Shown: positions 1 through 64,000, counted from the stretch's first letter. The stretch is DNA of 64,000 bases from Macrostomum lignano (GCA_002269645.1 NIVC01000097.1:1712-65711); one strand, 5' to 3'. Notes: a model not told the origin generated them from the letters alone. Numbers and translations: made by a program.

Positions 1-75
1 ATCAACTGAAACTATATATAGCTATGAAAACAAATTGTGTGTGAGCTAAAGAAAAAAACAATAAAATTTAATCAC

Positions 76-641
76 CTGTTCCACAATCCACCGATTCCGA
101 TTGCGTGCACTGCGTTTCCCGTCAACTTCAAGGACTGCGACTTCCGACTTAATCGAAGCCAGTTCCGCGTCGCTCGATCCCGTTATTCTCTCAGCGCACT
201 GCCTGTCCTTTACCAGAGCTAAGAGTCTTGGAGTCGGAGCAGCCCTGGCCTTGTTGAGCACGGACTCTCGAGCCAGCTTGACGCCCTTCGAGATTACGGC
301 TCGTTCGGAACTCATCGTCAGCCTGTCGACCGCGGAGTTAAAGTCCGACAGAGACGTCACGTCGTCGAAGTTGGCGAGAACCTGCGCAGTCTGCGACATG
401 CCGATCAGAGCCAGTCGAGTTTTTGTGGGACCGATTGGAAATTTAGAGACCAAGGCCTTCACCTCTGAGAGCAGCCTGTCGAACTGTGTTTGAGAGCATG
501 AAGACGATGTGTCCACTGCGACCACCAAGTCCAGGTTGATGCAGGGGCTTGTCGAGCAGCTGAGCTCAATCTGATGCACCAGTATTAGAGAGCAATGACA
601 GACAGAACCTTCCAGCATCTTGGATAAGTGTTGGAGAGCAT
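76..641 (-). pseudogene. vWA-domain secreted protein, paralog 1, exon 1 (signal peptide + vWA1); rest of gene lies left of the window; two net-compensating 1-bp frameshifts
   Basis: Reverse complement matches 17398-17966. ATG at 641, donor AG|GTGATT at 75. A 1-bp loss near 587 (gctctctaata vs gctctcctaata) gives a TAA, and a 1-bp gain lies near 135. ORF 46..690 carries DLVVAVDTSSS in the correct frame between the two lesions. Confidence 0.8.
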
Positions 642-957
642 TTCGATTTGTGAGCCGATTATTCAAGTGTAAGCTACGCTTTTCTTTCACAGCTAAAACT
701 CTATGAAGTATCGCTTAAGCTGGTCCCTTTGACTTTCGTACTTATATTGAAGCTTTGCTTCGTTTGTCTTTGGCAAAAGCTCCTTTCTGTGTTACTGAAA
801 TGCGTCTCACTGTAACTGTACACGGGGATTCTGAGCAAGTAAAATATTTACTGCCATAGACAACAAAAGTTGTGACTTTCCCTTTGCAATTCTGAGTGTT
901 TTAGTTTTAAATTGACAGTGCGAAGTTGGCTCTAGAGTAAACCAACTTTCATTTCAT

Positions 958-2499
958 CGTGAGTGGCAAGAAAAAAATAAGTAATTGAATAAACTACATC
1001 GAGCCTGTCCTCTTTTACAGTCACTTTTTAAACTTTATTATGAAACATGTTGCTTAAAGCTAAAATTATCAACCCTGAAATACAGCTGTCTAGCCAAAGA
1101 TATCAAATCTCTTGTACGAACTTTGGCTAAAAGCATCAGGGCAATCTTTCATGAGCCCCATAATTTCAGAAATCCATCCGTGATACTTCAAACCTCAGCA
1201 ATTCCCTTATGAGTCACTGCATTTCAGCAATTTTTATTATGAACCATGAGGAGTACGAGATCTGCTAGCAAAATATCTGCTAGCCGAACATAATTTACTT
1301 TGCTCTCTTATCTTTGCTTTTTGATAGAGTACGCTCGTAGTAACAAAGAGTCCTAGCTTAGAGATTATACTGTTTATGCACGAGTCTGCCACAGACCCCG
1401 AGAAACTGAAATGTTGAGGCTCATGTAGGATTTTCTGGAAGGTCAAGGTGCATGAGGGATTGCTGAGATGTGGCTCAACGAGGGGAGGGGGTTGTAAAGA
1501 CGCTAAGGGTAAATTGGAAGTTGTTTGTTGGACAAGCCAAAGGTAAGTCAAAGGAGGGACAGTTAAGGTTAAGCCATGGCTCTTATGGAGGCTTTGATGC
1601 CCAAACTCCACAAGGGTGCTGGTAAACAACCAGTGGTTTTTGCAAAATTAAAATTTTGGCGACAATGAAACAATAAGTAGATGGTATATCACAGATAGGA
1701 TTTTGCGTAGTGCCTGCATCTTTTGCTCACATCGGATAGCAAAGAATTGAACTCGAAGCACGTTGTTTCTGGGCCCAGGCTGCTGCGGTTTTACAGCACA
1801 TCCGTAGCAATGGCCATGCCTTTGGGCACCGCAATTTTCTCTCACAGTATTCTGTTGTGGGGAGACGACTCTTGACCTTTGGGCCGAAACACTGCTTCGC
1901 TATTGATATGGATCGCCTCTCAGGGCAGGAAAATTGATCTGCATGCCGGTCGCCGAGATAGTGATGTAATTTGAGCATCATACGTAAATTACCTTTAATT
2001 GTCCTCAATTATTAATTGTTGTTTCTTCTATTTTTGGCTGTTTTTCAAAGTGCTTTTTGTTTGTAGAGTTTATTATTGGAAACAGGTCAAAACAGCTAGA
2101 CGCATTTCCAAAACCAGTTTGGCTCAGGGGAGGGTCGACAACTTTGCAATGTACCCCGGCTTTGCGCGACCAGCCAATCAGGATTGGCCTGGACCCCTGA
2201 CACGCGGCAAACCAGCTCTACCCAGCCTGAGAGCGCGCCGCAGGTTCAGTGCAATCCGGATTATCGAGCGGCCAGCCAGACAATCCAAATTTTGTTAATA
2301 TAAATAATTTTGTTAATAATTTTTAATAATAATTATTAATTAATAATAACAATAATGATAATAAATTATTTAAAATAATAAAAAAATTGTTAATAGGTAA
2401 TATTATTTTGTTAATAAAGTTAACAAAAGTGACGGTACAAGAGGAAAGGCTCGATGTAGTTTATTCAATTTTTTATTTCTTTTTTGCTGCCAACTCACT
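958..2499. mobile_element. Candidate non-autonomous DNA transposon bounded by ~85-bp imperfect inverted repeats
   Basis: 958-1040 (gtgagtggcaag...aattgaataaactacatcgagcctgtcctcttttacagtcacttt) is the inverted copy of 2412-2499. No TSD identified. Confidence 0.45.
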
Positions 2500-2721
2500 G
2501 TAGCATGCGCAGGCAGCCAGTTCGGGCACATAGTTTGCACTCCGCTTCCCCTTGCTCGAGCACATCCCAACTCAATGAACCGGAGATCTGAGTTCTGCCA
2601 GACAGTAAATATACAGACACAGCCACCTTCTATTTCTCCACCTTTTTGAGGGGCTAAATAAAATAACACTCGCAATAACCAGCTAGATTTGCTCGCTAAA
2701 TTTGTGGCAAGAAAGAACCCA

Positions 2722-4647
2722 ATGGCGCTACTACAGCTACCGCCGCCATCCGCATTCAGCATCAGTGCGGACCCCCACACCGTCAGCAAGCGCTGGACAG
2801 AGTGGGCCACCACACTAAAGCGATTCCTGGCAGCATCAGGAATCTCGGACGACGCCCAGAAGCAGGAAATCCTTCTGTACATCGCGGGAAAAGAGTTTGC
2901 AGACATCTTTAAAGAGATCTCAGAGATGCGTCCCGCCACTGACCAGGGAAGCCATCGACAGCTGGTACAACCGACTGTGCAACGCGGCTGAGGCCTGCCA
3001 GTTCGGAGAGCTGCGCCAGTCCTTCATCTGCTACCAGATCGTCGCCTGCTGCCGCAGCGACTCCCTCCGAAAGCGGCTGCTCAACTTGCCCAACATCAGC
3101 CTCCCGGAGGCCCTCCAGCTGGCGAGAACAAACGAAGCAGCCAGCCAGCAGGCGGCCATCATGGGGCGCTCGGCATCCGGACCAGCTGAAGAAGTGCATG
3201 CGGCTCGCGACAAGCGCCCCGCCAGGCGCCCGCCAGGCAGCCCGGCCGACAAATGCCTGCGGTGCGGAGAGCCCGGCCACCGCACTTGCAACCGGGCCCA
3301 AGGCAAGCGCTGCAGCAACTGCGGCAAGCTGCACCACCTGGCGAAGGCCTGCCTAAGCGGCCGCGCACGCATCAACATGGCAGAGCCTGAGCCAGAGGAA
3401 CCAGCAGTGGCGCACCTGGAGGAGGCGGCATTCTCCAGCCTCGACCCCAGCCGCAAAAGCGCCACCTTCAAAGCGGTCATCAACGGCTCAAACGTACCCA
3501 TTCTGATCGACAGCGGCGCGAGCTGCAATGTGCTTAGCCAGCGGACCCTTCATCTAAGTGGAGCACCCGAGCGGGCGTTTCAGCTCAAACACACAAGGAT
3601 CTATACTCTCGGAGCAGCGAGGCCCTTGACACCGTTGGCCAGATCACTCTGCACACGAAGATCAACGGCAACTCGGAGAGAGTGCGCTTAATCGTCATCA
3701 GAGAGGACTGCATCACCATCCTAGGCCTCAAAACAATCACGCAGATGGGGATGCTGAGGGTCGGACCGCAGGCCGAGCCAGCTCTCACCGCAGGACTGTC
3801 AACGACCTGCACCTTCCGCAAGACTTGCGACTGTCATCGATCATGAAGGAGTTTTGCGACAGGTTTCAAGGAATCGGCTGCATCAAGGGCGTCAGCATCC
3901 AGGTGAAGGAAGAAGCGGTGCCAATCTGCCACCCTCCGTCTCGAGTTCCGGTGCATCTTCGAACCGCCGTGGAAAAGGAGGTGAAGGACCAGCTAGCAGC
4001 CGGCATCCTGGAGCGAGTGACGGCCGGCCCAGCGCTTGGAGTTCACCATTGTGGTCGTTCCAAAGGCCTCGCCAGGTGAGATTCGCATCAAGTAGGACCC
4101 GAGGGACGTAAATAAGTACGTTATTCCAGAAAAACAGTCAATACCGACATTCGAAGAAGTCACCGACGAGCTCCACCTATTTCTCCGAACTGGTCGTTGC
4201 CAAGGTCTTCCATCAGATCGAGGTCACCGAGGAGTCACGGCAGCTGCTCACTTTCTCAACGCCTCTGGGCCTGCTTTGCCTCCAGCGCCTTTGCATGGGA
4301 CTTACTTCAGCATCCGAAATCAGCAGGCAATGCGCCTCTCGGCGGCCGGAATCCAACCGATAGAGAAAAAGCTGGAGGCTTTGGCTAACTTCAAGCAACC
4401 AGAAAATTCAACGAAGGTGTGGTCCTTCCTCGGACTTGTCACATTCGTAGCCCGCTTCATCCCAAACCTCGCCGACAAAGCGAGGCCACTTCGAGAGCTG
4501 ACCAAGAAGAACTGAAATGGTCGTGGGGCCCACAACAAGCCTCAGCCTTCCAGTCCATCAAGCAGTCGATCGCACACAGCACCACACGCTTGCCTTCTTC
4601 AACAAGAACTGCGAGACCGGGTTGATCGTCGACGCCAGCCCGACTGA
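2722..4647 (+). mobile_element. Degenerate Ty3/Gypsy LTR retrotransposon gag-pro-RT-(RNaseH start), frameshifted and truncated
   Basis: Gag start MALLQLPPPSAF..RWTEW..LKRFLAASGI; two CCHC-type knuckles (CLRCGEPGHRTC, CSNCGKLHHLAKAC); protease LIDSGASCNVL; RT RVPVHLRTAVEKEV..GILE, IPTFEEV, TFSTPLGL; connection SFLGLVTFVARFIPNLA; IVDASP. The YxDD block, integrase and LTRs were not seen. Confidence 0.9.
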
Positions 4648-6247
4648 GATATTGAAAACTTTTAAAGGAGGGCATTACTGTTGCATGTGACTAAAATCGT
4701 GGTAGGTTTAGGATGGTGAAACTGGTGATTGGTATCTAGCTTTTTTGATTACTTAGCCAGTTAAACCACGATATACGAGCTAGCTTTTGTAACGCTGGAG
4801 CCAAATAAAATGGAGCGATTAGTTTCTCTCAAATCTGTCTCTGCCAGTGCCAGTTTAGTCCATAGTAAGTAACCAAAGTAAAATACCCATTAGTGGTCCC
4901 GTTTCTAATGTTTATAAATAATAAGCTTCAATTTAATTTTGGCACAGTATGCAATTTTGAAAATTCACCCTAATAACGGTTTCCACCAGCAGGAAAGTAA
5001 CTGTTTTGTCGTTGGAAATCGGATCAAGCAATCAAAACAGTGTATTTCTTTAAAAAAGGGTACTTTTTTCCCTTTTTTCAAATATTTAATCAGGTTTCGC
5101 TCTTTCGAGAAAAAAATCATCGCAGTACCTTAAAGTACAGTTAGTTTGGAATTAAATGACGGCGTTGAATTGTTTCTTCCATATTCTAAAAATTATAATG
5201 AGCACTTTTCCACAAAGCAGTTTGAGATCATGATTTTTAGTCTTTCGTCTATAACTTCCGTATTTCAAGTGTTTAAGAATTGATAACTTCCACACTTGTG
5301 TATCTTTGAATTGCGCATCGATTGGTGCATAGTATGTATGCTTAACTATTAGCAGTATAGAAAAAATGCAAAAAAACTGTAAAAGTACATTCCCAAAGCA
5401 TGACAACAATCAAAGCATAAAATGAAGATTTCAAGAAATTGGGTTACTTTTCCACAGACGAACTTGACTCACTTTCTTACTTAAATTTATCATAGACAGC
5501 TTCTTTTCTTACCATGGACAAAGCAAACACTTTTTCTGATCAGGCTGTATTTGCACTGACGAATTTCACCTACTTAGACAAATTCGAAGTCACTTTCTCT
5601 AAAAATTTCCCATAGACACTCATTCTCTTCCCCTTGAGCGCTGTATAGTTTTGCATACGCTGACGAATTTGAACTCACTTTTGACGAATCCGAAGTGGAA
5701 AAAGTATAGTTACTACAAGAACTGACAGTTATAACTTAAATGTGTTTCTTGTTTTTGTTAACAGAATTTAGTGCTGCCTCTGTATTTCCATGTATGTAAA
5801 TATTTTCTGTTTTCTTTGTCGTTTCATAATCATACTAGTCCACCATATTACTTTTAGATGGCGTTACTTTCAGAGAAAGTCGAAAACAAAAAAACGAGGC
5901 GAAAACGACTTTGTCAATGACTTTGACAACGGGGTGAAGGGATGCTAAAAGTGAAGATCGAGCGAGACAAAAATAACTGGCTCAGTTTAGCACTCCATTC
6001 TATTCTTACCTCCATGGCTTTGACCCAGAACTTGAATTTAGACGATAGAAGAAAAAGCGCTCTCAATAAGGAACTATTTAAATTGAATAGAAAGCCGAAA
6101 ATCGACATGTGGTTTTTTCGACGCGTTTCGCACACCAAGGTATATTGTTTGAAACGAAAGGTTTGAGCAAGCGAATTTATAAATTATTTGTCAATTAACG
6201 TATGTAGCTGGTGAGTAAGTATTTTGTATGTACAAAGTAGTTGGAGG

Positions 6248-7330
6248 TTGATAGTCCGTAGGGCGGGGCGAAGACCAATAGGCAGAAAACAAAATATAAT
6301 TGAATGAGCACTGCATGGATACAACAAGGTCAGTGCTCTCTCACTCAGAATATACGGAGGACATGGCCTGCACCACTGTGTTGGAGTTGAGTATTAAGGG
6401 TGGGCGACTGGTTTTTTATATACAAGGCTTCTAAGATTTTGAGCTTGTGATCAGAGGCATGGAATATTTATGTCTAAATTGAAGTTCAATTTGTCCAATT
6501 CAAAAGTCCAACTGAAATTAAAATAGATAGTCGAAAATTGTTCCCTTTTGTCTATGGTTTCCGGCATTCATACTTGCGGTAACAATTTAATTGTTTGTCG
6601 GCTTTTTTCGATTGTTGCCGGATTTCAGACGAATGTATTTGGCTATCAAAACAAGGAACAACAATAGCAACACGGCGAAAGTGTTTCATAGTCACAAAAA
6701 GTTCTTAAGAACAAACCGATCGAATCAATTGTTTTACTTTCCATAAAAGTTGAATGTGCAGTTGTGGAACTGACCACCACAGGGAACTGTCGGAACCTTG
6801 CCACGTGAAGCTTCCCGTCTCGGTCGATTTCGGCACTGAGTCACTCTCAAGTCGGTCCAACATTTCCAGATCTTCGCTACCTAGCTCAGGCAGCCCGTTG
6901 GAACTGGACGACGCATCCAGGTTGTCCATCTCCAGAACGTAGCGCGTGCTCGACTCTCGGTGACAAAAGCCAACTCGTCCGTGGAGAGTCCACATATTTC
7001 TCCGCCAGGAATGTTTGCGTAGCGAATCATAGCTACTTTTCCTATTGATAGTCCGTAGGGCGGGGCGAAGACCAATAGGCAGAAAACAAAATATAATTGA
7101 ATGAACTGCATGGCACAAGGTCTAGTGCTCTCTCACTCAGAATATACGAACATGGCCTGCACCACTGTGTTCAGTTGAGTATTAATTTGGGCGACTGGAT
7201 TTTTTTACCCTTATACAAGGCTTCTAAGATTTTGAGCTTGTGCCATAGATGGGCATGGAATATCTGATGTCTAAATTGCAGTTCAATTTGTCCAATTCAA
7301 AAGTCCAACTGAAATTAAAATAGATAGTCG
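6248..7330 (+). repeat. Pair of ~286-bp direct repeats (6248-6533 and 7045-7330) with a 510-bp spacer
   Basis: Both start ttgatagtccgtagggcggggcgaagaccaataggcag and end aaagtccaactgaaattaaaatagatagtcg, with several small indels between them. Confidence 0.9.
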
Positions 7331-7546
7331 TTAATTAATGTCGAGTTGTCTAAATTGTATTGCAGATTTGTTGAAATTAACGGGAAAGGTGTAGTTAATT
7401 TGGGCCTTGGGGTCTTGACGTAGAGCCGACTCATGCAGGCTATCAGGCTTGGCTTTAGACAAGCTGTGAGACGAGATTGTGCTGACTCAGGCTCGTCCTA
7501 GTTCTGTAGTTGCAGTTTCAGATGGCTATTTTTTATTTAACTGATG

Positions 7547-7661
7547 AAGGCCTGTTCACAACGCCATTAAATGAGGTCAAAGTTCGTGCGATCCACAACT
7601 TGTGTACATCAAATTCAATCTTTTTGGTCGTGTGATTTGGTTGGCATTGTGAATGAGCCTT
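7547..7661. mobile_element. ~115-bp MITE, PIF/Harbinger-like termini
   Basis: Left end aaggcctgttcacaa, right end ttgtgaatgagcctt. The same end motifs recur at 9991 and 15725. Confidence 0.6.
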
Positions 7662-8444
7662 TAGGCTACAATTAATGTCACAGTGCCTGCTAAAGATTGT
7701 AGCCTGAATTCAGGTGCCTCGCCTGACGCCCGATGATGATGACTGACGTTTTGAAGAGTTTGGTAGTGAAGATCGCCTCCAAGTTATTGCAACCATTTTG
7801 GTAAATTTACGATGGCGGCTATGGTAGTATAGAAGGTTAAGCAGCTGTGCCTGTCGCTGTCGGGACTCGACGATTTAATATGATGAGGACGCACCTTTTT
7901 CAATCTTGGAACCGCACATTTTGCTTCGATACGTTACTGTCAGTAAGCTAGCTTAGGGATTTCTCTCCATTCTCTCATCTGGTCTAAGTTCTATACTAAT
8001 TTATGCCTTTACTATTAATTTTCCTAGGAACTTAATGTACTTCGCTTAGGATCCTAATTTTGGATTGTGTACGCACCTTTGAAGGTCAGACTGTCTGGGT
8101 TCGAGACGGATTGACCTCCAACAGTCTAGACAGGCGACACTAAGTCTGGGAGAAGTGTTTTCTAACCCCCCTGATTTGTGGATTTCTCACTGTTTCCCGT
8201 GATTTATGGCCGTCTAGCTGTCACTTTTGGCGCCAGCCTGTCTGGGTCAAAGAGGTCCTTCCAGCTTTCTCCCCACTCACTCTGTTACTTTCTCCTTTGA
8301 TTTATGGGCGTTTTGCTGTCACTTTTGGCGCCAAAATGTCTAGACAAGGGGCTTTTATTGCGTTTTGTTCATGATTTATGACCGCACCTGTCAACTCCCC
8401 CGGGGTCCGAAGGCCACCTGGTGGGGTGGGTTTTGGGGTCTTGA

Positions 8445-8583
8445 GCCCAGCCAATCAGAGTCGACCTGACTGCCTCCGGCTCAGCCAATCAGAAAATTCG
8501 GCGCCTATTTTAACAAAAGCTCTCAGCCAATCGGAAAATTCGGCGTGCGTTATAACTAATCGGCCGCGTGAGAGCTATAAAAG
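8445..8583 (+). promoter_or_regulatory. Pol II promoter-like module: three CAGCCAATC boxes plus TATAAAAG (probably retroelement LTR/leader)
   Basis: CCAAT at 8451, 8485 and 8527; TATAAAAG at 8576. Confidence 0.55.
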
Positions 8584-10439
8584 GCGGCAACTCGACCCGC
8601 GCTCGAGGAGAATCCTCCTTCCTCCCTCCCCCGGTGTTTTACGCTTTTAGCGCCTTTGGAGGTTTGGAGAGTTTGCCCTGCTCCGGGACGTCCTCTTCTG
8701 GTCCTGCCTGATCCCCCTTTCCCCGGCAGTTTCGGCTTTAACAGCTAAGGTCCCCCTGAGAAGCATCATCAATATCTCCCGGCAGTGATCTAAGAGCAGC
8801 AACGACTTTCGGCAAGCAAAGAGCAGCGGCGGCAATCGTCAGTCAAGATCGGCAACAGCATCCCATATGGGCACTTCGGTCTCTGTGGATTCCTTGGCCA
8901 CCGGCAGATAGGTCCTCTGATTGGTTTGGTGAGAGGCTTTCTTGACCTGCTTAACTGGGTGCACCCTTTGACTGACCCCTTCCTAGGTAGTCTGATAGGA
9001 TTTGCACTTTTGCTTACTTGTTTTTGTGTGCCAATCGCGAGGCAGAAGTGTCAGTTAATATTAAAAGTAGCCATTCGCTCTAACTCAATCTAAAGTGTTT
9101 AGGATTGCGGATTAAGTGAGAGAGTTAAATCTGGAAGTTAAAGACTTAGCGTTTTCTTTCTTTTTCGCAATGCCAGCTGAGATGAGTGGCTAGATCTAGA
9201 GGCAGAGGTCACGGTGGACCGGAAGCGGCACAGTTCCCAGTCAATGAGTCGATCTAAGAAATCATTATGTTAAGCATGCGAATTAAGTGCCAGACTGGCG
9301 CTTTCGCGCGGTCACAGGCAGTTAAGCGGCTAAAGTAAGTTAAATATTAGTCTAAATATCTCCGAAAGTGACAATGCATCTACATCATCGCTATCTGTCG
9401 ACGTGTTAACACATTTAGTGCCAAAAGCGTGCAGTTACGTGTACTTATACATGTACTTCTGGGAATTTGGTAATGAAATAGTACATGTAGTAGTGTATAG
9501 AGGCTCGCCAGCGCAAGAACCCCCTGCAGAAGTCCTCTCTGTCCCTGCATGGCCAATGCGATCTTAGTCCCAGCAGCGTCCCTTCTATTCGGCTATGACT
9601 TCGAGATTTAGACAGCTAAAAGACACTAGATGGCAGGTAAGTGCAGTGCCCCTCTAGTCGGAAGTCCGATTTCGATAGCTCCGGTTTGTTGAGCCGGGGC
9701 GCACGGACTGGTGGCAGCGAGTTAGTTGACCCGCGGGTTAGCTAATTTCTACCTTTCAAATTCTCCCTGCTTGTCTCTCGCTGTCTTCTCCTAGCTATAG
9801 GACCTTGCTGCTCGCCCACAATCTAGCTACCATGGGGCTGACCATCTGACAGGAGTGAGAGGCCAGAGCTCCCAGTGATTCATTTCTGAGTTCTGAGGCC
9901 CGAAGCTATAGGCTTAAAAAGGCCGAACCCATCAAATACTAGAGAAATAAGGTGCCAATCTTATTGTTAACTTGAATTACACTGCAGTAAAGGCCCATTC
10001 ACACCACCATCAAATGAGGCCAATTTTCGAGTGATCACAAAAAATTTCAGTTGATAATTAACGAATCTTTGACAATCACATCAGTTTTTCACGCTATCAA
10101 CTGACTTTTACGAGTGATCGCAAGCGTTCACACTTCAATCAACTGACATATACTGAGGAGAATGAGTGGGCTGGGGTTTAGAGGAGGGTAACGCAAGATT
10201 TCCAATTTGTTGCGCGAGCAATACTGAGCGCACATATCTCCAGCTGAGCCCAAAATCGTACATATTTTCAACACGTTTAAAAAAACTATTTTGTGCTTTG
10301 AATTCAATACCAGTGTACAGTCTGTATCAGAGTACTGTAGAGTGTTCTGCCTCCCGTTAAAAGTAAAAAGTAGAAACCATAGAAACTACTGTAAGTAGAT
10401 TAGTGCATGCATGCGTGCTTAAATCTGAAAATGATGTAA

Positions 10440-10660
10440 GTTGCTATTTATAGTGTATGAATCATGTTCCTATTTATAGTGGGTGAATCATGTGGCTATT
10501 CATGGCGACAGAATGATTCATGCTGCTATTTATAGCAGCGGAATGATTCATGTTACTATTTATAGTAACAGAATGAGTCATGTTACTATTTATAAACGCA
10601 ATATATCATATTTCACCTTGTAGCGCAACAAGTGAGTCATGGTGAAGAAGTCTATAAATA
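10440..10660 (+). promoter_or_regulatory. Tandem ~26-30-bp array with five MEF2-consensus sites and AP-1 sites upstream of TATAAATA
   Basis: CTATTTATAR at 10444, 10470, 10526, 10556 and 10586; TGAGTCA at 10574 and 10633; TATAAATA at 10653. Confidence 0.5.
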
Positions 10661-11452
10661 CAAGAGGCCCAACGCGGCACCGGAGCCAACTCCAGACGAT
10701 AGGAGAAGCTCCGAAGAGGGTGTCTTTAGGAAGACTCCCTGATTCACCAGTCGAACGAAAGACTTGGTCAAGTGTTGCGGTAAGCCTTTCTTATTTGCAC
10801 CAGTTGTTGTTGAGACGTCTCGCTCAAGTCTATTGTGTCTTGAGTCTATTTGAGTCTGTGGAGACTCTTGAGTCTGTTTAGACTCCCTTGGCAGTAGTCG
10901 CCCGAAGGACAACCCTAGTAGATCTTAGAGGAGCTACTAGAGATATCCGGAGCATTACCTAGAGTGCATCGAGGCACTGCTAGAAGAAGAAGGCTTAACT
11001 GATACCGCTATTAGGCGCAGGGTACCCATTGTTGATACGAAGCCTCTGATTGGTCCTGACTGCAGATACCGACCGGAAGTAACGACAAGCGGAAATACAA
11101 AGGAACCAGGACCAGAAGCAGCAGAGGAACTAAGGCGCACTCCGTAGAAAAAGCAAGTCAAGGTAAGAAGTACCTTTGTCTGATAACTGGGTTGCCTAGC
11201 TACAGAGCTAGAAGTGATTGTTCCTTGATTATCAAAGGACTGGTAATAAGGATCACATCAGTACAAAGGCCAGTGCTCTTATTGATATAACTGGCGCGAG
11301 CTAACGAAAAACCTAGCGTACTTTTTCCTGGTATTTCGATTGGCAGGGTGCCGAAGGTCGTATTTAGAGCAGGATTTCCTTGCACTTTGTTTACCTGGGG
11401 TACCAGCGGCAACCAACAGGCGCTGTTTTTCACGATTGCTCCTTTCGCCTGT

Positions 11453-11844
11453 CAGGGGTCGGCAAACTTTTTTACCCCAAGGGCCAGATAAAGAACCTAG
11501 AGCATGACTGCGGTCCGGAGGAAGGAGGAGATTAGAGGGAATAAAAAAGAAAGAAGCGAGATAGGAGAAGGGAGAGGCGAGAGAATAAAGGAGCAATGAG
11601 GAGAGAGGAGAGGAGAGATAAATTTGGCTAGGAGGAGGAAAAAAGAGAGAGAGGGAGAGTAGGAAAGAGAGAGGAGAGGAGAGAGGAGAGAAGAAGAGGA
11701 GAGAGAAGAGAGAAGAGCGCTGAGAAGAGACAAACAACGAGCGGGCCGGATCGCTATTGTGCAGTTTCAAAGGACCGCGAGGGCCGGATGAAGAGCCTTG
11801 CGGGCCGCATATGTGGCCTGCGGGCCGGAGTCTGCCGACCCCTG
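11453..11844. mobile_element. hAT (Charlie-type) MITE with purine-rich core
   Basis: TIR CAGGGGTCGGCAAAC / GTCTGCCGACCCCTG (14 of 15 match) and subterminal gcgggccg motifs typical of Charlie-type MITEs. The putative 8-bp TSD matches at only 5 of 8 positions. Confidence 0.75.
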
Positions 11845-12049
11845 GCTCATGTGATGGAAAATAATAAAATAGTTAATAACCTGACTGGTGTGATGACTCA
11901 TCAATTTTGAAGCGACAGTCAGACTAGACGGAGAGTTGTTGAAATAGAGTGGCTTGAGTTGAATTTTGTGTTGCGCAACTTGGGTTGCTGTGTAAGAGGC
12001 AAGCGACTAATGTACAGCGTTTTAGTTGATCAACTAGCAATTTACGCCC

Positions 12050-14720
12050 CCCGTTAGGGAGCCAAAGAAATGCAACACACGTTTTTTTAATAAGCTACAT
12101 GTAGCCTTGAAATCTTGAAAAATCTCCTGTCAAACTTCTAACCCTAACCCTAACCCTAACCCTAACCCTAATCCTAACCCTAACCCTAAAGCATTGAAAT
12201 TTCAGTAATTCTCTCTAAGAGTCATTATAGCACTACAAAAGCATTATAGCGATTCCCTGCAAGCCTCGACATCGTAGGGATTCCCAAATGAATCTCTTAA
12301 CTACGACATGAAGCTTCTTTTATTTTTTACATTACGCTTTTTTTATCAGCGATCCCTCCCCTGAGGAGGCAACAAATAATGTAATAAAAAGTTTTAACTT
12401 CGGCATGAAGCTTCTTTTATTTTTTACATTATGCTTTTTCTATCAGCGAGCCCTGAGGAGCCAACAAATAATGTAATAAAAAGTTTTCAATAAACTACAT
12501 GTAGCTTCTGACTTTAGCCTTGAAATCTCATTTATACCCCCGTGAGCCTTGACATCTCAGCTATTCCCCCCGTAAGCCTTGACATGTCAGCGATGGCCCC
12601 CATAAACCTTGAAATCTAAAAAATCCCTTGTTAACCTTGAAACCCGATAAAATATAACCCTCAACCCACACCTGACCTAAACCTAACTTTAACCCAACCT
12701 AAAGCCTTGAAATCTCAGCAATTCTTCTCCCCTAAGCCTTGACATTTTAGTGATTCCTTCTTTAAGAATCACAGCACTATAGCGATTCCCTCCAAGCTTT
12801 GACATCGTAGCAATTCCCAAATGAATCTTTTAGCTTCGACATGACTTTTCTTTTATGTATTACATAGTGCTACTTTTGTTTTTTACATGACTCTTCTTCT
12901 ATCAGCGCCCCCCCCCGTGGCGAGCCAACAAAGAATGTAATAAAAAAATTGAGTAAAGTACATGAACTTTGAAGTAGCTTCTGACTTTTGCTTTGACATC
13001 TCAGAAGCCCCCCCGTAATCTCAGTTATTCTCTGTGAGCCTTTACGTCTCAGTTTTTCGCCCCAGCACAGCATTACTGCTGCATTTAACTTTTACATGCC
13101 ACCCTTCATGTCTGACATGACGCTTCTTTTATTCTACCATGATGCTTCTTAATTTTTTAAATGACACTTTCATTAGTTTTTAAATGACGCTTCTACGATT
13201 TTTTCATGACGCTTCTATGATTTTTTCATGACGCTTCTATGATTTTTTACATGACGCTTCTATGATTTTTTACATGACGCTTCTATTATTTTTTACATGA
13301 CGCTTCTATGATTGTTTACATGACGCTTCTATGATTGTTTATATGACGCTTCTATGCTTTTTACATGACGCTTCTATGATTGTTTATATGACGCTTCTAT
13401 GCTTTTTACATGACGCTTATCCTTTCAAGCACAAACTCTTAGAGCATATCGTCATTGGCCTGGGCATATTCTGGTCCGCAGCAGGAGCTCAATATGCCAA
13501 TCCCAGACGGCCTTTGACACCCCTCTTTATTAGCCTAACTCAAAGAATCAAACCTTTAATAAATACGCTGGTATTTCCTATCAGCAGAATTCAGCATCAC
13601 TTGTGTGTACTTTTCATTATCTGAATTAAATGAGCTACTTGAGCTGTACTACTTGAGGATCTGACAATCGCTCAACAACCTAACCCCCTGGAGGAGCTCC
13701 GTCTGCACATCTCACATCTTTAAATCTATGAAATGATCCTCCAGACCAGACAATATGATCTATATGTCTGGAGGAACTACCTTAGCAGTTTGCAGTTTGT
13801 CCCCTTTGCAGTCTGTGATGATCCTTTTGACAATCTGCAGTTCTTCTGTCGGCCGGCTCCTCAGTCTCCTGCTTAGCAAACTGCAATGATATTTTCAACA
13901 ATAAAAATTTGCTAACAGTTTAGTACGACTCATTAATCGATTTTCGATACATATCGGCAGTTTTTTGCACAAATCAGCATTAAGTAATACCTTCATTCCT
14001 AAATAGCAAGCATCCTCCAAAAGAAAGCAATCGCAGCATCTCCCCCCGTCAACCTTGTAATCTCAGCACTTCCCCCATAAGCCTTCGATTCTTCCAGTAA
14101 GCCATGGCATATCAGCAATTCCCCATGGGCCTTGAAATCTCAGAAATTGGCCCAAAAAGCCATGACATCTCAGCAATTCCTGAGATATGCCCACAACAAC
14201 CTGAAATTATCCCTTCTAATCCCACAAAACAGACTGCAGTCATTATCTTAGCAGCCTGGAGTTATCCCCTTGCAGTCTATAACTTTCATTAACATTAAGC
14301 ATTTATCTCCCCTCAGCAGCCTAGAACTGTCCCGTCAGCAAACCACAATAATCCACTCAGCAGTCCACAGTAATCCCCTAAACAACCTGCACTTAATCAC
14401 TTAAACTGTACAGTTTTGAAACTGATGTCTTGCTATCCTATCTTCTCTGAGAGTTGTCTTGCTCAGAAGTCTACCAATCCTCCAAGCAGCCCCCTCAGCA
14501 GTTTTCAGCTATAGGCTTATAAGTCTGGAGGAACTACCTCAGCAGTTTTCAGTTTGTCCCCTTTGCAGTCTGCAGTTCTCCTCTCGGCCGGCTCTTCAGT
14601 ATCCTCAGCAAAATGAAATAAAGGATCCTTTTAAGAATAAGATTTTTTCAGCATTTATTACGGTTCACTAATCAATTTTCGATACAAATCGGCAGTTTTT
14701 TTTCACAATTCAGCCTTCAT
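12050..14720. repeat. Modular internally duplicated repeat region, including a 22-23-bp minisatellite at 13180-13420
   Basis: Recurrent agccttga(a/c)atctcagc motif. Block 12210-12310 resembles 12750-12845. The atcagcg...caacaaataatgtaataaaaa block occurs three times. Block 13765-13980 resembles 14522-14710. Unit catgacgcttctatgatttttta occurs about 10 times. Confidence 0.7.
12138..12189 (-). repeat. Interstitial telomeric-type repeat (TTAGGG)n, about 8 units
   Basis: ctaaccctaaccctaacc... with one CCTAAT variant. Confidence 0.9.
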
Positions 14721-14960
14721 TTTAACAATAAATTTAGCAGCTTAGCAATTTGATACTTTCATGGAGCTAGGCAGTACCCATTGCTGCGATGAGTAATACG
14801 CGAAGCAGTTTTTTACAAATCAAATTTGCTTAGTAAATTTGAATTATTTTGTATGGCAAAACTTATTCATTAAGTGTGTCTTGCGAATTCAACAAAAATA
14901 TTTCTATTAGTTGAGCCCGAAGCTATATATAAATGAATAAATTAATTTAATTTTAATCAT

Positions 14961-15042
14961 CCGCCGAGGAGGCAGACTCGAACCTTGGACCTTACGCCTA
15001 GCCTAAACCTAGTCCTAGTGCGTACACTGCGGCTATTCCGCC
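14961..15042 (-). other. tRNA-derived (SINE-head-like) sequence, not a functional tRNA
   Basis: Minus strand reads GGCGGAATAGCCGCAGTG (A-box-like)...GGTTCGAGTC (B-box). No complete acceptor stem. Confidence 0.4.
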
Positions 15043-17397
15043 TACTGATGGGAGGACGCAAAAATCAGCCATATATGCTTCGGCACTGCAGTCAAATACA
15101 TAGCAGTGATAGGCTGCTCAGTGTGCACAGGTTGTGTGCAGGCAGAGCCAATGCACAGTTGAGTGAAATCTATAAATAGCAATTGTCTATGCAGTCCGCC
15201 AGTCAGCCAGGGTCAGAATGTACACACACAGCCACTGAGCATTTCCTCTCACTTATTGCAACCTTTGGAATTGAGGCGTACACAGTGAACAGAGAAAAGT
15301 TGTGGCGCAATCTTAATTGGAATTGAAATTCAGTTAGTGAGATTTTGACCTTTTTAGCTTTCCATTGAAAGCATTAGGAAAACTCGTTTTTAGAATATTT
15401 AACCAACTTCCCATTCGAATTTTCAATGCAGTTTCACCCACACAATCTCACAAGAATTTTGAGTTGAATAAAGCAAGTTTGAAAAAAATCGGTTCAGGCA
15501 TTCAGGCTGTGGACTGGAATACCGGTCAGACAGACAAACGGACAGATCTTAGAGATTTAGTATATTGTGATGACTGGCCCTCGCGTTATTAACTTTTTTC
15601 GCTGAATTTGAAAATTTTCTAAGTTAGCTGAGACTTCAAGTGATCACAGAAAAAGTTAGAAGTTCTGTGTGGTCAAACGATTCGTGTGATTTGGTCTTTC
15701 ATTTTATTGCAGTGTGAATGAGCCTTAACTCTCAGTAGTTATTATAAGACGCTACGCTTTACAATGTTTCACACATTCTAATCTAGGTCCGAGTGTTGCC
15801 TTGGATGGCTACAGAAAAAAGATTAGAAATTTCAGGTAAAAATTTGAGTAGAACTCCTCCAAAACAGAATCAAAATTAACAAACTAACCTATAGGATTTA
15901 AAAGAGCCCTAGCAAAAAAGGATCCGTTAACTTACAGCTAAATTTGAGTCCGAGTAACCTATGTACACAGATGATCTGCCATTCTGTTCTCAGTGACGCC
16001 AGGAAGCTTGGTGTGGCAAAAGACGCGACTAAACGTGGACGTGGGATAGGGCCAACAAGCAAGGGGAAAAGCAGGGACTATTATGTCAACTTAAGCTAAG
16101 TGACCTTAGCGTTTGCTAGAAAGCAATTTGACTATACTCATATTACTGTATGTTTTTTAATCTCACGGTTGTTAAAGGGCGACGAGCACAATTTCGGCTG
16201 GATCTGTTTGGAATGGATTGTCCGGGTAGCAAAATGCGCGTGTCATCTATTCTGCTCCAGCCGCTCTCAGTCTAACGCCGCAGGTATAGCGACCTTCGCG
16301 TATGTTAGTGCCTGATGGGAGACTGCAAAACCGGAAACCTATGCTAAGTAGTATCGTCGCAGTCTTTGTTGAGCTGGATGCGGTTCGCAATCTTTTGACC
16401 GTTCCATAGTGTGCGATCGAAGTTCAGCAGAGTCATGCGGCCAGGCAGCACAAGCACAAGGACCACTAGGAACACTTTGTAATATAATGACGCTACATTC
16501 CTCGTTACATATCCAGAACTGAGATGCCTAGGTCAGCTACTGCAGCATCCACAGGTGACTGAGGTGACAGACCAGCTAATTCTAATGCTTCCTAAACTTG
16601 ATTTTGATGTTAAGAGGGACAGGGTTTGTCAGCATATACATGTACCCAACACTGCTTATGAACCACTATTTTACTATGCTAAATTTGTTAAAAGAATTTT
16701 ATACATTTATACAAGCATTTTTGCTTGGTTTTGTGATTTAGTTTTCCCTTTTCTTTGTTCTATATTGTTTTATCACTTTGCAACACTGTTCGATCGACAA
16801 TTAAAATTTGCTCAATATAGTTATTAACAACTCCTCAATTTTGTGGCGGACAGACTGCTTATTATAAGTTTAGCTATAAGCAAATAAACTCGATACAAGT
16901 TTGCTTGCTTGCTAAATTCTACTACCACTCACAAGCCCTTCAATTTACAGATTATAGAGAACAGAATGTTAAAACAAGAGTACATTGAAGCGATTCGAGC
17001 GTATTGGAGAAAATGAATTTTAAGTTGACATAAGAGCCGCTAATTATCCCATTGCTTGTTCACCCCCTATCCAAATTCCAAATTAGTGCAAAGATTCAAA
17101 TCAATTCATGATGTATTGCAAAGAAGCTGGTTAGACTTGGTTAGAATAATTCTATCAAAAGCGATGTAATTTAAAATTCCTCTCAACCAGCTCTTGTACT
17201 TGCTCAGACGCCCCGTGTACAGTTACAGTGAGACGCATTTCAGTAACACAGAAAGGAGCTTTTGCCAAAGACAAACGAAGCAAAGGCTTCAATATAGGCA
17301 CGTAAATCAAAAGGATCAGCTTAAGCGATACTTCGTACCGTTTTAGCGGTGAAACGAAAGCGTAGCTTACACTTGAATAATCGGCTCACAAATCAAA

Positions 17398-17966
17398 ATG
17401 CACTCGAACACTTATCCAAGATGCTGGAAGGTTCTGTCTGCCATCGCTCTCCTAATACTGGTGCATCAGATTGAGCTCAGCTGCTCGACAAGCCCCTGCA
17501 TTACTCAGCTCGACTTGGTGGTCGCAGTGGACACATCGTCTTCATGCTCTCAAAAGCAGTTCGACAGGCTGCTCTCAGAGGTGAAGGCCTTGGTCTCTAA
17601 ATTTCCAATCGGTCCGACAAAAACTCGACTGGCTCTGATCGGCATGTCGCAGACTGCGCAGGTTCTCGCCAACTTCGACGACGTGACGTCTCTGTCGGAC
17701 TTTAACTCTGCGGTCGACAGGCTGACGATGAGTTCCGAACGAGCCGAAATCTCGAAGGGCATCAAGCTGGCTCGGGAGTCCGTGCTCAACAAGGCCAGGG
17801 CTGCTCCGACTCCAAGACTCTTAGCTCTGGTAAAGGACAGGCAGTGCGCTGAGAGAATAACGGGATCGAGCGACGCGGAACTGGCTTCGATTGAGTCGGA
17901 AGTCGCAGCCGCGCGGTCGATGGAAAGCGCAGTGCACGCAGTCGGAATCGGCGGGTTGTGGAACAG
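17398..17966 (+). CDS. vWA secreted protein paralog 2, exon 1: signal peptide + vWA domain 1
   Basis: ATG; hydrophobic VLSAIALLILV; DLVVAVDTSSS (DxSxS); donor AG|GTGAGA at 17967 (phase 2). Confidence 0.88.
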
Positions 17967-18274
17967 GTGAGACTGAGACGAATTTTTTTCGCGACTTTGC
18001 TTGAAAATCGTGTTTTAATGAGATTAGCTACACTTGCTCGTAGTATTTTTATAGTTTTCATACAGGTCACAATCTAACTGTAGCAGCCGTTGAATATGGT
18101 ACCCAATACGTCATTTTCCAACCTGGAATGGGTGACAATTATGTTGGTTTGCAAGCGCAAGCTTGAATATCATCGTAAAAAAACATGAGGCGATGCTTTG
18201 AGATTCTTTATTAGAAGTCGCAAATGCCACGCGTTCAACACTGCTTAGCGTTTGACCTCGACTTGTATTTTCAG

Positions 18275-18528
18275 TAAGGAGCTGAAGGCCGTCTTTGGAA
18301 CCAACTTCCTGCTTTTCAAGAACACGAACAAGGCTATGGAGTCCATCAAGTCTTTAAATTATAAAATGTGTCTTCCAACAACCTGCAAACACTCGGGACG
18401 GACAAATAAGAGAGAAGCCTGCATTGGATGGGGGCTTCAAGAATTTACGTTCAATGTTGCTGCCGCTCTCACTTCGTCTGGCATGGGAGTCTGCAGACAG
18501 CAGATCGAGAGGTCATTAGTGGAGTGTG
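18275..18528 (+). CDS. vWA paralog 2, exon 2 (end of vWA1 + 4-Cys module)
   Basis: tttcag| acceptor, phase 2 joins in frame to KELKAVFGTNFLL; donor G|GTGAGT. Same length (254 nt) as the paralog 3 exon. Confidence 0.85.
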
Positions 18529-19851
18529 GTGAGTTGGGAAAACTAAAATCTCGATTATTAGAATGCGCATTTTTGTTGGGCAAAAGTGAGATCGACATAG
18601 TCAAAATTCAGCGTGTGACTAAAGAAGTGAGTTGGATTTAGTCCCGTATCGATGTGCCATAGACAATGGATTTGATTTATAGTCAGTTTGAAAGTTGAGA
18701 AATAATGGAAATAGGAAAGTTTAGCCAACGTTGCTTGGATTTAGTCAGAGGAAAATGAAGCTACAGATGCGTAGAATGTAGAATATGTATATGTAGAACA
18801 CAATAATGAAAAACAAGCATATAAAAAACAAGCAGAATGGATATGCAACGAGAGCTGCGGGCTCCATTGCAAATTCAGCGAACAGCTTGCGAGTCATGCC
18901 TCCTCGCACAAAAGGCATGTGCATAAGACCACGTGTTGGGCTTGCAGCCAAACAAATCGACCACGTTGTCTTGTACCTGTACAGAGCGCGTTCCTTCAGG
19001 CGCACGGCCTTGTATTCCAGCTGGCCATTTGTTGCAGCCCATTTTGTCGCAGAACACCAGGAGCTTACCGAATCCTTCCATCAATAGCCTTTCAGCGAGC
19101 TGCCACTGATCCAGTTTAATACGGTTTTTGTTCCATGAATTTGGAATTTTAAGTAGAAGCTTCAACATTATGAGATGTCCATCCAAAGCTCGGCTAATGG
19201 TCTGTATTTCATTGAGAAATTGCCGCATGTCATCAGGTACATCAGCGATAAATTGTATGAGGGCATCGGTTTTGTCGTCGCGCTTTAAAGCCTGAATTTA
19301 AAACTCTTCATAGTTCACGATGACGTTCCTGGCCGATCGACGTAGTATATTCAATTGCCTTGCGAGCTGGAGCTAGTCTACGTTGCTAACAAACGAATTC
19401 ACAGCCTTTCACAAGTCTTCAAAATGGCAAATCATCTCTGCCCGTTCGCAACTGCCATGAACTTTATTAATTTCACTTTGGATTAGATCTAACCAAGGAG
19501 TTCTATAATTAGCAATCTGGAGTGGAAACAAGTTTTTCATTTTACCTCAGGAGGCCAGACTAGCACAGGCAGAGTCAGACAGAGTCATGGACATTCACTG
19601 CTAGATCCTTATCTTAACAATATGCGTGGCCTCGTGAGGTAAAACTCGTTTTCATTAGATTGCTAATTAGATGTCTTCTTGATCTAACTTACAAAGCGAG
19701 CAGACAAAGTCTGCGGACTAAATATATTTCAATAGTGGACCGCAGTAGTCTATATTCAATCAATTTAGGACTAAATCCCACCCCCTACCTTCTCTCGGTC
19801 AACGCTGCACTTCGACTGTCTATCTTCTTTTGCCCTGCTAAAATTTATAAG

Positions 19852-19968
19852 GTCCAACTGAATCAAAGGGCGAGAAGACCTGCTACAAAATGGAGCGAAG
19901 CATCGGCTCATGCCAAGATGACGGCAATTTGAACATCATGGAGACACTGCAGTTCTTCGAGTCAGTCA
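19852..19968 (+). CDS. vWA paralog 2, exon 3 (4-Cys module), 3' end replaced by (GTCA)n; end coordinate is the first in-phase GTCAGT donor
   Basis: Acceptor tttataag|. Translation GPTESKGEKTCYKMERSIGSCQDDGNLNIMETLQFF aligns to paralog 3 exon 34024-33878. Homology stops where the array starts at 19961. Confidence 0.6.
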
Positions 19969-21116
19969 GTCAGTCAGTCAGTCAGTCAGTCAGTCAGTCA
20001 GTCAGTCAGTCAGTCAGTCAGTCAGTCAGTCAGTCAGTCAGTCAGTCAGTCAGTCAGTCAGTCAGTCAGTCAGTCAGTCAGTCAGTCAGTCAGTCAGTCA
20101 GTCAGTCAGTCAGTCAGTCAGTCAGTCAGTCAGTCAGTCAGTCAGTCAGTCAGTCAGTCAGTCAGTCAGTCAGTCAGTCAGTCAGTCAGTCAGTCAGTCA
20201 GTCAGTCAGTCAGTCAGTCAGTCAGTCAGTCAGTCAGTCAGTCAGTCAGTCAGTCAGTCAGTCAGTCAGTCAGTCAGTCAGTCAGTCAGTCAGTCAGTCA
20301 GTCAGTCAGTCAGTCAGTCAGTCAGTCAGTCAGTCAGTCAGTCAGTCAGTCAGTCAGTCAGTCAGTCAGTCAGTCAGTCAGTCAGTCAGTCAGTCAGTCA
20401 GTCAGTCAGTCAGTCAGTCAGTCAGTCAGTCAGTCAGTCAGTCAGTCAGTCAGTCAGTCAGTCAGTCAGTCAGTCAGTCAGTCAGTCAGTCAGTCAGTCA
20501 GTCAGTCAGTCAGTCAGTCAGTCAGTCAGTCAGTCAGTCAGTCAGTCAGTCAGTCAGTCAGTCAGTCAGTCAGTCAGTCAGTCAGTCAGTCAGTCAGTCA
20601 GTCAGTCAGTCAGTCAGTCAGTCAGTCAGTCAGTCAGTCAGTCAGTCAGTCAGTCAGTCAGTCAGTCAGTCAGTCAGTCAGTCAGTCAGTCAGTCAGTCA
20701 GTCAGTCAGTCAGTCAGTCAGCCACTCACTCACTCAAGTCAGTCAGTCAGTCAGTCAGTCAGTCAGTCAGTCAGTCAGTCAGTCAGTCAGTCAGTCAGTC
20801 AGTCAGTCAGTCAGTCAGTCAGTCAGTCAGTCAGTCAGTCAGTCAGTCAGTCAGTCAGTCAGTCAGTCAGTCACTCAAGTCAGTCAGTCAGTCAGTCAGT
20901 CAGTCAGTCAGTCAGTCAGTCAGTCAGTCAGTCAGTCAGTCAGTCAGTCAGTCAGTCAGTCAGTCAGTCAGTCAGTCAGTCAGTCAGTCAGTCAGTCAGT
21001 CAGTCAGTCAGTCAGTCAGTCAGTCAGTCAGTCAGCCACTCACTCACTCAAGTCAGTCAGTCAGTCAGTCAGTCAGTCAGTCAGTCAGTCAGTCAGTCAG
21101 TCAGTCAGTCAGCCAG
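19961..21116 (+). repeat. Giant (GTCA)n microsatellite, ~1.15 kb
   Basis: Near-perfect array with ccactcactcactcaa interruptions. Confidence 0.98.
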
Positions 21117-21136
21117 CAAGCATGTCTATTTTTCAG

Positions 21137-21617
21137 CCGAAGCAAGAGTCTGCAGAGACCAAGTCGCAGATGTGATAATACTGCTGGATAAATCCGGTTC
21201 ACTTGAGAAGGAATACTCCATGCTTTCGGAGTCTGCGAATATATTAATTAATCCGCTTCAGATAGGAAAGAAAAGCATTCAACTCGGAGTTTATTCTTTC
21301 AATGAAGATTTTTTTACAATAGTGGAATTTGGGGATGAGTTTAATAAAAAGAAAATTCAGGAAAAAGTTAAACGCGAGAAAAAGAAATCTGGACATTCGG
21401 GCACGCATACCCACCAGGCGATTGACAAAATCAGAAATATTCTGCAATCGAAAGGCCGACCAAACGTCTTAAAAGCTGTTATTATCATCACGGATGGAGG
21501 GAGCGGGGATGAAACCGCGACGTGGAAGGCAGCGACGAATATCAAAAAGGTCGGCGTCACGCTGTATGCGGTAGGAGTCGAGGGAAAACGTGACATCGGC
21601 ACGCGTGCCATAAATAA
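21137..21617 (+). CDS. vWA paralog 2, exon 4: vWA domain 2 (MIDAS DKSGS...T...TDG)
   Basis: ttttcag| phase 1 gives EARVCRDQVADVIILLDKSGS; KAVIIITDG; GVTLYAVGV; donor AA|GTAAGT. Confidence 0.88.
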
Positions 21618-22100
21618 GTAAGTCTTTTTACACTGATTTCAAACTACTGCTCCATGTTTTGCTGAGCAGGGAGTTTACAGCAGTGGTAGTTTGGCCAATG
21701 CAAACATTGGCACCAAGAGCTGCCGGTTTTAGGTGATGTTTAGGGAAATTTATAAAAATCAATTCTGCAATATTCAGTTTAGGATACCTCTGATGATATG
21801 CTCAAAATGTTTTGATATTTTTTTGGTTCATCATTGTTTCATACAAGATGGTTTACAGTTATTTTACCGAAGGAAACAATTGAAAGCTGTATTAATGCTG
21901 GCAGGCTCTTTAAATGGGTTTATATTTTGCTTGCATCAAAACAGCGCGCCTCTTAAAAGTTAAGGCAGTACAGTTACTCGTCATATGGGTGGAAAGCGTC
22001 TTTGGTAGTGTTTCTTGAGTTTAGTCATGCACTGGATTTAAGATTCAAAAGTACATACTGTGCTTATATCTCGTGGTAACAACACATCTTGCAACAACAG

Positions 22101-22378
22101 GGACGAGCTGGAGATGATGACGGCGCCAGAGTCAGATAAAAACGTTTTCATTTTGGATGATATTAAGAAGATGAAGCATTGGGCTAAAAACTTCTCAGAG
22201 CGGCTCTGCATGGAGTTGGAACCGCCGAGCCCAAAGTTGTGCGACGCTGATGTTGAGATCAAGTCCCTCAAATCGAACTGTAGGGTTGAAAAAATTCAAA
22301 CCGCTACGGTAAACTTCAAGTACGACACAGCTAAAAAGTGCATCAAGCATTTTAGAGCCGAGATACTTGAAGGTTGCA
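22101..22378 (+). CDS. vWA paralog 2, exon 5 (end of vWA2 + 4-Cys module)
   Basis: caacag| phase 2 gives DELEMMTAPESDKNVF...; donor A|GTAAGT. Homologous to 30980-30706. Confidence 0.85.
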
Positions 22379-22576
22379 GTAAGTTGCTCAGGAATTGCTT
22401 AAGTTTGCTCAAGAGTTTTTTTCATCTTCGCATGAAAATTCCGAAGAACGAGTCTCGCTTAGAAGACATAGCAGCCTCAAATAACAGTGGTCATAAACTG
22501 CTAGAAAATAATTCTTAAACATTGAGTGCACCATGCTCAGCCATTTAAACACTTGAACGCCAAACCAAACTTGTAG

Positions 22577-22726
22577 AGACCATCTGCGTCGACCCGATTG
22601 ACGGCAGCGACCACCTGGAAGGCGAGACTTGGACGAACATGTGCCACGAGTTTCGCTGCCTTTCCCGCAAAACAATCCTGCCAACAACACAAAAACAACA
22701 GAGTACGCTGCCAACCACTGTTAAGA
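22577..22726 (+). CDS. vWA paralog 2, exon 6 (vWC-like start + Thr/Gln-rich linker)
   Basis: ttgtag| phase 1 gives KTICVDPIDGSDHLEGETWTNMCHEFRC; donor A|GTAAGT. Confidence 0.8.
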
Positions 22727-22747
22727 GTAAGTCTGGGACCGCTTTTC

Positions 22748-23030
22748 TTCAGTCACTGCATGTGTGCATGTCTGCCAGCCCTCCCTCAGTCACTGCATGT
22801 GTGCCAGCCCTCCCTCAGTCACTGCATGTGTGCCAGCCCTCCCTCAGTCACTGCATGTCTGCCAGCCCTCCCTCAGTCACTGCATGTCTGCCAGCCCTCC
22901 CTCAGTCACTGCATGTGTGCCAGCCCTCCCTCAGTCACTGCATGTCTGCCAGCCCTCCCTCAGTCACTGCATGTCTGTCAGGCCTCCCTCAGTCACTGCA
23001 TGTCTGCCAGCCCTCCCTCAGTCACTGCAC
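22748..23030 (+). repeat. 29-bp intronic minisatellite (cagtcactgcatgtctgccagccctccct)
   Basis: About 10 units. The same unit occurs at 29820-30205 in inverted orientation. Confidence 0.95.
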
Positions 23031-23065
23031 CCGGCCAGCTCCGCAACAATCCAGTTGCTAGGCAG

Positions 23066-23229
23066 TCCACCACTCGCCCATTCCAGAATGCGTGGCTGCC
23101 GACTTCAGCTGCAAGCCGATTGGCGCGGCGCCGTTTCGCTGCAGAAACATCGACGGCGAGGAGAGAGAAAACTGCCAGTGCATCGACAAGGACGGCGAGG
23201 CCGTGCTGGTGGTCGACAACCCCAACTGA
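23066..23229 (+). CDS. vWA paralog 2, terminal exon 7 (Cys-rich C-terminus)
   Basis: ggcag| phase 1 gives HHSPIPECVAADFSCKPIGAAPFRCRNIDGEERENCQCIDKDGEAVLVVDNPN*. The acceptor was chosen by phase and has a weak pyrimidine tract. Confidence 0.7.
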
Positions 23230-23696
23230 CAGGCCGGGATCACGGCTCTTCAGCCAAGCTTTGTAGGAGAGCTTTGACTTAAAGAACGGATTTAGGCGAC
23301 CAAATTTGGCGGTGCTGATTTCTTCAGTGTATTTATTAGCGATTTCTTTGATTTTGTAGCTGAACTTCTTTTAGGATGAGCGATGCAGAAAATCAGCTCT
23401 TCATGATTTGGCGAGTTAAGAGAACCTTTACTTTAATTGATTACTTTGATCGATAATTAGTCTGCAAAACTACTCGTAGTAGGTCTCAAAGCTTATGCTG
23501 CAATCAGTTTAGTGTATTGAACTTTATTTTAAGTGTCCCGAAAATATATATGCCTTTAAGTAGCTTAAATACAATGCATGCATCTAGGCAGCTATAAACA
23601 CCAAAAAAACAATTTTTATGTTTTACGAGTACTAAATTTTATGCTCTGATTTCTGTGATGGAATTGAGGAGCTCAAATTCCATTGGATGCGCTGGT

Positions 23697-24107
23697 GCAT
23701 GGGGGCATGAGGGGCATGAAGGGCATGAGGGGCATGCGGGGCATGAGGGGCATGAGGGGTATGAGGGGCATGGGGGGCATGAGGGGCATGAGGGGCATGA
23801 GGGGCATGAGGGGCATGAGGGGCATGAGGGGCATGAGGGGCATGAGGGGCATGAGGGGCATGAGAGGCATGAGGGGCATGAGGGGCATGAGGGGCATGAG
23901 GGGCATGAGGGGCATGAGGGGCATGGGGGCATGAGGGGCATGAGGGGCATGAGGGGCATGAGGGGCATGAGGGGCATGAGGGGCATGAGGGGCATGAGGG
24001 GCATGAGGGGCATGAGGGGCATGAGGGGCATGCGGGGCATGAGGGGCATGAGGGGCATGAGGGGCATGAGGGGCAGGAGGGGCATGAGGGGCATGAGGGG
24101 CATGGGG
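23697..24107 (+). repeat. 9-bp minisatellite (ggggcatga)n
   Basis: About 45 units with a few variants. Confidence 0.97.
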
Positions 24108-24684
24108 TAATCAAGGACTACTTAACAGCACAGGACGTTACACTAGCAAATTTTCGCAGAATTCCAGAAGGCAGCTTTGAATGTATGTTTCTATGGTCTT
24201 AGTGGCCTTTTTGCTTGTGAAGCAATGTGTATAATACATTAATAGAAATTGATGAAGTCTAGTGAATAAATCCTTTCATATGCATGCATTCCGACATTAG
24301 TCATTTGTAATTTCTCCAAAAGATGAACTAGGTGAACATATTAAACAAAGAACGAAGAAATACCAGAAATAAAGGGATTCCTAGATGCGTTTCTAAATTG
24401 TAGAATAGAAGCAACAAAGAATTAGCTAAGATAGCAACATCGAATCGAAACTTATAATCGAGATCGCCAGATGACTAACCACTTGCCTTTCTAAGTGCCT
24501 CCTACCCTATCTCTTCTGTTTCCGCCCTATTCTTCCTGTACTTTCTCTATCTCCTCTCTTTTTTTTGTCTCCCTCTGCACTCTTTTCCTGCGCTGTCCCC
24601 TCTTTCCCTGTGTCTACTTACAGTATTTTGTGTGCTCACCGTCCCCCCATCCCCTCTCAAACTCCCAAACGGTGACGCAAGTCG

Positions 24685-26491
24685 TGTGACCCCCTCTCCC
24701 CCTCAGTGACTCATCGATGACTCATCCCCCTCTCTTGCGCAACCTTTTCTCACGCCATTGTTCTCCTCCCCAAATTTCTCATGCGACACCCACCCCACCT
24801 CCGCTTCTATTGTTCTCGTTTTTGCTTCTTTTGTTCTCTCGACCCCACCAATTATCACATTTTCTCCGATTTTCTCTTTCTTTTGTTCTCGTTTTCGCAC
24901 CTAATTATCACCTTTCCTCCAATGTTTACTTTTCCATTGTTCTCAGTTTCCCCCAATTATCCCCGATTTCCAATTCCTTTGTTCTCGACCCCAGCCCTAT
25001 TGTTCTCAATGTTTGCTTGCGCAACACTTTCGCGACCACCCGCTGCGCCAATTATCCCCCACCCCACCTCCGGATTGCGCAATTTCCCTATTTCTCATGT
25101 TGCTATGCCGGTCTCATGCTTCTCATCATGACTCATTCTGACGTCATTCTGCCGGCAGCCAATCAGAGAGAGGGAGCCATGGTAACGACCTTGAGGAGGC
25201 GGCTGTGAGGTCTATAAAAGGAAGCGATTTCGGCATGAGAATCCTCAATCCCTCTTCCTCTCCTCGTCCTTCTTTGGACTTGCAGTCAGATTGAGTTCTG
25301 ACCCATTCGTCTATAAGACGAATCCCTGCCGGTCCGCGGTCTGTTACCGCCAAGTTATCCTTAGCTCCCCAAGTGAGCTCGCCTATCGGCCAGCGGTCTG
25401 ATACCGCCCAGCATCATCAGCATCGCCTGATCTACATCAGCGCCTCGTCGCTCCAGCGCATCGCCGCTTCACTGTCTGCCTGACTGCAGCCCACAGCCAC
25501 CCTCGGTCACTCCGCCTCTCTCTCTCTCTGTGCAGCTACCGGTAAGTTCCTGTTACTAATTTGTGCTCTAATTGCCTTTGCTTATCCGGGGTTTGCCTAT
25601 TTTCCATTGTCTGATTAGAGAGCTGAGCCAATTGTGATACCGTATCTTTTGCTGTATTTTACTCAATAGTGAAGCCGCCTAATTGCCTGCTTATTCGCCT
25701 AAGGGCCTAATTACTAACTATTAACTAACTTCATCATTATTCAATCTTTCACCATCATTTAACTCATGGCTTGCTAAGCTTTTCTCCCGGGGTGGCAAAG
25801 CATAAGGAAGTTTGGGTAAGCTAATGGCCTCTCCCCGTGCAAAGCCCGCCTGTGTGAGTGCGTGCGGCGGGTTCGTGAGTGCGTGCAGTGGAGGGTAATT
25901 AGCGAGTCTTGGCACAGAATGGCAGTAGGAAGGTTGCAACCCCATGCTAACGCGTCCCTTCGCCCTGAGCAATCTAAACTAGAGACAGTACATGTTCGCC
26001 TCATACTACTCTTAGTAATCAAAGTCGCAAGTCAGCCTCGCTCACAGCCACAAAGGATCCCCTGCTGAGAAATCCTCCAGGATTGAGCCCAGAGTTCCCG
26101 ATCATGCCCCAAGCAGAGTCCCTGTACTCGGCTGCATGCGTCTCCCCTGTTAGCCTAAATCCCCTGGTAACCAATCCAGGCGGGGCTCTAGCCTCGAGAG
26201 GTCTGGTAGAAAGATCCAGGTGCGCCAGGTCACATAGAGTGGTGGCAGCCACTCGGTCATACCATGACCGAGTGACCAACTATTGCACCTTGGCTACAGG
26301 TGGGGTCCATGTGGGTCCTTGGCCCTCTGGTCACGAAGCGCTACCAAAAGCTACTAATCATGTGGGCGGGACAGTCTGGTGCTGGAGGTCCGTCAGGTCA
26401 TTGCCCGGTCATAGGCAGCCTACGGTCATTGCCCCCTCTCGCCAAGCGTTCGTCTCTCAATAGGAGCGGACAGGCGACAAGGGCGGTTACA
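24685..26491 (+). mobile_element. Probable solo LTR (~1.8 kb)
   Basis: Termini TGTGACCCC...GGCGGTTACA. Contains TGACTCA three times, TGACGTCA at 25139, CCAAT at 25159, TATAAAAG at 25213 and a GTAAGT donor near 25541. No TSD or PBS found. Confidence 0.5.
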
Positions 26492-27029
26492 TCACAATGA
26501 ACTCAAAATGCATCTCAAAATGAAAGCGTCGAAAAAACCTCAATTAGTAAATTTTTAGATTTAGATTAGATTTACTTTCAAGTAAATTGGTCAAGTAAAG
26601 TAAAAGACACTTACGAGTAGTAAAGTGGTTGTCACACACAATACGCTCGTACGCTCGTATTCACAACTTTGCAACCAAATGTGTGTACAGTTTGGACAAG
26701 ACGAATTATTTGGTAGAAAAAAGTTCTGGTTGAAGACTGTAAATAGATACGAGCCGGGCTATAAATTTGGATGCTCCCATAAAAGGTTTATCCATAATCG
26801 CCAAAAATGTACGTGCTAGCTTATCTGGAGTATCCTCTGCTTATCCAATGACGTGACTTCCACGAAGACGCAGAGAAGTTTGTACATCGAATGTAATTAT
26901 TTTGAACAGATGCGCTGTGAGGGGGTGTAGCACTTAAGGGTCTCGACGATGCTTTAACAGTAGGAATCTGTCCCAACTGTGCCGAGACCACCCACCCATG
27001 TGCCGTTTTGAGAGTCGAGGCCCCGCTTG

Positions 27030-27230
27030 CTTCATTCTAGCATCCTCCGGCCAATGCTTGCGGCATACGCGCCCATGTACGCACTAAAATATTACCTTAC
27101 CTTTGCTGCGATACGCAAAAAGCCTTCATTCAGGAGTCAGCCTCATTCTCTTCTTTCAGAAAAGTAATACACGATGCACATTGTAGTGCTGATGCAGCCT
27201 GAAGTCTGCAACACTTCGTCGGAATCTTGT
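27030..27230 (-). mobile_element. Possible degenerate THAP zinc-finger relic (transposase N-terminus)
   Basis: Pieces across frameshifts: PTKCC / SGCISTT..VYYF / KEENEADS*MKAF / RVCRKHWPED, resembling the THAP pattern CCVxGC..FP..W..CxxHF. Confidence 0.3.
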
Positions 27231-28199
27231 ATAACTCAATTGAATTGGAAGCAAGAAATAAAATCTTCCGAGAACGCAGAGAAGTTAGCTGTTTGCTCTT
27301 GTCTACTTTGGTACTCTAAGCTAGACTTGTTGGCTATCATGCTGCGCTAGTATTTATGCGAAATGACATTGAAAAGCAAAAAGGCCACCAAAACCACTAA
27401 ATACATTATTAAAAGCGGCCTTTTAGAATTCTGCCAATATTTGCAAGTGTAACGTCCTGTATTGTTAAGTAGTCCATTGGGGTGATGAGGGGCATGAGGT
27501 GTATGAGAGGCATAAGTAAATGAGGGGCATGAGGAGCCCCTCGAGCTGTAACTTGTTGTATGCACTGTCTATACAGTCTGTTGTATTTGATTTTCACAAT
27601 TTCAAAGAATAAATGGTATATATTTCCCGTTTATACCAGTGCTAGGGCAATAAATGCTTGAGTGACTTGTTTATTGACCGAGGCGAAGCTGTTTATTGAC
27701 CGTTTATTTGCATCGAAAGAGCAGTTGCACAGTAAAATAAACCGTTTATTTGCACCGATGCAAATAAATGAAATTTACACTGAGACCACAGACGTTCGCC
27801 CGGGCAGTGCCAGTGGGGAAAACATGGTCAGTTGTCAGTTTATGTTCAGTGGATCAGTTTATCCGTTTATGTAATTAGGTTAGGTTGGAATACTATATGT
27901 TTCAATCAAAAGTAACTCTTCAGAAATGAATGAGCTAGGAGGTGAGGAGGCGGGGAGAAGAGGAGAAGAAGAGAATGCTAAGAGACGAGCTACTTGAATT
28001 GCTTGGTTTCAACATTGGTTTACATAGCATTTAGAATGGGGAATAATTTAGATGGTACTGGTACGTGACTACTTTTCATTGGCTGAGACTGGGTCGAGTC
28101 CTAAGCTTTTTCTTGTTGGAACGCATTGATTGGTTCCATTCAAATTGAAACTTTCAGAGCTAAATTGTATCACATCAGTTAAGTTTAGGTTTAAGAACG

Positions 28200-28530
28200 G
28201 CTCGATTTTACTAGCGCCTTTCTCTTCTCTGGGCCTCTTCCCGCAAAGCGCGCTCCGTAGCCTATGTTTCCGATCAGGGCTTTGTGTAGGGTGTGTGCAT
28301 GAGAGAATCGTAGCATTATCCTGGCGTTAGGTTGTACTGAAGGTAAAAGCGAATGTGGAGCTCCCTCCCGAAGAACAACTTCACAATCAGCACCCACTGT
28401 CCGAACTTTGGTTTTGGTTGTTTGGATAGTTCGTTCCGCCTTACCATTCGCCTGTGATCTTCTAGCGCCGTAGTCCCTGCCGAGATATCAGACACCGGGA
28501 CAATCTCGACGAAGCTGTGGAAACGATCAA
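28200..28530 (-). mobile_element. Degenerate Gypsy-type integrase core fragment
   Basis: IDRFHSFVEIVPVSDISAGTTA and SVQPNARIMLRFSHAHTLHKAL resemble the rve motifs DRFTRW.EA.P..DISA.T.A and YHPQ.NG..ER.HRTLK.AL. Confidence 0.5.
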
Positions 28531-29619
28531 TCAGTTTCAATGTGTGGAATCAAAATGAATCTGTGGAATCAATCAACCAGAAGATGCCACATACGAAAAG
28601 ACTAGGGAAAAGGTCTACAATGGTCAAGTGTCCAATGTACCACCTGATCAAGGTACCCTTCCAAGGTAGACTGCAGGGGGTCTCTAATCTTCATTGTACC
28701 TTTCTACCTCTTACGTAAGTTTCAAGATCAAGATAAAGAAACGTGCCTTCAATGCCGCCGTGGTTTTATTCGCTCCTGAATGGTTGCACGCTTGATGACC
28801 AGTTCATTTAAATTTGCAGAGGGAGAAATTATCGACTGCTTGACACTCGGTTTACCCTTTCTTGCTGGCTTTATATAGCTCGTTATACAGAGCCCAGAGC
28901 GTTTTAGCTTTCTCGAATTTCATGCTTGCTAAGCTTTGGTTCGGAGCCAGCTACCGACTGCTTGATTCTCAGCAGGTCTACGTTTGACTCTTGAGCCAGC
29001 GTCACCCAATCCACACAACGCCGGGCCTGATCTACGAGTTACGTCAAAGGCTGCCTTGAAAGGCTGCTTCAGGCTGCGCTCGCAATAAATAATATCTTTA
29101 TTAAAGTTTCAATATGAAATTTGCTTCGAATTATTCCGTCACAGTGGGTTAGGCCAATGTTTTCCATTCAATCAGGTTTATTCTCAAGCATAGTGAAGTT
29201 GATTTGCAGTCGCATCAGGCGCATTAGATCAATGCTTTGTTAGTAGCAGATATGTACGATTGCTTATGCGTGCAGACGCATGGATTGAATTTAAATAAAG
29301 AGCATTAAAAATTGGCGCATGCTGTAAAGAAAAAGTTTTATCCAGGTGTGATGAGACGCATTAGAGGCATTTTTCTTACGACAATAATCGTCCGGAATAG
29401 AAAATCAGGTAAATAAAAACTGTTGCTGGTAATCAGCCAGCACTGAAGGCTAATTAATGAATTATAGTACCGATAGTAAATTACATTTACATATGAATAG
29501 CTGCCCCAAATTTAATTATGACTACTATAAATAGACTAGTTGTTCCTTCACACAGTAATCTACCGATTTATCCAGCTTGATTCGAGGGCCGCGATACCGA
29601 TCAGCTGACTGTCTGCCTG

Positions 29620-29782
29620 TCAGTTGGGGTTGTCGACCACCAGCATGGCCTCGCCGTCCTTGTCGATGCACTGGCAGTTTTCTCTCTCTCGCCGTCGATG
29701 TTTCTGCAGCGAAACGGCGCCGCGCCAATCGGCTTGCAGCTGAAGTCGGCAGCAACGCATTCTGGAATGGGCGAGTGGTGGA
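29620..29782 (-). CDS. vWA paralog 3, terminal exon 7 (1-bp deletion in the GA run near 29690)
   Basis: Nearly identical to 23066-23229; ggcgagagagagaaaac vs ggcgaggagagagaaaac. Confidence 0.7.
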
Positions 29783-29819
29783 CTGCCTAGCAACTGGATT
29801 GTTGCGGAGCTGGCCGGGT

Positions 29820-30205
29820 GCAGTGACTGAGGGAGGGCTGGCAGACATGCAGTGACTGAGAGAGGCCTGACAGACATGCAGTGACTGAGGGAGGGCTGGC
29901 AGACATGCAGTGACTGAGGGAGGGCTGGCAGACATGCAGTGACTGAGGGAGGGCTGGCAGACATGCAATGACTGAAGGAGGGCTGGCAGACATGTAGTGA
30001 CTGAGGGAGGGCTGGCAGACATGCAGTGACTGAGGGAGGGCTGGCAGACATGCAGTGACTGAGAGAGGGCTGGCAGACATGCAGTGACTGAGGGAGGGCT
30101 GGCAGACATGCAGTGACTGAGGGAGGGCTGGCAGACATGCAGTGACTGAGGGAGGGCTGGCAGACATGCAATGACTGAAGGAGGGCTGGCAGACATGTAG
30201 TGACT
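29820..30205 (-). repeat. 29-bp intronic minisatellite, paralogous to 22748-23030
   Basis: About 13 units of the same motif. Confidence 0.95.
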
Positions 30206-30229
30206 AATGTGCTTAGCTCTAACACTTAC

Positions 30230-30352
30230 TTTTAGCAGTGGTTGGCAGGATTGTATTGCCGCTCCGATCGCAGCGGAACTCGTGGCACATGTTGGTCCAA
30301 AACTCGCCTTCCAGGTGGTCGCTGCCGTCAATCGGGTCGACGCAAGTGGCCT
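30230..30352 (-). CDS. vWA paralog 3, exon 6 (vWC-like start)
   Basis: ttacag| gives KATCVDPIDGSDHLEGEFWTNMCHEFRCDRSGNTILPTTAK; donor A|GTAAGT. Confidence 0.8.
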
Positions 30353-30705
30353 CTGTAAGTGAAATTTTTACAGTCTTCTAATAATACGTTTTCTAATAAT
30401 ATATTTAGCTACACGGCTTTTATACGCGTATAGAACTTATGCTTTTAAGAATGTAATCAGAAGTAAGCATGCCTTCTTCCGGTAAAGTATCTAAAAGAAA
30501 AAGTAACCTTCAAAGATCTCATTAAAGTTGTGGAGCTATATTTTCTGTCTAATAGGGTCTGTTTTTTTCTGTTTGTTATTCTTTCAAAAGAATCAATTAA
30601 ATAAATTTCACACAGAAAGTAAAAATAATAGAGAAAGTACCAGCAAATAGCAAAATTCGTAAAATCTTTTAAAATAAAATACCACGTTGTGTGAAGAAAC
30701 CTTAC

Positions 30706-30980
30706 TGCATTTTTTCAATATTCTGTTTTTGAAGTGCTTGATGCACTTTCGCGTCTCGTCGTATTTGAAACTGATGAAAGTGACTTGCATTTTGGATTTG
30801 AAACACGACGAGACGGACTTGAACTGAACATCAGCACTGCACAGCTCTGGGCTTAGTGGCTTTAACTCCATGCAGAGCTGAAGCGAGAATTTTTTCGCCC
30901 AATCCTTCAGCTGATCAAATTTTTCCAAGAGGAAAAGATTCTTATCAGATTCCGGAGCCGTCATCATCTTCAGCTCCTCC
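30706..30980 (-). CDS. vWA paralog 3, exon 5
   Basis: ccaacag| gives EELKMMTAPESDKNLF...KCIKHFKNRILKKC; donor A|GTAAGG. Confidence 0.85.
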
Positions 30981-31122
30981 CTGTTGGAAAAGTAAAACAT
31001 CAGGCGAAGCAAATGTGATAAGTTACTCAAGTATTTTACAACACGGCTATGTCGGTAGTCATTAATTACTTGTATGTAAAATTATCCACCAAGTTTTTCA
31101 AAGCCAATTTTCTTCAACTCAC

Positions 31123-31630
31123 AGATTTAGTATGGCCCCTTCGCTTAGAGGCTTGACTCCGATGGCATAGATAGTAACTCCGCGACTCTTCAAAACCGAT
31201 ACGGCATTAAACAAAACCTTCGGATCATCGCTTGAGCCATCCGTGATGACAATTATGGCTTTGTTAACGTTTCGTCGGCCTTTTGATTCAAGAATTGCAC
31301 CGACTTTTACTAGCGCGTCACCAGTGTACGTGTGACCGAAGTCAGTGGTGTTCGCCATCTCGTCTACGATTTTTAGAATTGCCTGCTTATTAAACTCTTC
31401 GCCAATCGCTACCTTGACTTTGAGCGACTCAGAATAGAACACGCCCGGTGCAAATTGCAAGCCGTTGAAATATGTAACACCTAAATGAACATTTTTAGGC
31501 CCGATATTCATCGATTTGATCAGCTCTCTTGCCGAATTCGTAATTGTGCGGTACTTCGACCTCACTGTTGAAGACTGGTCCAGCATTATCATTACATCAC
31601 CGACTTGGTTTTCGCACTCTATCGCTCGGG
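31123..31630 (-). CDS. vWA paralog 3, exon 4: vWA domain 2 (DQSST variant)
   Basis: tattttag| gives RAIECENQVGDVMIMLDQSST; KAIIVITDG; GVTIYAIGV; donor CT|GTGAGT (phase 2). Confidence 0.88.
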
Positions 31631-31649
31631 CTAAAATAGATATGTCTGC

Positions 31650-31659
31650 AGACTGACTG

Positions 31660-31718
<59 letters not shown>

Positions 31719-31907
31719 GACTGACTGACTGACTGACTGACTGACTGACTGACTGACTGACTGACTGACTTGAGTGAGTGAGTGGCTGACTGACTGACTG
31801 ACTGACTGACTGACTGACTGACTGACTGACTGACTGACTGACTGACTGACTGACTGACTGACTGACTGACTGACTGACTGACTGACTGACTGACTGACTG
31901 ACTGACT

Positions 31908-31958
<51 letters not shown>

Positions 31959-32134
31959 TGACTGACTGACTGACTGACTGACTTGAGTGACTGACTGACT
32001 GACTGACTGACTGACTTGAGTGACTGACTGACTGACTGACTGACTGACTGACTGACTGACTGACTGACTGACTGACTGACTTGAGTGACTGACTGACTGA
32101 CTGACTGACTGACTGACTGACTGACTGACTGACT

Positions 32135-32185
<51 letters not shown>

Positions 32186-32663
32186 TGACTGACTTGAGTG
32201 AGTGAGTGGCTGACTGACTGACTGACTGACTGACTGACTGACTGACTGACTGACTGACTGACTGACTGACTGACTGACTGACTGACTGACTTGAGTGAGT
32301 GAGTGGCTGACTGACTGACTGACTGACTGACTGACTGACTGACTGACTGACTGACTGACTGACTGACTGACTGACTGACTGACTGACTGACTGACTGACT
32401 GACTGACTGACTGACTGACTGACTGACTGACTGACTGACTGACTGACTGACTGACTGACTGACTGACTGACTGACTGACTGACTGACTGACTGACTGACT
32501 TGAGTGACTGACTGACTGACTGACTGACTGACTTGAGTGACTGACTGACTGACTGACTGACTGACTGACTGACTGACTGACTGACTGACTGACTGACTTG
32601 AGTGACTGACTGACTGACTGACTGACTGACTGACTGACTGACTGACTGACTGACTGACTGACT

Positions 32664-32714
<51 letters not shown>

Positions 32715-33114
32715 TGACTGACTTGAGTGAGTGAGTGGCTGACTGACTGACTGACTGACTGACTGACTGACTGACTGACTGACTGACTGACTGACTGACT
32801 GACTTGAGTGAGTGAGTGGCTGACTGACTGACTGACTGACTGACTGACTGACTGACTGACTGACTGACTGACTGACTGACTGACTGACTGACTGACTGAC
32901 TGACTGACTGACTGACTGACTGACTGACTGACTGACTGACTGACTGACTGACTGACTGACTGACTAACTGACTGACTGACTGACTGACTGACTGACTGAC
33001 TGACTGACTGACTGACTGACTGACTGACTGACTGACTGACTGACTGACTGACTGACTGACTGACTGACTGACTGACTGACTGACTGACTGACTGACTGAC
33101 TGACTGACTGACTG

Positions 33115-33165
<51 letters not shown>

Positions 33166-33850
33166 GACTGACTGACTGACTGACTGACTGACTGACTGAC
33201 TGACTGACTGACTGACTTGAGTGAGTGAGTGACTGACTGACTGACTGACTGACTGACTGACTGACTGACTGACTGACTGACTGACTGACTGACTGACTGA
33301 CTGACTGACTGACTGACTGACTGACTGACTGACTGACTGACTGACTGACTGACTGACTGACTGACTGACTGACTGACTGACTGACTGACTGACTGACTGA
33401 CTGACTGACTGACTGACTGACTGACTGACTGACTGACTGACTGACTGACTGACTGACTGACTGACTGACTGACTGACTGACTGACTGACTGACTGACTGA
33501 CTGACTGACTGACTGACTGACTGACTGACTGACTGACTGACTGACTGACTGACTGACTGACTGACTGACTGACTGACTGACTGACTGACTGACTGACTGA
33601 CTGACTGACTGACTGACTGACTGACTGACTGTGACTGACTGACTGACTGACTGACTGACTGACTGACTGACTGACTGACTGACTGACTGACTGACTGACT
33701 GACTGACTGACTGACTGACTGACTGACTGACTGACTGACTGACTGACTGACTGACTGACTGACTGACTGACTGACTGACTGACTGACTGACTGACTGACT
33801 GACTGACTGACTGACTGACTGACTGACTGACTGACTGACTGACTAACTGA
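31650..33850 (-). repeat. Giant (GTCA)n microsatellite (GACT on + strand), ~2.2 kb, with (GTAA)n blocks
   Basis: Fills almost the whole 2247-bp intron and has the same ccactcactcactcaa interruptions as 19961-21116. Confidence 0.98.
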
Positions 33851-33877
33851 CATAAATAAGATGAACAAGAAACTTAC

Positions 33878-34024
33878 AGCAGTCGACTTTATGCTTTTCT
33901 GTATGTGTCACGCACGATTGTTTTTTTCTGTCGAAGAACTGCAGCGTCTCTGAGATGAGCAAATTGCCGTCAGCTTTGCATGCGCCAAGACTTCGCTCCA
34001 TCTTGCTGCAGGACTTCTTCTCTT
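33878..34024 (-). CDS. vWA paralog 3, exon 3 (complete 4-Cys module, 147 nt, phase 1-1); not in the ORF track
   Basis: ttgcag| gives EKKSCSKMERSLGACKADGNLLISETLQFFDRKKQSCVTHTEKHKVDC; donor T|GTAAGT. Confidence 0.82.
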
Positions 34025-34079
34025 CTGCAAGTATTTTGTGAAGCTTTTAAAATTTTTAAAACTCTCTATTCGGCAAAGA

Positions 34080-34440
34080 AGACGAAGAAGAAGAAGCATG
34101 GAGGCAAAGAAAGCTGGTGAGATACCAGAGTGGCAGTTGGTTCACTCTGGAATGGATGCTGTGAATGAATCCGAGTTTCCAGGAACATCAGGGGTTTGCC
34201 CAGATTGGACGCCTCCAGCTTCAGCTGATGGAAACGAAGAAGACTTTCTGAATTCGGAATTACTGATGGAATCATTGTCAGCGGGAAGACCTGGACGAAT
34301 CGTAGAGCATTGAGGATATTTGAGGAGTGCGCCGACAAGGAGCAGTTGCCGAATGTGGTGAAGAACTGGAGTGTTTGCACAGATGATGAGGTGAGGATGC
34401 CGTTCGGGATTGTTCTTTGGATGAGCCTGGACAAAAAACA
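34080..34440 (+). mobile_element. piggyBac-like (PGBD) transposase N-terminal relic inside an intron
   Basis: Acidic region, EFPGTSGVCPDW, then KNWSVCTDDEVRMPFGIVLWMSLDKK, matching the piggyBac motif W..T..E.R.F.G..L.M.L.KK. Confidence 0.55.
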
Positions 34441-34678
34441 GATCAGCAGCTGTCTTTAATCCCGATGAATAATATACATTATATTACATATTATATTCTT
34501 ATAATATATAATATATAATATATTATAATATTCCAAGATTATTTTGAATGTTTTTAATTTGTAGGTCCATTAATAACAACAAATTAAATTAGTTTTTTCA
34601 ACTTAATGGTCAAAGCACACAAATGGACACTTATGCCATAGTTGAATTTTTCCAAATACAAATGCAGTAGAAACTCAC

Positions 34679-34932
34679 TGCAGGACTGAAATGACCTCGC
34701 GATCTGCTGTCTGCAGACTCCCACGCCTGACGCGGTGAAAGCGCCAGCAACATTCACCGTCAGTACGTGCTGCGATTTTTTAAAGCAAGTTTCAGGCTTC
34801 ACCGTCCGCCCCGAGTTTTTGCAGGTTGATGGCGGGCATAATTTTTTGTTTAGAGACTTGACGGACTCCATAGCCTTGTTCGTGTTCTTGAAGAGCAGGT
34901 AGTTTGTTCCGAAAATGGCCTTCAGCTCCTTG
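34679..34932 (-). CDS. vWA paralog 3, exon 2
   Basis: ttttag| gives SKELKAIFGTNYLL...CRQQIARSFQSC; donor A|GTGAGT; 254 nt. Confidence 0.85.
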
Positions 34933-35319
34933 CTAAAATTATTAGAAATTAGAGATAGCAATCTTAGATAGCTGCATACTTTTATCAACGGAAATAGCAA
35001 TCAGCGAAACGAATACTTTGCCTCCTGAAAATTAAACTTGATCAGCCAGCAATCACTGTATAAGTTGCTTTTTTAACACAAGCTTCGGTAAATTCAGCTC
35101 TTGATTGTGCTATTCCGGTCCACACCGGACATTTATTATGATTGGAATCTCGAAAGAAGTCAGAAAGAACTCTTTCTTTTGAGCACACAGAGAATTTTCG
35201 CTGTATATCATTGGGATTTTTTAATTACTAAGGTACTTGCCAATTTAATCCTCATAAAATATTTAGCTATTCTCTTCTCAAATGCAGTTTTGAAGCTGGT
35301 GCAAATTTATTTGTCTCAC

Positions 35320-35887
35320 CTGTTCCACAACCCGCCGATTCCAACTGCGTGCACTGCGCTTTCCATCGACCGCGCGGCTGCGACTTCCGACTCAATCGAA
35401 GCCAGTTCCGCGTCGCTCGATCCCGTTATTCTCTCAGCGCACTGCCCGTCCTTTACTAGAGCTAAGAGTCTTGGAGTCGGAGCAGCCCTGGCCTTGTTGA
35501 GCACGGACTCCCGAGCCAGCTTGATGCCCTTCGAGATTTCGGCTCGTTCGGAACTCATCGTCAGCCTGTCGACCGCGGAGTTGAAGTCCGACAGAGACGT
35601 CACGTCGTCGAAGTTGGCGAGAACCTGCGCAGTCTGCGAATGCCGATCAGAGCCAGTCGAGTTTTTGTGGGACCGATTGGAAATTTAGAGACCAAGGCCT
35701 TCACCTCTGAGAGCAGCCTGTCGAACTGTGTTTGAGAGCATGAAGACGATGTGTCCACTGCGACCACCAAGTCGAGCTGAGTAATGCAGGGGCTTGTCGA
35801 GCAGCTGAGCTCAATCTGATGCATGAGAAGCAAGGCAGTGCTGACGGACAGAGCTTTCAAAAAGCATTTGCCACAGTTTGTGAGCAT
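35320..35887 (-). CDS. vWA paralog 3, exon 1 (signal peptide + vWA1), 1-bp deletion near 35640
   Basis: ATG at 35887; mature part nearly identical to paralog 2; gcgaatgccg vs gcgacatgccg; length 568 vs 569 nt; donor AG|GTGAGA. Confidence 0.82.
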
Positions 35888-36224
35888 TTTTTAAAATGAA
35901 TCGGTAAGTTCTGGTTAAATATTAAGTAAGTACCTGAATCAAAATAACTAGAATTGACTGCGGCAAATAGTACTAAATCTCAAGACGAAACTAGCTCGAT
36001 TCTGCTTGAATTCAAAAGCCTGTATCACGAGAAGGCTGTCTATGGCAACTTTTTCTATTGTGAGTACTTTTTGAAACTTTTGAGGAAAGCTTTGCGGAAG
36101 CAAGCATCGACCTGCTAAATTTATGTGTCATAAAAACCATACATGCACTTTTGGCTTAACTAAACATTAAGCCAGTGTGATGCTTACCGGTGCTGGGCCA
36201 CTCGCCTTGCAGCTGAAGTTAAAG

Positions 36225-36494
<270 letters not shown>

Positions 36495-37175
36495 TGCCGA
36501 AGACGAACGAAGCAAAGGCTTCAATATAAGTACGTAAATGAAAAAGACCAGCTGAAGCAATACACCTTTTACCCTCGATTTTAAACTAGGAGAACTTCGA
36601 AACTGACAAACTCCTCTTCAATATTGGCACTCTATGGTCGGGCACTCAAAATATACAATCAATATTGACAGATCAGACTTTAATTTTGACAAACTCCGGC
36701 TCAATTTTTGACAATGCACGTTTAGTCAACTTCTCTTGGGAGAATTCGGTAACAAAGTAATACAATGAAAGCCTAAACGGTGCTGAAGTTATCTGTGCGA
36801 AATCGGCTTATTGTGACCTTGCTTTTGGGATCTAAAAGTATTGATTAAATTTCTTATTCTCCATCCTTTTACACACACTTACAAATAGCCTGACCGGTTG
36901 GGCCGCAAAGTTCGATTCTATTTTGACAGAGTTGCTTCAAAACTGACACTATGGTCTGTGTACCCCAAAAGTCCAAAATCAATATGATGTCACGCAGTGT
37001 CGAATATCAGTGTCGAATATCCAAAAAGACGGTGTCACGCTGTATGCGATAGGAGTCAGAAGCACGGAAGGCTTGGATGAGTGAGTCGTTTTACTTTTGT
37101 CGAAGAAAAAATTGGCACCCACGACTGCAGGTTTTGGGTGACGTTTGACGTTTGGAAATTTGTAAAAATCAATTT
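36495..37175 (+). pseudogene. Internally deleted relic of a fourth vWA paralog
   Basis: 36495-36575 matches the upstream region 17263-17340. 37013-37080 encodes SNIQKDGVTLYAIGVRSTEGLD followed by a phase-2 GTGAGT donor. 37110-37175 matches intron sequence 21706-21770. Confidence 0.75.
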
Positions 37176-37270
37176 TATTTAAGCCTATATTTAAGCCTAC
37201 AATATTTATTTATTGTTTGAACTCTTCAAAATGGGTATGCTAGCATGTTTTTGATCAATCAATCAATCAG

Positions 37271-38028
37271 CAGGGGCATCGTCATGGATTTTGTGGTGAG
37301 GGGCAAATCCAAGAATTCTACATGTACATGTACAGTGCAAGACTAAATTTCTACATGTATATTATTTTCAGAATCGGTGTTGCCAGCACTCATTTTAGCG
37401 CCGCAGGCACTCATTTTAGCGCCGCAGGCACTCATTTTAGCGCCGCAGGCACTCATTTTAGCGCCGCAGGCACTCATTTTAGCGCGGCAGGCACTCATTT
37501 TAGCGCGGCAGGCACTCATTTTAGCACCGCAGGCACTCATTTTAGCGCGCAGGCACTCATTTTAGCGCCGCAGGCACTCATTTTAGCGCGGCAGGCACTC
37601 ATTTTAGCGCGGCAGGCACTCATTTTAGCGCCGCAGGCACTCATTTTAGCGCGGCAGGCACTCATTTTAGCGCCGCAGGCACTCATTTTAGCGCGCAGGC
37701 ACTCATTTTAGCGCTGCAGGCACTCATTTTAGCGCGGTAGGCACTAATTTTAGCGCCGCAGGCACTCATTTTAGCGCGGCAGGCACTCATTTTAGCGCGG
37801 CAGGCACTCATTTTAGCGCGGCAGGCACTCATTTTAGCGCGGCAGGCACTCATTTTAGCGCGGCAGGCACTCATTTTGGTGCCTCAGGCGCTATGTTTTG
37901 TCGCCCTGAAGCAAAATTATTGATTTCCATAACAAGTCAAGAAAGGTGGGGTTGGGGACAAAGCATTGGCATGTCCTTTTTACTGGGGGGAAATGTCTCA
38001 CCTGCCCCCCCCGGTGGCGACGCCCCTG
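37271..38028. mobile_element. hAT-like MITE carrying a 21-bp minisatellite (gcaggcactcattttagcgc[c/g], 37383-37878)
   Basis: TIR CAGGGGCATCGTCA / TGGCGACGCCCCTG; about 23 internal units; no clear TSD. Confidence 0.65.
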
Positions 38029-38099
38029 ATTTCAAGGTGGTTTACGGAAAGAAGAAATCTATAACTAAAACTCTAGCTTTTTTTATACAGAAATCCTTG

Positions 38100-38337
38100 C
38101 ATGGGGCATGGGTGGCATGGGGTATGAGGGGTATGAGTAAATGAGGGCATAAGTAAATGAGGGCATGAGTAAATGAGGGCATGAGTAAATGAGGGCATGA
38201 GTAAATGAGGGCATGAGTAAATGAGGGCATGAGTAAATGAGGGCATGAGTAAATGAGGGCATGAGTAATGAGGGCATGAGTAATGAGGGCATGAGTAAAT
38301 GAGGGCATGAGTAAATGAGGGCATGAGTAAATGAGGG
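38100..38337 (+). repeat. 16-bp minisatellite (gagggcatgagtaaat)n, related to the 9-bp ggggcatga array
   Basis: About 13 units; related motif at 27480-27540. Confidence 0.9.
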
Positions 38338-38346
38338 GCCCTCGTT

Positions 38347-38682
38347 GGGTCGCCATCATAAACCCGAAAAATCACAACTCCGAAGGCACTTCCCATCATA
38401 AACCCGAAAGATCGCAAACCCGAAAGATCGCAAACCCGAAAGATCACAAACCCGAAGTACTCGTATCACAAACCCGAAATATCATAACTCGGAAAGTGTT
38501 AGCAACGCTCATCACAAACCCGAAATATCATTGCTAGAACTTTCGGGTTTATGATATTTCGGGTTTATGATATTTCGGGTTTATGATATTTCGGGTTTAT
38601 GATATTTCGGGTTTGTGATATTTCGGGTTTATGATGAAAAGCGCTTTTCAGAGTTGTGATTTTTCGGGTTTGTGATGCCCCC
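38347..38682. mobile_element. Foldback-type MITE with arms built of aaacccgaaa repeats
   Basis: Left arm catcataaacccgaaaaatcacaactccgaa; right arm is its reverse complement with tandem tttcgggttt(a/g)tgata units. Confidence 0.75.
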
Positions 38683-41600
38683 TGTATAACCTGCTGTATG
38701 CGCTTGCTGTGTTTGAAGTCAAGGACTACTATAGACTAGACGAAGTGTTCTAGATCATTCTTAGTGGCCCTTTTATGAAGCATGTAGAAACTTCATGCTT
38801 GTTCATAATGAACTTCATGTATGTAAGAACCAGGGACTATACTAATTTAGTAGTCCCTGATAGGAACCTCATGCATTGAACTGGAGTTATACCTATAATA
38901 ATGGCTTAAGAGTACCTGAATGCAACATTTTTATTACAAATATACTTGATTCAAGAAGGAACGAGACAAAAAGTTAGCGAATGCCACATGAGAGGATCTA
39001 CAACTTTTCGGCTTAATGAATAAAAAGAAAATAATAGGAAATTAAAAGTTTAAGTTTTACTACACAGCTATATCTTCACTGCCCAGATCAAATGCAACCT
39101 GTGATTATGGGATGAAATAATCATTTTTATGTGATGAAATAGATTTTTCCTATCTCCGCAGTGCATTTTTCCAGGAAATTGGCCTCCAGAAATTATACGA
39201 TTTGTTGGTTTTATGGCCTGTTATACTATAATTGTAAATTGCATAGAAATATATTTAGCCAATGCTTGCTTTGCATTGCATTCTGTTTCAATATTGATAA
39301 CCTTACAAATGCTCTTGTGCTAATCTAATCAACATACTAATTGTTTACCGTAACACTAATCACACTACTTCTAGTAGCTGAAGCATGTATTTGTCTAAAA
39401 AGCCAAAAGTCTTCTCCCAAATTTGATTTAAAGCACTGACTGGATCCAATTGTTTTGATTTCTTGGCTGATCTGCACGCGCGCGGTTTCTGGGCAAGGGG
39501 TAAGCGGAAGGCTTGGCATTGATATGTTTATCCGGCGCTGTCCGCTGTATGTAGGCGGGGGTCAGGTGCTTTGGCTGATGGGGTTCGGGGCAGTTGATAA
39601 GAACCTTGCCGCGCAGCTGCAAGATCTATATGTATGACGCAACAGCTTCGGCAGCCTGTCAAAATAGCATGGAAAGAATGGACACAGTCTGTAGACAGAA
39701 TTTAACTTTAACATCTCTTGGAAGAGTGAAATTGAAATAAGAAGATCATTGTGAGCTAGGATCTACATTCGCTGGGAACAGGGTGTAGAGGCCATAATTC
39801 AATTCGCTTTTCATCTAATTCCAATTCGGACAAGCTGCGAGATTCGATATAACACTCCCAAATCACCATCGCAGCATCCATCATCACCTCTGCAGCCATC
39901 TTGCGTGCTAAACCTAATCTAAGCAGATTTTATCGGGCCCATGGGCCCGTACTCTGGTAGCGCTCTCATGCTCTGCCTTACTGGAAAGAAGTTCGCTTGG
40001 AGATTTAGTTGAGAATGAGGAGGCGAGACAAGCAATCGGAGAGGGTGACGGTTGGGATCTAATCGAAATGGAGGCAGCTTAGGCCCCGTCCCGCTAGCTG
40101 CAACTCTTCAGACCAGCCGATTACGCAATCACTTAGTCCCTAGACTCCCCTACCGAAATCCGAAGGGCCTTCACTACTGCGTGCCCTCCTCGCATTCGAT
40201 TCCTCCCTTTGTTGACTATTAAAAGCGATCTCTCTCCCCATTCTCAGACGAGTTTTATGGGCCTGGGGGCCTCACAGCGCTGAATCAATTGTGTAGATGC
40301 GACCAGTTGCTAATTACAAGCATCGATGGCCCTCATTTTTCCTATTAATCTATTAATTTTATCTTTAATGTTAACTATAGTCATGTCCATGCAGCAAAAC
40401 CCTCTCGTGCTGTAATTACATGTAAGGGCCTTGCAGTTGTACAAAGGAGACAAACCTAATTACATTCTAGATCGTTTTCCTGTTACCGCTTGAACGAATG
40501 CCCCTTTTGCTTGCTGACTGGTGCACACCGCATGTGAGCTTGCGTGTTGCTTGCTTGAGAAAGCCGGTCTATGCTTTCGTTGGTCATTGAGACCCTCTGT
40601 GTTTTTAATTGCAAGCTTGCTGGCTATAGTCTAGAGATCATGACATTTAGATTTCGGTTGCCACGCTCATTGTCTCTTAGCCTGGGAAAAAGAGTCATTG
40701 GCGGCGAAACTTTAAGAAGCTTGGGGAGTGGAAATTCGAGGAATGGGAAGTTTGGAAGCGCAAAACTTCCTGAAATACTGTCTGTCTATGCGCAAAACTT
40801 CCTGAAATACTGTCTGTCTATTCACTGCATCGTTTCGTTTCTACTAGAATTGGGTGGCCGCAGGTCTTTTATAACAAGTATAGTTCTTTTTGTGTGTGTA
40901 TGAGGCAGGGAGCTTAAGCGACATTGTCACACAACCGGCGAGAGGCATTACTGGCCAAGTTCCGTCGACTCCCTGAGCAGGCACACAAGAGCGCGGACAC
41001 GTACGCAGTCATACACACACAGGCACACGTTCACACAGGAGTGTACACAGGGACCCTGACTTTATTTATCGTTGGGCATGTACACTTCACTGTGCCTTGG
41101 GGGTTGGCTCTCAAGGCCGTTAATTGCACGAGTAGACCCAAGCAAAATTAGTATGGCTGCACTTGAGATCGAGCACGGGCCACTGGTACGTTAGTGGTAC
41201 GTAAGACCACTTTACGCCACGCTAGACCACTTGGCTCTGGTCCTCCCCATGTTCCAAGTCTTGCTTTGCAAGACAAATTTAAAATGCAGATAAGCTCCTG
41301 TCTTTATCTGTTTTATAAAATTCTCTCAAAATCCATTCCACGGCCTCTCTTATCCCTCGCTATTTCACCCATTTCCCAAGCAGTAAGTCTGCATCCCTCC
41401 TTCCCTGCATCCTGATCCAGCAACAAGCTCGGCCATTAAACGTTCCGGCGTAAAACTTGGGAAAAGCTAATTTCGTGCGAAAAGCCGAGCTTAAACCATA
41501 AAATCCGGGCCAGCTTTACAGGGCCCCTAATAACTAGGAAGCATCTGCTGTCCTCAGAGGAAACTACTATATGCAGTTTGCCCGGCTGAAGGCAAAAGTC

Positions 41601-42842
41601 AGCAATTTTTCTTCTTTTCTTCTGCATCTGCGCAATAGCGTTCCCTAAAGAGTGGAACGAACTCTGAGGGAATCGAGCGATTTGTAGCGAATTAAAGTCT
41701 TGCTTCCATCGTTTTGTGGACTTTGCCAACTGACTATTCTAGCTCGCAACGAGTGGCACGGGTAACAGGCGATCTGATTATGCATATTTTTATATCTTGC
41801 ATTGGAACGCAATTTCAGACAAACTGTTGCACAAATTTCAAATATCAATTGCAGTCAAAACTTCGAGTCCAAAATTGCGACCAAATTTTTGTGCAAGTTG
41901 TTACACGGTCTCTGTACGATATTCTAATATAAAATGCACTGACTTTGTCCGGGCACAGACTCAGCTATCAAGGGCCATTCGAGGGTGAGTAAGAGTGAGA
42001 ACGAGTAGTTGAGCAGGAAGAGTGTTTGCTTGACTTAACGGACAGTAGTGCTTTCCTTCATTGGACTGCCTGAGCTCACAGTAGGCTATAGTAGGAGAGC
42101 AAAGCAAAGAAGTGAAATACGCTGTGGCATATATTAAGGTAGAAAAAATAAGAATGCCCCTTGGCGTGCTCAAAGATTTACTGACAAACAAAGGCAAACC
42201 CTAGCGTCTTTCAAGACTCTGGTCTAGAGTCCAGGCAGGCCTCTTTAACCGAGGCGCTCGCCTCCGCTCTCCGTTTTTCAAAGCTTCCACAAAAATCTCC
42301 TCAATTCAAGTCAGAGATCTCGTCCGTACTCCTCCGTGTCTGGAAGGGGGGCCTCTTGCTCAGCCTTCGCTCTTCTCGCTCACACGCCCTGTCTGTCTGT
42401 CTGCCCTTGCTCTCAACACGCACCGCCCCCCCCTCTGAGTCAAGGGGAAGACCAGCTAGCAGTGAGAACAGGCGACTGTGTTGGGGTGGAGCGCTTGCGT
42501 GCTGACTGGTTCAGCATGGCCAGCCACCCCACTCCCCAATTCTCTCTGTCTGGCCCCCTACCAACCCTAAATAGCCATTCCCCGTGCCTCCTCCAATGGT
42601 TGAAAAAGGCCCACTTGCAAAGGACTAACAAACGTCTACCAACAAACGGGCATCAAATAAAATACAAGAAGCCAATAAAGTGTTTGGTCAAATCAATATA
42701 CATTGCCTATCTTAATTCCAGGAATATTTTGAAATAGCAAACTAAAGTAATGCGATCGGCTCAAGCCTAGGGCAGACTACAGCCTTCATGCCGCCACACG
42801 GTTGAAAAAAAGACATTGTCAAGCAGAACTGCCAGGATCACT

Positions 42843-45800
42843 ATGCAGGCAGCTGTTCTGCTGCTCAGTCTGCTGCTGTTGAGTGTCCAACGAAAGTCGT
42901 CAGCCGCTGGCGTCACATTCCACGTAGAGGAGAACGGATCCCAACCCGACCTGCTAGTTGGCAACGTGAAGTCGGATGATTGCGTGGCGCCTTTCAACTC
43001 GTTCAATATCGAGTCGAACAAGTTCAGCCTGGACTCCGGCACTGGCGACATTAAAACAAAGATTCGCTTGGACAGAGAGCAGCGCGCCGCGTACAGCTTT
43101 CACGTGATTTGCGGTGACTCGGTTGTCAGCGTCACGGTGCTAGTCGACGACAAGAACGATTGCTATCCGACATTTCAAAACGCGTCTATCATGCTGCGCC
43201 GACCGGAGAGCATTCCCACTCCGACCTCCCTGCCACTCACGTACGTAGAGGACTTGGATTCGCCTGAGAACTCCATTGATCGAGTCGAGGTGACGTCGGG
43301 CAATGATGACAACCGATTTAGCGTCCAGCTGCAGGCACAGTCGGGTAGGCCAACTCGGTTTGATGTTATCCTTGTGCTCCAGACTCCTCTAGATTACGAA
43401 TCTGCGGCATTGCACCAGCTGCAGTTGACGGCTTTTGACAAGCGGGGCCTGACCGCCATTGCCAGCGTCACTATCTACGTCGATAACGTCAACGATGAAA
43501 AGCCAATATTTTCGCTGCCGCTATATTCGGCAAACGTGTCGGAAAATGCTACAGTTGGCACAGAGATTCTTCAGGTTCGAGCAACCGATCGCGATCTGGG
43601 AGATTTCAATACGGTCAGGTACTACATTAATTATGAGGTGTCTGACCCCAACAGACACTTTAGGATTGACCCAGTATCTGGAAGTATTCGACTAGATAAG
43701 CCGCTGGATTACGAGCTGCGGCAGCTTCACTCGGTTGTAGTTATAGCAACAGACGGTGTCAACAATAGCACCGCCAATGTCATCGTTCGCATTGCTGACA
43801 TCAATGACAGGCCGCCTCAAATAACATTTTTGAACCTCACGACGGGCAGTCTGACCCAGAATGCCATGCTTGGACAGCCGATCATTCGAGTCGAAGTTCG
43901 CGACCCTGACAGGCCAACAGATCCGGTAGAGGTCCGTCTGTCCGCGCCGTTCAAATCATTCAAGTTAGTGCCGTTGGAGACAAATATCTTCGTGATTCAA
44001 GTCGACGCACAGCTTAGTCCGCGGGTTTACAAATTGGTTTTAACCGCCACTGATGCTGGCAACCCGCCTTTAAGTGTCGCCACAACAATTGACATTCCCG
44101 TTCTCGCAAGCAATGATCACGTGCCAGTCTTTCAAAAACCAATCTACCACGTGGCCACTAGCCAGTCAGTAATTGCTGGCAATCAACTTATTCGAGTTCT
44201 TGCCACCGATCCAGATGGAACAGCCGTATCGTATTCATTAACAGCCTCACCTGCGGACAAGGGTCTATTCGACATTGACGCAAGCACGGGCTGGGTGAAA
44301 ATTGGCATTAGACCGCTGTCCTGCGGCTCATTCACTGTCCAGCTGCACGCCAGGGACGCTGGTACGCCGCAAAAAACGGGCAATGCCACTCTAGTTGTGT
44401 TCGTCACTGGCAGCAATCAGTACCCGCCTCGCTTCTCCAAACCATTCTATTCGGTTTCTCTGCCGACTGTGAGTGTCTCGTCATGCTTCTCCCAAGTGCA
44501 AGCAGCAGACAGAGACTGTGGCGCAGCGCTTAGCTACACATTTCAAAGCAGCATGTCTGATGCGTACGGGCCCGCGTTTGAGTCAGCATATTCAATAGAT
44601 AGCTATACGGGCTATATTTGCGTGAAGAATGCAACAAGAGTACTGGCATTTGGAAGCTGGATTGATTTTCCCATGAAGGTGGTTGACTCAGCGGCTGGGG
44701 TTACAAGAGAGAGCTATTCACTCATACGGCTTGTCATCACTGATGCTACCCCCAGCAGTGGCTTTACAAAGCGATTCCCTTTTACAAGCTATCGATTGGA
44801 TATCAGCGAGAACTATCCAGTCCACAGCGTTCTTGTGGATGTTGCCGCCATCGGCGGCTCAGAATATTTTCTTGCTGGCGCAAGCAGTCACTTTGCATTA
44901 TATGTCAATGGTACGCTTGCATTGACTAATCCTTTAGATTACGAGAATGGCCCCAGGGAGTTTTCTCTCACAGTGAATTCACCGGGTGTACCCGGAAATT
45001 TGATAGTTAGCCTGCATGTTGTCAACGAGAATGATAATTACCCAGATTGCTCAGGCGTAGTCAAAGAGCTTTCAGTAGCAGACAGCTCTAAGCCTTTCTC
45101 TAAAATTGCTCAGCTCAACTGCCAGGACCCAGACAATGGGCCCGGGCCTTTTTATGCGGGTAATTTTGACCACTTTATCCTGAGCACTAGCGGAGCTCTC
45201 ACAGTCAGAGACAGCTTGACTCATCTGGCTGGAGAGACGGTGGGCCTCTTCGTTCGCGCCTGCGATCCGGACAACCAATGCGTCAATTTTACTTTGAGCA
45301 TAAACATCTACGACACGAATGACCACGCTCCGGTGTTCTCACAGCCAGCCGGCTACTGGTTCAAAGTGAAGGAGGGTGCCGCAGTGGGAAGCAGACTGGG
45401 CGCCACGCAAGCAACCGACAGAGATCTAGGCGCTAACGGGCTTGTTAAGTATTCGCTTCTTTCTTCTACCGATGTGTTTACGATTGGCTCAACAGACGGA
45501 GTACTGAAAACTGCAGTCGAATTGGATCGCGAAAAAGTCAGCTCCTACTCAGTTCAAATTGTCGCCCACGACTCTGGGAGTCCAAGTAGAAGTACAACGG
45601 TTCAAGCTGCAGTAGTTATCCAGGATGTGAACGACGTTGCACCAAGATTTCGACTACCACAGTATCAAATTAGCGTGTCCGATTTGACACCAGTGGCTTC
45701 CACACTGATTGTTGTTGACGCGGCGGACCCTGATCTGGGAATTGGAGGCTCTTTGTTCTATTTTCTAAAGGGTGCTGCAGCAGAATTCGTCAGCGTGCAC

Positions 45801-48264
45801 CGCATTACCGGTGTCATCTCAGTCACAAAGCAACTGCCAGTTGGCACCTTGGGTGGGCAGCTCACTGTCTACGACGGGGAGGGACTAAGCAGCTATGCAC
45901 TCTTGTCAATCACTGTCAACTCAGTTCCGGAGTGGCCGAACACCACTGTCACAATGGCTGTGAGTGAGTCAGCGAGTGTCGGATCTCTAGTGGGTCAGAT
46001 TCTATCCCCGTCTCAAAAAACATACTATACAATACTGAAAGCCGCTGACGGTGCTATCTGGCTCTCTGTCAATTCTGGCAATGTTTACATCAACCGGCCT
46101 CTTGATAGAGAAACCGCGCCCTATCACGATTACGAAGTGTTGATGACGGACGCTGCAGAGAAGGGATTGGGCCGGCCGCAGACAGCCAGGGTGGCACTGA
46201 GAATTTACGTGCTGGACGAAAATGACAACTCGCCAGAGTTTCCTGAGTTGGCCAGGTCCCCCACAATTATCGTGGCTGAAGACACGCCGAGCGGATCGGT
46301 TGTGTTCTCATTTGATGCAACCGACGCAGACTTTGGGTTGAACGGTACGATTCGATACCAACTGGCCTCAGCGAGCTCTATATTTTACCTTGATGAGACC
46401 ACTGGAAAGCTGTTTACCCGCCAGGCTCTCGATCGGGAAACAACTGGTGAACGAGTTCAAGTTGGAATAATAGCTGTAGACAACTGTCAGGAGGTCCCAA
46501 TGTGCTTCCGAACTGAACCGGCAGTTCTGACTGTCATAATTAAAGATATTAACGAGCACACGCCAAGCCTATCGTTCGACGGAGATGCTTTCTATATTGT
46601 CTCAGACGAGCCAGATGCCATCATAGCTCACGTTGAAGGAGTCGACCAAGATTCTGGCGCAAATGGCTCAATATCATATAGCCTGAGCCAAGAGACCGAA
46701 GCTAAGATAGATAATTATGGCTTGATTCGCCTCCAAGCACCCAACACTCAGCCGATAGTAGTAAATGTCACAGTCATGGACGGAGTTCCGGGGAGCTTGG
46801 GCCGATCTAACTGGAAGGTTCACACCATTCCAATTAAAACCTTATCCAGCCGAAGCACTCCAAAGTTCAGCAAATCAGCCTACTCAGTAAGCATCAGCTC
46901 CCGATCCTCGAAGGGCCAGGATGTTCTTCAGCTTCAGATTAAGCCATTCAATGGTCCAGTAGACTTTCGAATCCCGTCCGGACTTCTAAACAATTTGTTC
47001 GTCGTAGATTCGGTCAGTGGCCAGGTTCGTCTGGGGCGCACCCTGCCGCAGACCGTATCGAGTCAGTCAGCCTACTCACTGACTGCCATCGTGTCCGATC
47101 GAGTGAACCCTCTGCAACTGGACCTGTGTGAGGTCTCAATCACCCTGCTGGACTCTAATGATCATTCTCCGACGTTTCTGACTGCCTACTATACGGAAGT
47201 ACCGGAAGGACAGGCTTTCACGGACATTCTCACGCTGGCAGCCTACGACTTGGACCGGGGTCCGGCGGGTTATATCATCTACTCAATGGAAGGAAGCAAC
47301 GGGCGATTCATCCTTGATCCCAGAAGCGGCCGCTTGTCTTGCGCCGCTCTCGACAGTCAGGTGGCTTCGCAGTACCTCCTAAATATCACTGCAACAGATG
47401 GCGGAGGTCGAACTGGCAGAACCACGGCAACAATTAGAATCCTGCCAGTGAATCGATTCGCGCCGACTTTCCAGAGTAGCCGATACACCGCCTCTGTTTC
47501 GGAGTCTGCTCCTGTTGGGACTTCGATTGTGAATGTCACCGCGTTGGACAGGGACACCGGTGAAAACGGCCGGGTCGGCTACGCAATCCTGGGCAAGTCG
47601 GACACTTTTAGTCTGAATCCGGACACCGGGGAGATCAAGCTGGCCAAGCCACTCGATAAAGAGCGCCAGCCTTTTGTGTCGATCGTCGTGAAAGCCGTCG
47701 ACGGCAGCCCGGTGAACCCGATGTCCTCCCTAGTTAGTGTTGACGTTGAAATTCTCGATGGCAACGATCAACGTCCGATATTTCAGCAGACCTACTATAG
47801 TCTGCGCGTGTCTAGAAGTCTGGCCGTCAGCTCCCTGCTGACTACCCTTCGTGCAACAGACGATGACAGCTCGCCAGGCAACAGCGCTGTCAGCTACAGC
47901 ATTGAGAAGAACGACTACGTCGCCGTGAACTCGGCTACCGGACAGGCCACTCTGATTCGAAGTCTGTCAGCAGGTGAAGCTGTCTACTCGTTCGCTGTCC
48001 GGGCCAGCGACTCCGGTACCCCTCGACCGCTGCACTCGGAGACGGTGCTGCTGCTACAGCTCGGCGCGCCCCCGTCGCCAGTCCTGGTCTTCGTCTCGGC
48101 AAATTATTCAGCCAGCTTAGCTGAGAACTCGCCGCCTGGCCGGTGCGTTCTGGACGCGGCGGCCTCCGCCAGGTGCCTCTCCGTTGCTACCGTGCCGCCA
48201 GCCAGTCAGTACAAGATCGTTGGCGGAAATGAGGACCAACTGTTTGCCATCGATTCGACCACAG
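42843..48264 (+). CDS. ds: Dachsous-like giant protocadherin, coding exon 1 (5422 nt: signal peptide + ~17.5 cadherin repeats)
   Basis: Uninterrupted ORF. First ATG at 42843 (42816 is TTG). Signal peptide MQAAVLLLSLLLLSV. Repeated LDRE/LDYE, DxD and DxNDxxP motifs. INYEVSDPNRHFRID and DINDRPPQITFL resemble Dachsous EC3/EC4 from memory (a Fat4-like identity is not excluded). Donor G|GTGAGC. Confidence 0.85.
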
Positions 48265-50217
48265 GTGAGCTGGGGCTTTATCTGAACTTTGTTTAGCTCG
48301 TACGCACGGTTCCACGGGATTTCTGGCTGAATTAGACAAGCCATGAAGAGCGCAGCCGCTCTTGAAATTATTTTCTGTCTGCTTGGCAAGGGCTGCTGCA
48401 GATAGAAGGCTGAAAAACATTCCACTTTGCATGCAGGCGGGCCTTACTTCGCGATCAAGCGAGTGTGCACAGGCAGTTTGTGCTTGAAATCGTCAGTAAT
48501 CCACTTCTTACGCTTGACGAAACAGAATACTCCCCCCTCTGCCGTTCCGTATAGGAACCAGCATAATTCGTGGGATAAAACCTATGGGATGAGGTCGGAG
48601 GAAGAGAGGCTAACGCTAACGCAAAACGAATGAAATCCTCTCTTTGAAGATTGAAAGTGAGAAAAAAACAATGAAAAAGCGGGGGGATTATTATGTTTTC
48701 AATCAAGCCTGACAAGCGGAAGGCAATGAAAAATAGGGAATGAAATCCCTATTTATTTTCTGAGCAACGGAACTGAAGCTTAAATAATCGGGCTACTAGC
48801 TTAGTCATTTTCGTAATTGGTCGCGCTGAAGAATGGGCGAATGATCAATGGCACAGAATTGAATAATGGGTGTCGAGTAAATAGAGCTGGGAGTCAGTAG
48901 CGGTGCCCCGGTGTGACCCAATCCGCGGCTGAAATTCCCAACAACGGGCCAGTAGAAGCCTAGCAAGTATAAATTGCCGCTTTTCTATCAACTCTACCCA
49001 GTCACCCTATCCGCCTTGGCATCTTCTTAGTCCAGTTTTTTCCTCTGGGAGTAATCGCTTCCGACTGGAAACTCAAAGAATGAAGAGAGAGAGAAGTGAC
49101 TAGACGGAAAGAAGTCGAGAAGTCCCAGAAACTCATTGGCTAACAACTTTTCATCCTGAGGGAAAGTTTCTTAGAAGCTTCCAGGCAATTTGAATTTCCA
49201 TGCATATCGTTAAGTGCCGTGGGTTCTGCGACACTTTTAGCTGTGCCTTGGCAGCTTCTGGAAGCCATATATGAATGACGCCGATTTGATAGAGTCGAAC
49301 TGGTTCACTCCTTACTCAAATGCACCCACTCATTTTTCTGGCGCGTGTATTTCCATGCTTCTACGAGTAGTTGAGAAGAATTCCCACAAGTTGAGTTCAA
49401 AATTACTCTTTAGGAGAGAGCGAGAGAGGAGGAGCTAGAGTCTTGCGGTCTCACGGTAAGAAGTTGAAAATTATTGACTGCAGAAGCATGTAGCTGTTCC
49501 ACGGGAATAATTCTTTAGACTCTGTTAGTGCGCTCGTGGCATCAATCAGATCGAAGTTCGGATGGCTAGGGAGGAACTTTTCTATCAATTTTTAACCTCC
49601 CCCGGTCGTACCCATTGCAGTCACTGCATCAATGCCTGTATGATATTAATACGACAGGCTGGCATTGCAACGCACTGGCGAGCTGCGGTCGGCTGCTAAG
49701 CCAGCTCTTTCTCTCCATTTCAAAGAGAAAATTGGCCACAGAAAATTTTGCAGCGCCCCATTCCTTGCTGCTTTTAATGCATTACCTATACCTACCTTCC
49801 AGCAGCAGCCATTTTTTGCATTGCTTTTTTGGAGAGGGTTTCCCACTTGAGAGCGAAGCCATAGGGGGGGGGGGTTGGCTGGCAGAGCTGAGAGCCGCGC
49901 CCAAGAGGCTTCTATTAAGGTCTAGCGCGCACAAATAAAGCTCCACTTTTTACTATTCTCTTTTTGAGAATCGAGCCAAGTGAAGGCACTTCTTCTCGAA
50001 GGAGAAAGAGAAAGAGAAGCTTGACGAGGAGGACAATAAATGCAACCTTTGAGGCCACCCAGGTTTCCTAATTCGATTTGAATTTTCTTCTAAGTAGTAT
50101 CATTTATTGGAGAGCAGATCCCAGATGCACTTGACTGGCGTTTGCTGGGGCTTCATTCTCAATAATAATTGATGCTCAGTCAAGCTGCACTTGGTGTAGT
50201 TGGATTTTGGTACATAC

Positions 50218-50913
<696 letters not shown>

Positions 50914-53101
50914 CCCTTCTCTTTCTCACAACAGCTCGTGAGTAGCAGCTACGAAGCCGTTGTAACCTAATCAGAAATTGGCAAGTTCGACGCATTGTTT
51001 TCGAGTGTAAGAACAATTCTGCTAACGCAGTGAATTATTAAAATGACATTGTTTGTTTATGCAATGAGTTTTGCTGGGTGAGATTAACGGTGCCCTTGTT
51101 GATGGCAGGAAGTTGCACAAACACAGAAAACTGGGCAACTTTTAACTCGACGAATTTCTTACTGACTTACGTAATAGAAACTGGCATAACTTCGACTGTT
51201 TAATAATTTAGTTATAAAGACAGTCGCCCGGCTCTTTGAGTTCATGCGAATGTCCACGAGTAGAAAATGCCATTAATTCATGCCCCCAAGCTCCTCATGC
51301 GAATGCAGAAGCGCGTCCACCAAGTCGCAAACGAATTTTTCCCATTATTGTAGTAAGCGAATTTCCTGTTCCTTCAGCCACCAGACCCCCAGAAATGAGT
51401 CAAAAAAGCAAGCGAAGTCCTCGAGCCCTGCAAGGATGGAGCTGGGCGGATTCCATTGGTATTCCACTCTGCTTGATGTAGACCGCACAGTTATTATGCA
51501 TGCAGGCAGTGGAAAATGTTCAGCTAACGAAGTTCATCTATGCAGAGCCTGATGCATTTCTGTGGGCCTATTTCTCTATGCTAAGCTTATTCTCAGACTC
51601 GAGCTGAGAGCTCAGCTCTCTCTGACCAGTCCGACCTTGATCTCCGAGGCCCGCAGTCCCTGCAGATACGCCTTGCGTGGGATTCGTCTGCAGGGCGAGA
51701 GGAAGAGAAGAGAAAGAGGGAGTTTAATCCCCCAGCTACATCCTGGATCTTCCCTCTGTCCTCTTCGATTCTTAGAATCCCGAAGGGACGCGGATGAGAA
51801 ATAAATCAGTTGTTGGGGACAGGTGTTGTCCCCGTAGCAACAGTCTCTCCCTGCGCAATTTTCTGTCTTTTTTCAGTTTCACACCTGCAAGTCGGAGACT
51901 TCGAATCACACAGAGCAGGTTGGGACGCTTCGAGGGATGGGCGAAGATGGTCGGTGACTCATCCCGCACAGCCTACCCCGTCTATCTTGGGAAAGATGAG
52001 AATTTATTCAAGAAATCCTTCCCCATCCTCCAGTCCCCGGCTCCTACACTGTATAATTTTTGGGAGAGAGCGAGAAAATATTCGAACAAAAACCGTGTCG
52101 GCCTGGAATTCGCTGAGAGGTAGACAGAAAGAGAGAGGAATGCAGGCGGGAAGCCCGCTGCAGAATCAGGAAGCAGAAAAAGAAACCTGAGAAGGTGAGA
52201 AAATATTCCCCAAGCCCGTTAGCACAGACGACAGACAGCCGGGCTGATTTAGGGGAATTAGCTTGCATTCCTAGCGTAACTCCGACGCGATTTTGATCTG
52301 CTAATCTTCAAACTTCTCATTAGAGACTACTATGGTATATAGAATGAGCAAGACGTTGTAAAGCTGCATGGCTATTTTACGAGGGTTGGCTCGTAATTAA
52401 GCTACACGTTCGGCCATCAATTATGCCGAATGCAGAGCTTTAAAGCTTCCATGGGTCTCGAGCGCCCTCGCCCCAGGCCCGCAGCAATCTATCTAATAGC
52501 GGTGCAGTTTTTCTGTTCGTTTATGCGGGCCTCCAGTTTTCGTGTCAGCTGGTCGCGTCACGTTTTTTCACTTCTTTTTGCCCTCTTCTTCTTCCAATTG
52601 GAAACCGACAGCGGAGCTTCCTGTTGCTTGCACACCGAGGCTGGCCTCAGTATTCCTCTCGCTCCCCTACAGTTTCAACTTTCCCTCGATCCTCGATATT
52701 CGTCCTCCACGAGTGCCACCGCCGAGCCAGGTGCTGCGCCAGACTCGAATATAGGAATATTTTCCCACTAAGTTTCGAGTCTCGAACGTCGAACTTAAAG
52801 CGCACAAACATGCCATTATCGGATTTGTTGTCCTGCCCGAGGCACCACAGACACACAAACTGAACTGGATTTCTTTCTTCTGCTTTCGCTGTTTGGCAAC
52901 AAGTCAATTACAGGAGTCACTCAACCGGGGCATCTGTTGTAGCCGGCCGACTTGCAGCTGCGCTTCCCCCTTAGACTCGCGATTCTTTCGATTGCGACTG
53001 GCTCTCGACTAGGGAGCCCTGAGAGCGAAATTCGGAGTCGGAGGCTCGACTGGCTTGACTGAGCAATGGGCGAATTGGGGATCTTGGCAGAACTGACAGC
53101 G

Positions 53102-55100
<1,999 letters not shown>

Positions 55101-55963
55101 TTGCTGTCTATTATTAAAACCATTGAATACCACGATTCCTAATGTAAGAGTGTCTATTTAATTAGCAGCAGTTGAGTCAGACTTACTGACACCTGGCAGC
55201 GGCTGAGTACGCTAGCTACCAGTAAAGAAACGCGATGCATTATGCATTAATAATGCGTGGCTCCAATTCCGCAACGCTCAGTTTCGCATTAATAAGGCTG
55301 TTTTTTATGCAGACACTTTAACTGAAACTATCCTACACCAGCCATACCAGTTCAACAGCAGCTGCGGAATTGGCCCGGCGCAGTGAGCCGTGTTCTAACA
55401 TAATTAGCCAGCCAGCCAGCCAGGTGCCGCGCTTACTCACTGAGCAGATCGCGGCTCCCCACCGCACTCAATTGGATTTAGAGAGGAAAAAAGAACAGGA
55501 GGTTGGGGGAGCCTTCCTAGCAGCCTCAGCATGGATGAGATGTGGAGATGCTATAAAAAATAGAGATCCCTTCTGTAGGTTGGGATTTGCCATTTCCAAG
55601 CGGCAGGAGTTTTTTCGTCCAGTCTTCCTCAGCTTTTTATTCCCTCTCCCCCTAAGCGAAGGGAGGGAAGGAGGTCGCAGCGATCGCAGCTGACTGATCC
55701 CCGTGTACCGGATTCACTGGCGAATTTTGCCCGAGTCGGAGATCTTGTTACAGTCAGTAATTTGCCTTTCGCCTGCCTCCTTTAACCAAATTTAACAGAT
55801 TAAAGAGTAGCAGTAAAAGGCCAATAATGAAATTTACGTAAAACATAAAAAAATCAATTAGCGTTAATTGGAGCTCTGCTCTGAAATAGTAGAACTGCGT
55901 GTGATGTGCCATGTCTGCATCTCCGTCTCTCTCTTACCAACATCTTGAACTCTCGTCACATCA

Positions 55964-58290
55964 ATCTGTGTCTACCTGTCTGTAACACCTCGATATGTGT
56001 CTACCTGTTTGTAACACCTCGATATGTGTCTACCTGTCTGTAACACCTCGATATGTGTCTACCTGTCTGTAACAACTCGATATGTGTCTACCTGTCTGTA
56101 ACACCTCGATATGTGTCTACCTGTTTGTAACACCTCGATATGTGTCTACCTGTCTGTAACACCTCGATATGTGTCTACCTGTCTGTAACACCTCGATGTG
56201 TGTCTACCTGTCTGTAACACCTCGATATGTGTCTACCTGTTTGTAACACCTCGATATGTGTCTACCTGTCTGTAACAACTCGATATGTGTCTACCTGTTT
56301 GTAACACCTCGATATGTGTCTACCTGTCTGTAACACCTCGATATGTGTCTACCTGTCTGTAACAACTCGATATGTGTCTACATGTCTGTAACACCTCGAT
56401 ATGTGTCTACCTGTCTGTAACACCTCGATATGTGTCTACCTGTCTGTAACAACTCGATATGTGTCTACCTGTCTGTAACACCTCGATATGTGTCTACCTG
56501 TTTGTAACACCTCGATATGTGTCTACCTGTCTGTAACAACTCGATATGTGTCTACCTGTCTGTAACAACTCGATGTGCGTCTACCTGTCTGCAACAACTC
56601 GATATGTGTCTACCTGTTTGTAACACCTCGATATGTGTCTACCTGTCTGTAACACCTCGATATGTGTCTACCTGTTTGTAACACCTCGATATGTGTCTAC
56701 CTGTTTGTAACACCTCGATATGTGTCTACCTGTCTGTAACACCTCGATATGTGTCTACCTGTTTGTAACACCTCGATATGTGTCTACCTGTTTGTAACAC
56801 CTCGATATGTGTCTACCTGTCTGTACATGTAACACCTCGATATGTGTCTACCTGTCTGTAACACCTCGATATGTGTCTACCTGTCTGTAACAACTCGATA
56901 TGTGTCTACCTGTCTGTAACACCTCGATATGTGTCTACCTGTCTGTAACAACTCGATATGTGTCTACCTGTCTGTAACACCTCGATATGTGTCTACCTGT
57001 CTGTAACAACTCGATATGTGTCTACCTGTCTGTAACACCTCGATATGTGTCTACCTGTTTGTAACACCTCGATATGTGTCTACCTGTCTGTAACACCTCG
57101 ATATGTGTCTACCTGTCTGTAACACATCGATATGTGTCTACCTGTCTGTAACACCTCGATATGTGTCTACCTGTCTGTAACACCTCGATATGTGTCTACC
57201 TGTCTGTAACACCTCGATGTGTGTCTACCTGTCTGTAACACCTCGATATGTGTCTACCTGTTTGTAACACCTCGATATGTGTCTACCTGTCTGTAACACC
57301 TCGATATGTGTCTACCTGTTTGTAACACCTCGATATGTGTCTACATGTCTGTAACACCTCGATATGTGTCTACCTGTTTGTAACACCTCGATATGTGTCT
57401 ACCTGTCTGTAACAACTCGATATGTGTCTACATGTCTGTAACACCTCGATATGTGTCTACCTGTCTGTAACACCTCGATATGTGTCTACCTGTCTGTAAC
57501 AACTCGATATGTGTCTACCTGTCTGTAACACCTCGATATGTGTCTACCTGTTTGTAACACCTCGATATGTGTCTACCTGTCTGTAACAACTCGATATGTG
57601 TCTACCTGTCTGTAACACCTCGATGTGTGTCTACCTGTCTGTAACAACTCGATATGTGTCTACCTGTCTGTAACACCTCGATGTGTGTCTACCTGTCTGT
57701 AACAACTCGATATGTGTCTACCTGTCTGTAACACCTCGATATGTGTCTACCTGTTTGTAACACCTCGATATGTGTCTACCTGTTTGTAACACCTCGATAT
57801 GTGTCTACCTGTCTGTAACAACTCGATATGTGTCTACCTGTCTGTAACACCTCGATATGTGTCTACCTGTTTGTAACACCTCGATATGTGTCTACCTGTC
57901 TGTAACACCTCGATATGTGTCTACCTGTCTGTAACACCTCGATATGTGTCTACCTGTCTGTAACACCTCGATATGTGTCTACATGTCTGTAACACCTCGA
58001 TATGTGTCTACCTGTCTGTAACACCTCGATATGTGTCTACCTTTCTGTAACACCTCGATATGTGTCTACCTGTTTGTAACACCTCGATATGTGTCTACCT
58101 GTTTGTAACACCTCGATATGTGTCTACCTGTCTGTAACAACTCGATGTGTGTCTACCTGTCTGTAACAACTCGATGTGTGTCTACCTGTCTGTAACAGCT
58201 CGATGTGTGTCTACCTGTCTGTAACAACTCGATGTGTGCCTACCTGTCTGTAACAACTCGATGTGTGTCTACCTATCTGTAACAACTCAA
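55964..58290 (+). repeat. 29-bp minisatellite (tgtgtctacctgtctgtaacacctcgata), ~80 units
   Basis: Period 29 checked (55981 to 56010). Confidence 0.97.
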
Positions 58291-59010
58291 TCTGTGTCTA
58301 CCTCTCTGTCTTTATCACCTCAGTCTGTGTCTACCCTCTGTCCTTAACACCTCTATCTGTGTCTACCTCTCTGTCTATTAACACCTCTATCTGTGTCTAC
58401 CTCTCTGTCCTTAACACTTCTATCTGTGTCTACCTCTCTGTCTTTAACACCTCTATCTGTGTCTACCTCTCTGTCCTTAACACTTCTATCTGTGTCTACC
58501 TCTCTGTCTTTAACACCTCTATCTGTGTCTACCTCTCTGTCCTTAACACTTCTATCTGTGTCTACCTCTCTGTCTTTAACACTTCTATCTGTGTCTACCT
58601 CTCTGTCCTTAACACTTCTATCTGTGTCTACCCCTCTGTCCTTAACACCTCTATCTGTGTCTACCCCTCTGTCCTTAACACCTCTATCTGTGTCTACCCC
58701 TCTGTCCCCCCTCTGTCCTTAACACCTCTATCTGTGTCTACCCCTCTGTCCTTAACACCTCTATCTGTGTCTACCCCTCTGTCCTTAACACCTCTATCTG
58801 TGTCTACCCCTCTGTCCTTAACACCTCTGTCTGTGTCTACCCCTCTGTCCTTAACACCTCTATCTGTGTCTACCCCTCTGTCCTTAACACCTCTATCTGT
58901 GTCTACCCCTCTGTCCTTAACACCTCTATCTGTGTCTACCCCTCTGTCCTTAACACCTCTATCTGTGTCTACCCCTCTGTCCTTAACACCTCTATCTGTG
59001 TCTACCCCGT
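58291..59010 (+). repeat. 33-bp minisatellite derived from the adjacent 29-mer (ctgtgtctacccctctgtccttaacacctctat)
   Basis: 11-aa periodicity in the overlapping ORFs; shares tgtgtctacc and taacacctc with the 29-mer. Confidence 0.95.
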
Positions 59011-59591
59011 TGTCTATTAAGGATGGAAGATTCAAGTTGCCAATTCGGAGAGTATAAATTATCTTATCGGATGAATAACTGGTTACTTCCATAGTTTACA
59101 TTGCTAGCTCGTCTTTTTTAGGTAAAACTAACACAAAATATCCCATTACGCTTAGCATTTCCCCCACGGTTCACATGCGGAACAAATTTTGTGTGGTTGA
59201 AAACAGGAAAATTGACCTATGGGGATCGGGGAAAATCTGAAACTGACCCTGTTGTACAGACATGCATGCAGCCTTTGGGGGATTCAAGATTGACAACAGC
59301 AGCGCAAGGCAGTGCTGGGTAATGGCGCTGTCAATGGGATCTCGTGACGGGCCTCAGCATGCGACATGCTGACGCGATTGGCGGGTCAGAGATCCCCCCG
59401 TGATCCAGTAGTCTTCAGGTCCGCTGTGGAATTTGGGGATTTTTGCGGAGCGTAGCCAGCGATCACGCGCGTGGGATTATAATCTAAGGCTTTGGGCATT
59501 GTGGCATTAAGCAAATGGTTTGGTTGCACTTTTAGAGCAGGAAACTTGTTTAAAGCCGATCTTGGCTTTGAACTTAAATTGGCTTCTTATA

Positions 59592-60400
59592 CCCTTGGCG
59601 CCTCTGGTGCCCTTGGCGCCTCTGGTGCCCTTGGCGCCTCTGGTGCCCTTGGCGCCTCTGGTGCCCTTGGCGCCTCTGGTGCCCTTGGCGCCTCTGGTGC
59701 CCTTGGCGCCTCTGGTGCCCTTGGCGCCTCTGGTGCCCTTGGCGCCTCTGGTGCCCTTGGCGCCTCTGGTGCCCTTGGCGCCTCTGGTGCCCTTGGCGCC
59801 TCTGGTGCCCTTGGCGCCTCTGGTGCCCTTGGCGCCTCTGGTGCCCTTGGCGCCTCTGGTGCCCTTGGCGCCTCTGGTGCCCTTGGCGCCTCTGGTGCCC
59901 TTGGCGCCTCTGGTGCCCTTGGCGCCTCTGGTGCCCTTGGCGCCTCTGGTGCCCTTGGCGCCTCTGGTGCCCTTGGCGCCTCTGGTGCCCTTGGCGCCTC
60001 TGGTGCCCTTGGCGCCTCTGGTGCCCTTGGCGCCTCTGGTGCCCTTGGCGCCTCTGGTGCCCTTGGCGCCTCTGGTGCCCTTGGCGCCTCTGGTGCCCTT
60101 GGCGCCTCTGGTGCCCTTGGCGCCTCTGGTGCCCTTGGCGCCTCTGGTGCCCTTGGCGCCTCTGGTGCCCTTGGCGCCTCTGGTGCCCTTGGCGCCTCTG
60201 GTGCCCTTGGCGCCTCTGGTGCCCTTGGCGCCTCTGGTGCCCTTGGCGCCTCTGGTGCCCTTGGCGCCTCTGGTGCCCTTGGCGCCTCTGGTGCCCTTGG
60301 CGCCTCTGGTGCCCTTGGCGCCTCTGGTGCCCTTGGCGCCTCTGGTGCCCTTGCGCCTCTGGTGCCCTTGGCGCCTCTGGTGCCCTTGGCGCCTCTGGCG
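59592..60400 (+). repeat. 18-bp minisatellite (ggcgcctctggtgccctt)n, ~45 units
   Basis: Almost perfectly homogeneous; one 1-bp deletion near 60352. Confidence 0.98.
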
Positions 60401-60542
60401 CTCTTTAAACGGATAGACAGACAGTCCCTGGCGCCCTTGGCCCTCGGCGCCTCTCTCAATATTAGTTTTTTCGATTAAAATTTACTTACGTGTGAAAAAA
60501 TCAAAATTAACTCAGACTTATCTGCCCCCTCCTTTTGATCAG

Positions 60543-61858
60543 GTCGCATTGAGACCTCTTCGTTTGTGGCCACAAATGCGCTGGACTATGAGAAGCGCCG
60601 TCAATATCAGCTGGTAGTTCAGGCCTCCACAGGGGATCAGGCAGCCCTGACCCGCGTTGACATCCAGATACTGAACGCAGACGACAGCCAGCCCTACTGC
60701 GTGCAGCCGGTCTATTCTGCCGTCCTATCTGAGAAATCTCCAGCTGGCACCCCCGTCGTCCAGGTGACCGCAGTTGACCTCGACAGCGCCGTAAAGTATC
60801 GCCTGCTGCCCAGCGACACATTTGAAGTTGACGAAGACACCGGCTTGGTGTCGGTGAAAACTCCGCCAGATTTCACGCTGCAGTCGAGCCATTCGTTGAC
60901 CCTGGTGGCAGCTTCGGTTGATGACCCGCTGACCACCGCAAAGTGCTCCGTTCTAGTTCGCATCATCAATCGAAACAACCAGAAACCGCTGCTGCAGGAC
61001 ATCGTTGATCCCGTCGTGGTGAACGCGGAGACGGCAAGGCCCGGTCAGAAACTGCTGCAGGTTCGAGCCACTGACCTTGACGGATATCCGCCATTGACCT
61101 ACACTCTGAGCCCGCCGAGTGATACTTTTGCTATGGGCCTCTTCTCTGGAGAGTTCTGGCTCACTGCCAAGCCTCAGCTGAGTGTCTACAACTTCACGGT
61201 GTCTAGCAGCGACTCTGAGCACACAGTTTCTAAACATCTGACTGTACGCGTTGATTCCGCTACTGGTGGAGTTCGTTTCGGCCGGCGATTGTACGTCTTC
61301 ACCCTGGCCAAGGGGGCGCCGACGTCGCAGCTGGTCGGGAAGCTGGATCTCTCGCCGGCATCAACGGCTCCCGACGCGATAGTGTCAATTCTGTCAGATC
61401 CGGATCGACCGGCGCTGCCGTTCCGTCTGATCGGCTTTGATCTCTACCCTAGCCAGCCAATCAGCGCGCCAGGAGATCACGTGTTCGCTGTGAAGGCCAC
61501 TTCCGCAGCAGCCGGAGGCGGTGAAGATTACGCAACTGTGCGCGTCACAGTTCAGGCGGCCAACCGGTTTCCACCGGTTTTTGCCGTCTCGACGTCTTTG
61601 CCAACAATCCCTCTGCTGGTGTCCGAGGCGACGAAGCCTGGGCGTACAGTCGGTAGAGTGGCTTGCAGCGACGCCGATTCTGATCAGTTCGTGTCGGTTG
61701 CTGTTGTTGAGACGTCCTCACCTGTGCAGGCAGTTCGGCATACAGGCCGGTTGGTTCTGACTCGACAGCTCGATAGAGAAGCTCAGGCCGAGCACTCGGT
61801 CAGTTTGGTGTGCTGGGACAGTGGAGAGCCGCGGCTTACTGCCAGCGTCACGGTCAGG
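60543..61858 (+). CDS. ds: Dachsous-like protocadherin, coding exon 2 (~4.5 cadherin repeats); gene continues beyond the window
   Basis: Acceptor ttgatcag| in phase 1 joins LFAIDSTT-G-RIETSSFVATNALDYEK, completing a cadherin repeat. Probable donor AGG|GTGAGA just before the expected DxND motif. Confidence 0.85.
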
Positions 61859-62074
61859 GTGAGAATTCTATACATTTTTGCTGCTTGAGAATGGCATGAC
61901 CTAGCTCGTAAATTAGGCGTAGTCGGGGTTTTTAGTACTGCGGTGGATTTAGTTATAATTAAAAATACGCCAAAGGCGTCACTAATGTCATCCACTGACG
62001 GTTTCAAAGAGTTTTGGAGAAGCTAGAAGAATCTATATGTGCTAGCTCGTAGAGGATTTCAAGAACGCAGATAA

Positions 62075-62562
62075 ATTCCAGAGACGATAGAAGGTCCCAG
62101 AGACACTAAAGAAGGTCCCATAGACACTATAAAAGGTCCCATAAACACTATAGAAGGTCCTATAAACACTATAGAAGGTCCTATAAACACTATAGAAGGT
62201 CCCATAGACACTATAAAAGGTCCAATAAACACTATAGAAGGTCCTATAAACACTATAGAAGGTCCTATAAACACTATAGAAGGTCCCATAGACACTATAA
62301 AAGGTCCCATAAACACTATAGAAGGTCCTATAAACACTATAGAAGGTCCTATAAACACTATACAAGGTCCATAGACACTATAAAAGGTACCATAAACACT
62401 ATAGAAGGTCCTATAAACACTATAGAAGGTCCTATAAACACTATGGAAGGTCCCATAGACACTATAAAAGGTCCCATAAACACTATAGAAGGTCCTATAA
62501 ACACTATAGAAGGTCCCATAAACACTATAATAGGTCCGATAAACACCATGAAGGTCCCTAAA
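62075..62562 (+). repeat. 21-bp minisatellite (cc[c/t]ataaacactatagaaggt), ~23 units
   Basis: Variant units recur in a 3-4 unit pattern. Confidence 0.95.
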
Positions 62563-64000
62563 CACTAATACACGTGGAAAGTTCGAGGAACACTAGAGTT
62601 ATAAAATAAATATCGATCTCTAAATAAAATTTTAATAGATGTTTTCTTTCCCCAGCTGCGGGTGTTCCAAAAATGCTATAAAAAGGTTCCGGTGCGCTAT
62701 AGAGCTTCTGCGATGCTATATAATGTTTGGTTGTTTATAGATAACGTCCTAATAGCATACTGCATATGCATCTATACATTTGTTATACCATGTCGGTGTT
62801 TACACGAGACGCGCACACATATATTCCAAACATGGTGGATCAGCTATAAACTGTAATTGTGCGCACGCAGCGGGCACCGCACTTTATTTGCATAGCAGTG
62901 CAAACTATGGGATCTAAATGCTCTTGAAAAGTTTTACCCACTACAACGTCCACTGGTCTTAACAAAGTATTACCAACTAAATATAGTAAGCCACATCCAA
63001 TCGTTCTCCGCTCCCGCTTATAAATGCAATAAATCTATTTGATACCATTGGCAAATATATACTGACCACAGTACCGCGGTAATAAAAAGTCGGTAATGAA
63101 AAAGCAAAACTCTTTGGGGGGGGTAGCATGGCTGTACGCTCGAAGTACACTGCTTGGTCCTGCCGCGCAAAACCTCTCTATTCCCCTAGACCTTTCAATT
63201 AGTCCCCGCCCTTTGAATGAATGCAATCGTCTGATCCAATTGACTTTTTGAATGAGCAGGAGAAGAAGCTATTTCTATAAGCATCAATAGGGCGGCAGTG
63301 AGTACGGCAGCTCAGAATGGGATGCAATGGCGCAGGAATGGGGCTTATAGGGCAAGTTAGCACGAGCAGAAAAATTGAGCGATGAAGATGAAAGAAGACA
63401 AGGTGTAGATCAAATGCAGAGCGGTAGTGAGATAAACCAAAGAGCCGAGTTGACACTGTTTAACTGACTGAGGTCCAAACCAGAGAGCGAGATGACATGA
63501 GATGTAAAGAGACAAATCCATTGTTAGCTTTCCAGCTTTGTTGTATTTGTGCCGCTAGATTAGAGTCGGAATATAGGGCGCCCTATTCTTCTCTGCTTTT
63601 TTCATGTTTAGTTGGGACAAAATCGTCAGAGTTTGAGCTTGAGCTGATAGCTGGGGAAGAGACCAGACAGAGAGAACTGCTGACACTATATTCAGTCTCT
63701 CCCCCACCTCTTTTTTTCTTTCTAGTGCCTCGTCAAGTTTTAGGCATAGGAAAGGCAATCACTGGAGTGCTGCCTATAATATAATAGTGTGTACAATGTG
63801 TAATGAGTGTCTTCAGGTCCGCAGTGCGATTTGCTTCAGCTTGTCAATCAAACCTTTGTTTGGCAGCTTCCTTCTAAACTTAGAGCTAAACTGAGAAAGA
63901 GCTGTGAGCAGGGCAGAATGGGAGTTTTCCCGGATGCGATTCAGCTGACCCTACTCCAGCGCCATCTCTCTCCCTGAGCTCTTTCTCCTCTTTTCCCGTT

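What the first reader, a model, noticed from the sequence alone, without database searches (positions are those of the whole stretch)
17398..35887. Mosaic paralogs: homogenised vWA1 and C-terminus flank a hypervariable vWA2 (constant-variable-constant design)
Seen: between paralogs 2 and 3 the mature part of exon 1 differs by about 2 aa in about 165, and is near-identical even at synonymous sites. Identity starts abruptly after the divergent signal peptide (at HQIELS) and ends 7 nt into intron 1. A second near-identical tract covers the 29-bp intron minisatellite and exon 7, ending a few nt after the stop. In between, vWA2 is only about 35% identical by my manual alignment, with an ~11-aa indel, and exons 2, 3 and 5 are intermediate. 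Relic 4 shows a third vWA2 C-terminal variant. Inference: segmental gene conversion, favoured by the inverted arrangement, keeps a scaffold constant while a ligand-binding vWA diversifies. This is the pattern seen in recognition systems (allorecognition, immune, gamete/seminal or adhesive specificity). This is my best candidate for an undescribed system in the window.
Basis: partly seen in the sequence, partly recalled or inferred. Interest (0 to 1): 0.82.

Follow-up and report, generated by a model that had tools for sequence, protein, structure and literature searches.

The report
Flatworm vWA gene cluster, homogenised ends
Neighbouring copies of a secreted two-vWA-domain gene in the flatworm Macrostomum lignano are old duplicates whose first and last exons are kept almost identical by copy-and-paste recombination (gene conversion); this is a clean but ordinary case of partial concerted evolution, with no evidence so far for a recognition system.

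Summary
The sequence pattern is real. The window is Macrostomum lignano contig NIVC01000097.1. Paralog 2 (17398-23229, +) and paralog 3 (35887-29620, -) are 7-exon genes for secreted two-vWA proteins.

- **Tracts:** they are 98.2% identical over 512 nt (from HQIELS to 7 nt into intron 1). They are 97.7% identical over 470 nt (intron-6 29-bp minisatellite plus exon 7, to 5 nt past the stop).
- **Divergence:** synonymous divergence is 0.04-0.06 in these tracts and 1.2 in the vWA2 exon (40% aa identity). Introns 1, 2, 4 and 5 cannot be aligned.
- **Replication:** the same mosaic holds for paralog types 1 and 4 and on two sister contigs, so it is not assembly collapse.
- **Mechanism:** interlocus gene conversion is well supported.
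- **"Hypervariable" reading:** not supported. vWA2 dN/dS is 0.36-0.70, its dS is saturated, and vWA2 is 99.6-100% identical between subgenome copies of the same type. Direct-orientation pairs are homogenised as much as inverted ones.
all three copies in this window carry lesions. Paralog 3 has two 1-nt deletions. Paralog 2 has a 79-nt deletion removing the end of exon 3. Paralog 1 exon 1 has two indels. The sister-contig copies are intact.

Function and expression are unknown. This is a new example of a known kind.

The parts
17398..23229 (+). Paralog 2 (type T2, = Mlig014655). Exons: e1 17398-17966, e2 18275-18528, e3 19852-19960 (truncated), e4 21137-21617 (vWA2 core), e5 22101-22378, e6 22577-22726, e7 23087-23229.
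   Evidence: The exons are 100% identical to those of the exact spliced model of P0001 on sister contig NIVC01001851.1. Splice sites are GT..AG. Pfam hits are VWA x2.
29620..35887 (-). Paralog 3 (type T3, = Mlig003734g2). Exons: e1 35887-35320, e2 34932-34679, e3 34024-33878, e4 31630-31123, e5 30980-30706, e6 30352-30230, e7 29761-29620.
   Evidence: The exons are 99.3-100% identical to the spliced model of P0006, and P0008 is the annotated truncated product of this copy.
76..641 (-). Exon 1 of paralog 1 (type T1, Mlig004332-like). The rest of the gene lies beyond the window start. It carries two 1-nt indels, near 588 and near 131.
   Evidence: It is 98.2-98.8% identical to T1a/T1b exon 1, with 2 gaps. 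The tblastn hits change frame at these points, and the indels show in the alignment.
17462..17973 (+). 5' homogenised tract, T2 arm: mature part of exon 1 plus 7 nt of intron 1.
   Evidence: 98.2% identity over 512 nt to 35823-35313; dS 0.058.
35313..35823 (-). 5' homogenised tract, T3 arm. Contains the 1-nt deletion at 35640|35639.
22765..23234 (+). 3' homogenised tract, T2 arm: 29-bp minisatellite 22765-23029, 57 nt of unique intron, exon 7, and 5 nt after the stop.
   Evidence: 97.7% identity over 470 nt to 30083-29615; TRF result.
29615..30205 (-). 3' homogenised tract, T3 arm: minisatellite 29819-30205 and exon 7. Contains the 1-nt deletion at 29689|29688.
17194..17970 (+). T1-T2 shared 5' tract: 204 nt upstream of the ATG, the signal peptide and exon 1. 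It pairs with 844-72 on the minus strand.
   Evidence: 93.8% identity over 778 nt. The same extent, up204 to i1:4, is seen on the sister contig.
19960..21116 (+). (GTCA)n microsatellite in intron 3 of T2. It abuts the truncated exon 3 directly, where 79 nt are deleted relative to the sister contig.
31651..33851 (-). (GTCA)n microsatellite in intron 3 of T3.
36947..37081 (+). "Relic 4": an isolated fragment resembling the last ~25 residues of the vWA2 exon (..IQKDGVTLYAIGV..).
   Evidence: hmmsearch with the family profile against the six-frame ORFs gives E = 6e-4 at profile positions 466-490. It is the only hit outside the three genes. tblastn E = 0.02.

Best explanation
The locus is a cluster of four paralog types (T1-T4) known so far from Macrostomum lignano, with only distant relatives elsewhere. 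Three of the types are in this window.

**The protein.**
- Each gene has 7 exons and encodes a secreted protein of about 670 aa.
- The domain order is: signal peptide, vWA1 (exon 1), a Cys-rich linker (exons 2-3), vWA2 (exons 4-5), and a Cys-rich C-terminal module (exons 6-7).
- vWA2 has a DxSxS..T..D MIDAS pattern.

**The history.**
- The paralogs are old. dS in the central exons is about 0.3-1.4.
- Recurrent non-allelic gene conversion has homogenised two islands, bringing dS there down to 0.04-0.09.
- One island is the mature part of exon 1. The other runs from the intron-6 minisatellite through exon 7.
- Tract borders sit where homology stops: unalignable introns, the divergent T3 signal peptide, and the T2 3' flank. 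This is expected if heteroduplex extension needs homology.
- The middle of the gene has drifted beyond the identity needed for conversion. It evolves under purifying to relaxed selection.

**Status of each step.**
- Shown: the mosaic, its significance, its replication on sister contigs, and the domain content.
- Inferred: the conversion mechanism, with the minisatellite as a possible initiation site.
- Inferred from domain homology only: the proteins act as extracellular matrix or adhesive adaptors of the collagen-VI / matrilin / PTMP1 type. In this reading vWA2 gives each paralog its own ligand preference, and vWA1 and the C-terminus provide common functions.
For: **Identity of the locus.** Homologues at high identity are found only in M. 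lignano. The window encodes P0008 and corresponds to NIVC01000097.1.

**Gene models.** Exact 7-exon spliced models were recovered. They derive from an RNA-seq-guided annotation (PMC5730564).

**Tracts.**

**dS by exon.** Exon 1 0.04-0.09 and exon 7 0-0.07, against exon 4 0.30-1.46 across six pairs. Fisher p = 1e-20 and permutation p <= 1e-4.

**Non-coding DNA.** Non-coding sequence lies inside the tracts, while the other introns align at only 44-51%.

**Shared polymorphisms.** Exon 1 sites 219, 286 and 306 carry alleles shared between types. The copy T1c on contig 75 has a T3-like exon 7 and 3' flank.

**Outgroup comparison.** Exons 1 and 7 are 30-39% identical to outgroup homologues, against 22-26% for exon 4. 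Long-term constraint therefore cannot give 96-98% identity.

**GC3 gradient.** It parallels the degree of homogenisation and fits GC-biased conversion.

**Domains.** Pfam VWA x2. The PDB profile search is led by collagen VI alpha-3 (E = 3.7e-25) and the two-vWA mussel byssus protein PTMP1 (E = 6.9e-22).

**Selection.** dN/dS is below 1 everywhere.
Against: **Tree evidence is weak.** Quartet trees are strongly resolved only for exon 1 and exon 4, and those two agree: (T1,T4 | T2,T3). Tree incongruence is therefore not the main support.

**Alternative origin not excluded.** A few discrete chimera-forming exchanges, rather than recurrent conversion, could give much of the same picture.

**Function untested.**
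- No expression data were found.
- The AF2 model is poor (mean pLDDT 46). Only vWA2 is confident.
- The C-terminal module has no PDB sequence match.

**Possible inflation of identity.** The assembly was Pilon-polished with multi-mapping reads in a triplicated genome (PMC5730564, PMC10733133). Identity inside the tracts could be slightly inflated, and some 1-nt indels could be errors.
Confidence: 0.78

Rival explanations
1. Recognition-type system. Conversion is maintained by selection to hold a constant scaffold, while vWA2 is driven apart by diversifying selection for ligand specificity (allorecognition, immune, gamete or seminal, or adhesive).
For: - vWA2 is the fastest-evolving part both within the family and against outgroups.
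- dN/dS in exon 4 (0.70 for T1-T4) is higher than in exons 2, 3 and 5 (0.21-0.40).
- A few 30-codon windows exceed 1, after the DxSxS loop and around alpha5-beta6.
- A 13-aa indel sits in the beta2-beta3 loop. In integrin beta I-like domains this position holds the specificity-determining loop (my own knowledge).
- Copy number differs between subgenome contigs: T4 is present on contig 75 only.
Against: - No exon-wide dN/dS exceeds 1, and the windows above 1 rest on 1.5-3 synonymous changes.
- dS in vWA2 is saturated, so age alone explains the divergence.
- vWA2 is 99.6-100% identical between subgenome copies of one type.
- Only four types were found.
- Variation is spread over surface helices and loops rather than focused.
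- No expression or binding data were found.
Confidence: 0.1
2. A small number of discrete exchanges (unequal crossing-over or a segmental replacement) made chimeric genes recently. There is no ongoing conversion.
For: - Breakpoints are sharp, and some are shared by several pairs: e1:65, i1:4-7, stop+5.
- T1c has a whole T3-like 3' end including the flank.
- The tract dS of 0.04-0.09 is close to the dS between subgenome copies (0.03-0.08 for T1a-T1b exons 1-2).
Against: - All six pairs among four types are homogenised at both ends, with different tract extents.
- Polymorphisms are shared in patchwork fashion among copies.
- Graded dS in exon 6 (0.08-0.30) and the GC3 gradient suggest repeated events over time.
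Confidence: 0.08
3. Assembly or polishing artefact. Collapse, or cross-polishing of paralogous exons with multi-mapped Illumina or RNA-seq reads, created the near-identity.
For: - The assembly is PacBio/Canu polished with Pilon using genomic and RNA-seq reads.
- 93% of read pairs multi-map in this triplicated genome.
- The exon-1 tract ends at the exon border.
- The window copies carry 1-nt indels, one of them at a site that varies between paralogs.
Against: - The same tracts occur on three contigs with copy-specific SNPs.
- The 3' tract includes an intronic minisatellite and 57 nt of unique intron that RNA reads cannot polish.
- The 5' border lies inside an exon.
- Proteins from the independent ML2 assembly (P0005, P0007, P0009) show the same mosaic.
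- The tracts are about 0.5 kb inside contigs longer than 60 kb with unique flanks.
Confidence: 0.03
4. Extreme purifying selection alone, including on synonymous sites, keeps exons 1 and 7 identical without any exchange.
For: Exons 1 and 7 are slightly better conserved than vWA2 against outgroups: 30-39% versus 22-26%.
Against: - Non-coding sequence within the tracts is equally identical.
- dS is 20-30 times lower than in neighbouring exons.
- Outgroup conservation of exons 1 and 7 is only 30-39%.
- Polymorphisms are shared between paralogs.
Confidence: 0.01

Closest known systems
Partial concerted evolution by interlocus gene conversion in linked paralogs. Examples from established knowledge: human gamma-globin HBG1/HBG2, where the tract is bounded by an intronic simple repeat; RHD/RHCE; SIGLEC11/16, where the 5' exons are converted and the rest is divergent.
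   Same: - Linked paralogs with sharply bounded tracts of near-identity that include non-coding DNA.
- dS is very uneven along the gene.
- A tandem repeat lies at a tract edge.
- GC content is enriched in the converted parts.
   Different: - A new gene family in a flatworm.
- Both gene ends are converted while the middle escapes.
- The genome is triplicated, so exchange among subgenome copies is also possible.
- No functional consequence is known.
Secreted multi-vWA matrix proteins: collagen VI alpha-3 N-domains (9HAN), mussel byssus PTMP1 (4CN8, two vWA domains), matrilins.
   Same: - Collagen-type vWA domains give the best PDB profile hits (E = 3.7e-25 and 6.9e-22).
- There is a signal peptide.
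- Two vWA domains are separated by a Cys-rich linker, which resembles the matrilin layout.
   Different: - No EGF repeats, coiled coil or collagen triple helix were detected.
- The linker and the C-terminal Cys-rich module have no recognised family.
- Identity to these proteins is about 23-25%.
- The proteins here are therefore not members of those families. They only share the vWA domain.
Diversified invertebrate recognition or immune gene families, such as sea-urchin Sp185/333, snail FREPs and Hydractinia Alr.
   Same: Clustered, lineage-restricted, secreted paralogs with a mosaic of conserved and divergent segments and repeats in the introns.
   Different: - No dN/dS above 1 was found.
- There is no variability between copies of the same type.
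- Only four types exist.
- No immune or allorecognition expression or phenotype is known.
Distant M. lignano paralog group Mlig013408/Mlig006715 (P0036), plus unidentified-organism transcripts P0050 and P0118.
   Same: The architecture is the same over the full length: profile positions 32-668 match residues 38-670 of P0036 (E = 1.3e-68).
   Different: - Identity is only 20-50% per region.
- They are not part of this cluster.
- They serve here as outgroups.

Membership tests
von Willebrand factor type A (vWA) domain proteins | Sequence match to the vWA profile, twice per protein. | tested here: met
   Precomputed Pfam hits PF00092/PF13519 appear twice per protein. The PDB profile search hits collagen VI, PTMP1, integrin I domains and VWF A domains. 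The AF2 secondary structure of residues 340-530 alternates beta and alpha elements with pLDDT 75-89.
von Willebrand factor type A (vWA) domain proteins | MIDAS motif DxSxS ... T ... D. | tested here: inconclusive
   - vWA2: DKSGS, T(x)T and ITDG are present in T1, T2 and T4. T3 has DQSST.
- vWA1: DTSSS is present, but the downstream Thr and Asp positions are ambiguous (VKDR replaces TDG).
- Metal binding was not tested.
Interlocus gene conversion / concerted evolution | Region-specific collapse of synonymous divergence between paralogs. | tested here: met
   dS is 0.04-0.09 in exon 1 and 0-0.07 in exon 7, against 0.30-1.46 in exon 4. Fisher p = 1e-20.
Interlocus gene conversion / concerted evolution | Tracts include non-coding DNA and have abrupt borders. 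| tested here: met
   The tracts include intron-6 sequence, 7 nt of intron 1 and 5 nt after the stop. The adjacent introns and flanks cannot be aligned.
Interlocus gene conversion / concerted evolution | Shared polymorphism or mosaic relationships among copies. | tested here: met
   Alleles are shared at exon 1 sites. The T1c 3' end is T3-like. T2 switches partner within exon 1.
Interlocus gene conversion / concerted evolution | Incongruent per-segment phylogenies. | tested here: inconclusive
   With four taxa, only exon 1 and exon 4 are resolved, and they agree. Exons 2, 3, 5 and 6 are unresolved.
Interlocus gene conversion / concerted evolution | Paralogs cluster by species, not by orthology, in the converted segments. 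| not testable with these tools
   No other Macrostomum genomes or transcriptomes are in the searchable collections.
Diversifying recognition system (constant-variable-constant) | Excess non-synonymous change (dN/dS above 1) in the variable domain. | tested here: not met
   Exon 4 dN/dS is 0.36-0.70. Local windows above 1 are not significant.
Diversifying recognition system (constant-variable-constant) | High variability of the variable domain among alleles or copies of one gene. | tested here: not met
   vWA2 exon identity between copies of one type is 99.8% for T1a vs T1b, 99.6% for T3 and 100% for T2. These are subgenome copies of an inbred line, so population diversity remains untested.
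Diversifying recognition system (constant-variable-constant) | Expression or phenotype in a recognition context. | not testable with these tools
   The gene identifiers do not appear in the searchable paper texts or in five checked supplement sets.
Matrilins | vWA - EGF repeats - vWA - C-terminal coiled coil. | tested here: not met
   No EGF or coiled-coil Pfam hit is recorded. The C-terminus is Cys-rich and not helical in the AF2 model.
VWC (chordin-like Cys-rich) domain for exons 6-7 | Sequence or structure match to VWC. | tested here: not met
   The pattern C..P..G....GE.W...C..F.C only recalls VWC by eye. A profile of six C-termini finds no PDB match below E = 1, and no Pfam hit is on record.

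The most novel reading that the evidence does not exclude
The cluster could be a Macrostomum-specific modular ligand-binding system.

- Selection would favour conversion of vWA1 and the C-terminal Cys-rich module because all paralogs must dock to one common partner or co-assemble.
- vWA2, including its beta2-beta3 insertion loop, would be kept apart to bind different targets, for example in reproduction, eggshell, adhesion or defence.
- The inverted exon-1 repeats (17462-17973 and 35313-35823) could additionally allow inversion. That would swap the T2 and T3 gene bodies between two different promoter and signal-peptide units.
Probability: 0.1. Interest if true: 0.6.

Novelty: new member of a known kind. 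Interest (0 to 1): 0.3.

Why it matters
- **For genome evolution:** it is a tidy, statistically strong example of exon-island gene conversion in a neopolyploid flatworm. It shows that exchange between paralogs is about as recent as the divergence of the subgenomes.
- **For annotation:** all three copies on this contig look damaged while the sister-contig copies are intact. That bears on pseudogenisation after genome duplication, or on residual assembly error.
- **For flatworm biology:** it flags an uncharacterised secreted two-vWA family known so far mainly from M. lignano. This species supports RNAi and transgenesis, so the family could be tested there.

It does not open a new kind of mechanism.

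Tried and rejected
**Literature.**
- The gene identifiers (Mlig014655, Mlig004332, Mlig003734) occur in no searchable paper text.
- Supplement look-ups of PMC7336406, PMC5816591, PMC5730564, PMC5946080 and PMC12896417 found nothing. PMC10786194 holds no supplement text.
- "Macrostomum lignano" with "von Willebrand" returns only the adhesive proteins Mlig-ap1/2, which have vWD domains and are unrelated.
- "Macrostomum" with "gene conversion" returns nothing relevant.

**Structure.**
- The AF2 prediction with the 4-sequence family alignment is too poor to map variable residues onto a MIDAS face (mean pLDDT 46). No fold search was run on it.

**C-terminal module.** The VWC idea is not confirmed.

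**Trees.** Per-exon quartet trees are mostly unresolved, so I dropped "incongruent trees" as evidence.

**More relic exons.** A family-profile search of all six-frame ORFs finds only one fragment outside the genes.

**Rejected explanations.** Assembly collapse or RNA-guided polishing is rejected, and so is pure purifying selection. The reasons are given under the rival explanations.

**Homologue sources.** P0050 (run SRR30276812) and P0118 (JGI sample 3300019095) come from short unspliced contigs of unidentified organisms.

Full report
**Source and gene content**

A draft protein spliced by eye from the + strand ORFs at 17.4-23.2 kb finds close relatives only in Macrostomum lignano. They are annotated "hypothetical protein / VWFA domain-containing". 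The next best hit is a mollusc collagen-XII-like protein at 23% identity.

Look-ups of the annotated proteins place the window on NIVC01000097.1 (65,711 nt, assembly Mlig_3_7). The same cluster lies on sister contig NIVC01001851.1, in the order T3, T2, T1, a 141-aa gene, then a TUDOR gene. Parts of it lie on NIVC01000075.1.

The window and contig 1851 are colinear at 98.5-99.6%, with SNPs of about 0.2-0.5% plus indels. This fits the three subgenome copies described for the inbred DV1 line, where the CDS SNP rate is about 1.1% (PMC10733133).

**Gene models**

I recovered exact 7-exon spliced models by forcing the genomic DNA to translate to each annotated protein. I then transferred them to the window by blastn.

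- T2 (+): 17398-17966, 18275-18528, 19852-19960, 21137-21617, 22101-22378, 22577-22726, 23087-23229.
- T3 (-): 35887-35320, 34932-34679, 34024-33878, 31630-31123, 30980-30706, 30352-30230, 29761-29620.
- T1: only exon 1 (641-76, -) is in the window.

All introns are GT..AG. The annotation is RNA-seq guided, so the models have transcript support (PMC5730564).

**The observation**

- The 5' tract is 17462-17973 vs 35823-35313: 98.2% over 512 nt, from HQIELS to 7 nt into intron 1.
- The 3' tract is 22765-23234 vs 30083-29615: 97.7% over 470 nt. It covers the 29-bp minisatellite, 57 nt of unique intron and exon 7, and ends 5 nt after the stop.
- Introns 1, 2, 4 and 5 and both flanks align at only 39-51%. 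The apparent identity of intron 3 reflects the (GTCA)n microsatellite present in both genes.

Nei-Gojobori estimates on the intact sister-contig copies, T2 vs T3:

| Region | dS | dN |
|---|---|---|
| Signal peptide | 1.06 | 0.57 |
| Exon 1, mature part | 0.058 | 0.008 |
| Exon 2 | 0.45 | 0.24 |
| Exon 3 | 0.51 | 0.22 |
| Exon 4 (vWA2) | 1.22 | 0.57 |
| Exon 5 | 0.89 | 0.32 |
| Exon 6 | 0.34 | 0.21 |
| Exon 7 | 0.036 | 0.018 |

Exon 4 has 40% aa identity and a net 11-aa indel. The contrast is far beyond chance (Fisher p = 1e-20; permutation p <= 1e-4).

**The pattern is general**

- T1 and the fourth type T4 (P0166, Mlig002694g1, contig 75) show it as well. Exon-1 dS is 0.04-0.09 and exon-7 dS is 0-0.07 in all six pairs. 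Exon-4 dS is 0.30 for T1-T4 and 0.8-1.5 for the rest.
- Tract extents differ by pair.
  - T1-T2 share 204 nt upstream plus the signal peptide.
  - T3 joins only from codon 22.
  - T1/T4 differ from T2/T3 in the last ~78 nt of exon 1 (12 informative sites).
  - T1-T3 share about 300 nt of 3' flank, whereas T2 diverges 5 nt after the stop.
- Exon 1 and exon 7 alignments of all copies show alleles shared across paralog types yet segregating among subgenome copies of one type.
- A further T1 copy on contig 75 (T1c) has a T3-like exon 7 and 3' flank.

**Conversion or constraint**

Against outgroup homologues, regional aa identity is 0.30 (e1), 0.23 (e2), 0.29 (e3), 0.22-0.26 (e4), about 0.3 (e5), 0.2-0.5 (e6) and 0.34-0.39 (e7). 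The outgroups are the distant M. lignano paralog P0036 and two transcripts from unidentified organisms, P0050 and P0118.

Long-term constraint on exons 1 and 7 is therefore only slightly stronger than on vWA2. It cannot explain 96-98% identity, still less identity at silent and intronic sites.

GC3 rises with homogenisation: e7 0.83-0.85, e6 0.66-0.80, e1 0.68-0.70, e2/e3/e5 0.57-0.67, e4 0.44-0.51. This is as expected under GC-biased gene conversion (established knowledge). My own rank correlation with T2-T3 dS is about -0.86 over 7 regions.

I conclude that non-allelic gene conversion, bounded by the limits of residual homology, is the cause. The minisatellite at the 3' tract edge is a plausible initiation site, but this is an inference.

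**The "variable" part**

- vWA2 dN/dS is 0.36-0.70.
- For the least saturated pair, T1-T4, it is 0.70. That does not differ significantly from 1 (p = 0.14) or from the other exons (p = 0.13). Windows above 1 rest on 1.5-3 synonymous changes.
- Core strands and MIDAS residues are conserved, and changes are spread over helices and loops. There is a 13-aa indel in the predicted beta2-beta3 loop.
- Copies of one type on different contigs are 99.6-100% identical in vWA2, while exons 1 and 2 differ more.
- vWA2 is therefore old and divergent, not demonstrably hypervariable. Because DV1 is inbred, population diversity remains untested.
- Orientation does not matter visibly. Direct pairs (T1-T3, T1-T4) are as homogenised as inverted ones.
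- Quartet trees are resolved only for exons 1 and 4, and these agree, so I do not use tree incongruence as evidence.

**Artefact check**

The assembly is Canu plus Pilon, polished with genomic and RNA-seq reads, in a genome where most reads multi-map. I reject an artefact as the source of the pattern for four reasons:

- The tracts recur on three contigs with copy-specific SNPs.
- They include intronic sequence.
- One border is internal to an exon.
- Proteins from the independent ML2 assembly show the same mosaic.

Polishing may still have caused small errors.

**Lesions in the window copies**

- T3 has 1-nt deletions at 35640|35639 and 29689|29688. GenBank accordingly annotates a truncated 568-aa product, P0008.
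- T2 lacks 79 nt at 19960|19961, namely 53 nt of exon 3 plus the donor, replaced directly by (GTCA)n. A cryptic GT inside the repeat could restore the frame, but 18 residues with two Cys would be lost. This is my reading of the sequence.
- T1 exon 1 has two 1-nt indels.
- The sister-contig copies are intact. Either this subgenome copy of the cluster is decaying after polyploidisation, or these are consensus errors. I cannot tell which.

**What the protein is**

- There is a hydrophobic N-terminus that I read as a signal peptide by eye.
- There are two collagen-type vWA domains. The best PDB hits are collagen VI alpha-3 and the two-vWA mussel byssus protein PTMP1.
- There is a Cys-rich linker and a Cys-rich C-terminus with no recognised family. 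My VWC guess is not confirmed.
- The most likely role is a secreted matrix or adhesive adaptor, inferred from domain homology only.
- No expression or functional data could be found.

**Verdict**

The conversion mechanism is well supported. The recognition-system reading is not supported by any test available here. This is a new example, in an uncharacterised flatworm gene family, of a well-known evolutionary process.

Noticed in passing
window 76-641 (-), 19960|19961, 35640|35639, 29689|29688: All three family genes on this contig carry disruptive lesions: two indels in T1 exon 1, a 79-nt deletion in T2 exon 3, and two 1-nt deletions in T3. The copies on sister contig NIVC01001851.1 are intact. 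This could be decay of one subgenome copy or residual consensus errors.
   Followed up: partly
L006 (NIVC01000075.1 231289-256792) and L005: Contig 75 holds T1b followed by a 143-aa gene and a TUDOR gene on one strand. About 40 kb away it holds a second T1 copy (T1c), then T4, then TUDOR on the other strand. T4 is absent between T1 and TUDOR on contig 1851. This is either copy-number or structural variation between subgenomes, or a chimeric or palindromic assembly.
   Followed up: partly
window 17194-17397 and 642-844: T1 and T2 lie head-to-head 16.7 kb apart and share about 204 nt of upstream sequence plus the signal peptide, at about 94% identity. T3 has an unrelated 5' flank and a divergent signal peptide, which suggests different regulation.
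   Followed up: partly
window 42816-48296 (+): A single 1826-aa open reading frame lies here. The neighbouring annotated gene on this contig is a 2255-aa cadherin (Pfam Cadherin). This is probably a giant exon of a FAT-like cadherin.
   Followed up: no
window 50219-60398: About 10 kb is dense with tandem arrays: (GTCT)n, (ATCT)n x503, a 29/33/66/87-bp satellite (55967-59008) and an 18-bp repeat x45 (59592-60398). GC and AT skew are strong across this stretch.
   Followed up: no
window 23697-24104; 24115-24216 vs 27374-27475: A 9-bp repeat (GCATGAGGG x45) lies just downstream of T2. There is also a 100-nt inverted repeat (84% identity) in the T2-T3 spacer.
   Followed up: no
exons of T1-T4: Within a single gene, GC3 ranges from 0.44-0.51 (exon 4) to 0.83-0.85 (exon 7), and it tracks the degree of homogenisation between paralogs.
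   Followed up: yes
P0036/P0161 (Mlig013408g2, Mlig006715g1; 701-kb contig): A second, distant M. lignano family has the same full-length architecture at about 20-36% identity per region. Short transcripts from unidentified organisms (P0050 from SRR30276812, P0118 from JGI 3300019095) show that the architecture is not limited to this cluster.
   Followed up: partly
P0002 (UniProt A0A1I8GX45, 880 aa): This gene model from the older assembly fuses T2 to the reverse-strand translation of the neighbouring T3 region. It matches 29521-29850 (+) and is an annotation artefact.
   Followed up: no
window 22577-22726 (T2 exon 6): T2 has a 9-aa insertion that duplicates a TILPTT-like Pro/Thr motif in the linker before the last Cys-rich exon. 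This may be an O-glycosylated spacer.
   Followed up: no
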